A stretch of DNA of 64,000 nucleotides from Marispirochaeta sp. (GTDB taxonomy: Bacteria > Spirochaetota > Spirochaetia > JC444 > Marispirochaetaceae): assembly GCA_963676835.2 (NCBI GenBank), contig CAXXFF010000002.1, positions 1,824,001-1,888,000 on the forward strand, written 5' to 3'. Shown here one piece after another: positions 1 to 64,000 of the stretch; positions within the stretch are counted from its first letter, which is position 1, and each line of letters begins with the position of its first letter. Under the pieces are notes generated by a model. It saw only the letters and a list, made by a program, of their open reading frames with translations, ran no database searches and was not told the origin of the DNA. The position numbers were made by a program, and so were the translations under genes.

Positions 1-1027
1 TATAGTCCTTTTTTCCCTGCTTAAGGGCAGTATTGTGAAGGAGCTCGATAAAACCGTTATAAAAATCCATGAGTTCCTGAATATTGATCGGCTCATCCCT
101 GTTCAGGGCGGAAATCTCATCCAGGGTAGTATGGATCCGGCTTCGGTTGCGACTTGCAAACAAAACATTGAAGTCCTTCAAGAGCTCAGGGAGAACTGTG
201 CTGTGGAGATCTCCCTGATGATACAGACGATCTATAGCTGACGAAAACCAGCTGTACTGGAGCAGTACTGCTTCCTGAATTCTCTGGTAAATATTATGCA
301 ATGATCCGGTACTGCTGCTGAACCCCGCGGACCCGGGGAAAGGGGGCGTCACCAGCTGGCTTAAAGCTGCAGTTATCTTTGCCTCTGCGGAAGGGGAAAA
401 ATTCAGCACCAGAAAGCTTATCTCCCGGGAGTAATGGTATTCCCGCCACTCAATTTCTTCCATTTCAAGTCTCTGCGTCAGGAACCCGACAGCAGGAGAT
501 GTAACAGCGACGACACCATAGAGGCCGAAACGGCGGGGGCAGGCCATCTGGCGTATAATCAGTTCTTCCGGAGTACCTTCGGGCATGGCCGAAAGGAAAT
601 CGAGTAAGGATTCGGTCTTCTTTACTGCCTCCTCCAATTCTGACGCTCTGTTTTCTGTGAGTTTCAAGGCCGCTTTTTCCAGGGTCTCCTGAAGTATTTC
701 CGGCCGGACAGGCTTAAGCAGGTAGCCGAGAGCGCCAAGGTCCAGGGCTTTTTTTGCATACTCGAACTCGGAGTAGCCGCTGACGAAGATAACCTGGGTG
801 CGGGTATGTTCCGCTTTCAGGGTTTCCATCAGCTCCAGACCGGTAAGACCCGGCATGCGGATGTCGCAGATAAGCAGGTCCGGTTCCATGTTCCGTACAA
901 GCTCAAGGCACTCTTCTCCGTTGTCCGCAGTACCGCTTATCTCAAAGCCGAGACCGGTGGCAGAGATTTTCTTTTCCAGTGCCTGCAGTATATAGGGTTC
1001 ATCATCTGCAATTATTACGCTGAACAT
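1..1027 (-). CDS. Two-component response regulator (YesN-like), truncated by window edge
   Basis: ATG at 1027 reads MFSVIIADDEP...PDLLICDIRMPGLTG...GYLLKPV (receiver domain); lies 2 nt after the sensor kinase stop; missing from the ORF track because it runs off the window. Confidence 0.85.
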   Translation of the reverse strand, partial: MFSVIIADDEPYILQALEKKISATGLGFEISGTADNGEECLELVRNMEPDLLICDIRMPGLTGLELMETLKAEHTRTQVIFVSGYSEFEYAKKALDLGALGYLLKPVRPEILQETLEKAALKLTENRASELEEAVKKTESLLDFLSAMPEGTPEELIIRQMACPRRFGLYGVVAVTSPAVGFLTQRLEMEEIEWREYHYSREISFLVLNFSPSAEAKITAALSQLVTPPFPGSAGFSSSTGSLHNIYQRIQEAVLLQYSWFSSAIDRLYHQGDLHSTVLPELLKDFNVLFASRNRSRIHTTLDEISALNRDEPINIQELMDFYNGFIELLHNTALKQGKKDY

Positions 1028-1029
1028 TG

Positions 1030-2481
1030 TTATCCTGTTATAAAGGGTAGTCGCATCAGTATGCTCGTTCCCCGGTCTTTTTCGCTTTCTATTTTCAGGC
1101 CGTAATAGTTTCCGTACACAAGCTTGATTCTGTTCTGGATATTATACAGCCCAATAGAACGTTTCTCCCCTGCCGGCAGGGGTTTCCCCGGTATGCTTTC
1201 CGCCAGGGATGAGTTCAGTTTATCCAGAGTTTCCTTCTCAATTCCTGTGCCGTTATCCTCCACTGAAATATCCAGAAAGGAGCTGTTCTGGGAACAGTTG
1301 ACCTTAAGCTCTCCTTTTCCGACTTTCGGTTCGAGGCCGTGAAAGATAGAGTTTTCGATTATCGGCTGGAGGATAAACTTGATTATCTTGGTTTTCAGAA
1401 CATTGCTGTCGTAGTTGAGGCTGATGGTAAAGCGGTCAAGAAAGCGGATGCGCTGAATATTCAGATAGTCTTCAACACTTCTGAGTTCTTCTTCCAAAGT
1501 CACAAACTTTCTTCCACTGATTGAGTATCGGAACAGGCTGGAGAGACTCATGGCAATTTCCTGTATCTCCGGAACCTCATGGAGGGCTCCGATACTGTTC
1601 ATGCATTCCAGGGTGTTGTAGAGAAAATGGGGGTTTATCTGGCTCTGCAGAAAGTTTATCTCCGCTTCCTTGTGCTGGATTTCCTCCTGAAGCAGTTTCT
1701 TTTCAATGGCAATCTTCTCTTCCGTTGCATGCAGCAGTTCGTCGGTTCTCTGCTTGATGGTGGTGATCATTGAATTGATTCCGCTCTGCAGGTTTACAAT
1801 TTCTTCGGTTTCAATATCCGGAACTATCCGGGCGCTTAAGTCGCCTGCTTCCACTTTTTGAAGACAGTCGAGGGTTATTTCAATATTCTGGGTAATCCGC
1901 TGGGAGTAGGCCTGAAACATGGTTATGCTCATTATAAGTATGGCAAAGGTAACAATAATTACTATCCGCAAAAATGTAAGGCGGTTGAGAAACACTTCCT
2001 CTTTCTTCACGGAAAGAGCGATTGTCCAGCCCCAGGGATCAAAGGTATCAAATACACAGTAGCGTGCACGACCCCGGTAGGTGTATTCCATGAAGCCCTG
2101 TTTCTGCTGCAGCATGTCGGCAATGAAATAGAAGCTTATCATATCGCCGGAATCAATATACTTATGCAGTACCGCCCGGCTTGCCTTGTTGACTATGTAC
2201 AGGTTTCCGCTGCCGCCGAAGGTTACCCTGTCCAGAGAATCCAGGAGGCCATGCTGTACCGTTTCAATATTTGAGAGATCCATTTCGGTATCCGGATGTT
2301 CAACATTGTCGTAGGCGGTCTGGACTTCCTGCATCACCTTCTGAAGGCCGGATTCCAGCAGCTGCACGTAAAGGGTATGTACTATCTGGTTCATCATTAC
2401 GGCGCCCACAAAGATTATTGAGGCTGCCAGGATAAGAAGGGTGGCGATGGAAACTATATTTAGTTCATGCTGAAGTTTCAT
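1030..2481 (-). CDS. Sensor histidine kinase, YesM/LytS type (Cache, HAMP, His_kinase, HATPase)
   Basis: LQSQINPHFLYNTL, ILQPIIENSIFHG, DNGTG and IGLYNI motifs; two TM segments. Confidence 0.92.
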   Translation of the reverse strand: MKLQHELNIVSIATLLILAASIIFVGAVMMNQIVHTLYVQLLESGLQKVMQEVQTAYDNVEHPDTEMDLSNIETVQHGLLDSLDRVTFGGSGNLYIVNKASRAVLHKYIDSGDMISFYFIADMLQQKQGFMEYTYRGRARYCVFDTFDPWGWTIALSVKKEEVFLNRLTFLRIVIIVTFAILIMSITMFQAYSQRITQNIEITLDCLQKVEAGDLSARIVPDIETEEIVNLQSGINSMITTIKQRTDELLHATEEKIAIEKKLLQEEIQHKEAEINFLQSQINPHFLYNTLECMNSIGALHEVPEIQEIAMSLSSLFRYSISGRKFVTLEEELRSVEDYLNIQRIRFLDRFTISLNYDSNVLKTKIIKFILQPIIENSIFHGLEPKVGKGELKVNCSQNSSFLDISVEDNGTGIEKETLDKLNSSLAESIPGKPLPAGEKRSIGLYNIQNRIKLVYGNYYGLKIESEKDRGTSILMRLPFITG

Positions 2482-2488
2482 TCAATCA

Positions 2489-2590
2489 GAATCCTGTCCG
2501 GTCCGGAGGAGAGTCTGCAGTATAGACAGCCGAAAAGGAGCTGTCAAACATATCAAACATCTCTTTTATCCTCCGTGCCGGACAGGATTC
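2489..2590 (-). promoter_or_regulatory. 22-bp inverted repeat enclosing a sigma70 promoter for the kinase
   Basis: Arms 2489-2510 and 2569-2590 (20/22 complementary); minus strand TTGACA(2547-2542)-N17-TATACT(2524-2519). Confidence 0.7.
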
Positions 2591-2602
2591 AGGAATTTAC
2601 TG

Positions 2603-4096
2603 TTACTGTTCGGTGGCAGCCATTTTTTTCCGGTGCTGCCGTTCCCGGATCAGAGTTGTTGCCACAGAGATAATACTCAGGGCAAGCAGGGTGGCTGCGA
2701 TCGGACGGGTTACAAAAACCGAATAATCACCATGGGACATTACCAGGGTTTTACGGAAGTTTTCCTCAACCATTGGGCCCAGAATAAGGGCAAGAACAAT
2801 CGGACCAAGAGGCACGTTTATCTTGCGGATCAGATATCCAACAATACCGATTATCAGCATGAGGAATATATCGAAGGTGTTATTCTGCATGGCATAGGAT
2901 CCCACAATGGCCAGAACCATAATGATGGGGATCATTGCTCTTTTTGAGACCATGATTACTCTTGAGAGGAATCCAGCCATCATCAGGCCGAAAACACCAA
3001 AGAAGATATTGGCCAGGATAAAACCGATGAACAGGGCATTTACCATGTCCAGATGATCTCTGAAGAGCAGTGGGCCCGGGCGCAGTCCCTGAACCATCAG
3101 GGCTCCGATAATAATTGCGGTAACCGAGTCTCCCGGAACACCAAGGCTCAGGGTGGGAATAAGGGCTCCTCCGGTGGATGCATTGTTTCCTGTTTCCGCT
3201 GCTGCAACTCCTTCAATTTCTCCGGTACCGAAGGTTTCCGGATGCTTGGAGCTTCTTTTTGCTTCGTTGTAACAGACAAAGCTTGCAATATCTCCGCCGG
3301 CGCCGGGAAGGGCTCCTACAAAGGTTCCGATAACAGTACTTTTAAGCTGTGTTCTTAGTACTGTGCGCATATCCGGCAGATTGGGAAGCAGCTTGCGCAG
3401 GTTTACCCGCTCTTTTTTGGGCTCAACAAGCTTTTCAAACTGGGTTATGGCTTCGGATACTGCAAAGAGACCGATAAGTGCAGGTATAAAAGGAATACCG
3501 CCCATGAGGTTTACATTACCGAAGGTAAAGCGGGTATAGCCCTGTATGGGGTCCATTCCGATGGTTGCAATAAGAAGACCGATACAGCCGCTTAAGAGTC
3601 CCTTTGCCAGGGACCCGGAGGATATACTGCCTATAATGGTGATACCTAAAACGGCAAGGGCAAAGTATTCCGGTGCACTGAACTTAAGGGCGAACTTTGA
3701 CAGCAGGGGCGCCAGGGTTATCAGGAATATGGCACTTCCGATTCCTCCGAATACGGAAGAATAGGTGGCCATACCGATTGCCCGGCCGCCTTCACCGCGG
3801 ACAAACAAAGGTGTACCATCAAGAATAGTGGCTGCAGCAGATGGAGTTCCCGGAGTGTTGATGAGGATTGCCGCAACGGATCCTCCATAGATGGCGCCTG
3901 CGTAGAGTCCCAGCAGCATGAGTATTCCCGGTACAGCTTCCATACCGAAGGAGAAGGGGACAAGAATTGCCACTCCCATGGTTGCAGTAAGTCCCGGAAG
4001 GGCTCCTACAACAATGCCTCCGATAACACCTGAAAAAAGCATTAAAAGGGGAAACGGCTGTGCCAGAAGGGCTAAACCGTTCAATATTTCATTCAT
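2603..4096 (-). CDS. tctA: Tripartite tricarboxylate transporter large permease
   Basis: GALPGLTATMG, NTPGTPSAAAT, ETGNNA and LSLGVPGD motifs. Confidence 0.93.
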   Translation of the reverse strand: MNEILNGLALLAQPFPLLMLFSGVIGGIVVGALPGLTATMGVAILVPFSFGMEAVPGILMLLGLYAGAIYGGSVAAILINTPGTPSAAATILDGTPLFVRGEGGRAIGMATYSSVFGGIGSAIFLITLAPLLSKFALKFSAPEYFALAVLGITIIGSISSGSLAKGLLSGCIGLLIATIGMDPIQGYTRFTFGNVNLMGGIPFIPALIGLFAVSEAITQFEKLVEPKKERVNLRKLLPNLPDMRTVLRTQLKSTVIGTFVGALPGAGGDIASFVCYNEAKRSSKHPETFGTGEIEGVAAAETGNNASTGGALIPTLSLGVPGDSVTAIIIGALMVQGLRPGPLLFRDHLDMVNALFIGFILANIFFGVFGLMMAGFLSRVIMVSKRAMIPIIMVLAIVGSYAMQNNTFDIFLMLIIGIVGYLIRKINVPLGPIVLALILGPMVEENFRKTLVMSHGDYSVFVTRPIAATLLALSIISVATTLIRERQHRKKMAATEQ

Positions 4097-4162
4097 TATT
4101 AACCTCGCTATGTGAAAACCTGCCCGATGTACCCTGCGGTACTTATGGGGAGGTGAAAATTC

Positions 4163-4633
4163 CTAGTTGTAGAATATCCCTGTGGGAAGCGGGATAAGCA
4201 GCAACCGCTGAAAAACAACATAGATTGCCAGGGTGGTAAGGCATGACACCAGAACGATTTTCTTTATTGTTCCTGCCTTGAAAACCAGCATGAGCACTAT
4301 CAGGTACAGTGGAGAAATGACCAGGAATCCCAGAAAGCCCAGGACCGATGCATAGATGAGTGTCATTATAATCATAACCACTACGCGGAAAATCCCGTTA
4401 TCTTCCCTGTCGAAGATAGGTTCGGTTTTTTCGCCAGCAGCAGGTTTAGGTCTTTTTACACCCTGAAAAATAACGATAGCCGACAGTGCAACAATAATAA
4501 AGCTCAGCATTTTGGGATAAAATGCCATTCCCACGTCGTCGCCCCGGGAATCGGGGAAGCTGCCGGAAAGGAAAATAAAAACCGCCGCGAACAGAATGGT
4601 CGCGATTCCGAATATGATTTCCGCCTTTCGCAA
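4163..4633 (-). CDS. tctB: Tripartite tricarboxylate transporter small permease
   Basis: 4-TM protein ending LLIPLPTG, between tctC and tctA. Confidence 0.88.
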   Translation of the reverse strand: MRKAEIIFGIATILFAAVFIFLSGSFPDSRGDDVGMAFYPKMLSFIIVALSAIVIFQGVKRPKPAAGEKTEPIFDREDNGIFRVVVMIIMTLIYASVLGFLGFLVISPLYLIVLMLVFKAGTIKKIVLVSCLTTLAIYVVFQRLLLIPLPTGIFYN

Positions 4634-4662
4634 AATAATTTCCTTATGTAAAGAATAGTTTT

Positions 4663-4691
4663 GGACTGCCGGTTCTGAAGCCGGCAGTCCA
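4663..4691 (-). terminator. Intergenic stem-loop after tctC (terminator or mRNA stabiliser)
   Basis: GGACTGCCGG...CCGGCAGTCC inverted repeat. Confidence 0.6.
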
Positions 4692-4722
4692 GTGATTATA
4701 CCACGAAGTGATATAAAGTAGA

Positions 4723-5700
4723 TTAAAGATCGAACTGTGAAACAATCTTACCGTAGGTATCGTAAGCTTCGTTGATCATAGTTCCGAAATCTTCGGAGTT
4801 TCTGTAGACCATACCAAGTCCGATATTACCCATGGTTTTCTTGAAACCTTCAGACTCGAAAGCTTTCTTGAAAGCATCGTGAAGGATTGCAACGATCTCG
4901 TCGGGGGTGTCTCCAGGAGCCTGGATTCCACGCCAGCATGCAGTCTGTACGTCGTATCCCAGTTCTTTCATTGTAGGAACATCGGGATAGTTGGGGTGAC
5001 GATCGTTACCGGAAACGGCAAGAATCTTCAGCTGACCAGCTGCAACCTGAGAAGATACTTCAGGAGGGCTGCAGGCTACGAAATCGAGGTGACCGCCAAG
5101 AAGCTCGGTAATTGCAGGAGCTGCACCGGTAGAGGGTACGAAAGTAAACTCTGTTCCGGTTTTTCCCTGAAGGTCCAGGGTTGCAATGTGCCAGATACCT
5201 GCATAACCGGTTCCGCTGTATTCCATTTCGCCGGGATGAGCCTTGGCATAGTCCAGGAACTGGTCCAGGGTCTCAAATTCGGAGTCTGCAGGAACAACAA
5301 TTGCAGAGGGGTCGAGGTTAACCTGAATAACAGGTTTCATGTCGTTGTGGCTGTAGGGAACTTCCTGAATGTGGGGCTGAATAATACATTCAACAGTAGA
5401 AAGACCGATGGTATAACCGTCGGGTTTTCCATTAGCGATTGCACTGTGTCCAACAGCTCCACCGCCTCCGGTTTTGTTTTCTACTACAATGGAAACACCA
5501 AGAAAGGGTTCAGCTTCTTTTGCAAGAACACGGGCAGTTGCATCGGTTCCACCACCAGCAGCCCAGGGTACTACCATGTGAATCGGCTTTGTGGGGTAGT
5601 TTACTTTAGATTCTCCCCCGGCAGATTCTCCCTGTCCATTGGCGAAAAGAGCCATGGTCATAAGTACAGCTAACAGAACAGCAAGAAATTTCTTCATCAA
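4723..5700 (-). CDS. tctC: TTT substrate-binding protein (TctC/Bug)
   Basis: YPTKPIHMVVPWAAGGGTD, ENKTGGGG, PDGYT and PDVPT motifs; signal peptide. Confidence 0.93.
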   Translation of the reverse strand: MMKKFLAVLLAVLMTMALFANGQGESAGGESKVNYPTKPIHMVVPWAAGGGTDATARVLAKEAEPFLGVSIVVENKTGGGGAVGHSAIANGKPDGYTIGLSTVECIIQPHIQEVPYSHNDMKPVIQVNLDPSAIVVPADSEFETLDQFLDYAKAHPGEMEYSGTGYAGIWHIATLDLQGKTGTEFTFVPSTGAAPAITELLGGHLDFVACSPPEVSSQVAAGQLKILAVSGNDRHPNYPDVPTMKELGYDVQTACWRGIQAPGDTPDEIVAILHDAFKKAFESEGFKKTMGNIGLGMVYRNSEDFGTMINEAYDTYGKIVSQFDL

Positions 5701-5944
5701 ATCCTCCTTGTGGATATGTCTGTTTTCGTAAAAAACCTAACATGGACTATTTTCCCGGTCAAACAAAAGTTAGAAAAACGTTATTTTCCGGTGTTTAACC
5801 TAAATTGAGCTGTTATGTCGGCAGAAACAGGTAAAAATTTACATATTACCCGTTAATTTTATACATACCGGAATAAAGCTTCAGGATGCATAATTTTTGC
5901 AGTCAATATTTTTTCATAAACTACAATCAACACGGAGTAAACAA

Positions 5945-6907
5945 ATGCCCAGAAAACAGATTCTTTTAACCATGCCGCCGGATATAAAGAAGGTCGTACA
6001 TGAATATATGGATGAATACCTTGCAAAGAAGGGATATTCCTTTAAGGCCATCTACAACGATAATCCCCTTTCTGCCGAGGAGCTTAAAAAGGAGCTTGCA
6101 GATATAGACGGTTACATCGTCGGCCATGAGGAGGTTACCGGAGATGTGCTTGATGCAGCGCAGAATCTTAAAATTGTAACCAAGTTCGGAGTAGGGACTG
6201 ACAATATACGTATAAAAGAAGCAAGAGACCGGGGTATAGAGGTTGCCAACTGTCCCGGTTCCAACAGCAACGCCGTTGCCGAGCTTGTGGTTGGACTTAT
6301 GCTTACCACTGCCCGGAATACCCAGAAGCTTTGTGAGGATCTTCGTGAAGGGCACTGGGCTATAGAAGTGGGCTTTGAACTTACGGGAAAGAAGGTCGGA
6401 ATCCTCGGTTTCGGCAATATCGGCCGTCGCGTAGCGGAAATGCTGAAGCCTTTTACCGGAGATATCCTGGTATATGATGCTTTTGAAGATAAGGCGGCGG
6501 AGGAAAAATACGGGGTGAAGTACACTTCTCTTGAAGAAATTGCCTCCTCCTGTGATTTTATTACCGTACACCTCCCGCTGATTCCTCCCACAAAGAACAT
6601 CATCAATAAAGAGTTCTTTAATAAGATGAAGGATGGGGTTTTTCTGGTTAATGCCGCCCGGGGAGGCATCGTCAACGAGGATGACCTCTACGATGCAGTC
6701 TGTGACGGCAAGGTCGCCCGTGCAGCTCTCGATGTTTTTGAGGTTGAACCTACCACCAATACAAAGCTGGTGAAGGATCAGCGTTTTGTTGTACTTCCCC
6801 ACATCGGTGCGGGATCCGTGGAAGCCACCTTTAATATGGCAAAAATGGCCATGGATAATGTAATTGAGGTGCTGGAAGGCCGAAAGAACCCGAACTCCGT
6901 AGGATAA
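5945..6907 (+). CDS. D-isomer-specific 2-hydroxyacid (phosphoglycerate dehydrogenase-like) dehydrogenase
   Basis: GVGTDNI, GFGNIG, NAARG, LDVFEVEP and PHIG motifs; ATG 5945 has an RBS. Confidence 0.9.
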   Translation: MPRKQILLTMPPDIKKVVHEYMDEYLAKKGYSFKAIYNDNPLSAEELKKELADIDGYIVGHEEVTGDVLDAAQNLKIVTKFGVGTDNIRIKEARDRGIEVANCPGSNSNAVAELVVGLMLTTARNTQKLCEDLREGHWAIEVGFELTGKKVGILGFGNIGRRVAEMLKPFTGDILVYDAFEDKAAEEKYGVKYTSLEEIASSCDFITVHLPLIPPTKNIINKEFFNKMKDGVFLVNAARGGIVNEDDLYDAVCDGKVARAALDVFEVEPTTNTKLVKDQRFVVLPHIGAGSVEATFNMAKMAMDNVIEVLEGRKNPNSVG

Positions 6908-6961
6908 ACCGGTCTTTCAGATTATACTGTGCCAAACATACCATCCGGACAGGCAGGGGTA

Positions 6962-7909
6962 ATGACGGTTCTTAAAAAGATTGATTCAGCTTTAGGCAGG
7001 CAGCTGATGCTGCTGAACATCCTGACACTTTTTATCGGCCTCCTCCTGCCTGGGCTGTTTTCTGGGCTTACCCCCTATCTACCCTATATCCTCTCGACCC
7101 TGGTTCTTATAGTGGGGACAAACTGCACCCTTGAGAGCTTTCGCAGTATTGTTCAGGCGCCGAAAAGTTTTTTTCTCTCCCTGGCATTTATCTACCTGCT
7201 TATGCCGGTACTGGGATTCGGGGTAGGTTCGCTGTTTTACCCGGATAAACCCCTCTATGCCTTCGGCACCTTTCTTACTGCAGTAACGCCTGTGGCGCTG
7301 ACATCCATGGTCTGGACCGGCCTTGCGGGAGGAAATCTCGCCCTGGCTCTGGCTCTTGTCGCTCTGGTAACTGTGTTCAGCGGCATAAATATCCCCTTTG
7401 AACTATCCCTGTTTATGGGCACTGTGGTTGAGTTTGATGCTTGGGCTCTGACGGTTAAACTTGTGGTCACCATCGTGGTGCCGGTGATCTTCGGAATAGG
7501 TGTAAAGCATTATTCCGGCGAAAGGATCGAAAAGTACCGGCCTGTTCTGGGAGTGCTTACCAAGATTCTCATGCTGACGATTATGACTGTTAACGGCGCT
7601 GTATTAAGACCCTATGTGGATGATCTCGGGATGGACACCATCCGGCTGCTTCTGGTGGCTGCCTTTCATATGCTGCTGAATTTTTCCATTACCATGGCGG
7701 TGGGTGGATTTGTTATCGGTTTTCGCAACAGCGCCATGCCTCCGGTGGTATATGCATCCTCCATGAAAAACAATGCCGCAGGGGTGGTTATTGCCCTCAA
7801 CTATTTTCACCCTGCCGTGGCGCTGCCGGTTGTATTCAGTATGATGGCCCAGCAGTTCTGGGCAGGAGTCTTCTACCAGATTTTCCGCCGCCTGCGGGGG
7901 GATAATTGA
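6962..7909 (+). CDS. Bile acid:sodium symporter (BASS) family transporter
   Basis: Multi-TM; TPVALTSMVWTGLAGGNLALAL and MKNNAAG motifs (alternative start GTG 6929). Confidence 0.85.
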   Translation: MTVLKKIDSALGRQLMLLNILTLFIGLLLPGLFSGLTPYLPYILSTLVLIVGTNCTLESFRSIVQAPKSFFLSLAFIYLLMPVLGFGVGSLFYPDKPLYAFGTFLTAVTPVALTSMVWTGLAGGNLALALALVALVTVFSGINIPFELSLFMGTVVEFDAWALTVKLVVTIVVPVIFGIGVKHYSGERIEKYRPVLGVLTKILMLTIMTVNGAVLRPYVDDLGMDTIRLLLVAAFHMLLNFSITMAVGGFVIGFRNSAMPPVVYASSMKNNAAGVVIALNYFHPAVALPVVFSMMAQQFWAGVFYQIFRRLRGDN

Positions 7910-8868
7910 TGTCATCCCTTTCCAGATGGGCAGGGACTGCTAATGAAGTTTTCAACAAGTATATTCTTCTTTTTATTCTGTCATCTCTTATAACAGGCTT
8001 TCTTTTCGCTGATTTTTTTTCACCATATGCAGGCAGTCTTTCTTACATGCTTATGTTTATGATTTTTGTTATGGGTACTGCCTGTACCTTTGAAAGTCTG
8101 AGAAGTATTGTCAAAGCACCGGGAGGATTTTTTCTCGGTATTCTTATTGTGTACCTGGTTCTGCCGCTTATAGGCTACACTATGGGCGCGGTGTTCTGGC
8201 AGAACAATCCCTCTTACGCCGTAGGCCATTTTCTCCTTGCCATTACACCCGTGGCAATAACTTCCATGATCTGGACAGGATTTGCCGGAGGAAACATTGC
8301 CCTCGCCCTTGCGCTGGTGGCAGTTGCAACGGTTTTCAGCGGCTTCTCAATTCCTTCTTTTATGGCTCTCTTTATGGGGAAGATTGTCGAGTTCGATGCC
8401 GGCTCACTTACTATGAATCTGGTACATATGATTGTCGGTCCTGTGTTTGTTGGAATCCTGTTGAGAAACAGGGCTCCGTTATTTACGGTAAAGGCGGGCC
8501 CCTTTTTGAATCTGGCGACAAAACTGATGATGGTGGCAATTATTTGCGTCAATGGTGCTGCTGTCCAACCCTATCTGGCTGACTTTAACCTATCGCTTCT
8601 GAAGCTGTTGCTGGTGGTATTTCTACATATGATGCTGAATTACACTGCTTCCTTCAGCATTGCTTTTCTGGTCCTTGGGCGGCGAAGTCCCGATCTATCT
8701 CCGGTTATATTTGCTTCATCAATGAAGAATACCGTTGCTGGAATTGTCATCGGGTTGAAATTCTTCGGCCCTGCAGTGGCACTGCCGGTAATAATGTGCA
8801 TTTTCATGCAGCAAATGGCTGCCGGATTCTTCTTCCGGCTTTTGAAAAGATTCAGTGCTGTTCATTAA
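7909..8868 (+). CDS. BASS family transporter, tandem paralogue
   Basis: TPVAITSMIWTGFAGGNIALAL and MKNTVAG motifs; TGATG overlap with upstream paralogue. Confidence 0.85.
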   Translation: MSSLSRWAGTANEVFNKYILLFILSSLITGFLFADFFSPYAGSLSYMLMFMIFVMGTACTFESLRSIVKAPGGFFLGILIVYLVLPLIGYTMGAVFWQNNPSYAVGHFLLAITPVAITSMIWTGFAGGNIALALALVAVATVFSGFSIPSFMALFMGKIVEFDAGSLTMNLVHMIVGPVFVGILLRNRAPLFTVKAGPFLNLATKLMMVAIICVNGAAVQPYLADFNLSLLKLLLVVFLHMMLNYTASFSIAFLVLGRRSPDLSPVIFASSMKNTVAGIVIGLKFFGPAVALPVIMCIFMQQMAAGFFFRLLKRFSAVH

Positions 8869-8942
8869 AAGTGGTTCTCTGTGTTCTGCAATCCTGCGTT
8901 CACGCTTCGGGGCTGCCTTTTTGCCCGCTTCAGCAGCTTTTT

Positions 8943-9983
8943 TCAGCCCCAGACGCCGCTTTCAAGAAAGCCCGCGTACTCTTTCCGTCGGGTAACCAGC
9001 AGGTTGCGTATTGGCAGGTCGTAGGGGCAGCGTTTTTCACATAAACCGCATTTTGTACAGTTTTCGGCTTTTGCCATGGCCCCGTCGAGAAGTGCTCTGG
9101 TCTTTTCCAGGGGCATTCTGCGGGTCATGCTCTGGGAGGGCAGCACCATGGATATGGGAATCCCTTCCGGACATGGCTGACAGTAGTCGCAGCGGTGGCA
9201 CCAGCTGCTGCCGAGCTCCTTCCGTACTGCCTCCATCTCTTCTGTTTCTGCTGTAGAAAGGGGTGCGGTGTCCCCGTAGATATCCAGAATCTCCCGCATC
9301 TGGGCGGGCTGTTCAATTCCCGGGTCCGGGACTATTCCAGGATGCTGACGCAGGTAGCGGAAACAGAGCCGGGCATTATCCAGCAGCCCTCCGCCCAGGG
9401 GTTTCATGCAGATAAAGCCCATATCCATCTCCCGGGCCAGGGGAAGAAGTACTTTTTCCACAGCGGTATCCACAAAATTGAATGGCAGCTGGGTTACTTC
9501 GAAGAGCCCGGTGCGCATCATTTTTTCCGCCGTCTCCAGACTGTGGGCGCTGAAGGCCGGGTGTTTTATCAGTCCTTCTTCCACCGCCTGCTGCATGCCT
9601 TCAAAGGCGCCGCCTTTGCCCATAACAGCCTGCATCTTCTTGTCGCCGCTTACGTTATGATGCTGGTAGATATCCAGATAATCTGTCTTCAGCAGGGTAA
9701 GGCTTTTCTCAACATCCTTTAAAAAGGTATCCCGGTCGGTGGCAGGAGACTTTGATGCAAGGACCAGAGATTCACGGGGCAAGTCCGCAATGGCTTTGCC
9801 TATTCTCTCTTCGCTGGTGGTATAGGCCCGGGCGGTATCGATAAAGTTGACCCCCATTCCGATGATATCCTGTACAACCTGAATTGCCTCTGCTTCCGAC
9901 AGCCTCTGTATGGGGATGCCTCCAAAGGCGATTTCGCTTACCATCAGTTCAGTTTTTCCCAGGCGTACCTTGTTCATTGCCAT
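8943..9983 (-). CDS. Aldo/keto reductase with C-terminal 4Fe-4S dicluster
   Basis: IDTARAY, DYLDIYQHH; CHRCDYCQPCP and CTKCGLCEKRCP. Confidence 0.9.
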   Translation of the reverse strand: MAMNKVRLGKTELMVSEIAFGGIPIQRLSEAEAIQVVQDIIGMGVNFIDTARAYTTSEERIGKAIADLPRESLVLASKSPATDRDTFLKDVEKSLTLLKTDYLDIYQHHNVSGDKKMQAVMGKGGAFEGMQQAVEEGLIKHPAFSAHSLETAEKMMRTGLFEVTQLPFNFVDTAVEKVLLPLAREMDMGFICMKPLGGGLLDNARLCFRYLRQHPGIVPDPGIEQPAQMREILDIYGDTAPLSTAETEEMEAVRKELGSSWCHRCDYCQPCPEGIPISMVLPSQSMTRRMPLEKTRALLDGAMAKAENCTKCGLCEKRCPYDLPIRNLLVTRRKEYAGFLESGVWG

Positions 9984-10144
9984 CTCCTGCTGTGTAATTC
10001 CGCTATAGCATACACCGGGATTTCTGAGTTGTCAAAATTAAGAATGAAAGTGTGGAAGCTTAAAATGAAAAAACCCCGGCCTTTTACAGCCGGGGGGAAG
10101 GAGCCTGGCGTCGGTCCACCATCGGCGCCGGGTTTAGATACTGC

Positions 10145-10588
10145 TTAAGCGTGCCACTGAAGGTACCAGCCTGAGTCGGGGTCGGCGGTATCATCCAGAG
10201 AGGTATGCAGATCGGATTCGTCATCACTGGTGTAAGCGGAGACTGCAAAGTCGTAGTCTCCCATGGTAAGCAGGGTTTCATCGATGGTTATCTGGGGATC
10301 ATCTGAAAGGGCTGTGCTTGAAAGAAGATTCCAGCTTGTTTCGCCATGGGTTCTGTAGTAAACATGGTAGCCTTCCAGGGTTCCTGTGTAATCACTCTGG
10401 TCTGCAGGATTCCAGGCCAGAGTAAAAGAATCGGAGGTAACAACAAAGGCTGCGATATCGGCGGCACCTGAAGTAACCGCATCCGGGTCTATTGCCATGG
10501 GGGGTTCCACGCATGCGCTGAACATGGTAATTGCAGCGAAAGTAATCAGAATACGTTTTACTATAGTTCCCATTGATATCTTTTTCAT
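10145..10588 (-). CDS. Fibronectin type III-like lipoprotein
   Basis: RBS GGAGG before ATG 10588; lipobox FSAC; TLAWNP..GYHVYY..YDFAVSAY..ES Fn3 pattern. Confidence 0.72.
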   Translation of the reverse strand: MKKISMGTIVKRILITFAAITMFSACVEPPMAIDPDAVTSGAADIAAFVVTSDSFTLAWNPADQSDYTGTLEGYHVYYRTHGETSWNLLSSTALSDDPQITIDETLLTMGDYDFAVSAYTSDDESDLHTSLDDTADPDSGWYLQWHA

Positions 10589-10686
10589 AACCCCTCCCAG
10601 GGTAAAAGGCCGCATCTCACCCGTCACAGCATTCAGCTGCTTTTTTGCCATCAGGCAAGCGGCTTAGTTCTCTGTAAAAAGACTAG

Positions 10687-10713
10687 TTATCGGCCTTTTC
10701 GGCTAATACTTGA
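10687..10713 (-). promoter_or_regulatory. Sigma-28 (FliA) promoter
   Basis: Minus strand TCAAGTAT-N11-GCCGATAA vs consensus TAAAGTTT-N11-GCCGATAA. Confidence 0.75.
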
Positions 10714-10975
10714 GACTTAGCTTTTTATGCTTTTTGTCTCATGTTCCCAGCTTACGTAAAATGAATATAGAACGCTTTCTTCCAGTAATCAGGGAAAAAC
10801 ATGAAAAAAATGGAAAAAATAATATTTTTCTAGATAAAAAGTACTACTCAGGTGTGATGCGCGACTAGTTAAGAGGTAGTATTCAATATCTGGTAAGCTT
10901 CAACTTGTTGGAACGGTTCAATTGTGGCATACTGAAGCGGCTGATACACTACTTAATAACAAAAGGAAAGGCAGT

Positions 10976-12154
10976 ATGAACAATTTTGAATGGTCAAATC
11001 CTACAAACATAATTTTCGGGAAGGATACGGAAAAGCAGGTCGGACAGGCGGTTTCCGGATATTCCAAATCCATTCTTATCCATTACGGCAGTGACCGTAT
11101 AAAGAAAAACGGGCTTTTTGATAAAGTAACCGCATCGCTGGAAGCTGAGGGAATCCGCTGGATGGAACTTGGCGGAGTAAAACCGAATCCCCGGCTCGGG
11201 CTGGTGAAGGAAGGGATTGAGATCTGCCGCAAGAATAATCTTGATTTTATTCTGGCCATCGGAGGTGGAAGTGTTATCGATTCCTCAAAAGCTATCGGTG
11301 TTGGAGTTGTTGATGACGGGGATATCTGGGATTTCTTTATCGGAAAGCGCATCCCGGTAAAAACCCTTCCGGTTGCATCTATCCTTACCATTCCGGCTGC
11401 CGGAAGCGAGGCATCCAAAAGCTGTGTAATAACCAAAGAAGAGGGCTGGTATAAACGGCCTATCAACGAGAATGTCATTAAGCCGGTGTTTGCCATCATG
11501 AACCCCGAGCTGACCTACACGCTGCCCCATAACCAGACGGTAAATGGTGTGGCTGACATTATGGCCCACATTATTGAGCGTTACTTCACTTCGGTTAAAA
11601 ATGTCGATCTTACCGACCGGATGTGCGAAGGGGTGCTGAAGGCAGTTATCGACAATGCTCCCATACTCGTTGACGAGCCCGATAATTATGCTGCCCGGGC
11701 GGAGATTATGTGGGCCTCAACCCTTGCGCATAATGACCTTCTCAGCACCGGACGTATCGGGGACTGGGGATCTCACCAGATAGAGCATGAGCTCTCTGCA
11801 ATCTACGATGTGGCCCATGGTGCAGGTCTTGCCGTTATTCTTCCCGCCTGGATGAAATACGCCTACAAGCATGATGTTAAACTTTTTGTGAAGTTTGCCG
11901 TACGGGTATGGAATGTGGACGAACGTTTTGATGATCCGGAACGTACTGCGCTTGAAGGCATAGAGCGGATGAAGTCTTTCTTCTCATCCATCGGCTTACC
12001 TGTAACACTGCAGGAACTGGGAATCCCCACAGAAGAAGCTAAAATCGATGAGATGGTGAAGAAAGCCTTCGAAGAGCGGGCCGGGGGAATCGGAAACTTC
12101 CTTTCTCTTAAAGAGAAGGATGTAAAAGCAATTTTAATGCTTGCAGTTGAATAA
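10976..12154 (+). CDS. Iron-containing alcohol (butanol-type) dehydrogenase
   Basis: GGGSVIDSSK, AAGSE and HQIEHELSAIYDVAHGAGLA motifs. Confidence 0.92.
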   Translation: MNNFEWSNPTNIIFGKDTEKQVGQAVSGYSKSILIHYGSDRIKKNGLFDKVTASLEAEGIRWMELGGVKPNPRLGLVKEGIEICRKNNLDFILAIGGGSVIDSSKAIGVGVVDDGDIWDFFIGKRIPVKTLPVASILTIPAAGSEASKSCVITKEEGWYKRPINENVIKPVFAIMNPELTYTLPHNQTVNGVADIMAHIIERYFTSVKNVDLTDRMCEGVLKAVIDNAPILVDEPDNYAARAEIMWASTLAHNDLLSTGRIGDWGSHQIEHELSAIYDVAHGAGLAVILPAWMKYAYKHDVKLFVKFAVRVWNVDERFDDPERTALEGIERMKSFFSSIGLPVTLQELGIPTEEAKIDEMVKKAFEERAGGIGNFLSLKEKDVKAILMLAVE

Positions 12155-12177
12155 AGACCTCTGATACAGGTTTCCCG

Positions 12178-12205
12178 ATGGTCCTCCCCACAGGAGGACC
12201 ATTTT
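12178..12205 (+). terminator. Intrinsic terminator, the intron target
   Basis: ATGGTCCTCC-CCACA-GGAGGACCAT followed by TTT. Confidence 0.8.
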
Positions 12206-14293
12206 GTTTGCCCAGCGAAGCTGGCAAACCCGGTATCCCGAGAGAAGGATACGCCGCCCCGATCAGGGGGAAGGAAATCCGAATTGCAAGGGCGTTGCTG
12301 GTAACGGCAGGGTCTGAAGGAAGCAATAGGAAGTAAACGGTACGTAGCGAGAGCGAACCTGATACGGCAATAATGGGGGGTACCCTTGCAAAATGTGGGA
12401 AAGCCCGAAACCTGATCAGCCCATTAGTGTGATTGAGGACGGAATCGTTTACGGGGAGCCAGGAAAGTAACTGGGGAAGTCCTGTAGTGTCCCGGACAGC
12501 CGGGAAGGGCGAAACAAGGTGAGAGCCAAGGATTGCCTGATACATTGCAGGATGGCAGATGAAGCCGTAGTAGTGACAAAATCCCGGCCAGAGAAAGCTG
12601 GTAACAGACTGGAGGGTAAAACCGGGATGACGCTGTATTGCGATTACAGTGGGGCGACGGAAAAGCCAAAAGCGCCGGAGCTTGCGAAGGGCTGAAGTTC
12701 AAAAGAAGATTACCGGAGGGTCTTGAGAAATAAAACTGCAGACACAATCTGACTGACGAGTTGGGGTCTTCACAACTCTGGTAAACGCTGGAAAGCGTGA
12801 GCTGGGAAGTGAAACCGTCTTAAACCGGAGTAATTGTGAATGGCTTTCGGATATTGCCGAATGGATAGAAACCGGAAGCCGCATGATGAATAACACGGGC
12901 AGTTGCATGGAACAGGATATGAAGGTAATGTGATGACCAGACGAGTGTACTACAGCCTGTACGATAGAATGCTGCAAGAGAAAAGTCTGAATGAAGCATT
13001 CAAGCGTGTAAAAGCTGCTGGAGGAACTGGCGGGATAGATCGTCAGGATATAGCAGACTTTGAGCGTGAGTTGGGAAGTAACCTGCGAAATCTGGTAGAG
13101 GAACTGAGGGAGAAAAGCTATCGGCCGTTACCGGTAAAACGGGTGGAAATCCCGAAGGGAAACGGAAAAATCCGAAAGCTTGGAATCCCGGCGGTTCGAG
13201 ACAGGGTGGTGCAACAGGCACTGCTGACAATTCTGCAGCCGATCTATGAAGAAGACTTTCACCCTTCAAGTTACGGGTATCGCCCGGGACGGAGCTGTCA
13301 TCATGCAATCCGCAAAGCCGAGATGTTTATACGGAAGTATGAGCTCGATCATGTTGTGGATATGGATCTTTCCCGCTGCTTTGACACGCTGAATCATGAA
13401 ATGATAATCAGGTTTATGAGGAAGCGTGTTACCGACGGGAGTGTCCTGTCATTGGTGACTATGTTTCTGAGAAGCGGCGTGATGACCGGGAACTGGTTTG
13501 AAGACGTGAAAGAGGGAAGCCCACAGGGGGGAGTGATAAGTCCGCTGTTAGCGAATATTTATCTGAATGAGTTTGATCAGTACATGATGAAACGGAACTA
13601 CCGGATAGTGCGCTATGCTGACGACATTCTAATCTTATGCGGCTCGCAACGATCGGCGGAACATGCACTGGAAGTTGCAACAGACTATCTGGAAAACAGG
13701 CTTAAACTTACGGTAAACAGGGAAAAGACTCACATCACGCATAGCCGTGAAGGAGTTAAGTTCCTGGGGGTGGAGATTCGGGAAACCTATACGAAAGTAC
13801 AGGGTAAGAAAATCAAATCCTTCAAGGAAAAAGTGAGAAGCCTGACGAAGAAAACCCAGGGCATGAACCTTGAGATGGTAATACGGCGGCTGAATCCGGT
13901 ACTCAGAGGATTTGCCAACTATTTCCGCATTGCCAACTGCAGAACAGTATTTCGCCGCCTGATGGAGTGGATCAGGAGAAGGTTGAGAGCAATACAAATG
14001 GCGCTGTGGAAAAAACCTGGCCGATTGCATCGTCGCCTTAGGCAGATGGGTCATAAAGGAAACTTTCTCAATATCCGGATGTCATGCTGGCGAAACTCAA
14101 ACAGTGTATACGCCTGCATGGCTATGCCGAATATGTGGTTTCAAGACCTTGGCCTGTATTTTATGACGGACGCTCACCCGGTAACTATCGTTCCTGTATA
14201 GGAGTATTTTGAACAGGAGCCGTATACGAGGCCCGTACGTACGGTTCTGTGAGAGGGATGTAGCGGTGAATTCACCGCTGCACCCTACTTAAT
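12206..14293 (+). mobile_element. Group II intron (class C-like), apparently full length
   Basis: 5' GTTTGCCC; DI motif GCAAGGGCG..TCTGAAGGAAGC; short domain V GAGCCGTATACGAGGCCCGTACGTACGGTTC (~14217-14247); domain VI with bulged A ending ACTTAAT at 14293; internal RT ORF; directly follows a terminator. Confidence 0.9.
12933..14201 (+). CDS. ltrA: Group II intron reverse transcriptase/maturase (no HNH endonuclease domain)
   Basis: RKLGIPAVRDRVVQQA, SYGYRPGRS, GSPQGGVISPLLANIYL, RYADD, FLG, X-domain LRGFANYF. Confidence 0.95.
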   Translation: MTRRVYYSLYDRMLQEKSLNEAFKRVKAAGGTGGIDRQDIADFERELGSNLRNLVEELREKSYRPLPVKRVEIPKGNGKIRKLGIPAVRDRVVQQALLTILQPIYEEDFHPSSYGYRPGRSCHHAIRKAEMFIRKYELDHVVDMDLSRCFDTLNHEMIIRFMRKRVTDGSVLSLVTMFLRSGVMTGNWFEDVKEGSPQGGVISPLLANIYLNEFDQYMMKRNYRIVRYADDILILCGSQRSAEHALEVATDYLENRLKLTVNREKTHITHSREGVKFLGVEIRETYTKVQGKKIKSFKEKVRSLTKKTQGMNLEMVIRRLNPVLRGFANYFRIANCRTVFRRLMEWIRRRLRAIQMALWKKPGRLHRRLRQMGHKGNFLNIRMSCWRNSNSVYACMAMPNMWFQDLGLYFMTDAHPVTIVPV

Positions 14294-14306
14294 TGTATAT
14301 GTGCCT

Positions 14307-14606
14307 TTAAAGAACATCCTTGAGGCCGGCGGCGGCACTGTATATGCATCCTGCACCGCTGATATAGGCGCAGACCCGGAGGGTTTCAGTAATTTCCTCT
14401 TTTGTTGCTCCGGCTTCAAGGGCCTGCAGGGCAAGGGAGCGGATACCATTTACGGCACTATGAGTTACATCAATGGCCAGGGCTATAAGGAGTTTGTCCT
14501 TTTTGCTTAAGGCTCCCTGTTCAAAGGCAAGATCTCTGCCTTGCTGTACAAACTCGAATAATTTACTGTCATTTTCTTCTATGGGCTGAAGCGGGTTTGC
14601 TGCCAT
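14307..14606 (-). CDS. Carboxymuconolactone decarboxylase (CMD/AhpD-like) family protein
   Basis: GALSKKDKLLIALA...ALEAGATKEEITE pattern. Confidence 0.85.
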   Translation of the reverse strand: MAANPLQPIEENDSKLFEFVQQGRDLAFEQGALSKKDKLLIALAIDVTHSAVNGIRSLALQALEAGATKEEITETLRVCAYISGAGCIYSAAAGLKDVL

Positions 14607-14719
14607 GGTATCTCCTCATGTCTGGTGCGTATTGAAATCAGGGTAATGTAAATCCACAGCTGGAACAAGTATGAAATAGTGCACTGGCAGTGTACTTCCG
14701 GGCATGGTATTCTTCTTTT

Positions 14720-16711
14720 ATGTACAGAAAAATAATCCTTTTAAGTCTTCTCCTTGCCGCGGCAATTCCCGCGGTCAGTGCCGGGGAAGGCGCAGCAGAA
14801 AACAGCACAGGTATAAACCGGACTTCAACCAGCCTGCCTTTAACCCGGGTTACCCTGTATACCGCCGGACTTGCCCAGATGGTGCATGAAACCTCTGTTA
14901 ACGGGAATCAGGTTCTCAGTCTGTATGTTGATCCTGCAGATATTAATGATCTTCTCAAGAGTATGGTCCTGGAGGATTTTGACGGCGGCTCCGTAGAGGC
15001 TGTCAGTTTTGAATCTTCAGACCCCCTGTCGGTAAGTCTCGGAGATCTGAGACTGAATCCTGCGGGTGCGCCGGATCTGGCGGATTTTCTTGAGCGGTCC
15101 CAGGGAGAAACCCTGAGAGTTATCTCCGGCGGAGCTCTGCGCAGTTCAGGCAGGGTCTTCAGTGTTGAACGCTTTACCCGGGATGAGCAGCCCCGGATCC
15201 GTCTGAATCTGCTTGGACCCGAAGGGCTTCAGTCCCTTGTTCTTGGCGATGACGATTCGCTTCTCTATGAAGACCCGGTGCTGCAGGCGGAACTGGAGCA
15301 GGGGCTGAACCTGATAGCCGACAGCAGGCGTAAATCTGTAAGGCGGGTAGATATCTTATTTACCGGTACAGGCACCCGTCGTATTCGAATCAGTTATATA
15401 CGCGCAGTCCCGCTCTGGAAAACAAGCTACCGTGCTGTTGTTGATGCTGAAGGCAGGGCCCGCCTTGAAGGATGGGCCCTGGTTCAGAATACCGGAGGCA
15501 TGCCCTGGGACAATGTGCAGCTCTCTTTTGTTGCCGGAAGCCCCAATGCCTTTACCATGGATCTTGCAACCCCCAGCTATGTTCACCGCAGTGAAGTGGA
15601 AATATCAGCTGCCCGGCCTTTGGGGCCGACAGAGTATGCCAAAGGTGTTTCTCCTCTGACCGATGCGCCTATGCGATCCAGGGCGGAATCGGCAGGAGCT
15701 TTTGATGACTCCTTTTTTGAAGCTGAAGAACTTGCCATGGCTCCCGCTCCGGTTGAAGCCCGGGCCGGAGGAGTGCGTCAGGGAAACTTTTACCGTTATG
15801 AGGTAAAGGGAACAGTCAGTGTTCCCTCCAGATCATCTGCCATGATTCCCATCCTGGTTACAGAAAATACAGGGGAGGGTATCGGCATCTATGATCCTGA
15901 GTACAATGTGGTATTTAAAGGACTGCAGCTGGAAAACAGCTCGGATGCTCACTGGGCCGCCGGTCCTGTCAGTGTCTTTGAGGGACGCAGCTACGGCGGG
16001 GATGCCCTCCTTCCCGATATGATTCCCGGAAGCAGCCGGATGCTCAATTACGCCCTGCATGGATCCCTTGAGGTTGATAAACAGCAGAAAGGTGAACCAT
16101 CACGAATAACCGCCCTGAAGATAGCCAACGGGGTTATCCAGCGCAGTGACAAAATGGTACGTGAAACGATCTACACCATTAAAGGCGAAGAGAAAGAGCT
16201 CATTCTCATTCACCACAAAGAGAGCGGCTGGCGGTTAACTGATCATCCGGAGATACAGGATGAGACCGACGGCAGCTACCGTTTTGTACTTACCAGCTGG
16301 GATAATCCGGTATCTGTCCGGGAGGAACGAATATACTCCCGCAGTTACAGCCTGCTGAATCTTAAAGATGATGACATCCGGGTTTTTCTCAACTGGGAAA
16401 ATACCTCTGTGCAAATGGTCCGGGCCCTGGAGCATTTGAGTGAGCTGCGGGGGAAGGTTGAGAACCTGCGCCGGGAAGCTGAAACTCTTGAGGGGGCCCT
16501 TGCTTCAATTGAGCGGGATCAGAACAGGGTGCGTGAAAATATGCGGGTGCTGGACAAGGAGAGTTCCCTGTTCAGGCAGTACTCCCAGAGGCTTGGGGAC
16601 CAGGAAGAGGAGATCGATCGTCTTAACCGCAGTATTGAGACTCTCAGAGAAAACCGTGCTGCAGCCTCAAAAGAGCTGGCCGATTATGTTGAAGGGCTGG
16701 AGATCAACTGA
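14720..16711 (+). CDS. Secreted DUF4139/DUF4140-type protein with C-terminal coiled coil
   Basis: Signal peptide; LPLTRVTLY, INDLLKS, PLWKTSYR and GWALVQNTGG motifs. Confidence 0.75.
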   Translation: MYRKIILLSLLLAAAIPAVSAGEGAAENSTGINRTSTSLPLTRVTLYTAGLAQMVHETSVNGNQVLSLYVDPADINDLLKSMVLEDFDGGSVEAVSFESSDPLSVSLGDLRLNPAGAPDLADFLERSQGETLRVISGGALRSSGRVFSVERFTRDEQPRIRLNLLGPEGLQSLVLGDDDSLLYEDPVLQAELEQGLNLIADSRRKSVRRVDILFTGTGTRRIRISYIRAVPLWKTSYRAVVDAEGRARLEGWALVQNTGGMPWDNVQLSFVAGSPNAFTMDLATPSYVHRSEVEISAARPLGPTEYAKGVSPLTDAPMRSRAESAGAFDDSFFEAEELAMAPAPVEARAGGVRQGNFYRYEVKGTVSVPSRSSAMIPILVTENTGEGIGIYDPEYNVVFKGLQLENSSDAHWAAGPVSVFEGRSYGGDALLPDMIPGSSRMLNYALHGSLEVDKQQKGEPSRITALKIANGVIQRSDKMVRETIYTIKGEEKELILIHHKESGWRLTDHPEIQDETDGSYRFVLTSWDNPVSVREERIYSRSYSLLNLKDDDIRVFLNWENTSVQMVRALEHLSELRGKVENLRREAETLEGALASIERDQNRVRENMRVLDKESSLFRQYSQRLGDQEEEIDRLNRSIETLRENRAAASKELADYVEGLEIN

Positions 16712-16760
16712 TTGAGAAAGCCGGCCTTCATGGCCGGCTTGCAGATACCGGATAGCGATT

Positions 16761-17534
16761 TCAGCTCTCTTTGTAGATAACTGTTCCGGTGGCCTGGTTG
16801 ATGGGGGTAACGGTAAGCTCGGTAATCTGCACATGCTCCGGTACGGATGCGGCATAGATTACCGTGTCGGCAATATCTGCTCCGGAAAGGGGTTTGATTC
16901 CCTTGTAGAAGCCCGAGGCCCGTTCAGTATCTCCCTTGAACCGGACAACGCTGAAGTTGGTTTCCACCATTCCCGGCTGGATATTGGTTACCCGGATGGG
17001 CTTATCCACCGTATCAATCCGCAGGGCATCGCTTAAGACATGTACGGCACTCTTGGTTGCACAGTAGACCCCGCCGTTGGCGTAAGCCTGAATACCTGCG
17101 GTTGAACCGATATTGATTACCTGACCGTAGCCGCGGTCCACCATGCCGGGAACAACTGCCCTGGACATGTAAAGCAGTCCCTTTACGTTGGTGTCGATCA
17201 TGGTTTCCCAGTCATCGATATTGCCTTCGTGGAGTTTTTCCAGTCCCAGGGCAAGACCTGCATTGTTAACCAGGATATCGATTGCCTTCCATTCTGCAGG
17301 AAGGTTGGCTACGGTTTGCTGAACAGCTTCTCTGCTCCGTACATCAAGTTCAACCGGGAGAATCTCCGCGGCATACTTACCGCTTAGCTCTTCTGCAACA
17401 GCTTTGAGAGCGGTGAGGGTCCGTGAGGTGATTATCACCCGTGCTCCCTTTTCTGCAAAGGCTTCGGCGCATGCTTTACCTATACCGCTGCTGGCTCCGG
17501 TTACTAATACAGTTTTGCCTTTAATTCTATCCAT
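16761..17534 (-). CDS. NADP-dependent SDR oxidoreductase (YdfG-like)
   Basis: TGASSGIG, NNAGLALG, YCATK, IQPGMVET. Confidence 0.9.
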   Translation of the reverse strand: MDRIKGKTVLVTGASSGIGKACAEAFAEKGARVIITSRTLTALKAVAEELSGKYAAEILPVELDVRSREAVQQTVANLPAEWKAIDILVNNAGLALGLEKLHEGNIDDWETMIDTNVKGLLYMSRAVVPGMVDRGYGQVINIGSTAGIQAYANGGVYCATKSAVHVLSDALRIDTVDKPIRVTNIQPGMVETNFSVVRFKGDTERASGFYKGIKPLSGADIADTVIYAASVPEHVQITELTVTPINQATGTVIYKES

Positions 17535-17758
17535 TCATCGACCTCGAATTCTGTTGTGTGTTTGTTCAAGTATAAAAGGTGTGCCGAGAGAGTGTAAAGT
17601 AAGCGGGTCCGATGAGAAAAACAAATGGCTCTATTCTGCTTTGTGCCTTATCATAGATTGTGGCTTACATGACCATGTTAAAGGGTGAGTGAACAGAGAC
17701 CAGGATAGGTCAAGGCTATATAAAAGATTGATAAAATACATCTTTCCTGGAGGCAGTT

Positions 17759-19372
17759 GTGAGTAAAGCAAAAGCAGAAAATCCTGAAGCAGTGGAGATT
17801 ATCCGGGAAGGAAGGAGTTTCCTGGGGATCGAGTTCGGCTCTACCCGTATCAAAGCCAGTCTGATCAGCCCTGAAGGGACGCCTCTGGCTGCAGGAGCCT
17901 ATGGCTGGGAGAACGAAAATATCGACGGCATATGGACCTATAAGCTGGACGATGTATGGACAGGAGCCAGAGCCTGTTATGCCGATCTGGCGGCTGATGT
18001 CCAGTCACGCTATGGAGTGCCCTTCACCGGGCCGGCGGCGGTGGGAATAAGCGGAATGATGCATGGGTATCTGGTTTTTGATGAGCATAATAAGCTTCTT
18101 GTTCCCTTCAGGACCTGGCGCAATAATATTACCGGTCCCGCATGTGAAGAACTTTCCGACCTTTTTCATTTCGCCGTTCCCCAGCGCTGGAGTATTGCTC
18201 ACCTGTATCAGGCCATATTAAACGGGGAAGAGCATGTGGGTAAAATCAGCTATATAACCACCCTTGCGGGATATGTCCACTGGAGGCTTACCGGAGAAAA
18301 AGTCCTTGGCATAGGGGAGGCCTCCGGTATGTTTCCGGTTGATCCTTCAACTCTGGATTTTGATGAGAAAATGGTTCAGTCCTTTGATAATCATATCTCT
18401 TCAAAAGGATTTTCCTGGAAAATGCGGGACATCTTTCCCCGGGTGCTCACTGCAGGGGTATCCGGCGGGATATTGACTTCCGAAGGTGCTCAGCTGCTGG
18501 ATCCTTCGGGTAAGCTTGCCTCTGGCATTCCTTTCTGCCCTCCCGAAGGGGATGCCGGTACCGGAATGGTGGCAACCGGCAGTGTGCGGGAACGTACCGG
18601 TAATGTATCCGCCGGAACTTCGGTCTTTGCCATGATTGTTCTTGAGAATCCTCTATCAAAGCCCTATGAAGAGCTTGATATTGTGGTAACCCCCCATGGC
18701 AAAGCGGTGGCAATGGCTCATTCAAACAACTGTTCTTCAGACTTCGATGCATGGATCGATATCTTTAAACAGGCCGCCGGAGCCCTGGGGATGGAGCCTT
18801 CTGCAGATGATCTTTACGGAAAGCTGATGCCCCTTGCGCTTAAAGGGGATTTTGATGCCGGCGGAATGCTGGCGGTAAGTTATGTATCCGGGGAGCATGT
18901 TACGGGATTTACTGAAGGGCGTCCTTTTATTGTGCGCCAGCCCGACAGGCCCTTTCGGCTGGAAAATCTGCTCCGTTCATTACTTTTTACCGCTTTCTGC
19001 GCCCTTCGGACAGGACTGAACGTACTTTTTGATAAGGAGGGCGTAAAAGTTGATGAGATCCGCGGTCATGGCGGGATTTTCAAAACCCCGGGGGTGGGGC
19101 AGAAAATCATGGCAGCAGCAAGCAACACGCCCATCAGTCTTCCTTCAATGGCAGGGGAGGGCGGTGCCTGGGGTATGGCTCTGCTTGCTGCTTTTCTTCT
19201 GCGGGAAAACCAGCAGGAGAGTCTTCCTGATTTTCTTGATCATCTGATTTCAGACAGTATAGGAGACGCAGTTGAGCCCGATCCTGAAGATGTAAAAGGC
19301 TTTGATACATTTTTCAAACGCTACCATGAAGGTCTTTCAATTGAGAGGGAAGCGCTTAAAGTGTTAAACTGA
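17759..19372 (+). CDS. FGGY carbohydrate kinase (xylulokinase/L-ribulokinase-like)
   Basis: GIEFGSTRIKA, GISGMMHG, PPEGDAGTG, GEGGAWG. Confidence 0.88.
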   Translation: MSKAKAENPEAVEIIREGRSFLGIEFGSTRIKASLISPEGTPLAAGAYGWENENIDGIWTYKLDDVWTGARACYADLAADVQSRYGVPFTGPAAVGISGMMHGYLVFDEHNKLLVPFRTWRNNITGPACEELSDLFHFAVPQRWSIAHLYQAILNGEEHVGKISYITTLAGYVHWRLTGEKVLGIGEASGMFPVDPSTLDFDEKMVQSFDNHISSKGFSWKMRDIFPRVLTAGVSGGILTSEGAQLLDPSGKLASGIPFCPPEGDAGTGMVATGSVRERTGNVSAGTSVFAMIVLENPLSKPYEELDIVVTPHGKAVAMAHSNNCSSDFDAWIDIFKQAAGALGMEPSADDLYGKLMPLALKGDFDAGGMLAVSYVSGEHVTGFTEGRPFIVRQPDRPFRLENLLRSLLFTAFCALRTGLNVLFDKEGVKVDEIRGHGGIFKTPGVGQKIMAAASNTPISLPSMAGEGGAWGMALLAAFLLRENQQESLPDFLDHLISDSIGDAVEPDPEDVKGFDTFFKRYHEGLSIEREALKVLN

Positions 19373-19391
19373 GACAGCCTTGGGAGGGATT

Positions 19392-20135
19392 ATGCTGCGG
19401 GTTCTTTTCAGCTGTCTTGTTAACAATTTCAAAAGAAACCTGCCGGCGTTTCTTGTTCTCAATCTTCTTACGGTACTGCCTGCAGGGCTTTTTGCTCTTT
19501 TTTTCTGGACCGACTCCGGTTTCGGTCTGCTCTTTAGGGCTGGCCTTCTGGCATTTGTGTTTATCTACCACTTGCTGGCAGGAACCCTCTTTTATCTGCT
19601 TCGGGCCTTACCTTCTTTGCCCCGTATAGAAACAGGTGAGTTCTTCGGGGTTTTAAAATCATTACCTCCTGATTCTTTCGTGTCCTCCGCCCGTAGAGCT
19701 TCGATGTTCGGTATGGTTGCCCTGGTGCAGACGGTGCTGCTGCTTTGGATTATTACTTTCTATTTGCGTACCGGCGGCATAAGCGGTCTTGTGTCTATTT
19801 CTCTTTTTTTCTGGCTGAACTTGTTCTGGCAGCTTTCTGCCCAGTACCATTATTCAATGGCTGCGGACTTCAACTATTCTATCTTCAAAACAATCCGGCA
19901 GAGCCTTATTCTCTGCGGGGACAACCTGATGTTCTCTGTAATCATTGGAGTGATTACATGCCTGGGTGTTATTGTTTCTCTGGTAACTCTGCTTCTGTTT
20001 CCCGGACTGACAGGGATTATTATATTGCACGAAGAGGCTTTCCGTATGCTACGGTTCCGGCATGAATACCTGAGAAAACACCCCGGAACCAGCTCTTCAC
20101 ATATTCCCTGGCAGCAGCTTCTGCCGCAGGATTAA
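19392..20135 (+). CDS. Integral membrane protein (possibly DUF624/YesL-like)
   Basis: About 6 hydrophobic segments; RBS GGAGG. Confidence 0.6.
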   Translation: MLRVLFSCLVNNFKRNLPAFLVLNLLTVLPAGLFALFFWTDSGFGLLFRAGLLAFVFIYHLLAGTLFYLLRALPSLPRIETGEFFGVLKSLPPDSFVSSARRASMFGMVALVQTVLLLWIITFYLRTGGISGLVSISLFFWLNLFWQLSAQYHYSMAADFNYSIFKTIRQSLILCGDNLMFSVIIGVITCLGVIVSLVTLLLFPGLTGIIILHEEAFRMLRFRHEYLRKHPGTSSSHIPWQQLLPQD

Positions 20136-20364
20136 TCCCGGATAAAGATTATATAACATCTCTATCTTCTGCCGATGGACTTTTCTATAGCAGGCCGACA
20201 GGGTGGGAGCTCTGCTGAGCTTATCAGGTTAATCACCTATAGTTATCTTCTGTAAATACTTCCGCTATCGGATCTGAGTATCTATTTGCTACGTTTTTCT
20301 TGGATACATTTTATTGCAGGTGCCTTCTTTGTTTATTACAGTTTAAGGACAGAGGATAGATTAG

Positions 20365-20700
20365 ATGAGTAATGACAGAAAAAAGGTTGCCCTGGGACTT
20401 GATGAAAACGGAAATCTTAACAATGACCATTTTGGCCATTCAGCAGTGTATGCGATTTATCTGGAGGACGGATTCCTGATTGAAGAGCGGGAAAATCCTC
20501 TGTATGCAGAACACTCCCATGCCAAAGCGGAGGATGTCCGCAAGGTTATTCCGGAATGCGCTGTCTGGGCGGGGAAAAGCATGGGGAAGAAATCCCGGGA
20601 GTACCTTGAATCTGAAGGCATAAGAACACTGATTCTGTCAGCAGAATCAAGAAAAGATGCTCTTGATGAGATAGTCTGTTTTCTTCTCGAAAAAACATAG
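20365..20700 (+). CDS. NifB/NifX (FeMo-cofactor-binding fold) family protein
   Basis: HFGHS..YAIY, ERENP, MG...LESEGI pattern. Confidence 0.75.
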   Translation: MSNDRKKVALGLDENGNLNNDHFGHSAVYAIYLEDGFLIEERENPLYAEHSHAKAEDVRKVIPECAVWAGKSMGKKSREYLESEGIRTLILSAESRKDALDEIVCFLLEKT

Positions 20701-20772
20701 GTGATACGCTTTTCCATTTGATCCTGTTCTCTTCCCTCGATATACTTTCTTTTTAGTAAAGAGGACACGAAC

Positions 20773-22839
20773 TTGGAATATGAATTCGCTATAAGCACCT
20801 TTCTGATCATCGGTTTTTTGTCTGTCGCCGTTGCTTCTTCTGTACTGCTCAAGAAGCTGCATTTTCCCTATACCATCGGTCTGGTGGTTATCGGGGCTAT
20901 CTTCGGGCTGCTGGCAAAACAGTTTGATTACGCCCTGTTAGCGGAGCTGACCCTTACTCCCGAAACAATCCTGTACCTTATTCTGCCCACTCTTATTTAT
21001 GATGCCTCCATCAATATGGATCTTCGTGCTTTGCGGAAAAATATTGTTCCCATACTGCTTCTGGCGGTTCTGGGGCTGCTTATCTCCGCCGGAATAATAG
21101 GGGGCCTGCTTTCCTTTTTCTCTGTTCTTTCCATCGGAGCGGCGCTGCTCTTCGGAGCGCTGATCTCCGCCACCGACCCGGTTGCGGTTATCGCCCTGTT
21201 CAGTGAAATAGGTGCACCCCGCAGGCTTGGTACCCTGGTTGACGGGGAGAGTATATTCAACGACGCCACGGCAATTGTTCTGTTTTCTATTATTCTTGCA
21301 GCTATAAACAGCGGCATTCACGATGTGGGAGCCCTCTTTTTAAGTTCTTTTGTCAGCTTTCTTCTGGTACTGTTAGGCGGTCTATCCATAGGGGCATTTG
21401 TAGGTGCTGTGGGCGGCTTTGTTATCCGGCTGCAGAAGGATAATGTGGTTCTGCAGATTACCGTAAGCCTTATTATGGCATACATTTCCTTTATTACCGC
21501 AGATCTGCTGGATGTTTCCGGGGTTATGTCGACCCTTGCTGCAGGGATTGTGGTCTCTCTGATGAGTAATGATGTACTTAAGCATGAGAATCACTACTTT
21601 ATGGAGAACTTCTGGAACTATTTCTCCTTTGTGGCCAACAGCTTTGTATTTCTTCTTCTTGGCCTCACCGAAGCTCACAGTTACGACAGCCTTGGTGCCC
21701 TTGCGGCAACCATGCGGCTCCTGCTTGTTGTGGTTCCTGTTGTAACCCTTGCCCGGGCAGTAATTATCTACCTGCTTATCCCTCTGTATAACCGCTTTGC
21801 AAAGGATGATAAGATCAGCTTTTCCTACCAGACCATCCTCTTCTGGGGAGGGTTGCGGGGAGCGGTTCCGGTGGCGCTGGTGCTGGCCATCCCCGCTTTT
21901 TTCCCCTGGCGGGATACCATCGTGCATATTACCCTCTGGTATATTCTCTTTACCCTGCTGATTCAGGGGACAAGTGTTAAATGGATGATGAAGAAGCTGA
22001 ATATCCGGCCTGAGAAGTCCTATTTTGACTATCATCCCGGAGTGGATTATTCGGTGGATTTTCCCACACCCCGGCTGCTGGAACTGGTCACAAGCCGTCT
22101 TCTGCGAAGCTTTAAGGGTGAAGGGTTCTTTGTTTCCGACTCAGAGCAGGAAGATGAAGAAGACGGCGGAGCGTACCTGCTGAATCGGGGCCAGAAATAT
22201 CTGGCGGTGAGCCGGGCCAATACCCGTCTTAGAATAACCGCAGCAGATGATCAGGACCTTGCCTATGGCAGGCAGACCTTATATGAAACCTTACTTGATC
22301 TGGATAATTCCGTCTCTTCCCTTCAGGAGCTGGTTAAATCTCCGGAGATGAACAGGATTGTTCAGGAAGAGACTGCCGATCCCAAGGCCACATTCAGCCT
22401 GGCACGGTATCTGAAAAAAGAGCTGATAAGTGTCTCTTTAAAAAGCAGCAGCAAGAACGCTGTAATCGAAGAACTTATCGATATTGCCGTTGCTGCCGGC
22501 GTTGCTGATAAAAAGATTGCCCTGGAATCGGTGCTTGAACGTGAAGCCTCCATGTCCACCGGTTTTGAACATGGTGTAGCGATTCCCCATGCGAAATGTA
22601 ATGCTTCGGAAACCATTATTCTTGTGGTGGGCATTAAGAAAGAAGGGATTGATTTTGACTCCCTGGACGGAAATCCTGCGACCATGTTTTTTCTTATTCT
22701 TTCTCCCAAAGCCCAAGTCGGGCCCCATATTCAGCTTGTTGCCGGTATCGGGCGGAAAATGAACAACCCGGATATACGGGAGCAGCTGATTGCCGCGAAG
22801 GATGCGGATGAAGTTATTAATGTGCTGAAGGCGAAGTAG
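20773..22839 (+). CDS. CPA1 Na+/H+ antiporter fused to C-terminal PTS EIIA domain
   Basis: SATDPVAV, GESIFNDA, GGLRGAV; C-terminal EREASMSTGFEHGVAIPHA. Confidence 0.9.
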   Translation: MEYEFAISTFLIIGFLSVAVASSVLLKKLHFPYTIGLVVIGAIFGLLAKQFDYALLAELTLTPETILYLILPTLIYDASINMDLRALRKNIVPILLLAVLGLLISAGIIGGLLSFFSVLSIGAALLFGALISATDPVAVIALFSEIGAPRRLGTLVDGESIFNDATAIVLFSIILAAINSGIHDVGALFLSSFVSFLLVLLGGLSIGAFVGAVGGFVIRLQKDNVVLQITVSLIMAYISFITADLLDVSGVMSTLAAGIVVSLMSNDVLKHENHYFMENFWNYFSFVANSFVFLLLGLTEAHSYDSLGALAATMRLLLVVVPVVTLARAVIIYLLIPLYNRFAKDDKISFSYQTILFWGGLRGAVPVALVLAIPAFFPWRDTIVHITLWYILFTLLIQGTSVKWMMKKLNIRPEKSYFDYHPGVDYSVDFPTPRLLELVTSRLLRSFKGEGFFVSDSEQEDEEDGGAYLLNRGQKYLAVSRANTRLRITAADDQDLAYGRQTLYETLLDLDNSVSSLQELVKSPEMNRIVQEETADPKATFSLARYLKKELISVSLKSSSKNAVIEELIDIAVAAGVADKKIALESVLEREASMSTGFEHGVAIPHAKCNASETIILVVGIKKEGIDFDSLDGNPATMFFLILSPKAQVGPHIQLVAGIGRKMNNPDIREQLIAAKDADEVINVLKAK

Positions 22840-22896
22840 CTTCTGCCTGAAGGGCGGCTTTCCCGCCGCCCTCCGCATGCTAAAACAGGAAAACCT

Positions 22897-23196
22897 CTAT
22901 CCTGCCGTATGCCCTGCAACCTCAAATCCCATCCAGCTTACGGCTCCGCAAAGCTCCGCAACCTTTGGAAATGCTTTCTGATGTTCATCGGAGGCGACCC
23001 AGGCCAGGCGCTGTTCTTCAGTATCAAAGCGCAGCTGAATCTGGTAGCCGTGCATGGTATTGCTCTGCTTCAAAAGAGATACACTTTTAAATCCCTTCTG
23101 AATTGATATTGCCGGGGCAAACACCGTGTCAAAAATCTTTTCCAGCTTTTCGTCTTTTCCCGGAAGAGCTTCCAGGCTTATCTGTAATTCAATCAT
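22897..23196 (-). CDS. ABM (dimeric alpha/beta barrel) domain protein
   Basis: PGK..F....QKGF....L...W..S..H pattern; 99 aa. Confidence 0.7.
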   Translation of the reverse strand: MIELQISLEALPGKDEKLEKIFDTVFAPAISIQKGFKSVSLLKQSNTMHGYQIQLRFDTEEQRLAWVASDEHQKAFPKVAELCGAVSWMGFEVAGHTAG

Positions 23197-23239
23197 TTTC
23201 TTTCCTTATACATAATTAGAAATATCAGTCAGTATTCTC

Positions 23240-23977
23240 TTAAACGGAATAGGACTCAGAAGGTTTCAACTTAACAAGCTTTACCTTCGGGGCTCTTATC
23301 TGCAGGGCTTTTTCAAGCTTTTCGAAATTGAGCATCTGGTTGGGGAAGGTCCCGTGATGGATCGGCAGCATATAGCGGGCGCCCAACAGTTCTGCTGCAT
23401 AGGCTGCTTCCCGAAAACCCATGTTGTATTTACCCCCAATGGGACAGATGGCAAAATCAGGTGCATACAGATCTCGGATAAGGGCCATGTCCAGAAATAC
23501 TCCTGTGTCACCTGCATAATAGATGGTAAAACCGGATTTAAACTCAAGCACATAGCCTGCAGCGCCCGAGCCGGGCATTACGGTCCCGTCCGCCTTGAAC
23601 TCATCGCCCAGGATATCCGAGGTATGCAGGGCCTGAACCATGGTTATGCAGTAATCATCCGTTTCGTAGCAACCGCCGATATTGAGCGGGTATGAACCGG
23701 TGTCATAAGCGATACCCCGTTTGTCTGCATAAATGGCAATTTCCGGGCTGCAGATGAGCTTTGCTCCTGTCTTTTCAACAATCTCCACCGAGTCTCCGAT
23801 GTGATCGTCATGGCCATGGGTTACGCAGACTGTTTCCACCTTGCCGAGATCATCCATGGTTGTTGTGCATTTCGGGTTCCCCTTAATCCAGGGGTCAAAG
23901 AGGATTGAACGGCCGTCGAAGGAGACCTGGACAGAAGCATGTCCAAGCCAGAGAATGTTAACACTGGTTGATTTCAT
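23240..23977 (-). CDS. Metallo-beta-lactamase-fold hydrolase (UPF0173)
   Basis: WLGHA, THGHDDH, YYAGDT, PIHHGTFP. Confidence 0.9.
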   Translation of the reverse strand: MKSTSVNILWLGHASVQVSFDGRSILFDPWIKGNPKCTTTMDDLGKVETVCVTHGHDDHIGDSVEIVEKTGAKLICSPEIAIYADKRGIAYDTGSYPLNIGGCYETDDYCITMVQALHTSDILGDEFKADGTVMPGSGAAGYVLEFKSGFTIYYAGDTGVFLDMALIRDLYAPDFAICPIGGKYNMGFREAAYAAELLGARYMLPIHHGTFPNQMLNFEKLEKALQIRAPKVKLVKLKPSESYSV

Positions 23978-24153
23978 TTTTTCTCCATTCAGATTGGTAA
24001 AATTTCAAAATTCAGTATACACCTGAATTGAGACGGCTGCACTTAAAAAGCGAGATGTCGGTTTCCGGACCGGGTAGAACTCATCTTGTTGCAGTCTCCA
24101 TTGAGCTGGATTATTATTTAAAGTGTTAGATTTATGTTAACAGGGGGCGTCAT

Positions 24154-25278
24154 ATGGCGTACAAGGATCAATATACAGAGTGTGAGTGGGTTGATTTTGA
24201 CCTGCTTGAGAATTTTATGAAAGACTGTCTGCTTAAAAGCGGTCTGCCGCAAAAGGATGCGGAGGTTGTATCCGATATACTTATTACTTCCGATAAGCGG
24301 GGTATCGACTCCCATGGGATCGGCAGGCTCAAGCCTATCTATATTGACCGGATTGACCAGGGGATACTGAACCCGCTGACAAAGATAGATGTGATTAAAG
24401 AAACCTCAACTACTGCTGTATTAGATGGTAATAACGGCATGGGTCATGTGGTCTCAAAAAAGGCCATGAAAATAGCCATTGAAAAAGCCCGTGAAAAGGG
24501 TATGGGAATGGTTGCGGTACGTAATTCCACCCACTATGGGATTGCCGGTTATTATTCTCTTATGGCCTGTGATGCCGGCATGATCGGAATAACCGGTACA
24601 AATGCACGGCCGTCAATTGCTCCGACTTTCGGAGTGGAGAATATGCTTGGAACCAACCCTTTTACCATAGGCTTTCCTACAGATGAAGAATTCCCTTTTG
24701 TGCTGGATTGCGCAACCTCGGTAACCCAGCGGGGTAAGATTGAAATGTACGGCCGGGCGGGAAAGGATCTTCCTCCGGGCTGGGTAATCGGCCGGGACGG
24801 AAAAACCCGGGTGGATACCGATCAGATTCTTGTTGATCTGACTAAAGGAAAAGCAGCCCTGGCACCTCTTGGAGGAGTGGGGGAGGAAACAGCCGGTTAC
24901 AAAGGGTTCGGTTTTGCCACGGTGGTTGAAGTACTTTCTGCTGCGCTGCAGGACGGTTCATTCCTTAAAGATCTGAATGGATTTAATGAAGAGGGAAAAC
25001 GCATCCCCTATCCGCTGGGCCATTTTTTCATTGTGATCAACCCCGATTTTTTTATGGGGCTGGGAATTTTTAAACGTGTGGCCGGAGCAATCATGCGTGA
25101 TCTGCGTAACAGCCAGAAAGCGGAAGGCCATGACCGAATCTACACCGCAGGCGAGAAGGAGTGGGAAGCCTGGCAGTACAGGAAAGAACACGGTTGTCCG
25201 GTTCCGCCAGTTTTGCAGAAGCAGATGCAGGAACTCAGGGACCGCTGGAGTCTCGATTACAAGTTCCCCTGGGATTAG
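24154..25278 (+). CDS. Ldh_2 family (malate/L-sulfolactate-type) dehydrogenase
   Basis: RGIDSHG, RNSTHYG, LGTNP, LDCATS, GYKGFG. Confidence 0.9.
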   Translation: MAYKDQYTECEWVDFDLLENFMKDCLLKSGLPQKDAEVVSDILITSDKRGIDSHGIGRLKPIYIDRIDQGILNPLTKIDVIKETSTTAVLDGNNGMGHVVSKKAMKIAIEKAREKGMGMVAVRNSTHYGIAGYYSLMACDAGMIGITGTNARPSIAPTFGVENMLGTNPFTIGFPTDEEFPFVLDCATSVTQRGKIEMYGRAGKDLPPGWVIGRDGKTRVDTDQILVDLTKGKAALAPLGGVGEETAGYKGFGFATVVEVLSAALQDGSFLKDLNGFNEEGKRIPYPLGHFFIVINPDFFMGLGIFKRVAGAIMRDLRNSQKAEGHDRIYTAGEKEWEAWQYRKEHGCPVPPVLQKQMQELRDRWSLDYKFPWD

Positions 25279-25362
25279 TTTGGAAAACTTTCATTTTTCT
25301 CTGGATTTCGCAGCACTTTTTCATAATATTGATTAGTACAGCCCAACAGGGGAGATAAAGAG

Positions 25363-25554
25363 ATGAATATTTACAGTGTACAGGGAATGAATCAGACTCC
25401 TTCAACGGATCAGTCAAAAGTGAATAGTGTAGATTCTGAGGAAACTCTGGAGAGTCCCGCGGAAAAAGCCAGAGAGCTTGCCACTAACAGCGAAGAGCCA
25501 AAATCATCTTCGCTCCAGAGCTGGCAGGGAAATGTTGTAGACGAAATGGCCTGA
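25363..25554 (+). CDS. Small hypothetical protein
   Basis: RBS GGGGAG, 63 aa, followed by a terminator; C-terminal GNVVDEMA. Confidence 0.6.
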   Translation: MNIYSVQGMNQTPSTDQSKVNSVDSEETLESPAEKARELATNSEEPKSSSLQSWQGNVVDEMA

Positions 25555-25560
25555 AAGAGA

Positions 25561-25595
25561 AAAACCTCTGTGCGGATGCTCTGCACAGAGGTTTT
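25561..25595. terminator. Bidirectional intrinsic terminator
   Basis: AAAACCTCTGTGCGGA-TGC-TCTGCACAGAGGTTTT between convergent genes. Confidence 0.8.
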
Positions 25596-25620
25596 AGTAA
25601 AACTGCTATTAAAGGGATTC

Positions 25621-25926
25621 TCAGGCTGGAATCTTGCCAATCAATTTATCAAGCCATTTTAAGCGTACGTAACCGAAAATTTTGTCCTCTCCGGCAATAT
25701 CCAAAACAGGATACATAACCTTAGCTGCAGATTCTCCCTGGAGATATCTTCGTACTTCCCGGATCTGGTCTTTTGGCAGAAGGTCCACCTGAACGTATCG
25801 GTAGCCATAGCCGAGACTTTCAAGGAGTTCTCTGGCAGTATTGCAGGCTCCACAGTAGGAAAGTGAGTACAGGGTAATTTCGGGTGTCTTAGTCTGTCCG
25901 TCAATTTCTGTATATTCAATTTTCAT
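25621..25926 (-). CDS. Glutaredoxin-like protein (CGAC)
   Basis: ITLYSLSYCGAC...YPVL. Confidence 0.85.
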   Translation of the reverse strand: MKIEYTEIDGQTKTPEITLYSLSYCGACNTARELLESLGYGYRYVQVDLLPKDQIREVRRYLQGESAAKVMYPVLDIAGEDKIFGYVRLKWLDKLIGKIPA

Positions 25927-26320
25927 GTGTTCTCCTTATGTATAGTGAGTTAACAACAAGCCGGCTAACTGTTTATTCATACGCGAATTAACTGTTCCGG
26001 GAATAATGCTATAGCATGCGCGGTAAAGTGTCAATGTTTATTGTGAAAAAATAACATAAAAAATATATGTATGTGAAAATAGCACAAAAATATCTATGCA
26101 GTATGTGCAGCAATGCACCTTATGGAGCGGAAGGTTCCTTATGAAGCCTGAAACAGTACTCGTGCCCCAGGAGGTTCATGAAAATTAATAAGGAAATTAA
26201 TATGGTGATGAAGAGTTACAGCTATGGTGTGTGAATCAAAAATGCAGGGCAGATCAGTGCCTGGGATGTGGTCTGTCGGGCCGCTCTTTGACGGCAGTTT
26301 TTAAATAGAGAGAAAAGATG

Positions 26321-26626
26321 TCAGCATGATGCAGCTCTTTTCAGAGCTCTTTCCCAGAGAATTTGAATAAAGCCGTAAAGCCGGTCTGTATTATTTAACT
26401 CAAGCACCGGGAAGAGTGCCCCGGTTTGCCTCTCTCCCTGCAGTTCCTTGCGTATTCTGCGGCTTTCGTCTTCCGGTAACAGGTCAACGTATACATATCT
26501 GAAGGTATATCCCTTGTTTTTCAGGTATTCCTTTGCACTTTTACAGGCATCACAATATGAAATTGAGTACATGGTTATTTCGGGTACAGTAAGGGGGCCT
26601 TCAACAGTCGTATATTCTAATGACAT
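26321..26626 (-). CDS. Glutaredoxin-like protein (CDAC), paralogue
   Basis: ITMYSISYCDAC...FPVL; same 101-aa length from ATG 26626. Confidence 0.85.
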   Translation of the reverse strand: MSLEYTTVEGPLTVPEITMYSISYCDACKSAKEYLKNKGYTFRYVYVDLLPEDESRRIRKELQGERQTGALFPVLELNNTDRLYGFIQILWERALKRAASC

Positions 26627-26847
26627 ACTCTCTTCTTCCGTTGTTCCTGTATGCTGCAAAGTTCCTTCAGGTAATTATATAGATTGATCATTACTCTGAA
26701 TTTTACAGCGAGGTCGTGACTGAGTCAAATAATTGTTTATGGATTAAATTTGCGAAATGAAGGTGTGGTAAGAAAAAAATCCATGTTCAGCAGGAGCACT
26801 CTGTTCAAACTGGTGTACTCCTGCTGATTGTGATTTTCACACCCGAT

Positions 26848-29085
<2,238 letters not shown>

Positions 29086-29217
29086 TTAGCTGTATTTGGT
29101 TCTTAAGAACGTAGATGCGGATAGATAAAGCCTATCATAAAAACAATTGTTTGGCACAGACTCTTATGGAATAGTCAGAGAAGGTATAGAATTATTCCTG
29201 AGGAAAAAACCCGGAAG

Positions 29218-29413
29218 CTTGAAAAAAGAAAAGCCCCAATCTTTCGATTGGAACAAAACCTGAAGCCGAAGGGCTGGGCCAGCGGTTTGCGAAGCAACAC
29301 CGCGAGCCCGAGCTTGTGCAGGGTTTTCCGAAGGAAAATCCCGAGAGTTGACGCAGAAGCCCGAAAAAGAAAAGGCCCCATTCCGAAGAATGGAGCCTTT
29401 TCTTTTTCGGGCT
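29218..29413. repeat. Structured tRNA-linked repeat, copy A
   Basis: Aligns with 57011-57204, 52603-52685 and 56917-57006. Confidence 0.9.
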
Positions 29414-29454
29414 GGGCGGATTTGAACCGCCGACCCCTTGTCCCCCAGACAAGT
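29407..29454 (-). repeat. Duplicated 3' 48 nt of tRNA-Pro (att site)
   Basis: Identical to 57198-57245; D-arm and 5' acceptor strand absent. Confidence 0.95.
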
Positions 29455-29664
29455 CCCCCTTATCCTACGGGTTCCTTTGTATTCCTACTATAACTATATA
29501 AAAGTATATTGAGTAGACAATTAAGTCAATGTTATTCCCAAGTGTTACCTCGGATTCCCGTTCCAAGGGAAAGATTTTTTGGTCACAAATTTGGCTACAA
29601 ATTTATTCTATGTGATATAGATATATTAGTAGCACTATAATTACTGGCTACCGTTGAAAAGTAA

Positions 29665-30471
29665 CTATGAATGATCCTGATACGAGTTGCTTGGTGAATA
29701 CCCCATAGCCACGGAAACCTTTTTTCCAGTTTCTCTAAGTTCGCTAAGTATTTCATTTTCCAAGGTGTTCCTAGCAATAATTGCGGTGGAGCATGAGACA
29801 CTGATAGCCGCAACGCACTGAGAATGATGATTGAGTACTGGAACTGAGATGCACTGCATCCCTAATGCATGCTCCTGCAAATCTAGTGAATATCCACGCT
29901 GCTTGACTAATTCAAGATCATCTAACAATTTAGTTTTATCGGTAATAGTAAAATTAGTTTTAGGCTTCATCTCAAGATCTTTAATAATTGTCTCAAGAGC
30001 TCCTCGCTCCAGATGAGCCAGCAGCACTTTTCCGGCGGCGGTAGAGTATAGATCTGTTCGCAGGCCAATGAAGGAAGAGCATTTCAAAGCTCCAGGCTGA
30101 TGGTTAACATCCACCTTATCCACATAAACGGCCTCTTTGTTATCGAGAACCAGTAGATGCACTGTCTCACTTAAGTTGCGGCTTAGCTCCTCAAGATAAA
30201 AATGTCCTCTTTCTCTTACGTTTACTCGCTGAAGATAGGATTGCCCGGCCCTTACAAGACTCAAACCTATATCGTACTTGCGTGTTTCATCATCTTTCTG
30301 CAGATAACCCATTTCGGTCAGGGTCTTTATGTGATGATGCAGGGATGATTTGTTGTAGCCTAGCGCTTCAGCAATCTCCTTGATGCTCAGGGGCCTGTTT
30401 TTGTTGAATATGGTTTCAATAACCCCGATAGCTTTGCCTACAGTGTTAAGTTTTTTTTCGGAAACTTCCAT
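29665..30471 (-). CDS. IclR family transcription regulator
   Basis: HTH LSIKEIAEALGYNKSSLHH; SETVHL, STAAGKVLLA, GYSLDLQE, AAISVS. Confidence 0.92.
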   Translation of the reverse strand: MEVSEKKLNTVGKAIGVIETIFNKNRPLSIKEIAEALGYNKSSLHHHIKTLTEMGYLQKDDETRKYDIGLSLVRAGQSYLQRVNVRERGHFYLEELSRNLSETVHLLVLDNKEAVYVDKVDVNHQPGALKCSSFIGLRTDLYSTAAGKVLLAHLERGALETIIKDLEMKPKTNFTITDKTKLLDDLELVKQRGYSLDLQEHALGMQCISVPVLNHHSQCVAAISVSCSTAIIARNTLENEILSELRETGKKVSVAMGYSPSNSYQDHS

Positions 30472-30538
30472 GAGAATTTCATAATACGAAATGTCGATTG
30501 TAGTCAAGAAAAAAGTGTTCATATTAAGAGTTGTCCTG

Positions 30539-30590
30539 TTGACAAATAAAAAACGCACCCTTAGTATATATATATGAAACGGAGTTTCAA
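30539..30590 (+). promoter_or_regulatory. Sigma70 promoter with KdgR/IclR-like operator
   Basis: TTGACA(30539)-N17-TAGTAT(30562); palindrome TGAAAC-GGA-GTTTCA at 30575-30589. Confidence 0.7.
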
Positions 30591-30613
30591 ATAGAGAAAC
30601 GATAGAGGGTGTT

Positions 30614-31087
30614 ATGGATCATAAAACACTGGCTGAAGAAGCGATTAGAGTCATCAGGCCTGCCATAACTGTTCTGTTAAACGAGAAAGCCAAACGCAGG
30701 GATATGCATGTTGTAGTTATGGATCCCACGAAGAAACCCTGGGAGACTGGTTTCGAGGAGGCGATCCTCTATGAATGCTCATTTAGCGATAAATCAAATT
30801 GGGAGAACCCTTACGATGAGCTGGCGCGGGCGAAAGCTAAACAAGCATGGAGGGATGGCAAAGGGAATATGCATAAGCACCTGAATGCTCCCGCAACCCT
30901 GTCCTCGGGTGATGTGACCTTTTACGGATCCTTTGAGTATGAAGGAGTTATTGTTGCCGCCAGCGGCATAGAGCCCTGGTTTGATGTGCTGGTAAGTGGT
31001 TGGATTGTATTAACGGTACAACAGCTGGCTCAGGATTGGTACCAACGGTTCAAATGCGAAAATCCCTCTGCCTTCTATATCCCCTGA
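30614..31087 (+). CDS. Hypothetical protein, distant GlcG/HbpS-like
   Basis: HVVVMD...ARAKAKQA...GVIVAASG....D pattern resembles the GlcG fold. Confidence 0.55.
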   Translation: MDHKTLAEEAIRVIRPAITVLLNEKAKRRDMHVVVMDPTKKPWETGFEEAILYECSFSDKSNWENPYDELARAKAKQAWRDGKGNMHKHLNAPATLSSGDVTFYGSFEYEGVIVAASGIEPWFDVLVSGWIVLTVQQLAQDWYQRFKCENPSAFYIP

Positions 31088-31135
31088 TATTTCCGGAATC
31101 CATATCAGTACGGGATAAAACAAATTACAAGGAAA

Positions 31136-32326
31136 ATGAATATGACGAATTTTGAATGGAGTATGCCGACCAAGTTGAACTATGCAGAAGGAAACCTCGA
31201 GAAGGTTGGCGAATTAACCAAGGGATTTGGCACGAAGGCCATGGTTGTTTCGTACGCACAGCCGGGAAAAGGCGTATGGGTTGTAGAGAAGGCGCTGGAG
31301 TCGCTGGATAAAGCAGGAATCTCCTATATTCTCTATGACCGCATTGAACCGAATCCGCGCGTAACAACCATTGATGCCGGAGTGGAAGTCTTTAAGCGTG
31401 AAGCATGTGATTATATTCTCGCCGTAGGCGGCGGTAGTGTTATCGATGCATCAAAGTATATCTCCGCAACAGCGTTTTGTGGTGGATCCTGCTGGGATTA
31501 TGTGATTCTTAAAGAGCGGAAAGAAAAAGTCTATACCGGGGCGTATCCGATTGTAGCGGTGCCTACCGTAGCCGCATCCGGATCGGAAGCCAACGCCGGA
31601 GGGGTGATTACTAATTGGGAGACAAACGAGAAGAGCTTCTGCCGCTCCGAACATAGAATACCCCGGATGGCGATTATCGATCCCAAGGTATTTGCTACCT
31701 TGCCAAAGAAAATTACTCTCGACAGTAGCATCGACATCTTCTCTCATCTGATTGAGCACTATCTTTCCAGCGATGCCGAGTCGGAGATCGCTGACCGGAT
31801 TACCGAAGGGTTGATACTGACAGTAATGGAATGTCTTGACCGGGTAATCGAGGATCCTGAGGATCTAGATGCCAGGGGAGAACTCTCGCTTGCGTCAATC
31901 CTTGGCTGGTCAGGGCTACAGGCCCTTGGTCGAACCGGTTCGATCCCTATCCACTTCATTGAACACCAGCTAAGCGGACACTTCGATGTAAGCCATGGCC
32001 GTGGAATTGCAGTCATTATTCCTCCGTATCTGGAGTATTTTGCTGATGCGAAACCGGCACGCTGGGCAAAACTTGCCCGCCGGGTTTTCGGCGTTGCTGA
32101 GAGGAATGATGTTGCAGCTGCGAAGATGCTTCACCAGAAAGTGCGTGACTGGTTTCAGTCGGTAGGGATGCTGCTGACGTTGACTGATGTAGGGATTACC
32201 GGAAAAAACGAGGTCATTGCTGACGATGTTATTAGGATGTATGGCACTCTGGAGGGAGACAAGGTTCCCGGGGCTCGACCTATGTCTCACAGCGACGTTT
32301 TAAATGTGCTGAATGCAGCTGTTTAG
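31136..32326 (+). CDS. Iron-containing alcohol dehydrogenase
   Basis: GGGSVIDASK, ASGSE, HFIEHQLSGHFDVSHGRG. Confidence 0.92.
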   Translation: MNMTNFEWSMPTKLNYAEGNLEKVGELTKGFGTKAMVVSYAQPGKGVWVVEKALESLDKAGISYILYDRIEPNPRVTTIDAGVEVFKREACDYILAVGGGSVIDASKYISATAFCGGSCWDYVILKERKEKVYTGAYPIVAVPTVAASGSEANAGGVITNWETNEKSFCRSEHRIPRMAIIDPKVFATLPKKITLDSSIDIFSHLIEHYLSSDAESEIADRITEGLILTVMECLDRVIEDPEDLDARGELSLASILGWSGLQALGRTGSIPIHFIEHQLSGHFDVSHGRGIAVIIPPYLEYFADAKPARWAKLARRVFGVAERNDVAAAKMLHQKVRDWFQSVGMLLTLTDVGITGKNEVIADDVIRMYGTLEGDKVPGARPMSHSDVLNVLNAAV

Positions 32327-32675
32327 GTAAAGAATCACTGGTTGCAGGAGTCAGCAGAGTTCGGCCTGTCAGTTCTTTCTGTAGTTGACGGGCCTTATCT
32401 GTTCGAGTCCGCTGATTGTACTAAACGTATACATGGAGTATACGTAAGCTGTGTATTTGTGTGTTTTATAAATTAATGCTGTTCTATGATTAGTCGCCTG
32501 TCATAAGTGGAAAAATTGCTAACCTACATGCGTGTTTACCAATAAGTACTTACTTAAAAGGGTTTTATGCAACAAACTGCACTGTTTCAAATCAGCTGGG
32601 TTACAAATTTCAAACCATTAGACAATAAGAGAATACAAGAAGTATACAAAAAGACTATTAATGAAACGATTTAGT

Positions 32676-32704
32676 TTGACATAAAAAAATACATGAAGTA
32701 TACT
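32676..32704 (+). promoter_or_regulatory. Sigma70 promoter of second tct operon
   Basis: TTGACA-N17-TATACT. Confidence 0.7.
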
Positions 32705-32904
32705 AATAAACGAAATTGATTCCATATCGAAGAAGTTCATAAAAATCAAGACATAGAAAAAGTTATTGAAGGCCCGTCAGGCATGCCTGCAGGCTGAATA
32801 GCAGATGCGCGTGCGTTTTGCTTGTGTGTCTATCGTTTGCGCTGGTTGTAGCAATCTGCATATGTAGATGAGCAACATATATATCCATCGGATAAGGAGT
32901 GTTT

Positions 32905-33888
32905 ATGAAAAGGATTCTAGTAGTTTTGTGTTTAGTGCTGATAGTAGCCGGACTGTCTTTCGCTGAAGGACAGGGCGAAAAGGAATATCCCACCAAGGAT
33001 ATTCAGTTTATCTCAGCCGGAAATGCTGGTGGCGGTGCTGATGCACTTTCTAGAAAGATTTGTGCCATTGCGCAAAAGGATCTGGGCGAAGATTTCTATA
33101 TTGTCAACAAGGGTGGATCTTCCGATGCAAACGGACCCAGTCTGTTGATGAAAGCAAAACCCGATGGCTATACAGTCGGGCAGCTTCTGTATGGTTCTGT
33201 TGTTTCAGCTGTGTGGAATGAAGTCCTGCCAGGGTATGATCTGGATCAACTTGAGATTTTCGGAATGGTCTCTGCGGAAGCAGACTCCTTTGTTGCTGGA
33301 AAGCACAGCGGTATCACCTCATTTGATGATCTGATCGCCAAGGCGAAGGCTGCGCCGAACACTATTACCGTAGCAGACCAGGGTGCTGGCTCACGGACTT
33401 ATATGATAGTCCGCCAGGTGGAAGAAATGTATGGTGTAAAATTTAACAATGTGTCATATCCAGGTTCTGGAAACATGCGGGAAGCTATTCTAAACAAGGA
33501 ACTGGCGGTTGGTGTTAATAGTCTCGGAGACTTTGCTCCTATTATAGATTCCGGAGACGCTATCGGTCTGGTAGAGTTCAGTCCGAAAAAGAATATGAAG
33601 TACCAGGATGTCCCCGTTTGTCCTGACCTTGGAATGCCTGAAAGTATGCAGAGTGGGTCTTTCTTTGCACTTGCAGTTCCAAAAGGCACACCTGAAGATA
33701 TTATCACGCTTCTGGCAGATACTTTTAAAATGGCAGTCGAGAGTAAGGAGTTTACCGATTTTACAACTTCGATTGGAGTTACGCCTGTCTCCATGAACAG
33801 AGCTGATTCTGTAGCCTACGTTAAGGGGGTTCAGGAAAGAGCCTTCAATGCTCTTCAGGAATTGAAAGACAAAGGGTTGATTGATTAA
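32905..33888 (+). CDS. tctC: TTT substrate-binding protein (TctC/Bug)
   Basis: YPTKDI..NAGGGAD, KPDGYT, PKGTP; signal peptide. Confidence 0.9.
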   Translation: MKRILVVLCLVLIVAGLSFAEGQGEKEYPTKDIQFISAGNAGGGADALSRKICAIAQKDLGEDFYIVNKGGSSDANGPSLLMKAKPDGYTVGQLLYGSVVSAVWNEVLPGYDLDQLEIFGMVSAEADSFVAGKHSGITSFDDLIAKAKAAPNTITVADQGAGSRTYMIVRQVEEMYGVKFNNVSYPGSGNMREAILNKELAVGVNSLGDFAPIIDSGDAIGLVEFSPKKNMKYQDVPVCPDLGMPESMQSGSFFALAVPKGTPEDIITLLADTFKMAVESKEFTDFTTSIGVTPVSMNRADSVAYVKGVQERAFNALQELKDKGLID

Positions 33889-33971
33889 AACCTGAGGATT
33901 CGAACTATATTCGAATTTGACGGACGGCAGAAAACACTTCTGCCGTCCATTTTTTAAGGAGTCGTTTTGTT

Positions 33972-34493
33972 ATGAATAGCAGAGCAACATATTTAAATGC
34001 GGAGGTTCTGACACCAGTCGGAATAATCGTTTTTCTGCTGGGCTATTTAGCAGAAGCTTTACGTATGGGGTGGATTGTAAAGGATGGTTTACCATCGGAA
34101 TCTTTTTTTCCTGTACTTTTATTTGTCCTGGGGTTTCCCGTCGCCGTGTATCTGTTGATACATGGGCTATTGAAAACAAAAGAGAAATTGGAGACTGCAG
34201 TACCAGTTGGTGCTGTCCCCGAGCGGGATGGAGGAAGTTCGTCAAAACTGGTCGTAGATGTAAAATACAAGCCTTTTTTTATCACAGTTTTAACTGTGGC
34301 CTTTATCGTATTGTTTAAATATTTAGGATATACCATTTCGGCTCCTATTTATATTTTTCTTTTTCAGCTGATATATGATGATGAGTTTGGAAACTACTTA
34401 AGAAAAATTATCGTGTCAGTAATTGTTAGTGTACTTGTATATGTTCTCTATGTTGGTTTCTTCAATATTCTCTTTCCGGAGGTTTGGAAATGA
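33972..34493 (+). CDS. tctB: TTT small permease
   Basis: 4-TM protein between tctC and tctA. Confidence 0.8.
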   Translation: MNSRATYLNAEVLTPVGIIVFLLGYLAEALRMGWIVKDGLPSESFFPVLLFVLGFPVAVYLLIHGLLKTKEKLETAVPVGAVPERDGGSSSKLVVDVKYKPFFITVLTVAFIVLFKYLGYTISAPIYIFLFQLIYDDEFGNYLRKIIVSVIVSVLVYVLYVGFFNILFPEVWK

Positions 34494-36022
34494 ATAGTCT
34501 TCTGCAAATTCTAGAAGGATTTTCATTTTTGACAGATCCTTATTCAATTCTGTTGTTGAGCCTCGGATTTTTTATAGGTATCATTTTTGGTTGTCTGCCA
34601 GGTTTGACTGCTACTCTGGCAATAGTCCTGCTGATGCCCATGACTTACTCCATGCCACTTTCGCAGGCTCTGGTTGTTTGTGCCGGCATATATATGGCAG
34701 GGACATATTCAGGTTCTATCTCAGCAATTACGCTTAATATACCAGGAGCACCAGCCGCAATGATGACCAGCCTGGAAGGACATCCTATGATGAACAGGGG
34801 GGAAGGCGCTAAAGCCATCGGGTCCGTTACAATAGGATCGGCCATTGGCGGAACTATTGGCAGTATTCTCCTGATCCTTGTGGCTCCTTTAACAATGGAA
34901 CTTGCTCTTCATATCCGCACCCCAGGAAAGACGGCGCTTATTTTCTTTGCCTTAATTGTTGTGTCTCTACTATCAGACAGTAAGGCTAAGGGGCTCATAT
35001 CTCTGGTATTTGGGTGCATGCTTTCCACAATTGGTATGGATGTACTAAGCAATAATTCCCGCTTTACTTTTCAGATCCCCAGTATGCTCCAGGGTATTGA
35101 GCTTACAACCATTATCATTGGCGCCTTCGCTCTTAGCGAATTGCTCTCTCAGTCAACAGTTAACAATAAAGAGTACAAAGAGCGTGTAGATAAAGCGAGT
35201 TCCAGGCGGTTTAAAAGAAAAGAGTTCTTTCCCAGTTTTAAAGAGATGAAAGAGATCGGCTTTTTGACCTACCTGAAAAGCGCATTGATCGGCTATGTAA
35301 TAGGGGTGCTGCCGGGAAGTGGGGCATCGATGGCTGCCTTCGTTTCTTACGCTGAAGCGAAACGAAGCTCCAAACATCCTGAAAAATATGGAAGAGGATA
35401 CCCTGAAGGAATGGTTGCAGCAGAAACCGCTAATAATGCGGTCTGTGGCGGAGCTTTGATTCCCATGCTCTCTTTGGGGATTCCCGGAGACGGTGTTACA
35501 GCTGTTGTGCTTGGGGTTTTAATGATCTATGGAATTGTCCCCGGCCCGACTTTGCTGGCAAATCAGATGGCTGATATTGCACCCATGTTTATTGCACTGC
35601 TTTTTTCAGCAATGATCCTACTGCCACTGTCGCTGTATCTCTTTGGCCCGTTCTATCTAAAGATTGCAAAAATCCCCCGGCTACCCTTATACAGTTCAAT
35701 TGGATTGATTGCGATCCTGGGAGTCTATTCGTCTACCTTGGATTTCTTTCAGATGTTCGTAGCTCTGGTAATCGGAATTCTGATTTATTTTCTGGGCAAA
35801 CAGCATTACCCCAAAGTGCCTTTTATTTTAGGTGTTATTCTGGGGCCGCTGTTTGAGTTGTACCTGCGCACAGCTATGTCAATAAGCAACGGCAACCCAC
35901 TGATTTTTATAACAAGTTTTGACAGTCTTATATTCCTGCTGTTGACAGTTTTCTTTGCTATCTTTTTGCCAAGAGTCAATAACATATCACATGAGCGAGC
36001 TGTGGCTGTTGAAGAGAAATGA
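34490..36022 (+). CDS. tctA: TTT large permease
   Basis: GCLPGLTAT, NIPGAPAA, ETANNA, LSLGIPGD. Confidence 0.93.
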   Translation: MNSLLQILEGFSFLTDPYSILLLSLGFFIGIIFGCLPGLTATLAIVLLMPMTYSMPLSQALVVCAGIYMAGTYSGSISAITLNIPGAPAAMMTSLEGHPMMNRGEGAKAIGSVTIGSAIGGTIGSILLILVAPLTMELALHIRTPGKTALIFFALIVVSLLSDSKAKGLISLVFGCMLSTIGMDVLSNNSRFTFQIPSMLQGIELTTIIIGAFALSELLSQSTVNNKEYKERVDKASSRRFKRKEFFPSFKEMKEIGFLTYLKSALIGYVIGVLPGSGASMAAFVSYAEAKRSSKHPEKYGRGYPEGMVAAETANNAVCGGALIPMLSLGIPGDGVTAVVLGVLMIYGIVPGPTLLANQMADIAPMFIALLFSAMILLPLSLYLFGPFYLKIAKIPRLPLYSSIGLIAILGVYSSTLDFFQMFVALVIGILIYFLGKQHYPKVPFILGVILGPLFELYLRTAMSISNGNPLIFITSFDSLIFLLLTVFFAIFLPRVNNISHERAVAVEEK

Positions 36023-36089
36023 TTCATCGGCAGATGATTCAGTGTGATCAGTAACTATATTTCCGTAAGTTTATAAGGAGGCACTTTTT

Positions 36090-36977
36090 GTGAATATAGA
36101 TTTTAAAGGCATTATTCCCCCGGTGGTTACACCGTTTACCTCTGACGGGAAGAAGATATCTGAAGAGAGATTTCGTGAGGTGATCCGCCATGTAGTCTCC
36201 AATGGCTGCTCGGGCGTATTTATCGGTGGCAGCCAGGGTGAGTTCTTCTCCCTCAGCTTCGAAGAAAGAGTTCGGTCGTATGAAATCGCGGTTGATGAGG
36301 CTGCCGGTAAGTTTTATGTGTTTGCCGGTACCGCTGCTGTAACGACGGAAGAAGCAGTCAATCTTACAAAAGCAGCGGAAAAGGCGGGTGTTGACGCTGC
36401 TTCCGTAATAAATCCTTATTTTATTACCCCTGATGCACAGGAGCTGTACGATCACTATAAAACTATTGCTGATTCTACCGCGCTTCCAGTATATCTGTAC
36501 AATAACCCGGGGCGAACCGGGAGTGTAATTCCGGTTTCAGTTATCTCCAGGTTATCTGGGATTGAGAATATTGTTGGTATGAAAGATTCCAGCGGCGATC
36601 TTACCTATGTGAATAATATACTCAGTAGTACGGAAAACTTCGATCTATTCTGTGGACGTGATACCTGCATCTACAATGAACTTACTTCCGGTGCCGTTGG
36701 GGCTGTTGCGGCTACCGCTAATGTTGCTCCTGCGCTGGTATCGAGTATTTATAATGCAGTACAAGTCGGTGACCTGGCGCAGGCCAGGAAGGCGCAATCA
36801 GAACTTGCCCCTTTGAGGAACGCATTCGACCTTGGAAGTTTTCCAGTTGTTGTGAAAGAAGCGTTACAGCTGATCGGCCTGGAGGTGGGGCCTGCGCGCC
36901 TACCTGTGCGTCCCCTGACGATCGAAAACAGGGCTAAATTAAAAGATATTCTTATTTCCATGAATTTGATCAACTAG
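36090..36977 (+). CDS. DHDPS/NAL-family class I aldolase or dehydratase
   Basis: VTPF, GSQGEF, YNNPGRTG, GMKDSSGD. Confidence 0.9.
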   Translation: MNIDFKGIIPPVVTPFTSDGKKISEERFREVIRHVVSNGCSGVFIGGSQGEFFSLSFEERVRSYEIAVDEAAGKFYVFAGTAAVTTEEAVNLTKAAEKAGVDAASVINPYFITPDAQELYDHYKTIADSTALPVYLYNNPGRTGSVIPVSVISRLSGIENIVGMKDSSGDLTYVNNILSSTENFDLFCGRDTCIYNELTSGAVGAVAATANVAPALVSSIYNAVQVGDLAQARKAQSELAPLRNAFDLGSFPVVVKEALQLIGLEVGPARLPVRPLTIENRAKLKDILISMNLIN

Positions 36978-37100
36978 AGCAGTAAGCCCGGCTATTGTAC
37001 TCGGCCGGGCATTATTATTGATCTAATAATGAGTTACAGCCAGAGAAGACAGATGGCCTAGCTTGACGCATACAAAATTTTATCATAGCGTGACAAAGGT

Positions 37101-37757
37101 ATGTACTCGGAAAAACACAACAAGGAAAGTGTCTACAAGGACATTCACAAGCAGATTCGAACCGGTAAGCTGGCCCCAGGCGACCATATTCTGGAAAAAG
37201 AGCTTTGTTCAAAGTACGGATTGAGTCGGACTCCAATGCGGGAAGTCCTCTGGAACCTGGAAAAGGAAGGTCTCCTGATACCAGCGCCTAAAAACGGATA
37301 TCTTGTACGCGAACTTAACCTGCAGGAAATAATGGAGATTTTCCAGGCTAGGGAGGCGGTGGAAGGAATGGCTGCCTATCTGGTTTCGCATCTGCGCAAT
37401 GAAGATTTCTTTAACAGGTTGAAGGAATTCAGGGAAGCTCTGGAATCTTTAAGTGATGATGAAATGCAGGCTGAAGGTCCAAAACTTGGTGCCCAGTTGC
37501 ATACATTCATCATAGAAAATGCTAACAACGGTATCTTGTTCGGATACTATAAAATGCTGCACACCCTATACTCTCTAACTGTCAACATTTCAAGTCAGTC
37601 CAGGGAAATCGAGAGTAAGTCGAGGGAATCTCACCTCGCTATAATAAAAGCGATAGAGGACAGAAACGGAGAGCTCGCGGAAAAGCTGATGCGCGAACAT
37701 CTTCGAGAGACCTGTCGAAATATTGCGAAGGTTTTTTATCCTAATTTGATAGAGTAA
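37101..37757 (+). CDS. GntR/FCD transcription regulator
   Basis: LSRTPMRE HTH; FCD domain. Confidence 0.92.
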   Translation: MYSEKHNKESVYKDIHKQIRTGKLAPGDHILEKELCSKYGLSRTPMREVLWNLEKEGLLIPAPKNGYLVRELNLQEIMEIFQAREAVEGMAAYLVSHLRNEDFFNRLKEFREALESLSDDEMQAEGPKLGAQLHTFIIENANNGILFGYYKMLHTLYSLTVNISSQSREIESKSRESHLAIIKAIEDRNGELAEKLMREHLRETCRNIAKVFYPNLIE

Positions 37758-37799
37758 AGCTTGATGGCTCTGGTGTATATAAACTGTGCTATGCTCAGC

Positions 37800-38816
37800 T
37801 TATTCGTAGTGGATGGGAGCACAGGATTCCCGCTCGATCAATCTGCAGGGGATGATGGAGCGAACGATCTTACTGTCCTTCTTTTCAATGTTATCCAGCA
37901 GGATTCTTGCTGATTCCCTACCCATCTCATAGGGCGATTGGGCAATGACGGTTACCGGTACTTTCAGGTGTTCCGCCATTGGAATCTCATCAAAAGCAAT
38001 GAGTGATATGTCCTCCGGTATCCGCACGTTCAAGCGCCTGAAATCACTCAAAAGGCTACTGGTTATCGCAAGGTAGAGCGACAGGAAGGCTGTGGGAGGA
38101 TCGGGCATGCTGAGTATTTCTTCGGTCGCTGTTTCGAGGCCCGTTTCCCTGTTCCAGAAATGGATCAAGCCAGGGTCGTGAGTAATTCCGTATTTCTTCA
38201 GAGCGTCGCAGTATCCTTCAAACCGTTCTCGCCGGGTTCTGGATGTCTGATATTCAATGGTTTGCAGACATATCCTTTTATGCCCAAGCTTGAGCAAGTG
38301 CTCCGTCGCAACAAAGGCGCCGGCCCGATTGTCGGCGAGGACAATGCTCGTTTTAAGGTCGTCATATTCGAGGTGCAGCTGCACGAGGGGAAATCCGGAG
38401 GACACTTCTCGGGCGATTATCTTGTTGTTCTCACCGGATGAAGCGATGATGATACCATCGACACGCAACTGTCGCAGTTTCTTTAATGACTGTCTTTCGG
38501 TAGCCGGATCGAAGTCTGTATTATGAATAAGCACATCGTATTTATACTCCTTGCAGAAATCATCGATGCCGCGTAATACACGGCTGGTAAAGAAGCCGGT
38601 AATATCCCGGACTATTACTCCTATGGTGCGTGTTCTGTCTGTCTTGAGGCTCTGGGCCAATGGATTCGGGATATAGTTCAGCTCCTCGATGGTGCTCCTG
38701 ATGCGTTTTTTGGTTTCGGCGGACATGTAGTTAAAGCGTCCGTTCAGATACTGGGACACAGTGCTCTTGGACACGCCAGCTTTGTCGGCTACATCGCCTA
38801 TTCGAATCTTACCCAT
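37800..38816 (-). CDS. LacI family regulator (KdgR-like)
   Basis: IGDVADKAGVSKSTVSQYLNG, YIPNPLAQSL, LIERES. Confidence 0.93.
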   Translation of the reverse strand: MGKIRIGDVADKAGVSKSTVSQYLNGRFNYMSAETKKRIRSTIEELNYIPNPLAQSLKTDRTRTIGVIVRDITGFFTSRVLRGIDDFCKEYKYDVLIHNTDFDPATERQSLKKLRQLRVDGIIIASSGENNKIIAREVSSGFPLVQLHLEYDDLKTSIVLADNRAGAFVATEHLLKLGHKRICLQTIEYQTSRTRRERFEGYCDALKKYGITHDPGLIHFWNRETGLETATEEILSMPDPPTAFLSLYLAITSSLLSDFRRLNVRIPEDISLIAFDEIPMAEHLKVPVTVIAQSPYEMGRESARILLDNIEKKDSKIVRSIIPCRLIERESCAPIHYE

Positions 38817-38856
38817 ATTGTCTTTCCTGCTATTCTGGAATATAAAAAACTTTTGC

Positions 38857-38969
38857 TTGACAGCTCATCAATAGAGGGATTATAGTACATAAACCGGTTT
38901 ATGTAAAAGCTAAAAGGCTAAATAAACCAGTTGTTTTTTATTTTTTGTCATACTAAATCGGTTTAGTAT
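38857..38969 (+). promoter_or_regulatory. Promoter with two LacI-type operators
   Basis: TTGACA(38857)-N18-TATAGT; perfect palindrome TACATAAACCGGTTTATGTA 38886-38905; near-perfect ATACTAAATCGGTTTAGTAT 38950-38969. Confidence 0.85.
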
Positions 38970-38986
38970 TCGAAGGGGATAGGAAA

Positions 38987-40204
38987 TTGAAGATAAAGGA
39001 AGTCAAAGTAATCGTCAGCTGCCCCGGCAGGAACTTTGTTACGCTGATAATCACGACAGAAAGCGGGATCCGCGGCATTGGCGATGCAACTGTCAATGGT
39101 CGGGAAATGGCAGTTGTTACCTATCTGGAGGAACACGTTGCCCCCTGTCTTGTAGGCCGTAGTGCCCACGATATTGAAGATATCTGGCAGTATCTTTACA
39201 AGGGTGTGTATTGGCGTAAAGGTCCGATAAATATGGCAGCTATTGGAGCTGTGGATATGGCTCTCTGGGATATTAAGGGAAAGGCCGCGGGGCTTCCGGT
39301 ATATCAGCTGCTAGGCGGTAAAAGCCGCAAGGCAATCACTGTGTATGCCCATGCCAGCGGAAATACGGTGGATGAGACACTGGACCATATGGGAGATCTT
39401 GTAGCCCAGGGATTCAAGGCTGTTCGGCTGCAATCTGCGATTCCCGGTCTTGATGGGAGTTATGGGGTTCTGGGCGATAAAAAGGACCATTTTGAACTGC
39501 AGAGCAACAGACCTCTTCCCCCGGAGCATCCCTGGTCTACCGTTAAATACTTCAATGTTGTATCCGAGCTTTTTGAGAAAGCGCGCGAGCGCTTTGGCAA
39601 TGAGGTTCATCTTTTACATGATGTTCACAGTCGGTTGACTCCCATTGAAGCTGCCAGACTGGGTAAGCTTCTTGAGAAATACAATCTGTTGTATCTGGAG
39701 GATGCGGTAGCCGCGGAAAATCAGGATAGTTACCGAATCGTCAGGCAGCACACCACAACTCCTATGGCTATAGGGGAGATCTACAACACTATCTGGGACT
39801 GCAGAGAGCTGATAGAGAATCAGTGGATCGACTATATCCGGATGGCTGCAACGCATGCCGGCGGTATCACAGCCCTCAAGCGGATAGCGGATTTTGCTGC
39901 CCTTTACCATGTCAGGACTGCACCTCACGGTGCACCGGACCTTTCTCCTATCTGTTACGCCGCCCAGGCTCACGTTGATATCTGGGCACCGAATTTCGGT
40001 ATTCAGGAGTTTGTGGGCTTTGGAACAGACACCTCCAACGAGGTGTTCAAGTATGACATGTTGGTGAAGGACGGGATGATATATCTGGGAGATACTCCTG
40101 GTCTGGGCGTTGATTTCGATGAGGCAGCCGCAGCGAGGTATCCATACAAACGGTCATATCTGCCCGTCAGCAGACTTGAAGACGGAACATTGTGGAGCTG
40201 GTAA
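38987..40204 (+). CDS. manD: D-mannonate dehydratase (ManD/RspA, enolase superfamily)
   Basis: [41 protein letters not shown]. Confidence 0.9.
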
Positions 40205-40231
40205 AACGTTATACTGTAATTGAGGATGGAA

Positions 40232-41215
40232 ATGATGAGAGCAAAATTTGGAAAAACGGAACTTGAAACAAGCCCTATTGTATATGGCTGTATGGGGGGG
40301 GCTGGCGCCTTTGGTGAGCAGGATGAAAAAGATTCCCTGGAGGCTCTGCGTGAGGCCTACGATGTGGGGATCAATTTCTTTGATACCGCTGAGGCCTACG
40401 GGGATGGGTATTCGGAGCAGCTGCTCAACCGGGCTTTGGGGGATGTACGGAATAACATCGTTATTTCTTCTAAAGTTGCCAGGCAGCATTTGGCACCTCA
40501 GGAGATCAAAGAGGCGTGTGAACGAAGTTTGAAAAACCTGGGCACCGATTTTCTGGACCTGTATCTGCTGCACTGGCCGTCCCGGGATGTTCCCCTGGCC
40601 GATAGTATGGGAGCGCTGAAGGAACTTCAGCAGCAAGGGAAAATCCGCTACTACGGTGTTTCCAACTTCGGTCGCGATGATCTTTCCGAGGCGATGGAAC
40701 TTGGGGAACTGAGCACCAACCAGCTTGTGTACAACCTGATGTATCGTGCCATTGAGTTTGAAGTTCAGCCCAGATGTGAGAAAGAGGGAATCCCGATCAT
40801 GTGTTACTCCTCGCTTATGCAGGGGTTGCTGGCGGCAAAATACCGGAATATTGCCGACTTTCCTGAAAATCGTGCAAGAACCCGCATGTTCGATAGCCGA
40901 AAGTGGTCACAGTGCCGTCATGGTGAAGAAGGAACGGAAGAAGTTGGTCAGCGAGCTCTGGACACCATATGGAGTATCGTCGAAAACTCGGATCTCTCCA
41001 TGGAAGAACTGGCTGTAGGATGGCTAAAGGCCCAGCCTGCTGTAGGCGGAGTAATCGTGGGAACAAGAAATGCTAAGCAGAGCAGGGGGCTGGCTAAGTT
41101 ATTGGAAGTCAAGGTTGACGATTCAACCCTGTATGCTTTGTCCGAGGCTACAGATGAATTAAAAAATGCTCTTGGTACCAATATCGATATGTGGGGTGGA
41201 GGACGCACCCGGTAG
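40232..41215 (+). CDS. Aldo/keto reductase
   Basis: FFDTAEAYGDGYSE, DLYLLHWP, GVSNF. Confidence 0.92.
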   Translation: MMRAKFGKTELETSPIVYGCMGGAGAFGEQDEKDSLEALREAYDVGINFFDTAEAYGDGYSEQLLNRALGDVRNNIVISSKVARQHLAPQEIKEACERSLKNLGTDFLDLYLLHWPSRDVPLADSMGALKELQQQGKIRYYGVSNFGRDDLSEAMELGELSTNQLVYNLMYRAIEFEVQPRCEKEGIPIMCYSSLMQGLLAAKYRNIADFPENRARTRMFDSRKWSQCRHGEEGTEEVGQRALDTIWSIVENSDLSMEELAVGWLKAQPAVGGVIVGTRNAKQSRGLAKLLEVKVDDSTLYALSEATDELKNALGTNIDMWGGGRTR

Positions 41216-41272
41216 AGAGAATTCCAACAACTGTACGTTGTGCAGAGGAATTATAAATTAGGAGGAAAGGAT

Positions 41273-42538
41273 ATGACAAATCACAAAGGAGTCTATCGTA
41301 TTATTTTAACGGTTCTGCTGGTTTTGGGAATCACTGTTAACCTTGGCGCTGCAGGCCAGGATGAAGGAGGAAATGGGAAGGTCGAAACCCTGTCTTTTAT
41401 CACCTGGCGGGGTGATGACTCGGCCGGCTATGACGCTATCATTGAAGCCTTTGAAGCGAAATATCCGAACATCAAGGTCAACGTTGAATATTTCAAAGGT
41501 GGTACCACCTACGACGGTATCGTAACCACCCGCGGAATGGGGGGGGAACTGGATTTTTATGCAGCCCAGCCCGGAGGTCAGTTAGCCGCGTATGTACAGT
41601 CCGGTTATGCTCTGGATATAAGCGATCAGGAGTTCATCAAACGTGTTACGCCCGGTGCTGTTGCAGCCGCCACATATGACGGCAAAACCTATGGTGTTTC
41701 CCAGGCGCTCAGTACCAACTGCGTCTTTTATAATAAGGAGATTTTCGCTGAGTACAACCTCTCTGTTCCTAAAACCTGGGACGAGTTTATTGCAATTTGC
41801 GATACTTTGAAGGCTAACGGTGTTACTCCTTTGGTTGCTGGACTTTCCCAGCACTACATTGCCCAGAATTACTACAAAATGATGGCAGCTCACTGGATGC
41901 CCGAGAAGTCTCCTGGATTCTGGCAGGCTATTACGATGAAAGAGATGACCCTGCGGGATGAGCCTTTTCCAACCATCCTCAAAGATATCCAGATGCTTTA
42001 TGACAAGGGTTATTATGTTGATGGCGTAGAAGGGGTAGACAAACACGGTGCTGCCGCCCTTTTTGCTCAGGGCAAAGTTGCCATGGATGTGGAAGGTACC
42101 TGGCGGACCAGCACCATTTCTACGGCTGAAGGGGCTCCGGATTTCGGCATGTTCTCTCTCCCCTACAAGGGCAATCCCGATGAGATTACGCATGTAGTGG
42201 CACCCAACCAGGCCCACCTGATCTTCCCGGGTTCCAAGCACATCGATGCGGCCCTCAAGTTCTATGATTTCATGACCACCGCTGAAATGGCTTCGGTCTT
42301 CTCGGCTCACACTTCCCAGGTTCCGACCGTGAAAGGTACTAAGGTAGATTCGCCTATTCTTCAGATGGCTATGGATCTGATGGATTCCACACGTCCGGTT
42401 CTGGGACCAAACCTGGCGAACACCAATAATGAAGTTCAGGATACGCTTTACCAAACCTTTACCAAGGTTGCGGTAGGTCAAGATACCGACGCGGTGATTG
42501 AAGAGATGCAGGCTAAGATTGACGCTATTGAACGGTAG
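41273..42538 (+). CDS. Carbohydrate ABC transporter substrate-binding protein
   Basis: Signal peptide, FEAKYPNIKV, FYNKEIF..PKTWDE. Confidence 0.9.
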   Translation: MTNHKGVYRIILTVLLVLGITVNLGAAGQDEGGNGKVETLSFITWRGDDSAGYDAIIEAFEAKYPNIKVNVEYFKGGTTYDGIVTTRGMGGELDFYAAQPGGQLAAYVQSGYALDISDQEFIKRVTPGAVAAATYDGKTYGVSQALSTNCVFYNKEIFAEYNLSVPKTWDEFIAICDTLKANGVTPLVAGLSQHYIAQNYYKMMAAHWMPEKSPGFWQAITMKEMTLRDEPFPTILKDIQMLYDKGYYVDGVEGVDKHGAAALFAQGKVAMDVEGTWRTSTISTAEGAPDFGMFSLPYKGNPDEITHVVAPNQAHLIFPGSKHIDAALKFYDFMTTAEMASVFSAHTSQVPTVKGTKVDSPILQMAMDLMDSTRPVLGPNLANTNNEVQDTLYQTFTKVAVGQDTDAVIEEMQAKIDAIER

Positions 42539-42613
42539 ATGTAAGCCATAACGCAATTGGATTGTATTCCCCGGGGCCTTTTCCCCCGGGGAATACTTCC
42601 TTATGAGGATACG

Positions 42614-43522
42614 ATGATGAGAGCAGCAACAAAAGCCCTATTGAAGAGGAATGCAGGCTATTATGCATTTCTTGCCTTACCACTGGCTTTATATTTTATA
42701 TTTTTCATCTATCCCAATGCATCGGCTCTCGTTTGGAGCCTGTTCAAGTGGGATGGAATGGCTCCGAAGATGGAGTTTGTAGGTCTGAAGAATTTTATCA
42801 CTCTTCTGACTAAAGAGGCGATTTTTTACACCGCCCTCAAAAATACCTTTATTTATACGATCATTCTGATGGTCGGTTCAAATTTAATGGGGCTTATTGT
42901 GGCCCTTCTGATTCACAAGACATCCAGGATCAATAACATATTCAGGACTGTTTTCTACCTTCCCGGAGTGTTAGCTACTGTTGCAATTGCTTCCATGTGG
43001 ACATTAGGAATATACAACCCGAATTTTGGTGTGTTGAATACCGTTCTCAAAGCTATCGGGCTGGATTCTCTGGCAACACCCTGGCTGGCGGACCCTAATA
43101 CCGCACTTATAAGTGTTGCGATTGTACATGTCTGGCAGAATATGGGATTCAGTATGATCCTGTACATCGCCGGACTTCAGGAGATTCCCGAGGAGCTATA
43201 TGAAGCCGCCTCAATTGAAGGAGCTAGCTCCTGGCAAACTACCTGGCATGTTACGCTGCCGCTGCTTCGCCGGGTAGCTTCGATTGTAATGGTTCTGGTG
43301 CTTATATTCGGTATGCGTTCATTCGACCTGATTTTCATCATGACAGAAAGCGGATCGGCTTTCGGTACAACCGAAGTTTTAACAACCTTGCTGTTCAGGC
43401 AGGGCTTTACCTTCCGCAAGGTAGGCTATGCCAATGCTATTGCTGTGGTACTACTGTTTGTTGTTGTTATTACATCCATGATTCAGAGGATTTTTCTGAA
43501 GGACAGTGAGGAGGGGAGATAA
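42614..43522 (+). CDS. Carbohydrate ABC permease
   Basis: LQEIPEELYEAASIEGAS EAA loop. Confidence 0.92.
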   Translation: MMRAATKALLKRNAGYYAFLALPLALYFIFFIYPNASALVWSLFKWDGMAPKMEFVGLKNFITLLTKEAIFYTALKNTFIYTIILMVGSNLMGLIVALLIHKTSRINNIFRTVFYLPGVLATVAIASMWTLGIYNPNFGVLNTVLKAIGLDSLATPWLADPNTALISVAIVHVWQNMGFSMILYIAGLQEIPEELYEAASIEGASSWQTTWHVTLPLLRRVASIVMVLVLIFGMRSFDLIFIMTESGSAFGTTEVLTTLLFRQGFTFRKVGYANAIAVVLLFVVVITSMIQRIFLKDSEEGR

Positions 43523-44358
43523 TGAAATACTCCAGTACGCGAAAACGCAAAAATATTATCAAGTACGGACTGCTAACGGTTTTTGCACTAATTTTCATAT
43601 ATCCTGTCTGGCTGGTATTCATTAATTCCCTTAAGGCGGATTCAGCAATTTATACAAATCTTTTTGGTCTGCCGCGCAAGTTTCAATGGGTTAACTATAT
43701 CGATGCTTGGGTAAAAGGCAAGTTTTATCTCTATTATCTGAACAGTATAATAATTACATCCGCATCTGTTGGTTTTATATTGGCTTTCTCAACGCTTTCG
43801 GCTTTTGCTCTCAGCCGGCGGGACCTGATTGGGAAAAAAGTCATCAAGATTCTTTTTATTATCGGTATCACTGTGCCTGTACAGGTCAGTCTGATGCCTC
43901 TGTTCGTCCTGGTAAAAGATTTCGGGATGTACAATTCAATCTTGGGAGTTGTACTTATCTTTATTGCATTCAGGATTTCCTTCGCTACTTTCATCCTTTC
44001 CGGATTCTTTGAGGGAATTCCCCGGGAGCTTGAAGAGGCCGCCTTGATCGATGGTGCATCATCCTTTGTTCTGTTTACCAGGATTATTCTACCGTTAAGT
44101 AAATCCGCTATCTCTGCGGTGGCTATTTTCAATATAGTTTTTGTATGGAATAACTTCTGGTTTCCCCTGATTTTCCTGAGTTCCCAGTCAAAAAAACCAT
44201 TACCCGTCGGTCTCCTGGCTTTCATGGGTGAGGAGACTATGGCATTCGGCAAATTGTTTGCGGGAATCATGATTCTAACACTTCCGATTATTGTCGTCTA
44301 TCTGCTTTTACAGAAGCAGTTTGTTAAGGGAGTGACTGCCGGTGCCGTAAAAGGGTAA
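43522..44358 (+). CDS. Carbohydrate ABC permease
   Basis: IPRELEEAALIDGAS, QKQFVKGVTAGAVKG. Confidence 0.92.
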   Translation: MKYSSTRKRKNIIKYGLLTVFALIFIYPVWLVFINSLKADSAIYTNLFGLPRKFQWVNYIDAWVKGKFYLYYLNSIIITSASVGFILAFSTLSAFALSRRDLIGKKVIKILFIIGITVPVQVSLMPLFVLVKDFGMYNSILGVVLIFIAFRISFATFILSGFFEGIPRELEEAALIDGASSFVLFTRIILPLSKSAISAVAIFNIVFVWNNFWFPLIFLSSQSKKPLPVGLLAFMGEETMAFGKLFAGIMILTLPIIVVYLLLQKQFVKGVTAGAVKG

Positions 44359-44384
44359 TAGTGCATTGCAGATATGGAGAAACA

Positions 44385-45524
44385 ATGGGTGAAAAACTGA
44401 AAGTGCTTGTCCTTGGAACTGGTTTTGCAGGCCGGGGGCATGCCGAAGCGTTTAGAACAGCCTCCGCTGAAGTCGTGGGGATTGTCGGTAGAACAGAAAA
44501 AGTAGTGAAAGAAGTGGCCCGGGATATGCACATTCCCTACGCCGGAACGAATTGGCGCGAAGCCCTCCGGGAGTGTAATCCCGATGTAGTCTCAATCGCT
44601 ACACCGGGGGGCGCTCATTTTGAACCGATTATGGAGGCCCTGGATTTTGGTTGCCACGTATTTTGTGATAAGCCTCTGGCCGAAAGCGGAGAACGTGCTA
44701 AGGACCTTTATCGGAAGTCTGAGGATAAACAAGTAAAGACTGCTTATGCAGCCAGCTATCGGTATATGCCTGCCGTTATGTATGCCAAGAAGCTTATTGC
44801 CGATGGTGTCATCGGTGAACCGAGGGAAGCAGAAAGTATCTCTCATTTTAACCTGGATCCGAATATTCCCTTTGGCTGGTCCCACAGGATAGAGCATGGG
44901 GGAGGGCGATTAAACAACAATTTTACTCATCTGCTGTCAATCATGACCTATGTCCTCGGTGAGAAGATACAGGCCGTCTGTGGGGACGCCCGGAATGATA
45001 TGCCAAAGGCTCCGGTAGTGGAGGGGGTCCACAATTTTGCTGTACGTAGAGACTTTATCCCCAGCGATCTGGATGATCCAGCTTTGAAGTGGAAAAAAGC
45101 TGATGCCGAGTGGTCCTACACTGTAATGGCACGCATAGAAAGTGATTTCCCCGCGGCCCAACCGGTTTCGGTCTTATTTAAGCACGGAGGTCTGGTTCCC
45201 CGTTTTAGCGATGATCACCTGGTATTTTATGGCAGTAAGGGAGCTGTCTTTATAAAAGGGCATTATGGAAAGGGTCCGCTATATTTGTGGGAGAACGAGG
45301 GGAACTGGAAAGAGTTGGCACTTCCCGAAGGAATAATATCGTCCCTGCCCGCTATAGAGGACGATACCCAGAGAAACTGGACACATCTTGCGTGTGAATT
45401 TGTAAAGGATCTGGAGGGAAAAGCGGTAGAACCGTATCAGACATTCAAGGAAGGCAGTTTGTATCAGCAGATTATCGATCTGATCCGAAGAAATAATCGC
45501 TGGGTTGATGTACGCGAGCTGTAA
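44385..45524 (+). CDS. Gfo/Idh/MocA oxidoreductase
   Basis: LGTGFAG, IATPGGAH, HVFCDKP. Confidence 0.88.
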   Translation: MGEKLKVLVLGTGFAGRGHAEAFRTASAEVVGIVGRTEKVVKEVARDMHIPYAGTNWREALRECNPDVVSIATPGGAHFEPIMEALDFGCHVFCDKPLAESGERAKDLYRKSEDKQVKTAYAASYRYMPAVMYAKKLIADGVIGEPREAESISHFNLDPNIPFGWSHRIEHGGGRLNNNFTHLLSIMTYVLGEKIQAVCGDARNDMPKAPVVEGVHNFAVRRDFIPSDLDDPALKWKKADAEWSYTVMARIESDFPAAQPVSVLFKHGGLVPRFSDDHLVFYGSKGAVFIKGHYGKGPLYLWENEGNWKELALPEGIISSLPAIEDDTQRNWTHLACEFVKDLEGKAVEPYQTFKEGSLYQQIIDLIRRNNRWVDVREL

Positions 45525-46096
45525 ATGAAACATGAACGTATTATGTTTTCAACAAAGTCTTGGAAAGAGCTACCACTTATAAAGGTTGCGGATCTTGGTG
45601 TGGATGGAGTGGGATTGCTGGAATATCTATTCTGCATCTCATTGTCCCGGTCTATATGTCAGTAGGGCTCTGGTTTGCAGGAGAAGGTTTTTGTGAAGAA
45701 ATTCTTTCAATGAAAAAAGACCTTGAGAGTAACGACGTAAGTGTTGGATTTAAGAATCATTATGACCATTATCTCGGTAATGTCCTGCAAATATGGTATC
45801 AAATATACGGTATATACCCTATCAATAGATACTGTGCTGACCTTGTCTTGTACAGTCTGTATGAATTTTCGAGACGTTGTGTCTCGCATGAGTAAGAAGA
45901 AAATCCTCTCTATTAATGGAAGCGTTATAGATAATTATCTTTATATTGAATTAGGTTTGGTTAGATTGCAAGGTAATCATATAAGATTTTCTGATTTCTC
46001 ACGAATTAAAACAGATATTGCTCATTTGTGAGTTATCAGGGGATTAATCAGAAAAGAAGAATTATATGTATAAGGTTTTCTTATAAAGGAGTGGAT

Positions 46097-46840
46097 TTGG
46101 ATAAGAGAGTTTTATTGATAACAGGCGCGACAAAAGGAATGGGTTTTGCTGCGGCGCTTAAGTTTGGTGAGAACGGGTATGTTGTTGCACTCAGTGATAA
46201 TAGCAAAAAAGATGGTAACGCCGCGATCAGAAAATTGAGAGATAAAGGAATCGAAGCTACATTCTATCAAGCTGATGTGGCCGATGAAAAAGACGTCGGT
46301 TTGCTGGTTGGTCAGGTTGGCGAAGATTATGGAAAGATCGATGTCCTTATTAATAACGCCACTGTTTTGGGAGAGAAAGTATCCATCGAAAAAATGTCAT
46401 CTGAGTTATATAAAAAGGTTATTGGGCGTAATCTTGGAAGTGTTTTTTATTGCTCCCGTGCTGCAATTCCCTATCTTAAGTTGAGCGGGGTGGGGGTAGT
46501 TATCAATTTGATTCCCTTTTCGAGTAAGCAGGTAGCTGACACAGGCTTTGGATTATATGAGGTGACAAAAGCGGGGGTGCTGGCATTTACCCGGGTTTTA
46601 GCAAAGGAGCTTGTCTCTACTGGTATAAGGGTTAATGCCATCTCTCTATGCACCAATGAGACTGGTTTTAATGGCCAAGGTGATCCATCGCTTATGGATG
46701 AATGGCGGAGTGGACTCTCTGTCGACGGTTCAGAAAAGAATGAAGTAGTTGCGGATTTTGCCTGCTTTCTATCTTCCGATGACTATTCTTATATCGTCGG
46801 GGAAGTAATTGAGATAAATGAAGGGCAAATGTATCTATAG
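46097..46840 (+). CDS. Divergent SDR oxidoreductase (possibly decaying)
   Basis: TGATKGMG and YEVTK retained; NNAG, NxSS and PG motifs altered. Confidence 0.75.
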   Translation: MDKRVLLITGATKGMGFAAALKFGENGYVVALSDNSKKDGNAAIRKLRDKGIEATFYQADVADEKDVGLLVGQVGEDYGKIDVLINNATVLGEKVSIEKMSSELYKKVIGRNLGSVFYCSRAAIPYLKLSGVGVVINLIPFSSKQVADTGFGLYEVTKAGVLAFTRVLAKELVSTGIRVNAISLCTNETGFNGQGDPSLMDEWRSGLSVDGSEKNEVVADFACFLSSDDYSYIVGEVIEINEGQMYL

Positions 46841-46846
46841 GAGGAA

Positions 46847-47176
46847 ATGATGGTTGTTAATTGTAAGGAAGTCAATTGGGAAGATCTGGGTAGCGGAATT
46901 AAACGCAGGATACTGGCTTCAAAAGGAAAAATGATGAGTGTGGAAGTATCTTTTTCTAAAGGAACGGTGGCCGCTGTTCATGCACATCCCCATGAGCAGA
47001 TTGGGTATATACTCTCTGGGCGTTTTGATTTTGAGATGGACGGTAAAAAGTATGAACTTTCCATAGGGGATTCCTACTACGCCCCTCCCGGAGTTCCACA
47101 TGGGGCGGTTGCTTTGGAGGAGGGGTCAAGAATCCTGGATATATTTACTCCACAGCGGGAAGATTTTCTTACATAA
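46847..47176 (+). CDS. kdgF: Cupin, KdgF-like
   Basis: WEDLGSGIKRRIL, HAHPHEQ, GDSYY.PP...HG, LDIFTPQREDF. Confidence 0.82.
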   Translation: MMVVNCKEVNWEDLGSGIKRRILASKGKMMSVEVSFSKGTVAAVHAHPHEQIGYILSGRFDFEMDGKKYELSIGDSYYAPPGVPHGAVALEEGSRILDIFTPQREDFLT

Positions 47177-47240
47177 GCTTTATTTTGATAGAGGAGGCGG
47201 GCAGCCTCCCGATGTTATTCATGTTACCCCCCCCCTTGTA

Positions 47241-47295
47241 TTGACGGTCAGTGATCCACAAAGTACTATATTAATTGGATCCAGGATCCAATTAA
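47241..47295 (+). promoter_or_regulatory. Sigma70 promoter with perfect palindromic operator
   Basis: TTGACG(47241)-N17-TACTAT(47264); TTAATTGGATCC-A-GGATCCAATTAA 47271-47295. Confidence 0.75.
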
Positions 47296-47305
47296 GGGGG
47301 GGGGG

Positions 47306-48338
47306 ATGGAATATTATGATAGAGTGTACAAAATTGCCGTGATAGCGGGAGACGGCATAGGTCTTGAAGTAGTACCCGAAGGCGTTCGTGTCCTGACGGA
47401 AGCAGCCAGAAAATTCAAATTTACGCTGCAGTGGAAGGAGTTTGAATGGGGATGTGCGTATTATAAGCAACATGGGTGCATGATGCCTAAAGACGGATTC
47501 GAGCAACTGCGAGAATTCGATGCAATCTTTCTGGGAGCTGTTGATACCTTTGCGGAGGGTTTTTCAGCAGTATGCTAATGTACGTCCTGTCCGCATGTTT
47601 GAGGGATTAAAATCTCCCTTAAAAAACGCTACGCCAGAACAGATTGATTACGTAATAGTGCGGGAGAACAACGAAGGCGAGTACTCAGACTCAGGTGGAA
47701 GGTTGTATGAAGGAACCGAGGATGAACTGGTTATACAGGAATCGATTTTTACGCGGCGGGGTGTCGACAGGATCATCCGCTATGCCTTTGAGCTGGCCAA
47801 GCATCGGCAGGCAAAAAAGGTGACATCAGCAACAAAATCAAACGGAATAATTCACACCATGCCATTTTGGGATGAGAGGTTTAAAGTAGTCAGTAGTGAA
47901 TATCCGGACATTGCTACTGATCAATACCATATTGACATTTTAACTGCACACTTTGTACTGCATCCGGAATGGTTTGATGTAGTAGTTGGGAGTAACCTGT
48001 TTGGTGATATTCTTTCTGATCTTGGGCCTACCACCACTGGATCAATAGGTATTGCTCCATCAGGAAACATCAATCCCGATAGAAAGTATCCATCCATGTT
48101 TGAACCTGTTCATGGGTCTGCGCCTGATATTGCAGGGAAGAACATTGCTAATCCGATTGCTCAAATATGGTCTGGTGCAATGATGCTTGATCACCTGGGA
48201 GAACATGAAGCATCACAATCCATTGTGGCGGCTATTGAGAAGGTAATAAGGGAGGGGGCGAGTACTACCGAGGACATAGGCGGTAGTGCGAGTACGCAGG
48301 AGTGTGGTGAAGCTGTCTGCAGCGCTCTCTCTTTATGA
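47306..48338 (+). pseudogene. Tartrate dehydrogenase/D-malate decarboxylase, frameshifted by internal deletion
   Basis: N-part (IAGDGIGLEV..FLGAV) and C-part (RENNEGEYS, ATKSNG, FEPVHGSAPDI) are in different frames, with the junction at ~47532-47542. Confidence 0.88.
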
Positions 48339-48452
48339 AAAAGTGCTCGCCTGATTGTTTAGGATGTTCTAAATGAGGTGTTCCCTCAACATTTATGAAG
48401 GATGTGCCATATATATTAATTTATCATATTTGGATAATATCTTGCTAGGGAA

Positions 48453-49106
48453 ATGTGGACGTTGAAGCAGATTAAAGTACTACCGGTAAGAGAGCGCGTA
48501 GCCTCGGAATTGCGTAATGCGATATTTTCCGGCAAATTTACACCTGGCGAGGAACTGCGGCAGGATGCGTTGGCAAAAATGCTGGGGGTTTCACGTATGC
48601 CGATTCGTGAAGCGCTTCAGATTTTGTCCGGCGAAGGTCTTATTAAATTAAGGGCAAACCGTGGTGCTGTTGTACAGGAAGTTTCTGACCAATACATTCG
48701 TGAGCACTTCGAGCTTCGAATGATACTGGAATGCGAAGCTGTCGCACGAGCGTGTACATACATTGACGATATTTCGGAATTAGCACACATACACGAATCC
48801 CAGAAAAAAGCCATTGAAGTGATGGATATGCATGAGACGAATCTTTGCAATCAAGCGTTTCATATGGCAATCTGGGATGGTGCTCGCAACTCAAAGATCA
48901 AAGCTGTTTTGGAGCAACTCTGGAACGGCCTATTTATCGGGAGAGTAATACAGCCGGCAATACATGCTGGCAAGTCCTTTGAAGAGCATGGTTTGATTAC
49001 CGCAGCTATCGAAGAAAAACAGCCGGAGTTAGCCAGGAGCTTAATGAAGCAGCATATTGAACGCAGCATGGAAAATATGCTCATGCATACATCCGATAAT
49101 TCATGA
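48453..49106 (+). CDS. GntR/FCD transcription regulator
   Basis: GVSRMPIREAL; NQAFH; EEH. Confidence 0.92.
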   Translation: MWTLKQIKVLPVRERVASELRNAIFSGKFTPGEELRQDALAKMLGVSRMPIREALQILSGEGLIKLRANRGAVVQEVSDQYIREHFELRMILECEAVARACTYIDDISELAHIHESQKKAIEVMDMHETNLCNQAFHMAIWDGARNSKIKAVLEQLWNGLFIGRVIQPAIHAGKSFEEHGLITAAIEEKQPELARSLMKQHIERSMENMLMHTSDNS

Positions 49107-49127
49107 AAAGTTCTCGAGCGATTCAAT

Positions 49128-49983
49128 TTATTTGAATACAGTCCTATCCAAATAATGAGCCCATATGGTTTCAAACCACGATTCTTCCTGTGGAATTTCT
49201 CGCGTCGGTATCCATTGGCACTTTATGGTTCCTGACTGTGGATTCCATCGAATGTGCTGTACTTTTTGCCGCAATGCAGTGTTCTCTGGAATAATTCGCC
49301 AATCAGAAAGTAGGGGATGGATTTGTCTGCCTTCTTCGTTATTGTTGCTGGCAACGAGCGATGAGGCACGGCTGCCTCCACCCTTGTGTAAATAATCTGA
49401 AATTGCTTCTAAGTACATTCTGTGGCCAAAGACCATATGGCGCAGTTTTAGTGCATTGGGCAATCGCCATGGATCCACTTTCAAGCCGGAAAAACGCTTC
49501 TGCTGATCCACGGCTTCCGATATTGCCATATTGATTTCAGTTGAATTACGAATTGCTGCAGCTTGTTTGCTCATGCGGACCTGAAACTCCCGTTTGTATT
49601 CTCTGTCGCAATCAGGGATGGGCGGTTTTCCGGTGAGTGTATCGATAATGGATAAAATCTCTGATAGTGTATCTTTGCCGCTGCTTTGTGCTGAATCCAA
49701 GTCCAATGTTTTCTTCTGGTAACCGAATGCGATTTTTTGAGCAGCCCGGAAAGCTCCTACCTGGCCGGAATTAAGCGCTGTTCCGCCCGGACGGGCTGCG
49801 CCATGGCTCCCATTGACTTCTCCAACTGGGAATAGGTGGTGGATATTAACCGATTCCCACCAAATATCTGCAGCAAGCCCTCCATTGTTATGCTGTGCTG
49901 AAACGGCGATCTGCAGCGGCTCTGTATAGAGATCAATATTGTGATCCTTGTATAACTGTATTGCAGCAGGATTCAGCTGCTTA
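49128..49983 (-). pseudogene. 3' remnant of FAD-dependent oxidoreductase (SdhA/FrdA-like flavoprotein family) truncated by IS21
   Basis: QHNNGGL..LFPVGEVNGSHG..RPGG.ALNSGQVG; 5' part replaced by the IS end. Confidence 0.8.
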
Positions 49984-50181
49984 TGTGTACACCGGCCGAA
50001 AACGGACACCCATTCCGGAGGAAAGCGGACAGTGATTCCGGGCAAAAACGGACACCTGTTCCGGCCGAAAACGGACAGTTTTTCCGGAGCGCCGGAATTG
50101 CTTTAACCTGAAATAAGAAATCCTCGATTAACACGAGCACTCTCGTCACAATAGCAAAACTACTATTTGACGGAGTACAGA

Positions 50182-51729
50182 ATGTCGAGAGCGAGGATTC
50201 ATGTGAAACACATGCGTAAACTGCTTGCGCTCACGTACGAGAGCAAGCTGGGACTTCGGGATGTATCCCAACTGACCGGAGTATCTAAAACCACAGTCAG
50301 CGAATATCTGGTGCGATTCCGCCGCACCGGGATCAGCTATGCAGCAAGCCAAAAGCTTACCGATGAGCAGCTGCTTGGCCTGTTCGAAGAGAAAAAGCAG
50401 GAAGAAAGTGAGCAGTATACACAACTAACGACACTGTTCCCCGAGTACGCCAAACGGCTGAAACAGCGGGGGATGACGAAGCAGTTCCTATGGAAGGAAT
50501 ACCGTAGAAAGTATCCAAACGGATATAGATACAGTCAGTTCTGTCACCACTTTACGGTGTTTCTGGACTGCGGTGAGGTGACGATGCGTCAGCCCCACGA
50601 GCCTGGAGATATGGCATATCTCGACTATGCCGGAGAAACGTTCCCTTACTATCCTGATGGAGATGAGCAGCGGGCACAAATATTCGTTGCGGTACTCGGA
50701 GCAAGTCAGCTGGCCTATGTTGAAGCAAGTGAGAGCCAGAAACAAGAGGCCTTTGTCCGCTCCACAGAACGGGCTCTGAGGTACTTCGGCGGGGTTCCGC
50801 GAGCTCTCGTCCCGGATAACCTGAAGGCGGCCGTGCTCAGTGCGAGTAAATATGAGCCGGAGCTTAATCCGTTGTTCGATGATTTTGCCGATTACTACCG
50901 GACGACGATAATCCCCGCCAGGGCCTATAAACCGAAAGACAAATCCCTGGCGGAGAATGCCGTCAAGTTAACCTATCAGCGGATATTCGCCCCGCTGTAC
51001 GGCAAGAGGTTCCATTCGTTGGCTGAGCTCAACCAGGCCATCGCAGAACTTCTTGAAGAACACAATACCCGGAAACTGACAAAGCTGCAAATCTCACGGC
51101 GTCAGTTGTTTGAAGAGATCGAACGGTCTGCGCTGAAGACGCTGCCGGGCGAACCGTATCCAATGAAATACTTCGAAACTCACAAGGTTGCACCGGACTA
51201 TCACTTTATCCTGTCAAAAGATAAGCACTACTACTCTGTTCCCTGGCAGCTGAAGGGAGAACAGGTCAAAGTGATCTTTGATGAGCGAATTATAGCGGTA
51301 TATCACAAGAATGTACGCGTAGCCCAGCACCGCCGGAGCAGAAAGAAAGGACAATACTCCACACAGTCCGCACACATGCCCAGGCACCATCAGTTTGTTG
51401 AATCATGGTCGGCGGAGAAGTTTACCACCTGGGCTCAGTCGATTGGAGAAGAGACGTTCCTGGTGATTTCACATCTATTAAACAGCAAGCCACATGAGCA
51501 GCAGGCGTACAAATCCTGCCTTGGTGTGCTGAACCTGGCAAAGGATGCCGGATCACACCGGCTGAACTGGGCCTGCCGACGTGCGTTGAACTACTCGAGA
51601 ATCAGTTATCGGGATGTTCGTGCATATCTGGATGAAATCATGCGACAAGAAAAGGATGAACAGCAGAACAAACAGGTGTTTCTCTTCGCCGATCACAAGA
51701 ACCTGCGGGATTCTGCAATCTACAAATGA
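50182..51729 (+). CDS. istA: IS21 transposase
   Basis: LDYAG, VPDNLKAAV, PKDKSLAE, HYYSVP. Confidence 0.95.
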   Translation: MSRARIHVKHMRKLLALTYESKLGLRDVSQLTGVSKTTVSEYLVRFRRTGISYAASQKLTDEQLLGLFEEKKQEESEQYTQLTTLFPEYAKRLKQRGMTKQFLWKEYRRKYPNGYRYSQFCHHFTVFLDCGEVTMRQPHEPGDMAYLDYAGETFPYYPDGDEQRAQIFVAVLGASQLAYVEASESQKQEAFVRSTERALRYFGGVPRALVPDNLKAAVLSASKYEPELNPLFDDFADYYRTTIIPARAYKPKDKSLAENAVKLTYQRIFAPLYGKRFHSLAELNQAIAELLEEHNTRKLTKLQISRRQLFEEIERSALKTLPGEPYPMKYFETHKVAPDYHFILSKDKHYYSVPWQLKGEQVKVIFDERIIAVYHKNVRVAQHRRSRKKGQYSTQSAHMPRHHQFVESWSAEKFTTWAQSIGEETFLVISHLLNSKPHEQQAYKSCLGVLNLAKDAGSHRLNWACRRALNYSRISYRDVRAYLDEIMRQEKDEQQNKQVFLFADHKNLRDSAIYK

Positions 51730-51737
51730 GGTAACCG

Positions 51738-52478
51738 ATGAATAATAATCAGGCGACAATCAACAAGATGACCGAGATGCGTCTCCACGGAATGGTACAG
51801 GCCTTCCGTACACTGCAGGAGACCGGACGCCATATGGATCTTACAACCGATGAGGTTATCAGCTACCTTGTCGACTCAGAATGGGATGAGAAACACAATC
51901 GCCGACTGGCGCGCCTTGCCAATGCGGCCCGTTTCCGCTATAAGGCAGCGATTGAAGATATCGACTATACCTTCGACCGGAATCTGGACAAAAACCAGAT
52001 CTTAAGACTTGCAGCCTGCTCCTGGATATCCCGGGGGCAGGACCTGCTCATCACGGGTCCGACCGGAGGAGGAAAAAGTTTTCTTGGATCGGCTTTCGGA
52101 CATCAGGCATGTCAGTATGGGTATACCGTCGCTTACTTTTCCACAACGCGTTTATTCAATGAAATAGCGGCGGCAAGGGATGATGGAACCTACCTGAAGC
52201 ACTTGTCACGCATAATGAAAAACAAGCTGGTCATTATCGATGACTTCGGTCTGGAACCGCTGGAGCATACTGCACGGATGGCATTTCTTGAAATCCTTGA
52301 AGATCGACACCGGAGAAAATCTACGATAGTGATCGCCCAACAGCCGGTAGAAAACTGGCACAGCATTATCGGTGACCCCACGATTGCCGATGCCATAATG
52401 GACCGTCTTGCCTTTCATTCTCATAGAATTGTAATAACCGGGGACTCGGTAAGGAGGAAACTCTATGCTGTAGATTGA
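51738..52478 (+). CDS. istB: IS21 helper ATPase
   Basis: GPTGGGKS, IIDDFG, ADAIMDRL, GDSVR. Confidence 0.95.
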   Translation: MNNNQATINKMTEMRLHGMVQAFRTLQETGRHMDLTTDEVISYLVDSEWDEKHNRRLARLANAARFRYKAAIEDIDYTFDRNLDKNQILRLAACSWISRGQDLLITGPTGGGKSFLGSAFGHQACQYGYTVAYFSTTRLFNEIAAARDDGTYLKHLSRIMKNKLVIIDDFGLEPLEHTARMAFLEILEDRHRRKSTIVIAQQPVENWHSIIGDPTIADAIMDRLAFHSHRIVITGDSVRRKLYAVD

Positions 52479-52602
52479 CGCAAAACGGACACCTGATCAT
52501 ACTGAAGACGAGGATTTACTTCCTTCAGGCAGCTGTCCGTTTTCCGCCGGAATCACTGTCCGAAATCATCGGAATACACATAACTGTAAACTAATGTCCT
52601 GA

Positions 52603-52685
52603 CTTGAAAAAAGCCCCAATCTTTTGAATGGAACAAAAACTGAAGCCGAAGGGCTGGGCCAGCGGTTTGCAAAGCAACACCGCGA
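52603..52685. repeat. Structured repeat, partial copy B
   Basis: Matches 29218-29305. Confidence 0.85.
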
Positions 52686-53004
52686 ACCAAGTCAGCGGCA
52701 GGATGGCGCGAAGCTGAGCAGTCCATGGATGGACAAAAGCGAAGCCGGGCGGCAAACCTTAAGGCAATAATTATATTCATCCCTTTTCCATTGCTTTCCA
52801 CGACCGCACTACATAGACCGATCGACTGCTCCGCTGATGCAGATGATTGAAATTCCAATAACATAACATTATTTGACTGGATACGGTTTATCAGGTTTTA
52901 AAAATGTTCCAAAAATCTACATGTAATCCGGCAGATTCTAAAAAAATTGGAAGAGAGAATGCAATTCTTCTCGGGGTAGGTGTAGCTTGACCATAAATTG
53001 TAGA

Positions 53005-53023
53005 TTGTATACATTGTGTCGAC
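53005..53023 (+). promoter_or_regulatory. Candidate GntR/FCD operator
   Basis: Adjacent palindromes TGTATACA and TGTCGACA upstream of the enolase-family gene. Confidence 0.5.
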
Positions 53024-53075
53024 ATGTAGTAGTGATAGAATTGGTAAATGAAGAATCGTGCAGAAGGAGATAATC

Positions 53076-54245
53076 ATGAAAATTACGGAAATAGAAACTT
53101 TTATATTACGGGTACCTTTAAAAGGAAAAACCTTTCTTTCCTCCCAGTGTTCCTTCCCGGAACGTAACAGCCTTCTGGTTAAAATAACTACAGATAACGG
53201 CCATATCGGCTGGGGAGAGGGTGGCCAGTACGGACCACCGGAACCGGTTAAGGCTTGCATCGATCATGTTCTTGGCCCCCGATTGCTGGGTCAGGATCCC
53301 ATGAACCGGGTTGTGCTCTCCGAGCAGATGTATGCGGCAACTCGCGATTTTGGTCAGCGGGGGCCTTATATTGAAGGTATCAGTGCGCTGGATATTGCCA
53401 TGTGGGACATTGCCGGCAGATATCTGAATCAGCCTGTAAGCGTCCTTCTCGGCGGTGCCTACCGGGAAAGTATTTCCGCTTATGCTACAGGAGGCTACTA
53501 TCCGATTGCGGATTTTGAAGATGGAAAAGTCGACTACGAATCACTACGGTCCGAGGCTGAGGGGTATCTGAGAAAGGGCTTTACCATGATTAAAATGAAG
53601 ATAGGACTCCTGTCTCTGGAGGAAGATTATAACCGGGTTAAGACGATTCGGGATGTTGTCGGCCAGGATTTTAAAATCATGATCGACTGTAACCATGCCT
53701 ATAACGCAGCATCAGCCGCAAAAATGATCCGTCTCCTGGAGTCGCTGAAGATCGAGTTTCTGGAAGAACCTGTGCCTCCTGAGGACCTTACAGGATATTC
53801 ACGGCTCCGTGAGTGGTCTCCAATTCGTATTGCCGGGGGGGAATGTTTTTATACCGGCTACGATTTTCGTACAACTCTGGAGAAAGGGGCAGTAGATATT
53901 CTGCAGCCTGATATCTGTGTAACCGGTGGGTTTACAGAATTCTTGAAAATTCGTTCTCTCGCGTTTGTGTATAACACCATGCTAATACCCCATGTCTGGG
54001 GATCTGGAATTGCCTTTGCCGCTGCACTCCAGGCGATAAGCACAATTCCGGCGTTTCCATACACCGCTAATAATGTTCCCCTGCAGAATGTTCCCATGGT
54101 AGAATTTGATCAAAGCCCCAATCCTCTACGGGATGAACTTCTGGTGGAAAAGTTTGTATTGGAGGAGGGGAAGGTGGCGGTTCCCTGTAGAGCGGGGCTT
54201 GGAGTTACCATTGATCCGGATGTACTTGAGAAATATGCAGTGTGA
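53076..54245 (+). CDS. Mandelate racemase/muconate lactonizing enzyme family (acid-sugar dehydratase-like)
   Basis: DIAMWDI, KMKIG, DCN, EEP, GE, QPD, PH. Confidence 0.9.
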   Translation: MKITEIETFILRVPLKGKTFLSSQCSFPERNSLLVKITTDNGHIGWGEGGQYGPPEPVKACIDHVLGPRLLGQDPMNRVVLSEQMYAATRDFGQRGPYIEGISALDIAMWDIAGRYLNQPVSVLLGGAYRESISAYATGGYYPIADFEDGKVDYESLRSEAEGYLRKGFTMIKMKIGLLSLEEDYNRVKTIRDVVGQDFKIMIDCNHAYNAASAAKMIRLLESLKIEFLEEPVPPEDLTGYSRLREWSPIRIAGGECFYTGYDFRTTLEKGAVDILQPDICVTGGFTEFLKIRSLAFVYNTMLIPHVWGSGIAFAAALQAISTIPAFPYTANNVPLQNVPMVEFDQSPNPLRDELLVEKFVLEEGKVAVPCRAGLGVTIDPDVLEKYAV

Positions 54246-54266
54246 ACGGTTATGGTTAAGCCTGGT

Positions 54267-54920
54267 CTATGACTGGTACCGGATTAATGCATCCCGGGTG
54301 TTACGGATATGCAGACGCATGGCACTCTCGGCTGCTTCCGGTCCGGTCCGCAGCCCCTGTAATATTTGAAGGTGTTCGACGTAGGATTCTTCAATCCGCT
54401 TCGGAATCAAGGCCGCATCCCTGTGCTCCTTGTCGAGAAGAGTCCGGTAGTTATTCAGAATTTCCTTTATACGCCTGTTCTGGGAGATTTCTATAATCAG
54501 GCGGTGAAGTTTTTCTCCGGCTTCTTCGGCAGCACTCTGGAAAATGGAAATTTCTGATTCAATGCGTGCGGCAGTGAACTGTACTTCAAGTTCTGCAAGC
54601 AGTTCTGGCGATAATCTTCCGGCAGACAAAGAGGCTGCCATGCCTTCAATGGCTTCACGGATCTGAAACAGCTCAATGATATCGTGTAGGCTTATCCGAC
54701 GGATGAATGCACCTTTGCGGGGAATTATCTCGACGATTCCCTCCTTCTCAAGCTGGAGAAATGCTTCCCGCACCGGAGTTCGGCTAATTTGCAGCCGGGT
54801 GGAGATTTCAACCTCGTTGAGTGGATCCCCCTGGTTCAGTTCGTTTGCCAGGTAGAGTGAGGAGAGATGGTCGTAGACCTGCTGTTTCAGGGATTGTGGC
54901 TTTCTGTTTTCAGGCAGCAT
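54267..54920 (-). CDS. GntR/FCD transcription regulator
   Basis: ISRTPVREA. Confidence 0.92.
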   Translation of the reverse strand: MLPENRKPQSLKQQVYDHLSSLYLANELNQGDPLNEVEISTRLQISRTPVREAFLQLEKEGIVEIIPRKGAFIRRISLHDIIELFQIREAIEGMAASLSAGRLSPELLAELEVQFTAARIESEISIFQSAAEEAGEKLHRLIIEISQNRRIKEILNNYRTLLDKEHRDAALIPKRIEESYVEHLQILQGLRTGPEAAESAMRLHIRNTRDALIRYQS

Positions 54921-54974
54921 TTTTTCGTGTATATTCCTCTCAATCTGACATTAAAAATGCCTGATAGAAACTAT

Positions 54975-55580
54975 TTATACCACATTTGCGCGCAGAGATC
55001 GAATCGCGGCCTCAATATCACCGACTTCCACTGCTTTTAGAATATTTTGATGCTCAGTTACCCTGTGATTTAGATCACGCAAACTTGAATAGCTGGGAAT
55101 AGTCCTGTTTCGTACCATTTCCCACAGATTAAGCACATGATCTTCCGGGTGAAGAACAATAAAGAACCGGTGAAAGCTGATATCAGTTTCAATATACTCA
55201 TCCAGATTATCATTATTGGCAGCCGATTCCATCCCGGATAATATTTCTTTCCAGGCAGGAAGATAGTTTTCCTTCAGATTCTGCCATACCTTGCGAAGCA
55301 CAAACTCCTCAATTTCAAGACGAATATGAATAATAAGATCCACAACCTCCTGTTCTGGTGATCCTGCTACCTTTGTTCCTACATTGGGGGTCATTTCCAC
55401 TATGCCCTCCCGCATAAGCAGCTGCAGGGCCGCACGGATTGTCCCCCTGCTTACTTCAAAGCGGTCTGAAAGCTGCTGCTCTTTTAGCAGAGTGTTCCGC
55501 GGGAGGCTCCCGGAGAGTATCTCTATGCGTATTCTATACGCTATCTGTTCAGAGATGGTTCTGTAAATACCTCGTGCCAT
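54975..55580 (-). CDS. GntR/FCD transcription regulator
   Basis: VSRGTIRAAL, DISFH, TEH. Confidence 0.9.
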   Translation of the reverse strand: MARGIYRTISEQIAYRIRIEILSGSLPRNTLLKEQQLSDRFEVSRGTIRAALQLLMREGIVEMTPNVGTKVAGSPEQEVVDLIIHIRLEIEEFVLRKVWQNLKENYLPAWKEILSGMESAANNDNLDEYIETDISFHRFFIVLHPEDHVLNLWEMVRNRTIPSYSSLRDLNHRVTEHQNILKAVEVGDIEAAIRSLRANVV

Positions 55581-55642
55581 ATAATTCCTTCCTGATGGAT
55601 TAAATTACCCTGTTAAAGCGAGGTTGTCTATCTTAATGCTAA

Positions 55643-55667
55643 TTGACAATTGTTGACAATTGACAAT
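55643..55667. promoter_or_regulatory. Triple TTGACAA repeat, candidate GntR operator/promoter
   Basis: TTGACAATTGTTGACAATTGACAA in the divergent intergenic region. Confidence 0.55.
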
Positions 55668-55717
55668 AGGGGCATGCTGTAATAGTATTTCCTGAGAACA
55701 AACTAAGGAGATAAACT

Positions 55718-56863
55718 ATGAAAATTGTAAGTGTTGAGGCATTCCCTGTGGAATTTCCCCTGAAGGTTCCTTCCCGGGATGCCACCGGAATATGGAACAG
55801 CTGGAATACGGTTATTATTAAAATCACCGCAGCTGATGGAACCTGCGGCTACGGAGAAGCTGGCCCTATACACGGCGGTGGAATCCCCATTTTCACAGCC
55901 ATTGTTGAGCACAGACTGGCTGGGCTTCTCTTGGGGGAAAACCCTTTTGACCGAGAGCGGATCTATGAAAAACTTCTCGGCAGAGGATCAGGTGCCTATG
56001 CTCTCGGTCAAAAAGGAGCTATTGTCACCGCAATAGCTGGAGTAGATATTGCTTTGTGGGACCTCACTGGAAAGATCCTGAAAACACCGGTCTACAACCT
56101 TCTCGGAGGCTGTGTTTATGAAAAAATTCCCGCATATGCCTCTGGTTTCTTTGGCAAAGACGGGAGGGCGCTTACTGCGGAAGAGTGCGCAGAAGAAGCC
56201 AGGTGTTATGTTGATCAGGGGTTCAAAGGTGTTAAGATGAAGGTCGGTTTCGGGCGGGATCGCGACCTTAAGAACCTGGCAGCAGTTCGTAAAGCTCTGG
56301 GACCGGATCTGGGCATTATGGTGGATGCCAACCAGAGCTATTCTTATCATGATGTTCTGAAAACAGCCAATGAGCTTGCAGCATTTGATCTTACTTTTCT
56401 TGAAGAACCTCTTCCCATTAACGATCTGGATGGTATGGCATCCCTGGTGCAGAATACTGCAACCCCCATCGCTGCAGGCGAGAATTATTATACCCGGTAC
56501 GAGTTTCGGGAAGTGATAGCACGACGAGCAGTAAATATTATTCAGCCGGATATTATTCATGCCGGAGGTATCGCAGAAACAAAAAAGGTCGCATCCATGG
56601 CACTGGCCCATAATATACCCCTGGCGCCTCACATTCATGCGACAGTCGGTGTCCCTGCAAGCATCCATCTACTTGCCTCATGTTCAAATACTCTCGCCGC
56701 GGAATATATTACCTCCGGCGGTTCCTATGACCTGCGGCTTGCCATGTTCGGAGATTGCTGCCTTGTGGATAAAGACGGATATGTTCCCGTACCTCAGGAG
56801 CCGGGGCTTGGCATACGGATGAACGAGGAGATCTTTGAAAGATTTAGGCCGAAGAAAAAATAG
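55718..56863 (+). CDS. Mandelate racemase/muconate lactonizing enzyme family
   Basis: DIALWDL, KMKVG, DANQ, EEP, GEN, QPD, PH. Confidence 0.9.
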   Translation: MKIVSVEAFPVEFPLKVPSRDATGIWNSWNTVIIKITAADGTCGYGEAGPIHGGGIPIFTAIVEHRLAGLLLGENPFDRERIYEKLLGRGSGAYALGQKGAIVTAIAGVDIALWDLTGKILKTPVYNLLGGCVYEKIPAYASGFFGKDGRALTAEECAEEARCYVDQGFKGVKMKVGFGRDRDLKNLAAVRKALGPDLGIMVDANQSYSYHDVLKTANELAAFDLTFLEEPLPINDLDGMASLVQNTATPIAAGENYYTRYEFREVIARRAVNIIQPDIIHAGGIAETKKVASMALAHNIPLAPHIHATVGVPASIHLLASCSNTLAAEYITSGGSYDLRLAMFGDCCLVDKDGYVPVPQEPGLGIRMNEEIFERFRPKKK

Positions 56864-56916
56864 CTGGTAATCAATATTGCTGATAAAAAGGTTCAACTCT
56901 TAGCACTGGAATGATC

Positions 56917-57204
56917 GGCCAGCGGTTTGCGAAGCAACACCGCGAGCCCGAGATTGTGGCAGGGTTTTCTGAAGGAAAATCCCGAGAACAAGCGAAGGAA
57001 GCCCGACTACAAAAAAAGCCCCATTCTTTCGAATGGAACAAAAACTGAAGCCGAAGGGCTGGGCCAGCGGTTTGCCGAAGGCAACACCGCGAGCCGAGTC
57101 AACGGCAGGGTTTTCCCGGAGGGAAAATCCCGAGAGTTGACGAAGAAGCCCGAAAAAGAAAAGGGTTCCGCTCTTTCGAACGGAACCCTTTTCTTTTTCG
57201 GGCT
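56917..57204. repeat. Structured repeat, tandem copies C (partial) and D
   Basis: GGCCAGCGGTTTGC..GCAACACCGCGAGCC occurs at 56917 and 57062. Confidence 0.9.
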
Positions 57205-57271
57205 GGGCGGATTTGAACCGCCGACCCCTTGTCCCCCAGACAAGTACGCTAAACCACTGCGCTACAGCCCG
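57198..57271 (-). tRNA. tRNA-Pro(GGG), CCA not encoded
   Basis: CGGGCTGTAGCGCAGTGGTTTAGCGTACTTGTCTGGGGGACAAGGGGTCGGCGGTTCAAATCCGCCCAGCCCGA folds as a cloverleaf; TTGACA box upstream at 57312-57307. Confidence 0.97.
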
Positions 57272-57422
57272 ATGTGAGCACCAAAATAGCACAATGGCAG
57301 AAGGAATGTCAACTCATTACAGCAGGCAAATTGTATCTCCCTTCTTCCTGACTTTTTACCTTTGTCTTTACCTCAGAAGAGTATACTGGTAGACTTTGGT
57401 TTAACCTGAATGGGAGAAAAGT

Positions 57423-58598
57423 ATGTCCCGTAAATATGTTGATTTCCTTCAAACCGTTTCATTTTTCAGTCACCTGGATACCCAATATCTTGAAGAACTT
57501 GCCCGCTACTGCCGGGAGACCATATACAAGCCGGGAGAGCTGATTTTCCGGGAAGGGGATATTGCCGACCGCTTTTTTATTCTCATGGAAGGCCAGGTTG
57601 AGGTCTGGAAGAATTACGACAGCCCCAGTGCGGATCTGCTTACAGTCCATGGTCCGGGTAAACCCTTCGGCGAAATGGCGCTTGTTGATTCTCTTCCCCG
57701 GTATGCCACCCTCAGAGCCCGGGTTGAATCAACTACCCTGGCTGTGCATGAAGATGACTTTATGACCCTTATTAGTGAGAACTCCGCGGTGGCCCTTGCT
57801 GTTATCAGGTCTCTTTCGGCCATGGTGCGGAGATCTAACGACAGTCTTCTTGAAGACCTCAAAAACCGTAACCAGGAGCTGGAATTCGCAGTTCGGGAAC
57901 TCAGAGAAGCCCAGGATCAGCTTATCCGGCAGGAACGCTTAAGCAACCTGGGGAAGTTCTCATCCATGATTCTCCACGATATCCGTAACCCTATTTCCAT
58001 TGTTCAGGGCTACGCCGAAATCCTCAAAAGGTCTGAAGATCTTCCTGAAAAATATATCGAATATGCGGAGAATATCATCAGTGAGTCCGACCGGCTGGCA
58101 GGGCTTGCCAATGAGTTTCTGGACTATTCCAGAGGGGAAATCCGCCTTGATTTTTCTCCTGTAGAGCTGGAACCCTTTATTCATAAGCTTGAATCGGTGG
58201 TGCGGCGCCGTTTTGGTTCCAAAAAAGCCGAGCTTAAGTTTGAGGTTGAGGGAATCCGCACTGCAATATTTGATTCAGCCCGTATTTTTCGGGTGCTGGT
58301 TAATCTCACAGAAAATGCCCGTAAAGCCATGAGCCGGGAAGGGGAGCTTCTCGTACGCTTCGATACCACCGATGAGTCTTTAAGGATTCTGGTTAAAGAT
58401 TCAGGCGAAGGGATGAGCGAAGAGGTTGTAAAGCATGTGTTTGAGCCCTTCTATTCTTCATCCAGTCAGGGGGGAACCGGCCTTGGTATGCTTATCGTAA
58501 AGAATATTATCGATGCCCATCATGGGGATATCCTTATCTCATCCACCCCTGGTGAAGGTACGGAAATCACCATCCATCTCCCCTTGAGAAAGGTATAG
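57423..58598 (+). CDS. Cyclic-nucleotide-binding domain histidine kinase
   Basis: IFREGD..FGEMAL...PRYAT; HDIRNP; DSGEG, FEPFYS, GTGLG. Confidence 0.9.
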   Translation: MSRKYVDFLQTVSFFSHLDTQYLEELARYCRETIYKPGELIFREGDIADRFFILMEGQVEVWKNYDSPSADLLTVHGPGKPFGEMALVDSLPRYATLRARVESTTLAVHEDDFMTLISENSAVALAVIRSLSAMVRRSNDSLLEDLKNRNQELEFAVRELREAQDQLIRQERLSNLGKFSSMILHDIRNPISIVQGYAEILKRSEDLPEKYIEYAENIISESDRLAGLANEFLDYSRGEIRLDFSPVELEPFIHKLESVVRRRFGSKKAELKFEVEGIRTAIFDSARIFRVLVNLTENARKAMSREGELLVRFDTTDESLRILVKDSGEGMSEEVVKHVFEPFYSSSSQGGTGLGMLIVKNIIDAHHGDILISSTPGEGTEITIHLPLRKV

Positions 58599-58600
58599 CA

Positions 58601-59521
58601 ATGGCTAAGAAGAACAGTAACCAGCCTCTGTTGATTCTTGTTGGCGGGCTTGTCCTGGTGCTGGCCATGATAACCGGTTTGACCAATGTTGATGTCGATT
58701 CCATGCTAGACAGCATAACCAGTACTATAAGTGAAGCTGCAGGGGGGAGTTCCGGAAACAGTTCGGAAAATGTTGACCGGGGTAAGAGTTCAGACCTGTC
58801 CGGTTCTCTTGGTGATGATATTGCTGCCTTTCTCAAAAATCCCGAATCCCTTGCTCTGCCTCCGGAACTTCCGGGCGTACTGCTTACCCGGGAAGGATTT
58901 ATCGTTGTCTACAGTATGGATTATATGGTGCCGCTGTGGGTTGGCTATGAGCTGACCGGGGAGGAGGTGGAAGGGGATCTTCCTCGTGAGGATGGTTTCC
59001 GGAAGGATCCTGAACTTGGTTCTGACGCACCTTCTTCTGCGGATTATACCGGTACAGGTTATGACCGGGGCCATATGATTCCCGCAGCGGATGCTAAATG
59101 GTCACAGGACGCCATGGAAGACAGTTTTCTCATGTCAAATGTAGTGCCGCAGATTCCCGAACTAAACAGGGGAAGCTGGAAAGATCTGGAAGAAGCAATA
59201 CGAAATCTGGCTCTTGATGAGAAGTCTCTTATTGTAATCACCGGACCGGTTATTGCAGATAAAGAATATCCTGTACTCGGTGATTCCGGAGTTATTGTTC
59301 CCGAGTATTTCTTTAAAGTAATTCTGGACTACTCCGAACCCGGAGTTTCCGCCTGGGGATTTATATTCCCCAACAGGGAAGAGGCTCTGGAAGGCCGGAA
59401 ATACTCGGATTTTATGTTTTCTATTGATCAGGTAGAACAGTACACCGGCTACGATTTCTTTGCTCCCCTCCCGGACGAAATGGAAGATGCCCTGGAGAAG
59501 AGCAAAGGTCCTGTATTCTAA
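58601..59521 (+). CDS. DNA/RNA non-specific endonuclease, membrane anchored
   Basis: GYDRGHMIPA, SNVVPQ..LNRGSW..LE; N-terminal TM helix. Confidence 0.92.
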   Translation: MAKKNSNQPLLILVGGLVLVLAMITGLTNVDVDSMLDSITSTISEAAGGSSGNSSENVDRGKSSDLSGSLGDDIAAFLKNPESLALPPELPGVLLTREGFIVVYSMDYMVPLWVGYELTGEEVEGDLPREDGFRKDPELGSDAPSSADYTGTGYDRGHMIPAADAKWSQDAMEDSFLMSNVVPQIPELNRGSWKDLEEAIRNLALDEKSLIVITGPVIADKEYPVLGDSGVIVPEYFFKVILDYSEPGVSAWGFIFPNREEALEGRKYSDFMFSIDQVEQYTGYDFFAPLPDEMEDALEKSKGPVF

Positions 59522-62325
59522 TTTTCCGGCAACTGTCGCAGCTGAATCAGATTGTCCGTGTCAAGCATTGCGGCAGCAGTCCGCCGGACAGAATCGGCAT
59601 CAACTATAGAACGGTATTCTTCCGGGGTAAGCAGATCTTCCGGGTTTCGCCCTTCTTTAAAGGCGGATTCAAAGAAACCGGTCCAGAAGCTGTTCTGTTC
59701 CAGCTGTTCTTCGTAGGAACGCATGTATGCCTCTTCCACGTTGTTAACAAAGCGTTCCTCCGGTCCCTGTTCAGCAAGTTCCTCACAGACCGCAAGCACT
59801 GCCTGTGTCAGTTCCTCCACCCGGTCCGGATCAGAACCGAAATATATTCCCGCCTCTGTGTATTCATAGGGAACAGTATGTAGATCTGCCCAGGCGGAAA
59901 TACTGTAGGTTCCTCCCATCTCCTCCCGTATTCGTTCTCCCAGAATGTTATCCAGAATGGAAGCTGTTGCGCTTATAAGCACTGCCTTTTCCGGCGTCCA
60001 TGTATCCTGGTAGTTGAACATCAAAAGCTGGGTTGCCTGGTTTTCTATTCCCTTTTGTATTGTCTCTGCCACAGGACGTTCTACAGGGCGGATTCCGTTA
60101 TCCTGTACATTTTCCCGTTTGTGCGAAGCGGGCAGCGCTGCCAGATAGATTTCCGCCAGCTTTCGCACTGTCTGTAGGTCGGTGTCCCCGGTGACTATTA
60201 CGGTAAAATCCCCGGCATTGGCAAAACGGTCGTTGTAGACCTGTTCTGCAGTATTCAGGTCCATTTCCGACACTTTTTCCAGTGTAAAGGGCTCTCTTCT
60301 TGGGCTTCCACTGCTGAGGATCTGTGTGAGGGTGTCCGAAAAAAGGGTACGGGGAGATTTGTCGCGGTTGGATACAGAGGCGGCTATCCGGGACTGTACC
60401 GATTGGAATGCTTCCTGATCAAAGCGCGGCGCAGTAAACGCCAGATGAATCAGCTGAAACAGATATTCAAGATCTTTTGTAGAGGATGATCCGCTAAAGC
60501 CTTCGTAATAGGCACCTATATAGCTGGAGAACTCGGCATCCTTGTCGGCAAGAAACTTGTCCAGTTCCTGGGCGGTAAAATCTCCCAGGCCGCTCTCTTT
60601 CTGAATCAGTACTGCCGTGCGTGCTGCGGTCAGTTCCTCCAGGGGCAGCAGGCTTTCTCCTCCGGGACTGAAGGCAGAGAGAATGACCCGGTTGGTGTCA
60701 AAATCGGTCTGCTTAAAGCCCAGGCGCAGACCATTGGACAGGGTCAGCAGGCTCATATCCACCGCGGGATAGTATTCTTCAGAAACAATCGAGCCCGGTG
60801 CGGGCAGCGCGGGAACAAGCTCCGAGGCTATGGCTTCTTCGCTGTAGGGGGGAACATTCAGGCTGGCTGTTTCTTTCCTTATGCTGCGGATATCTTCTGC
60901 AGTAGGGGGGGCCTCACCTTCGGGCAGGATCAGGCTGATCAGGGTGCCCTGTGAAGGAAAGAACTCGGCGGTCAGTCCCTCTACTTCATTGAGACTGACC
61001 AGGGGAATCTCCGTCATAAAGAGATTGTGTTCATATTCAATTCCGGGCATTCCGGTTTTTTCAAGATAGTAGTCCCCGATCTCTTTCACGATACTGGAGG
61101 ACTGCCGGTTTTCCCGTTCCAGCCAGGCGTTTTCAATAGCCTTGAGCACCCGGGCCTTTTCTCTGTCCAGTTCGCTTTGGGTAAAGCCGTGAAGCTGTAC
61201 CCTCCGTACTTCGGTCAGCAGCTCCTTCAATGACCGGAGTAGAGTCTCTCCCGGGGCTCTGGCAGAAAGATAGCTCAGCTCAACCGGCCGGAGGTAGCGG
61301 TAGTTGGTTCCGCCTGCCCGCAGAAAAGGAGGCTCCACCTCTTTCGTGCGGTCTTCAAGGCGGGAGTTGAGCATGTTCCAGAAGAGAATTTCCCGTATGG
61401 TCTGCTGATAATCCTCTCTTGTTTCGAGCTGCCGGGGCTCCATGGGAGTAAGCAGTTCGGCTCTTCCCATGGTCAGTTCCGGATCGGTAAGAACGATTTC
61501 CCGGTTTTCCGATATAAAGGGAACAGAGTATTCCGGCCGTTTTTCGGCATTTTCGGGTGCCGGATAATCAAATGCATTGCGGATAAGCTCTTCTGCCTTT
61601 TCCGAACTGATATCACCGGCTACGGCGACAGCCATGTTGGCTGGAATATACCAGGTGGAATAAAAGTCCCTGATGCGCTCGGCCGGGGTATTCATTACAT
61701 CTTCCATATCGCCGATGGGCTTCCGCTCTGCATAACGGGAGCCTTTTAGCAGTTCCGCTATCTGTTTGTCCCGGATTCGTGCCTCGGCACTGCGCCGGAG
61801 CCTCCACTCTTCCCTGACAACAAGTCGTTCATCATCAATGGCTTTCTCCTCAAGCAGAAGGCCATTTGCCCAGTCCCTCAGCACGATAAAGGCTTTTTCT
61901 ACGGCTTCAGGATTATCCGCCGGGAGTTCCAGCTGATAGACGGTTTCATCATAGGTGGTATATGCATTCAAATCCGGACCAAATTCCATGCCCTGGGCTT
62001 CAAGAAACTCTTCAAGGTGATTTGCAGCAAAGTGTTCACTGCCGTTAAAAGCCATATGTTCCAACAGGTGAGCGATCCCTTCCTGATCGTCATCTTCCAG
62101 GATGGAACCGGCATTAACAAATAGTCTGAGAACTATGCGGTTTTCCGGTTCATGGTTTTCGCGGATAAAGTAGGTAAGGCCGTTGGCAAGGGTTCCCCGG
62201 CTTACCTGGGGATCAAAGGGAAGGGGAGTTGTGTCATGTGGTTGAAGACCGGCACAGCTGCCGGCAAGGATAACCAGTAGTACGGCGGCTGCCGCGGTAA
62301 ACAGTACTTTTGGCAGTTTTACCAT
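59518..62325 (-). CDS. M16 zinc peptidase lipoprotein (PqqL-like)
   Basis: AHLLEHMAFNGS (HxxEH), NAYT; lipobox AGSC. Confidence 0.92.
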   Translation of the reverse strand: MVKLPKVLFTAAAAVLLVILAGSCAGLQPHDTTPLPFDPQVSRGTLANGLTYFIRENHEPENRIVLRLFVNAGSILEDDDQEGIAHLLEHMAFNGSEHFAANHLEEFLEAQGMEFGPDLNAYTTYDETVYQLELPADNPEAVEKAFIVLRDWANGLLLEEKAIDDERLVVREEWRLRRSAEARIRDKQIAELLKGSRYAERKPIGDMEDVMNTPAERIRDFYSTWYIPANMAVAVAGDISSEKAEELIRNAFDYPAPENAEKRPEYSVPFISENREIVLTDPELTMGRAELLTPMEPRQLETREDYQQTIREILFWNMLNSRLEDRTKEVEPPFLRAGGTNYRYLRPVELSYLSARAPGETLLRSLKELLTEVRRVQLHGFTQSELDREKARVLKAIENAWLERENRQSSSIVKEIGDYYLEKTGMPGIEYEHNLFMTEIPLVSLNEVEGLTAEFFPSQGTLISLILPEGEAPPTAEDIRSIRKETASLNVPPYSEEAIASELVPALPAPGSIVSEEYYPAVDMSLLTLSNGLRLGFKQTDFDTNRVILSAFSPGGESLLPLEELTAARTAVLIQKESGLGDFTAQELDKFLADKDAEFSSYIGAYYEGFSGSSSTKDLEYLFQLIHLAFTAPRFDQEAFQSVQSRIAASVSNRDKSPRTLFSDTLTQILSSGSPRREPFTLEKVSEMDLNTAEQVYNDRFANAGDFTVIVTGDTDLQTVRKLAEIYLAALPASHKRENVQDNGIRPVERPVAETIQKGIENQATQLLMFNYQDTWTPEKAVLISATASILDNILGERIREEMGGTYSISAWADLHTVPYEYTEAGIYFGSDPDRVEELTQAVLAVCEELAEQGPEERFVNNVEEAYMRSYEEQLEQNSFWTGFFESAFKEGRNPEDLLTPEEYRSIVDADSVRRTAAAMLDTDNLIQLRQLPEN

Positions 62326-62437
62326 AAAGGGACTCCTGAAATAATTCCTTCGCAATTAGAAAGGTAACACCAATGGGGTAAATAGCCAACAGCTGTTTTT
62401 ATGCGGCAAAAGGTAGAACTCTGCTATTTCAGGCAAA

Positions 62438-62478
62438 AAAATGTCCCTGCTGGCTGTAAAGCACCGCAGGGACATTTC
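62438..62478 (-). terminator. Intrinsic terminator of asd
   Basis: AAATGTCCCTGC...GCAGGGACATTT, giving a U-tract on the minus strand. Confidence 0.75.
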
Positions 62479-62497
62479 CATTTTTCGATGGAAAATT

Positions 62498-63610
62498 TTA
62501 TTTGAGGGTTTCCTTGAGGATGACAAGCATTCTGCGGATGGGTTCCGCTGCTCCCCATAAAAGCTGGTCTCCCACGGTAAAGGCTGACAGGTAGTCATCT
62601 CCCATACGCATCTTTCGCAGTCTTCCCACAGGAGTTGAAAGGGTTCCGGTAACAGCCGCGGGAGTAAGTCCCTTCATGGAGGCTTCTTTGGTATTGGGGA
62701 TAACCTTTGCCCATTCATTATGCTCTGCCAGCATGGATTCGATCTCATCCAGGGGTGCATTTTTGTTCAGTTTGATGGTCAGTGCCTGGCTGTGACAGCG
62801 CATGGCGCCGATACGTACACAAAGTCCGTCTACGGGAATTCCGGGATTAAGATCGAGGATTTTATTGGTCTCCACATATCCCTTCCACTCTTCCTTGCTC
62901 TGACCAAGGTCAACCTCGCTGTCGATCCAGGGGATCAGACTTCCCGCAAGGGGGACGCCGAAATTATCCGTGGGATAACTTCCGGAGCGGAGATTCTCTG
63001 TTACCTTACGGTCGATCTCAAGAATTGCCGAGGAGGGATTTGTCAGAAGATCATGTACCGATCCTTCCAGGGAGCCCATCTGGCTCAGAAGTTCCCGCAT
63101 GTTTTTTGCTCCGGCGCCTGAGGCCGCCTGGTAGGTCATGGAGGTTATCCATTCAACCAGGCCGGCTTTGAACAGTCCGCCCAGGGCCATCAGCATAAGG
63201 CTGACCGTGCAGTTGCCTCCAACATAATCTTTAACACCCGAGGCAAGAGCCTTGTCGATAACATGCCGGTTAACCGGGTCGAGTACAATAACGCTGTCGG
63301 ATTTCATCCGCAGGGTAGATGCTGCATCAATCCAGTATCCCTGCCAGCCTGCCTTGCGAAGCTGTGGGTGAATATCGCTTGTGTAACCGCCGCCCTGGCA
63401 GGTAACAATAGCGTCCATGGTTTTAAGGGTATCAATGGAAAAAGCATCCTGCAGTTCCGGTGTGTCGATTCCCACATCCGGTGCCTTCTGTCCTACCTGG
63501 GAGGTTGAAAAGAATACAGGTTCAAAACCGCTGAAATCTTTTTCTTCCAGCATCCGGTCCATCAATACAGAGCCGACCATTCCCCGCCAGCCGATGAATC
63601 CTACGCGCAT
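62498..63610 (-). CDS. asd: Aspartate-semialdehyde dehydrogenase
   Basis: [34 protein letters not shown]. Confidence 0.97.
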
Positions 63611-63726
63611 ATACTGCTCCTGAAACAATTATCCGGCCCGAAACAGGCCGGTGGTGTGCCTAAACGTGAGGGAGTTTATCATAATTATCAGCAGATCTTC
63701 AAGTTAGGCAGATTTTAAAGAATTTG

Positions 63727-64000
63727 TCAGTCCCTTAAGGTTCCTCCGTTAACCATCATGCTTTCGGCGGTAATAAAGCCTGCCCGGGGACTTGCCAGAT
63801 AGGCTGCTGCAAAGGCTACATCTTCAGGTTTTCCCAGCTTCTTGAGGATACTGTTGTCTATAAACTTCTGGTTTTCCTTGTCTCCTGCAGCGGCTGCCAT
63901 TTCCGTCATAATTCTTCCGGGACATATTGCATTAACAGTGATGCCGTCTGCTCCAACCTGCTGGGCAAGGTTTCTGGTAAAGCCTAAAACCCCGGCCTTT
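63727..64000 (-). CDS. SDR oxidoreductase (FabG-like), 3' part only
   Basis: KAGVLGFTRNLA..GITVNAICPG..LGKPEDVA..VNGG; runs off the window. Confidence 0.85.
   Translation of the reverse strand, partial: KAGVLGFTRNLAQQVGADGITVNAICPGRIMTEMAAAAGDKENQKFIDNSILKKLGKPEDVAFAAAYLASPRAGFITAESMMVNGGTLRD

Follow-up and report, generated by a model that had tools for sequence, protein, structure and literature searches.

What is the hairpin repeat that occurs four times in a tRNA-Pro island of Marispirochaeta sp., and does it have any part in the growth of that island? The window we analyzed is a stretch of 64,000 nt (GCA_963676835.2, contig CAXXFF010000002.1, positions 1,824,001-1,888,000, forward strand). 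The initial annotation of its sequence had proposed that a multi-hairpin unit of ~150 bp is under selection as folded + strand single-stranded DNA (ssDNA) and may act as a recombination or mobilization signal behind the tRNA gene. Our analyses support the first proposal for part of the unit and do not support the second for this island.

Repeat copies in the window

All four copies were found on one strand, at 29218-29413 (A), 52603-52685 (B), 56917-57006 (C) and 57011-57204 (D), although only A and D are full units, B and C being partial. The tandem period of the unit is 145-148 bp. A and D are 88% identical over 236 nt (E 1e-74), and the match goes on across the 3' half of the tRNA in the form of an exact 59-bp repeat; similarity is 94% across 80 nt for B, which extends to ~52755 as a variant module, and 84% across 121 nt (E 2e-28) for C, the left part of which is missing (Table 1).

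The hairpin pairs quoted as evidence of conserved pairing between A and D are exact: CCAATC-TTTC-GATTGG at 29236 and CCATTC-TTTC-GAATGG at 57021, TTGC-GAA-GCAA at 29287 and TTGCC-GAA-GGCAA at 57072, and TTTTCC-GAA-GGAAAA at 29324 and TTTTCCC-GGA-GGGAAAA at 57111. Differences between copies preserve pairing in these three pairs but not throughout, as the first hairpin of B has an A.A mismatch and the basal H4 stem of A is broken (CTTGT vs GTTGAC) because the left side of A is C-like and its right side D-like. Fold z-scores for + strand ssDNA were -4.9 (D), -3.3 (A), -2.2 (C) and -1.0 (B). An apparent contig joint from 56958 to 57122 was rejected as an excision product, since it represents copy A mapped onto C and D, and contig depths at this joint are unusable as copy number.

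Table 1. Features of the tRNA-Pro locus, in window coordinates.
Feature	Position	Strand	Remarks
tRNA-Pro(GGG), intact	57197..57272	-	sigma70-like promoter at 57312-57283
att duplication, tRNA-side copy, 59 bp	57187..57245	-	100% identical to 29396-29454; spans anticodon stem-loop to 10 nt beyond tRNA end
27-bp terminator hairpin behind tRNA	57147..57204	-	A-tract/T-tract, GAAA loop, G.U pair on tRNA strand; flanked by tRNA end AGCCCGA and an inverted copy of it
Copy D core module	57050..57147	+	H3 (GAA loop), linker, H4 (GGCA/GAGA internal loop, GGA loop); z -4.9; H4 nearly identical to native unit of closest relative
Copy D left part	57011..57060	.	decayed second terminator (57018-57039, GAAA loop, minus strand) and small GAAG-loop hairpin at 57048
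Copy C, second tandem core module	56917..57006	+	cargo cuts H3 start
Cargo block 1, between C and B	53058..56863	.	two enolase-superfamily (MR_MLE) genes, two GntR regulators; one gene has 72-74% homologs elsewhere in 4/5 congeners
Copy B	52603..52755	+	terminator remnant, small hairpin, H3, variant hairpin block (CAGGATGG, CCATGGATGG) cut at GGCA; tRNA fragment absent; E 1.5e-4
IS21	49984..52580	+	istA 50167-51729, istB 51738-52478; cuts ORF 49128-50045
Cargo block 2	29665..50045	.	sugar-acid catabolism, TTT and ABC transporters, regulators
Direct repeats TTTGGTCACA / TTTGGCTACA	29578..29599	+	~125 bp from att fragment
Displaced tRNA-Pro 3' fragment (attR-type)	29396..29454	-	59-bp duplication
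Copy A terminator hairpin	29358..29413	-	C(UUCG)G loop, G.U pair on tRNA strand
Copy A core module	29265..29358	+	H4 a C/D hybrid, basal stem broken
Copy A left part	29218..29275	.	decayed second terminator (minus strand) and GAAG-loop hairpin; end resembles copy B
Monomeric isocitrate dehydrogenase gene	26848..29070	-	between copy A and shared backbone; missing at same place in closest relative

Structure of the unit

Each unit combines an ordinary tRNA terminator with a small module of DNA hairpins. Its minus strand folds into tRNA terminators at the CCAATC/GATTGG hairpin and at the long hairpin; the unit's first and last hairpins fold better on that (tRNA) strand and have the pattern of intrinsic terminators, a G+C stem followed by a U tract in the transcribed strand, from which terminator activity is predicted. 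A single + strand ssDNA fold of the whole unit is therefore not supported, two of its hairpins being minus-strand terminators. The core folds on the + strand; it consists of a hairpin, a linker (AGCCCAAG) and a second hairpin with a conserved GGCA/GAGA internal loop, probably a protein site.

That the core structure is under selection is supported by compensatory changes at 19 of its 24 pairs (21 sequences), and 9 of 21 pairs have such changes in alphaproteobacterial sequences (17 sequences), these pair counts and the wobble counts being taken from alignments of related sequences partly fitted to the model. In the core it is the + strand that folds, G.T outnumbering A.C by 35 to 12 among 53 unique rows. 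The proposed DNA-type loops were borne out as well, with 17 GNA, 4 ANA and 3 GNYA among 42 apical loops from Marispirochaeta and no GNRA or UUCG; GNA and GNNA are described as stable DNA loops in the sections of PMC10085684 that we cite.

The core has no matching Rfam family. At the gathering score the window yielded only tRNA and a distant group II intron, and sub-threshold matches were all that E-value scans returned for the D region and for 12 loci. Our search of mostly open-access literature found no description of the family, which the supplementary tables of PMC5737381 (224 motifs) and PMC3733652 could list.

Distribution in Marispirochaeta

The core occurs 54 times in the six Marispirochaeta genomes, all of which carry it (~9 per genome), and the predicted clustering at tRNA 3' ends and att fragments is seen: 52 of the 54 follow a gene, or a gene fragment, for tRNA-Pro, Met, Arg, Leu or Gly. 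An 11-mer test for tRNA fragments was positive for 46/54 matches, albeit with a weak control (29% of random windows), and therefore the 54 were classified by locus inspection, three matches in G005 on a near-identical metagenome locus (L069). Relative to the tRNA, the core runs antisense in each of the 21 Pro-linked matches and sense in the 31 linked to Met, Arg, Leu or Gly. Congeners carry exact tandem copies of the unit, and one module (L110) interrupts an RHS-type coding stretch. Among 140 other Spirochaetota genomes, model R1 found none under strict filters with 30 candidates scored per genome. We found no pair of empty and filled alleles for any Marispirochaeta tRNA site, the window copies included.

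Cargo does lie between units, in the source genome and in its relatives. For instance, the tRNA-Leu(CAG) locus of the source genome has a Gp49/HTH pair, an RRM gene and then a HigB/HTH pair between units, while G004 has a DUF4258/MqsA-like pair and G001 has HerA and methylase genes. The order tRNA, unit, cargo with no recognized integrase, att fragment, unit recurs in the window and at two further loci (L119, L111).

The island and its ends

Does the repeat delimit or mobilize the 28-kb island? The region has an intact tRNA and a displaced 3' fragment in direct orientation, as tRNA-targeted integrative elements do. No integrase was found on board, the best match in a tblastn search with a relative's integrase having an E of 0.21. 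Three observations lead us to conclude that the repeat does not define the island: the ends are a conventional 59-bp anticodon-loop att duplication, the halves probably join at an IS21 without its target duplication, and the junctions between cargo and repeat are imprecise. Moreover, in the closest relative an integrase island occupies this site, and no repeat stands behind the intact tRNA. The hairpin array lies on the host side of the integration site; in G002, which has an integrase island at the same tRNA, the unit is found solely behind the displaced fragment. The direct repeats near the att fragment are putative integrase arm-type sites, by analogy with comparable pairs at each end of the integrase island in the relative.

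Nor is entry of cargo by precise recombination at the repeat supported, since breakpoints vary from case to case: the H3 start (C), inside H4 (B, L003, L016), and the linker and GAGA end (the source-genome Leu locus). IS21 is probably the joint of the two island halves; it has no 4-bp target duplication, and such a duplication is present at 6 of 9 IS21 copies.

Related forms in alphaproteobacteria

The core is also found behind tRNA CCA ends in marine alphaproteobacteria, and the alphaproteobacterial model, the seed of which was obtained using a Marispirochaeta pattern, recovers A, C and D of the window on the + strand. In Roseobacter-group plasmids there is a 40-bp form, inserted precisely without target duplication and mostly in insertion sequence (IS) genes. 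We detected 212 occurrences of it in 97 plasmid records, which by the names listed belong almost entirely to the Roseobacter group, and its kinship with the spirochete repeat rests on a short shared hairpin core. Comparison of empty and filled IS256 alleles revealed a clean insertion of this form with no duplication; together with the interrupted RHS stretch (L110), this supports mobility at the DNA level. Because the core inserts cleanly into genes in alphaproteobacteria, it has the look of a family of very small mobile elements that has not been described before.

Marispirochaeta and alphaproteobacterial tRNA-array queries had no real match in collections of phages and plasmids, and one alphaproteobacterial pattern had no match in 400 other genomes of the class. 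In IMG/VR, three H4 patterns found nothing and the Roseobacter pattern found two loci.

What is the repeat?

We consider it probable, with due reserve, that the core is a non-autonomous ssDNA element resembling REP/REPIN sequences, which colonizes tRNA tails using an enzyme encoded elsewhere, and that in the window an array of such elements was split by an island insertion. The family would comprise miniature, gene-less DNA hairpins that fold on one strand as ssDNA and act much as REP/REPIN elements do, the moving enzyme, perhaps of HUH type, being supplied in trans. In Marispirochaeta such elements may have colonized the 3' ends of several tRNA genes and been copied in tandem with pieces of tRNA end and terminator, giving host-side arrays with a period of 130-170 bp; the four window copies would be pieces of such an array. 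An integrase element would then have split the locus at the anticodon loop, creating the 59-bp duplication and displacing array A; another version of the array (D, C, B) would stand behind the intact tRNA, itself interrupted by cargo; and an IS21-mediated deletion or recombination may have joined both parts and probably removed the integrase.

Could the core instead be an RNA structure within the tRNA 3' trailer, or an antisense RNA, with effects on processing, stability or read-through, that gene conversion has spread among tRNA loci? All alphaproteobacterial tRNA-linked copies inspected are sense and directly behind CCA, including those at the tRNA-Ile and tRNA-Ala of rRNA-operon spacers, which fits an RNA role as well and counts against the element we favor; G.U-compatible changes are present, and, according to the part of PMC5737381 cited, computation hardly separates RNA from ssDNA motifs. 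We nevertheless regard an RNA role as unlikely, given the antisense orientation at every Pro-linked match, the position of the Marispirochaeta core mostly behind a strong terminator, loops of the GNA, ANA and GNYA types next to terminators with GAAA and UUCG loops, and the presence of the related 40-bp form within IS genes, in either orientation.

Alternatively, the repeat may be a passive by-product: where tRNA integration is frequent, terminators, att duplications and slippage would yield look-alike hairpins, none of them functional or mobile. This holds for some of the unit (the terminators, the 59-bp duplication, the tandem copies of congeners and hybrid copy A), and tycheposon islands are known to accrete partial tRNAs and cargo behind tRNAs (10.1101/2020.12.28.424599, in the part cited). 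As an account of the whole it is rather doubtful, however, as it leaves unexplained one conserved core at six tRNA types within one genus, the compensatory changes and the occurrence in a distant class, and the precise insertions away from tRNAs.

The weakest contender is a dedicated attC-like recombination site at which an enzyme acting in trans captures and stacks cassettes behind tRNAs. The inverted core sites of attC have the form RYYYAAC ... GTTRRRY. Small cargo between units at the Leu(CAG), G004 and G001 loci, the recurring order without a recognized integrase and the integron integrase (IntI) encoded by the source genome would suit such a site, but we find it quite improbable, as cargo junctions lie at differing places in the unit, the window cargo blocks are multi-operon (4 and 20 kb), the island ends are a conventional att pair, and attC core sites are absent from all 66 module rows and all three window regions, the control being the genome's own integron, in which 16 attC-like sites were detected with their own pattern.

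A bolder version of the element we favor would make the GGCAG...CGAGA hairpins cross-phylum ssDNA mini-transposons, domesticated in Marispirochaeta as tRNA-anchored arrays that recolonize the tRNA end after each island insertion and form an integron-like platform capturing toxin-antitoxin, defense and metabolic genes without an on-board integrase; we hold this to be an unlikely, speculative extension.

Search for the enzyme

No co-occurring partner of the IntI, HUH or GIY-YIG type was identified. Matches to the Y1/RAYT family occurred in 3/5 genomes tested and in neither of the two alphaproteobacterial ones, which are metagenome-assembled and may be incomplete; a second RAYT-like query found none in five module-bearing genomes, and no module lies in the flanks of five Y1/RAYT-like genes of the source genome. 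An IS91-type Y2 transposase search was negative in 5/5 module-bearing genomes, its controls likewise giving no signal. An IS91-like Y2 gene adjoins one array (L109), and tblastn with its protein found no match in the source genome. IntI, which has its own attC family, could not be linked to the modules, and neither could GIY-YIG; the small GIY-YIG genes of two Marispirochaeta genomes lie inside 23S rRNA genes and not beside modules. This negative outcome and the low copy number of nine per genome weigh against the explanation we prefer. A concrete, testable substrate for an enzyme search exists in the 40-bp hairpin, with its fixed ends, C^G insertion point and culturable Roseobacter-group strains, and an enzyme for precise, duplication-free ssDNA insertion would be a useful tool. 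If the element inactivates IS transposases and reshapes hot spots of integration at tRNAs, it would affect the taming of mobile DNA and island growth.

Comparison with known systems

REP, REPIN and BIME elements, moved by RAYT (Y1 HUH) transposases, are, in the parts of PMC3116915 and PMC3733652 cited, gene-less, imperfect, strand-asymmetric hairpins in mosaic and tandem arrays, with lineage-specific sequence variants and occasional gene insertion. The module likewise is an imperfect, strand-asymmetric hairpin of conserved structure, and precise insertion without duplication is seen for the 40-bp form and suggested for the L110 module. Unlike REP/REPIN, it has no GTAG or CGTC tag at the hairpin foot (a single GTAG, inside a terminator arm, occurs across the A, B and C/D regions, and alignments A1 and A3 contain no conserved tag), it is not clustered beside a RAYT gene, and it has a conserved 4x4 purine-rich internal loop; it numbers ~9 copies per genome as opposed to hundreds (same parts of PMC3116915 and PMC3733652), at tRNA 3' ends framed by direct and inverted tRNA-end copies.

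Islander-type integrative elements account for the 59-bp anticodon-loop duplication ("A site") and the arm-like repeats (PMC4383910), and Islander or tycheposon accretion for the cargo build-up (PMC4383910; 10.1101/2020.12.28.424599). The parts of these accounts covered contain no structured module, and, unlike such elements, the window island has no integrase and a host-side hairpin array. Integron attC sites and CALINs (PMC4889954) and the DUF1874 motif (PMC5737381) resemble the module, as far as the cited parts go, as folded ssDNA repeats with toxin-antitoxin-type genes between them, and IntI is present in the source genome; however, the modules lack R/L boxes and the rhythm of one gene per site, their junctions are imprecise, and the true attC sites of the genome are a different family of 170-190 bp. 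The NTS/SRM hairpins of Ssn systems are also oriented ssDNA hairpin repeats found across phyla (PMC11893778, in part), but the SRM consensus described there is absent from 66/66 module rows. No ssnA-like gene adjoins the modules. An IS-derived MITE was rejected, as the clean insertion has no duplication and the inverted ends in arrays are tRNA-end copies.

The 178-bp repeats of E. coli tyrT are locus-specific; like the units described here, they lie in tandem behind a tRNA gene and duplicate the 3' end of the tRNA together with a terminator. We know of no mobile ssDNA core in these E. coli tRNA-linked repeats. For annotation, the tRNA fragments within Marispirochaeta arrays mimic att sites.

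Structure of the repeat unit

The initial annotation described a tRNA-linked hairpin repeat that might serve as a recombination or mobilisation signal in the form of folded plus-strand single-stranded DNA. We conclude that the core of this repeat is a real, structured, mobile and apparently undescribed family. The four copies, A to D, lie in a common orientation exactly where they had been reported, with a tandem period of 145-148 bp. In the present genome, G000, the window corresponds to C2:1824001-1888000. Copies A and D share 88% identity across 236 nt (E 1e-74); the other two, B and C, match over part of the unit (E 2e-28). The three hairpin pairs quoted in support of conserved pairing match the sequence exactly, although not every change keeps pairing: the first hairpin of copy B contains a mismatch, and copy A, which resembles C on its left side and D on its right, consequently has a broken basal stem in its last core hairpin.

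The unit has two parts, terminator-type hairpins on the minus strand and a core on the plus strand. On the minus strand, which is that of the tRNA, two hairpins (the long one beside the tRNA end and CCAATC/GATTGG) show loops of GAAA or C(UUCG)G type, G.U pairs and T tracts. They fold better on that strand by 4-5 kcal/mol in all five cases, and a terminator scan also predicted one of the two. The first compensatory swap quoted in the initial annotation therefore sits in a terminator.

On the plus strand the core consists of hairpin H3, the linker AGCCC(A/G)AG and hairpin H4, whose GGCA/GAGA internal loop is symmetric, followed by GCAG. Copies of the tRNA acceptor end, one direct and one inverted, frame the core. 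The proposed covariation check, on 21 sequences from six genomes, gave both-side changes at 19 of 24 pairs. Overall, 91.9% of cells pair in these sequences, against 24-50% in slid controls and with none of 500 shuffles reaching this value, which is not a probability because the sequences are related. Plus-strand wobbles comprise 35 G.T versus 12 A.C pairs (53 unique rows, in an alignment fitted to the model). The 42 apical loops are GNA (17), ANA (4), GNYA (3), other (15) or not readable (3), with no GNRA or UUCG loop among them; in DNA, triloops of the GNA type and tetraloops of the GNNA type are stable (PMC10085684).

An Rfam search gave no matching family, and no description of the element was found in the open-access literature searched or in main-text passages of PMC3733652, PMC3184786, PMC5737381 and PMC6429828. 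The core works like REP/REPIN/BIME elements but lacks their tag and RAYT-linked cluster. Assignment to attC, SRM or MITE elements was rejected, with attC cores or the SRM consensus in 0 of 66 module rows (features after PMC4889954 for attC and PMC11893778 for SRM).

Distribution and relatives

R1, our structure model of the Marispirochaeta core, gave 54 matches across all six Marispirochaeta genomes (nine in the present one, G000), one more in the sister genus behind tRNA-Leu(TAA), and none under strict filters in 140 other Spirochaetota genomes. The suspected clustering at tRNA 3' ends is borne out: with loci classified by reading, 52 of the 54 belong to arrays at, or at most 6 kb downstream of, a gene or fragment of tRNA-Pro(GGG/CGG), Met, Arg(CCT), Leu(CAG) or Gly. 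The core is antisense to the tRNA at the 21 Pro-linked matches and sense at the remaining 31. Two matches have no tRNA nearby; at one of these (L110) the module interrupts an RHS-type coding stretch without duplication.

A scan of the exact H4 pattern against 185,579 species gave five stretches, of which two come from alphaproteobacterial MAGs. In that lineage the module sits immediately behind att fragments or the CCA ends of tRNAs, shows covariation at 9 of 21 pairs (n = 17 sequences) and has 70 matches in 8 of 37 genomes of the order; a search of 400 further genomes of the class with one pattern gave no match. The alphaproteobacterial model matches plus-strand copies C (E 9e-6), D (2e-5) and A (3e-4), a link that is not fully independent because one of its seeds was retrieved with the spirochaete pattern.

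A second kind of tRNA-tail module, with CAGGA/CATGGATG-type hairpins between inverted and direct T-arm copies, lies behind tRNA-Ala (in an rRNA spacer), two tRNA-Met(CAT), Leu(CAA) and Leu(CAG).

A mobile 40-bp form

One weak match (L163) consists of an H4-type hairpin alone within an IS256 transposase gene and, compared with an uninterrupted allele, is a clean 40-bp insertion with neither duplication nor deletion. Across 97 plasmid records this form is present at 212 positions, with Pseudosulfitobacter, Leisingera and Sulfitobacter as the leading genera. Among 13 elements from eight loci, 12 start with C(A/G)(C/T)TGCCC-GGCAG and all 13 end with CGAGAGG; 11 are preceded by C and 12 followed by G. 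Judged from flanking translations, 11 interrupt IS transposase genes (IS256, IS66, IS3 and IS5 types) and two a RelE-like gene. HUH enzymes (IS200/IS605, RAYT) carry out hairpin-guided, precise, duplication-free insertion of this kind (see also PMC3116915). The tRNA T-loop TTCGA holds the same C^G step as the insertion point, which may be why the element prefers tRNAs.

The tRNA-Pro island

The ~28-kb island is itself mostly ordinary. An exact 59-bp repeat that begins in the anticodon arm, a position known as the "A site" of tyrosine integrases that target tRNAs (PMC4383910), forms its ends. Arm-like repeats lie 125 bp inward from the left end. The island carries an IS21 and genes for sugar-acid catabolism, but no integrase. 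G002, the closest relative (proteins beside the locus are 96% identical), has at the same tRNA a different 10-kb island with an integrase, and no repeat unit, directly behind the intact tRNA. One unit stands there behind the displaced tRNA fragment, followed by the shared backbone, and therefore the hairpin array is on the host side of the integration site.

What history left copies at both ends of the island? The H4 of copy D is nearly identical to that of the G002 unit, and copies A and B share similar ends. The IS21 in the window is without the 4-bp target duplication present at 6 of the 9 copies of this IS21 in the genome. The simplest history would be that two versions of the tRNA-Pro array existed, that an integrase element displaced one of them while the other stood behind the intact tRNA, and that an IS21-mediated event joined the two. 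Short-read contigs break at IS21 and so cannot confirm the join; synteny with G002 places both halves of the island at the tRNA-Pro locus. Alternatively, new modules may have recolonised the tRNA end after integration, a reading suggested by the same layout recurring at two other loci, L119 and L111.

The IS21 has expanded recently (nine copies, the window's and eight elsewhere, at least 99.7% identical). The window's group II intron is absent at the corresponding place in G002, and its isocitrate dehydrogenase, used as query, is present in one of five congeners, at other locations.

Cargo and candidate enzymes

Cargo between repeat units, as the initial annotation supposed, is real and seen at several loci: at tRNA-Leu(CAG) in G000, partial units enclose an RRM gene and a Gp49/HTH pair, with a HigB/HTH pair coming next, and in G001 and G004 units are separated by other cargo. 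Precise recombination at the repeat is not supported. The cargo breakpoints within the unit differ in every case, so the arrays behave not like precise cassette sites but like hot spots for insertion and deletion. The G000 integron possesses a separate attC family of its own; integrase matches of similar span occur in G002 and G003.

The predicted recombinase, HUH or RAYT partner was not found. No modules lie beside the Y1/RAYT-like genes that exist in G000, two queries found no such genes in the alphaproteobacterial MAGs, and the presence of IS91-type Y2 and small GIY-YIG genes does not track the module. Among the RNA runs searched, none contained the stretch. Two GIY-YIG nuclease ORFs of ~90 aa lie inside 23S rRNA genes, at positions that differ between the two species, each within a long intervening sequence bounded by inverted repeats.

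Coordinates of repeat copies and other features (W, window)
Feature	Location	Remarks
Copy A	W 29218-29413	
Copy B	W 52603-52685 (variant to ~52755)	right half is the second module kind
Copy C	W 56917-57006	
Copy D	W 57011-57204	
tRNA-Pro(GGG)	W 57197..57272 (-)	
Displaced tRNA 3' fragment	W 29396..29454	
IS21	W 49984-52580	starts ~20 bp left of copy B; cuts an ORF
Monomeric isocitrate dehydrogenase	W 26848-29070	inserted between copy A and backbone
Group II intron	W 12295-14293	Rfam RF02001, RF00029
Reverse transcriptase/maturase ORF	W 12903-14201	in the intron
Iron-containing alcohol dehydrogenase paralogues	W 10963-11296; 31129-31462	outside island; inside
Second module kind	G000:C1:645477 (L152); C3:520715 (L153); C2:1743412 (L154); C2:1074262; C2:1470443	
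95-bp tandem array	L071:36-309	same H4 hairpin; short metagenome contig without tRNA
Chromosomal integron	G000:C3:1-29100 (L151)	IntI passes TIGR02249 cut-off; at least 16 attC-like sites, ~170-190 bp; several toxin-antitoxin-type cassettes
DUF4258/MqsA-like pair	L111:3560-4260 (G004)	between tRNA-Leu arrays; 21-bp imperfect direct repeat on both flanks
IS91-like Y2 transposase, upstream tyrosine-recombinase fragment	L109:609-2464 (G003)	~0.8 kb downstream of tRNA-Leu array
GIY-YIG ORFs	G000:C3:407478-407675 (L062); G001:C42:659-868 (L061)	
RAYT-like Y1 ORF	G000:C2:520301 (minus strand)	long tandem expansion encoding repeated HPDHRD
RAYT-like Y1 ORF	G000:C2:457776	ERNLST-type repeats

Follow-up and report, generated by a model that had tools for sequence, protein, structure and literature searches.

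A probable decaying remnant of a tyrosine-integrase island at tRNA-Pro(GGG), bordered by tRNA-linked repeats, in Marispirochaeta sp.

The window, a 64,000-nucleotide stretch of DNA from Marispirochaeta sp., contains a block of about 27.8 kb, with predicted sugar-acid breakdown genes, between two repeats linked to tRNA-Pro(GGG). The perfect part of the direct repeat measures 59 bp: 48 nt covering the tRNA between the anticodon stem and its 3′ end, and another 11 nt. The original prediction had described a 48-bp repeat (29407-29454 = 57198-57245) with similarity continuing ~190 bp past the tRNA end; the repeat is as described, with a longer perfect stretch, and the whole alignment covers 236 columns at 88% identity (E 1.8e-74), which bears out the ~190 bp. 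In an Rfam scan the tRNA alone exceeded the gathering score, with six further matches falling far below it. The icd gene outside the repeats, present in 7 of 41 genomes, is unfit as a stable flank marker because only one of the five congeners carries it.

57197..57272, minus strand: intact tRNA-Pro(GGG), the integration target (ARAGORN; Rfam RF00005, 64 bits, at 57198-57271)
57187..57245, minus strand: proximal copy of the 59-bp perfect direct repeat, identical to 29396-29454 distally
26848..29070, minus strand: monomeric isocitrate dehydrogenase (icd), outside the repeats

The interval is a mosaic rather than one single element, its composition dividing it into a foreign-looking distal part of 19.4 kb and a host-like proximal part of 4.2 kb.

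52750..56900, no strand assigned: module 1, two enolase-superfamily (MR/MLE) genes and two GntR/FCD regulators (Pfam)
49984..52580, plus strand: IS21-family element, with istA at 50167-51729 and istB at 51738-52478
49128..49982, minus strand: 3′ half (284 codons out of about 670-684) remaining of a gene for an FAD-dependent oxidoreductase, truncated at the end of IS21
47306..48338, plus strand: tartrate dehydrogenase-like gene split across two frames, with the same letters in a unitig of run X1
29665..49106, no strand assigned: module 2 (Pfam), of atypical composition

Module 1 resembles the host in tetranucleotide content (30th percentile) and codon usage (34th percentile). Module 2 lies at the 94th percentile of 214 windows in composition, and its codon usage falls beyond all 300 random gene sets, a background of random rather than contiguous genes. 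In composition, for which the original prediction had suggested a GC and codon-usage sliding window, module 2 is atypical and module 1 host-like. Module 2 encodes an IclR regulator, an Fe-ADH, TctCBA, a DHDPS-family aldolase, GntR and LacI regulators, the D-mannonate dehydratase ManD (38987-40204), an aldo-keto reductase, a sugar ABC transporter, a Gfo/Idh/MocA protein, an SDR, a cupin, the tartrate dehydrogenase-like gene and another GntR regulator. The cargo is predicted from these assignments to serve the uptake and breakdown of sugar acids. No orthologous block was found in the five congeners and no donor island for module 2 was recovered. Among 401 phylum genomes, a 157-aa orphan protein occurs only in the genome studied here, and its 39 relatives (38-72% identity) came without gene context. 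The split of the tartrate dehydrogenase-like gene represents decay.

The IS21 element, overlooked in the original prediction, is assigned to its family by IstA and IstB scores above the curated cut-offs and by its terminal repeats. It is complete and is one of nine copies in the genome that are 99.7-100% alike. A 4-bp target duplication surrounds six of the nine; it is missing at this copy and at two others, both close to contig starts. The haplotypes gave no indication whether this copy founded the rest. The 5′ half of the adjoining FAD gene was found nowhere else in the assembly, and the GC3 of the remaining half (0.45) resembles that of its module-2 neighbors. Among 301 class genomes, its best matches are in three congeners (66-67%). 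In two of these the orthologue lies 32.5 and 42.5 kb past tRNA-Pro(GGG) and is oriented as here. The order tRNA, repeat, variable DNA and FAD gene is common to this genome, G001 and G003; the divergence of the FAD gene scales as it does for the flanking kinase.

The absence of tyrosine and serine integrases between the repeats, as originally claimed, was borne out. PF00589 had no match in the window and eight elsewhere in the genome, PF00239 had none in the whole genome, and a tblastn search of the interval with 10 recombinases gave a best E of 0.26; remnants of Phage_integrase, which the original prediction had proposed to look for, were recovered neither by HMM nor by tblastn. The claimed lack of relaxase and phage genes likewise held for Pfam families in the 29 interval ORFs. 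A 297-aa ORF of recombinase-compatible size adjoining the distal repeat is an IclR regulator (Pfam). The block thus encodes no excision or integration functions of its own and has no integrase inside near one end, where an intact island carries it. No helper element lies in tandem with it in this genome. The best genomic identities to the integrases of two other tRNA-Pro islands were 27% (G002) and 29% (locus L026), with no matches at E<=1e-40.

The two ends of the block differ in their features.

29407..29454, minus strand: displaced tRNA 3′ half, an attR-type core, 48/48 identical to the tRNA
29506..29532, minus strand: promoter-like TTGAC...TATA stretch of putative function, aligning with the attR ends at two other tRNA-Pro loci
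29578..29601, minus strand: tandem 12-bp arm-like sites of putative function, ~125-150 bp inside the distal core
56906..57197, minus strand: proximal tRNA-linked repeat array P, two ~145-nt units

The distal end aligns with the attR of G002 and with metagenome locus L059 in its arm-like pair, its promoter-like stretch and its core, although a consensus promoter scan picked a neighboring site. The arm-like pattern, which was defined post hoc from the very sites it describes, also occurs between tRNA-Pro and the integrase in L026; it was found in 4 of 106 metagenome flanks and 75 of 17,715 genome windows, and in the whole interval it matches at 29599, 31044 and 46672. As in an intact island, the duplicated tRNA 3′ part (48/48 nt plus 11) stands at the far end, accompanied, as judged by pattern and alignment, by candidate arm-type sites. 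The distal end therefore looks like a genuine integrase-type end comparable to that of the G002 island. At the proximal end, arm-like sites were found neither within 600 bp nor behind array P by this pattern search, from which arm function is putatively assigned and which a divergent left arm might escape. The duplication had been read as a pair of attL/attR scars; the distal copy is indeed attR-type, whereas the proximal end yielded no arm-like sites. Each unit of array P combines a terminator-like hairpin with a covarying two-hairpin body. The last 9 nt of unit 1 repeat the end of the tRNA, and unit 2, which the original prediction had missed along with partial copy M, is shortened.

29220..29406, minus strand: distal tRNA-linked repeat D, consisting of one unit and a hairpin and mosaic in build, with P1-like as well as P2-like stretches
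52607..52748, minus strand: detached partial repeat copy M, a third trailer copy (covariance model, 35 bits)

The same trailer immediately follows tRNA-Pro(GGG), with no att duplicate, in four of the five congeners, and the repeat model has matches in all five, after Pro, Arg, Leu and Met tRNAs. One to several units stand directly after tRNA genes, in shuffled order and both orientations, with a shared hairpin module inverted behind the Arg, Leu and Met tRNAs. They end with tRNA-end copies (9 nt at tRNA-Pro, ~17 nt at tRNA-Leu(CAG)), and 15 of 26 base pairs show double changes. On these sequence features, the trailer is classed as a genus-wide, covarying host tRNA-linked repeat that is TLR-like and absent from Rfam. 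Measured against the integron attC box consensus, the repeats do not form an attC array: R″/R′ boxes are not conserved, outer-stem columns vary, and the modules are multi-gene rather than one-gene cassettes. Detached units lie 2.6-5.4 kb past the array in this genome, G001 and G003, with no common breakpoint or direct repeat at their junctions. CGTC repeats have been reported in Spirochaetes, and the tRNA passages of that report do not mention tRNA-linked copies (PMC3733652). The literature outside subscription papers and supplements yielded no account of spirochaete tRNA-linked repeats or of a link to islands.

The closest relative, G002, whose cNMP kinase is 96% identical, carries a different, intact 9.7-kb island at tRNA-Pro. 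Its 373-aa integrase (PF00589) lies at a distance of 110 bp from the tRNA; the island also has a terminase and a resolvase, and the trailer occurs behind attR only. The block studied here is absent from that site in all five congeners. The icd to cNMP-kinase comparison proposed with the original prediction revealed no empty icd-tRNA site among the genomes examined, nor any exact one among the congeners; since no clean empty-site strain was found, gain in this genome and loss in G002 are not polarized. A parallel layout without an integrase was found at three loci, the tRNA-Met of G003 and the tRNA-Leu of G004 and of G005, two of which have decayed att cores. At the G004 locus both arm pairs are kept, with the repeat between the tRNA and the left arm, flanked by a 10-nt duplication; the repeat looks to have been inserted there after integration. 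Because both arms persist there, a near-end repeat alone is no sign of a lost arm. Five repeat-bearing loci with an att fragment were examined: at four of them the repeat follows the full tRNA and an integrase is absent, whereas the fifth has an integrase but no repeat in that position. A partial integrase 1 kb past the tRNA-Leu of G003 was integron/Xer-like rather than of the tRNA-island class and was left uncounted. The exact att-plus-trailer pattern matched no metagenome contig, and the att pattern no viral contig. A looser att pattern matched at least 123 metagenome stretches; among the matches listed, 121 loci were analyzed, one of which had the repeat. The genome studied here has a second integrase-less tRNA island, at tRNA-Thr(CGT).

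We consider the block to be probably a stranded, decaying remnant of a tyrosine-integrase island at tRNA-Pro(GGG) that has lost its integrase and near end. The domesticated island without an integrase that was originally proposed fits the attR-type distal end and the intact G002 island at the same tRNA. A tyrosine integrase would have inserted the island at the anticodon-loop core of the tRNA, and site-specific integration would have produced the 48-bp duplication. The repeat behind the full tRNA may have been carried in on a circle that combined a donor attR and the trailer belonging to it with host DNA from downstream, in a capture resembling specialized transduction; it may have been copied from the distal side; or its insertion at the tRNA end may have followed integration. 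A related trailer on attP, as originally suggested, would be one of the three. These three routes are not separable, and we favor capture for this window, given that congeners have the FAD gene, cut here, after this very tRNA. In specialized-transducing (lambda-dgal-like) aberrant excision, one element end is joined to att-adjacent host DNA and the integrase side is lost; the likeness of the block to this process comes from gene order alone, neither circle nor donor having been seen. An IS21-linked deletion would later have taken no less than 1.1 kb and perhaps more. Once one arm was missing, an integrase would no longer act on the block, which could then disappear only through homologous recombination of the two 59-bp repeats.

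A more speculative proposal, which we regard as unlikely, is that the repeats are active modules which, once an island has integrated, insert anew at tRNA 3′ ends, wedging core and left arm apart and blocking excision, so that islands become fixed and then lose their integrases. If true, TLR-type repeats, which are without known function, would gain a role as a host-side device for grounding islands. Slightly less probable still is a reading of the hairpin repeats as recombination sites or tiny site-specific elements at tRNA 3′ ends, around which the block grew module by module. Their strong covariation, their shuffled order and both orientations behind various tRNAs, their tRNA-end copies, the detached units and the 10-nt duplication in G004 speak for such elements. 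However, the detached-unit junctions share neither breakpoint nor direct repeat, the alignment holds no conserved attC-like boxes, no dedicated recombinase was identified, and an ordinary integrase explains the 48-bp core and the arm-like pair.

We assign low probability to the block being a non-autonomous cargo element that an integrase acting in trans could still excise whole, with the repeat a normal part of attP. In its favor, the core is fully identical (48/48) and the right arm-like end undamaged; the repeat also follows a full tRNA at three further loci without an integrase, one of which has both arm pairs; and unitig depth is slightly raised inside the block (11.6 and 14.4, against 9.1-9.2 in the flanks), which is unexpected for a fully static block, although contig depth does not equal copy number. 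Against this, the interval has no left arm-like site, the genome no cognate integrase, the 29 ORFs no relaxase and the viral contigs no att match, and the block contains truncated and split genes. Mobilization in trans, the second half of the original prediction, is thus not likely given the missing arm-like site and integrases no more than 27-29% identical. An old interval, inherited vertically in the lineage of this genome and G002, with G002 losing the block through the repeats and later gaining its own island, is equally improbable. It would account for the gene order up to the FAD gene shared with G001 and G003, for FAD divergence following the species pattern, and for the G002 unit body being closer to P1 (66/70) than to D1 (58/69). 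Yet the att core is 100% identical here whereas two of three parallel cores have decayed, and module 2 is compositionally foreign with no orthologous block in five congeners; moreover, vertical inheritance changes the date of the distal end, not its mechanism.

The unitigs of run X1, possibly the source sample, hold both trailer alleles separately, the junctions, and long pieces free of differences, so that the artefactual duplication considered in the original prediction is not evident; being short-read, they cannot span IS21 or confirm IS-flank pairing. A misjoin at the duplication or at the IS21 junction is very improbable, since, although this IS21 copy has no target duplication and exceeds the unitig span, the trailer alleles are separate unitigs, the flanks of six other IS copies pair correctly, the 97% complete assembly holds no partner flank or FAD 5′ half elsewhere, and pieces of the island and its flanks are present in run X2.

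An integrase-less tRNA island is ordinary and mostly known biology; the new part is the link between TLR-like repeats and islands. If confirmed in larger samples, this link would offer a testable role for TLRs and a fixation route for catabolic or defense cargo. Long shared trailers also inflate the att lengths called by island finders.

Islands inserted by tRNA-targeted tyrosine integrases leave a tRNA 3′ fragment, according to the portions of the source considered (PMC9897764). Like them and the G002 example, the block has a duplicated tRNA 3′ half from the anticodon arm, a distal arm-like pair with a promoter-like stretch, and foreign cargo; unlike them, it has no integrase or left arm-like pair, and its near end is host repeat and host-like DNA. 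IMEs, as defined in the relevant part of PMC5704250, encode excision and integration of their own. With CIMEs, as described there, and the integrase-less ssrA islands of Dehalococcoides, in the sections consulted (PMC3146451), the block shares the loss of integration and transfer genes (relaxases judged by Pfam in 29 ORFs), both cores and metabolic cargo; a CIME keeps attL and attR and is mobilized with a helper element in tandem, whereas here no left arm-like sites could be located and no tandem helper is present. The insertion element shares with the IS21 family (NCBIfam NF033546, NF038214) the istA-istB pair, TG...CA ends with internal repeats and several near-identical copies, and differs in lacking a target duplication and adjoining a half gene. 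The trailers are compared with E. coli TLRs, whose function is given as unknown in the part of the source considered (PMC8144298), by layout rather than sequence kinship. E. coli TLRs come as one to five units and are transcribed and processed together with their tRNA. In the trailers described here, the shared hairpin module runs the other way round after Arg, Leu and Met tRNAs, units are found after att fragments as well, and the end copies measure 9 nt at tRNA-Pro and ~17 nt at tRNA-Leu, against 18-19 bp in E. coli. Both nevertheless comprise one to several tandem units after tRNA genes, with copies of the tRNA end and terminator-like hairpins.

The last 48 nt of the tRNA-Pro(GGG) gene recur at 29407-29454, as the original prediction had it; the perfect repeat around them is 59 bp long, and similarity continues past the tRNA end at both copies (236 alignment columns, 88% identity). 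The source genome (G000) is 4.43 Mb in four contigs and 97% complete, with the window at G000:C2:1824001-1888000. The interval between the two copies is arranged as follows.

57197-57272, minus strand, tRNA-Pro(GGG)
52750-56900, tRNA-proximal module 1
49984-52580, IS21
49128-49982, minus strand, half of an FAD oxidoreductase gene
29665-49106, distal module 2
29578-29601, tandem 12-mer pair
29407-29454, displaced tRNA 3' part

The predicted absence of integrases also held: the tyrosine integrase family PF00589 had no match in the interval (8 in the whole genome), the serine family PF00239 had no match in the entire genome, and a tblastn search of the interval for integrase remnants with 10 recombinases gave a best E of 0.26. 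The 29 interval ORFs scanned encode, by Pfam, sugar-acid enzymes, transporters, regulators and IstA/IstB; ManD scored above its NCBIfam cut-off, and a tartrate dehydrogenase-like gene is split across two frames. A 157-aa protein encoded between the IclR and Fe-ADH genes (30614-31087, plus strand) matched no Pfam or NCBIfam family; it has 39 relatives at 38-72% identity and is absent from 400 other phylum genomes searched. A second enolase-superfamily copy (55718-56863, plus strand) is 83% identical to the core copy at C2:10146, for which identity between G000 and its congener G002 is 95%. The Fe-ADH paralogues at 10922-12154 and 31136-32326 share 33% protein identity and are the source of the short DNA repeats D7 and D11.

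The tRNA-Pro(GGG) site is an integrase target. In G002, the closest relative (flank proteins 79-96% identical), the same tRNA carries a different 9.7-kb island that encodes a terminase, a resolvase and, 110 bp from the tRNA end, a tyrosine integrase of 373 aa; beyond its att copy come the trailer and then the glutaredoxin-like and Ldh_2 genes shared with the window, icd being absent there. This island (L001:7803-17582) looks intact and satellite-like; its terminase is the large subunit, and an ion-channel gene accompanies the integrase and resolvase genes. In the remaining four congeners the trailer stands directly behind tRNA-Pro(GGG), and no att duplicate was found. The distal end of the window's block reads tandem 12-mer pair, promoter-like stretch, core, an order that aligns with the G002 attR and with metagenome locus L059; at locus L026 a near-identical 12-mer pair separates tRNA-Pro from the gene of a 399-aa integrase. 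A loose arm-like pattern, defined after these sites had been seen, occurs at 4 of 106 metagenome flanks and in 75 of the 17,715 genome windows. It is present at both ends of the G002 island and does not occur within 600 bp behind the full tRNA of the window, and the whole interval holds three matches only, at 29599, 31044 and 46672. No cognate integrase was found in G000, where the best identity was 27% to the G002 enzyme and 29% to the L026 enzyme, with no integrase match at E<=1e-40. Judging from sequence, we infer that the block retains a real attR-type end, without a working attL or a cognate helper.

The trailer belongs to a repeat family of the host. Units of ~145 nt combine a terminator-like hairpin with a two-hairpin body, the latter closing with 9 nt of the tRNA end. 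Among 13 aligned units from 5 genomes, double changes occur at 15 of 26 predicted pairs, 94% of cells pair in the predicted structure vs 34-45% in slid controls, and none of 500 shuffles reached the covariation score, controls that flatter the structure because it came from the same alignment and the sequences are related. The covariance model matched 8 of 61 genomes, namely G000, all five congeners and two others; of eight matches in G000, four lie within the interval and four, in reversed orientation, behind tRNA-Arg, -Leu and -Met. Rfam gave no match, and the closest described kind is the tRNA-linked repeat of E. coli, which has no known function (PMC8144298). The distal unit is a mosaic, one part resembling the first unit behind the full tRNA (20/21) and the next part the second (64/67); the 12% difference between the interval ends is therefore partly unit shuffling and gives no date. 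Detached units occur 5.4 kb behind the tRNA-Pro array of G001 (L002:3900-9450), bracketing a HerA-like and methylase module, and 2.6 kb behind that of G003 (L005:3815-6400), bracketing a sigma factor and SDR module; behind the G001 array stands one arm-like 9-mer. At metagenome loci L061, L087 and L125, outside the genus, short hairpin inserts that close with a tRNA-end copy stand behind tRNA-Pro(GGG), with no kinship to this family by the model.

The interval is a mosaic. Module 2 (19.4 kb) has an atypical tetranucleotide composition (94th percentile of 214 windows) and atypical codon use (exceeding all 300 random gene sets), and its orthologous block is absent from the five congeners; module 1 (4.2 kb) is typical (30th and 34th percentiles, respectively). 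A third repeat copy, IS21 and the half gene separate them. IS21 has nine copies in G000, 99.7-100% identical, and six show a 4-bp target duplication, which is missing at the interval copy and at two near contig starts (C1:51-2649, C3:727-3322). Over 6 bp, the left flank of one of these two is the same as the other's right flank, possibly through rearrangement or misjoin. IS21 adjoins the last 284 codons of the FAD gene, whose full length is about 670-684 codons; the 5' half was found nowhere else in the assembly, which points to a likely deletion of 1.1 kb or more. The best matches to the half-gene in 301 class genomes are those of three congeners (66-67% identity). In two of these three the gene has the orientation seen in the window, stands behind the same tRNA at distances of 32.5 and 42.5 kb, and adjoins orthologues of the window's left-flank genes. 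Its divergence parallels that of the flanking kinase (66% vs 82-85% within the other clade; kinase 77% vs 89-95%). Position and divergence together indicate host-type DNA from behind tRNA-Pro that now lies inside the repeats.

Following the covariance-model matches revealed the same layout at three other loci: the full tRNA is followed by a repeat and, at a distance, by an att fragment, with no PF00589 match between tRNA and fragment at any of them.

G003 tRNA-Met, 17.5 kb: decayed core, arm-like pair 129 bp inside, repeat behind the core
G004 tRNA-Leu, 1.2 kb: 54-nt core, repeat on both sides
G005 tRNA-Leu: 48-nt core (83%), near-end repeat only

The G004 locus keeps both arm pairs, and its repeat, ~80 bp before the left arm pair, sits between the two copies of a 10-nt duplication drawn from the tRNA-end context; this looks like repeat insertion after integration. 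Within a small, related sample of 12 repeat-bearing loci, not chosen blind (six tRNA-Pro(GGG), four Leu, one Met, one Arg), five have a linked att fragment: four with a near-end repeat and no integrase, and one (G002) with an integrase and no near-end repeat. The searched DNA of the other seven contained no att fragment. A lone att-type tRNA-Leu(CAG) fragment followed by a repeat unit (L210:10338-10500, G003 C5), whose tRNA is on a different contig, was left out of this count. Another island of G000 that lacks an integrase stands at tRNA-Thr(CGT) (C1:449339-462139); it has a repeated right-end region and att copies at 460747 (42 bp, 100%) and 462096 (44 bp, 91%). Neither PF00589 nor tblastn found an integrase, and its cargo looks restriction-modification-like by eye.

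We consider it probable that the interval is a stranded island remnant. An integrase would have made the core duplication at tRNA-Pro(GGG), host repeat and host-like DNA would have come to occupy the near end, and an IS21-linked deletion and slow decay would have followed, leaving a block removable solely through homologous recombination across the repeats. For the repeat we lean towards capture: a circle holding the right half of a donor island, attR, trailer and downstream host DNA would, if opened at the core, give exactly the order seen in the window. The near-end repeat could alternatively have been copied from the distal side or inserted later. In the capture sense, the earlier suggestion that attP carried the trailer may be right. 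Module accretion driven by the repeats is an unlikely origin for a block with an attR-type end. The original prediction offered a domesticated island or a trans-mobilised element; the first fits the empty integrase search and the attR-type end, and mobilisation in trans, for which neither a left arm-like pair nor a cognate integrase was found, appears rather improbable. We equally doubt an old vertical block lost in G002, given the atypical composition of module 2. An assembly artefact is very improbable: both trailer alleles and the junctions are present in unitigs of run X1, a possible source sample, although these do not span IS21. Unitig depth, which as contig depth gives no copy number, is 11.6 in module 2, 14.4-15 in module 1 and the near array, 9.1-9.2 in both flanks and 7.5 in the distal array; the raised depth across 29425-56946 could reflect library bias or amplification between repeats.

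The interval works like a decayed tRNA island. It resembles CIMEs in part (PMC5704250, PMC3146451), keeping both core copies but showing no left arm-like pair, and it departs from an intact tRNA island and from an IME as defined in PMC5704250. Partial tRNA copies left by integration (PMC9897764) and domesticated proviruses losing integration genes (PMC13626063) are well documented. The freely readable article texts searched gave no account of such repeats in spirochaetes, nor of any association with islands. The original observation is real and mostly ordinary, and the association of repeats with islands is the one new, testable element in it.
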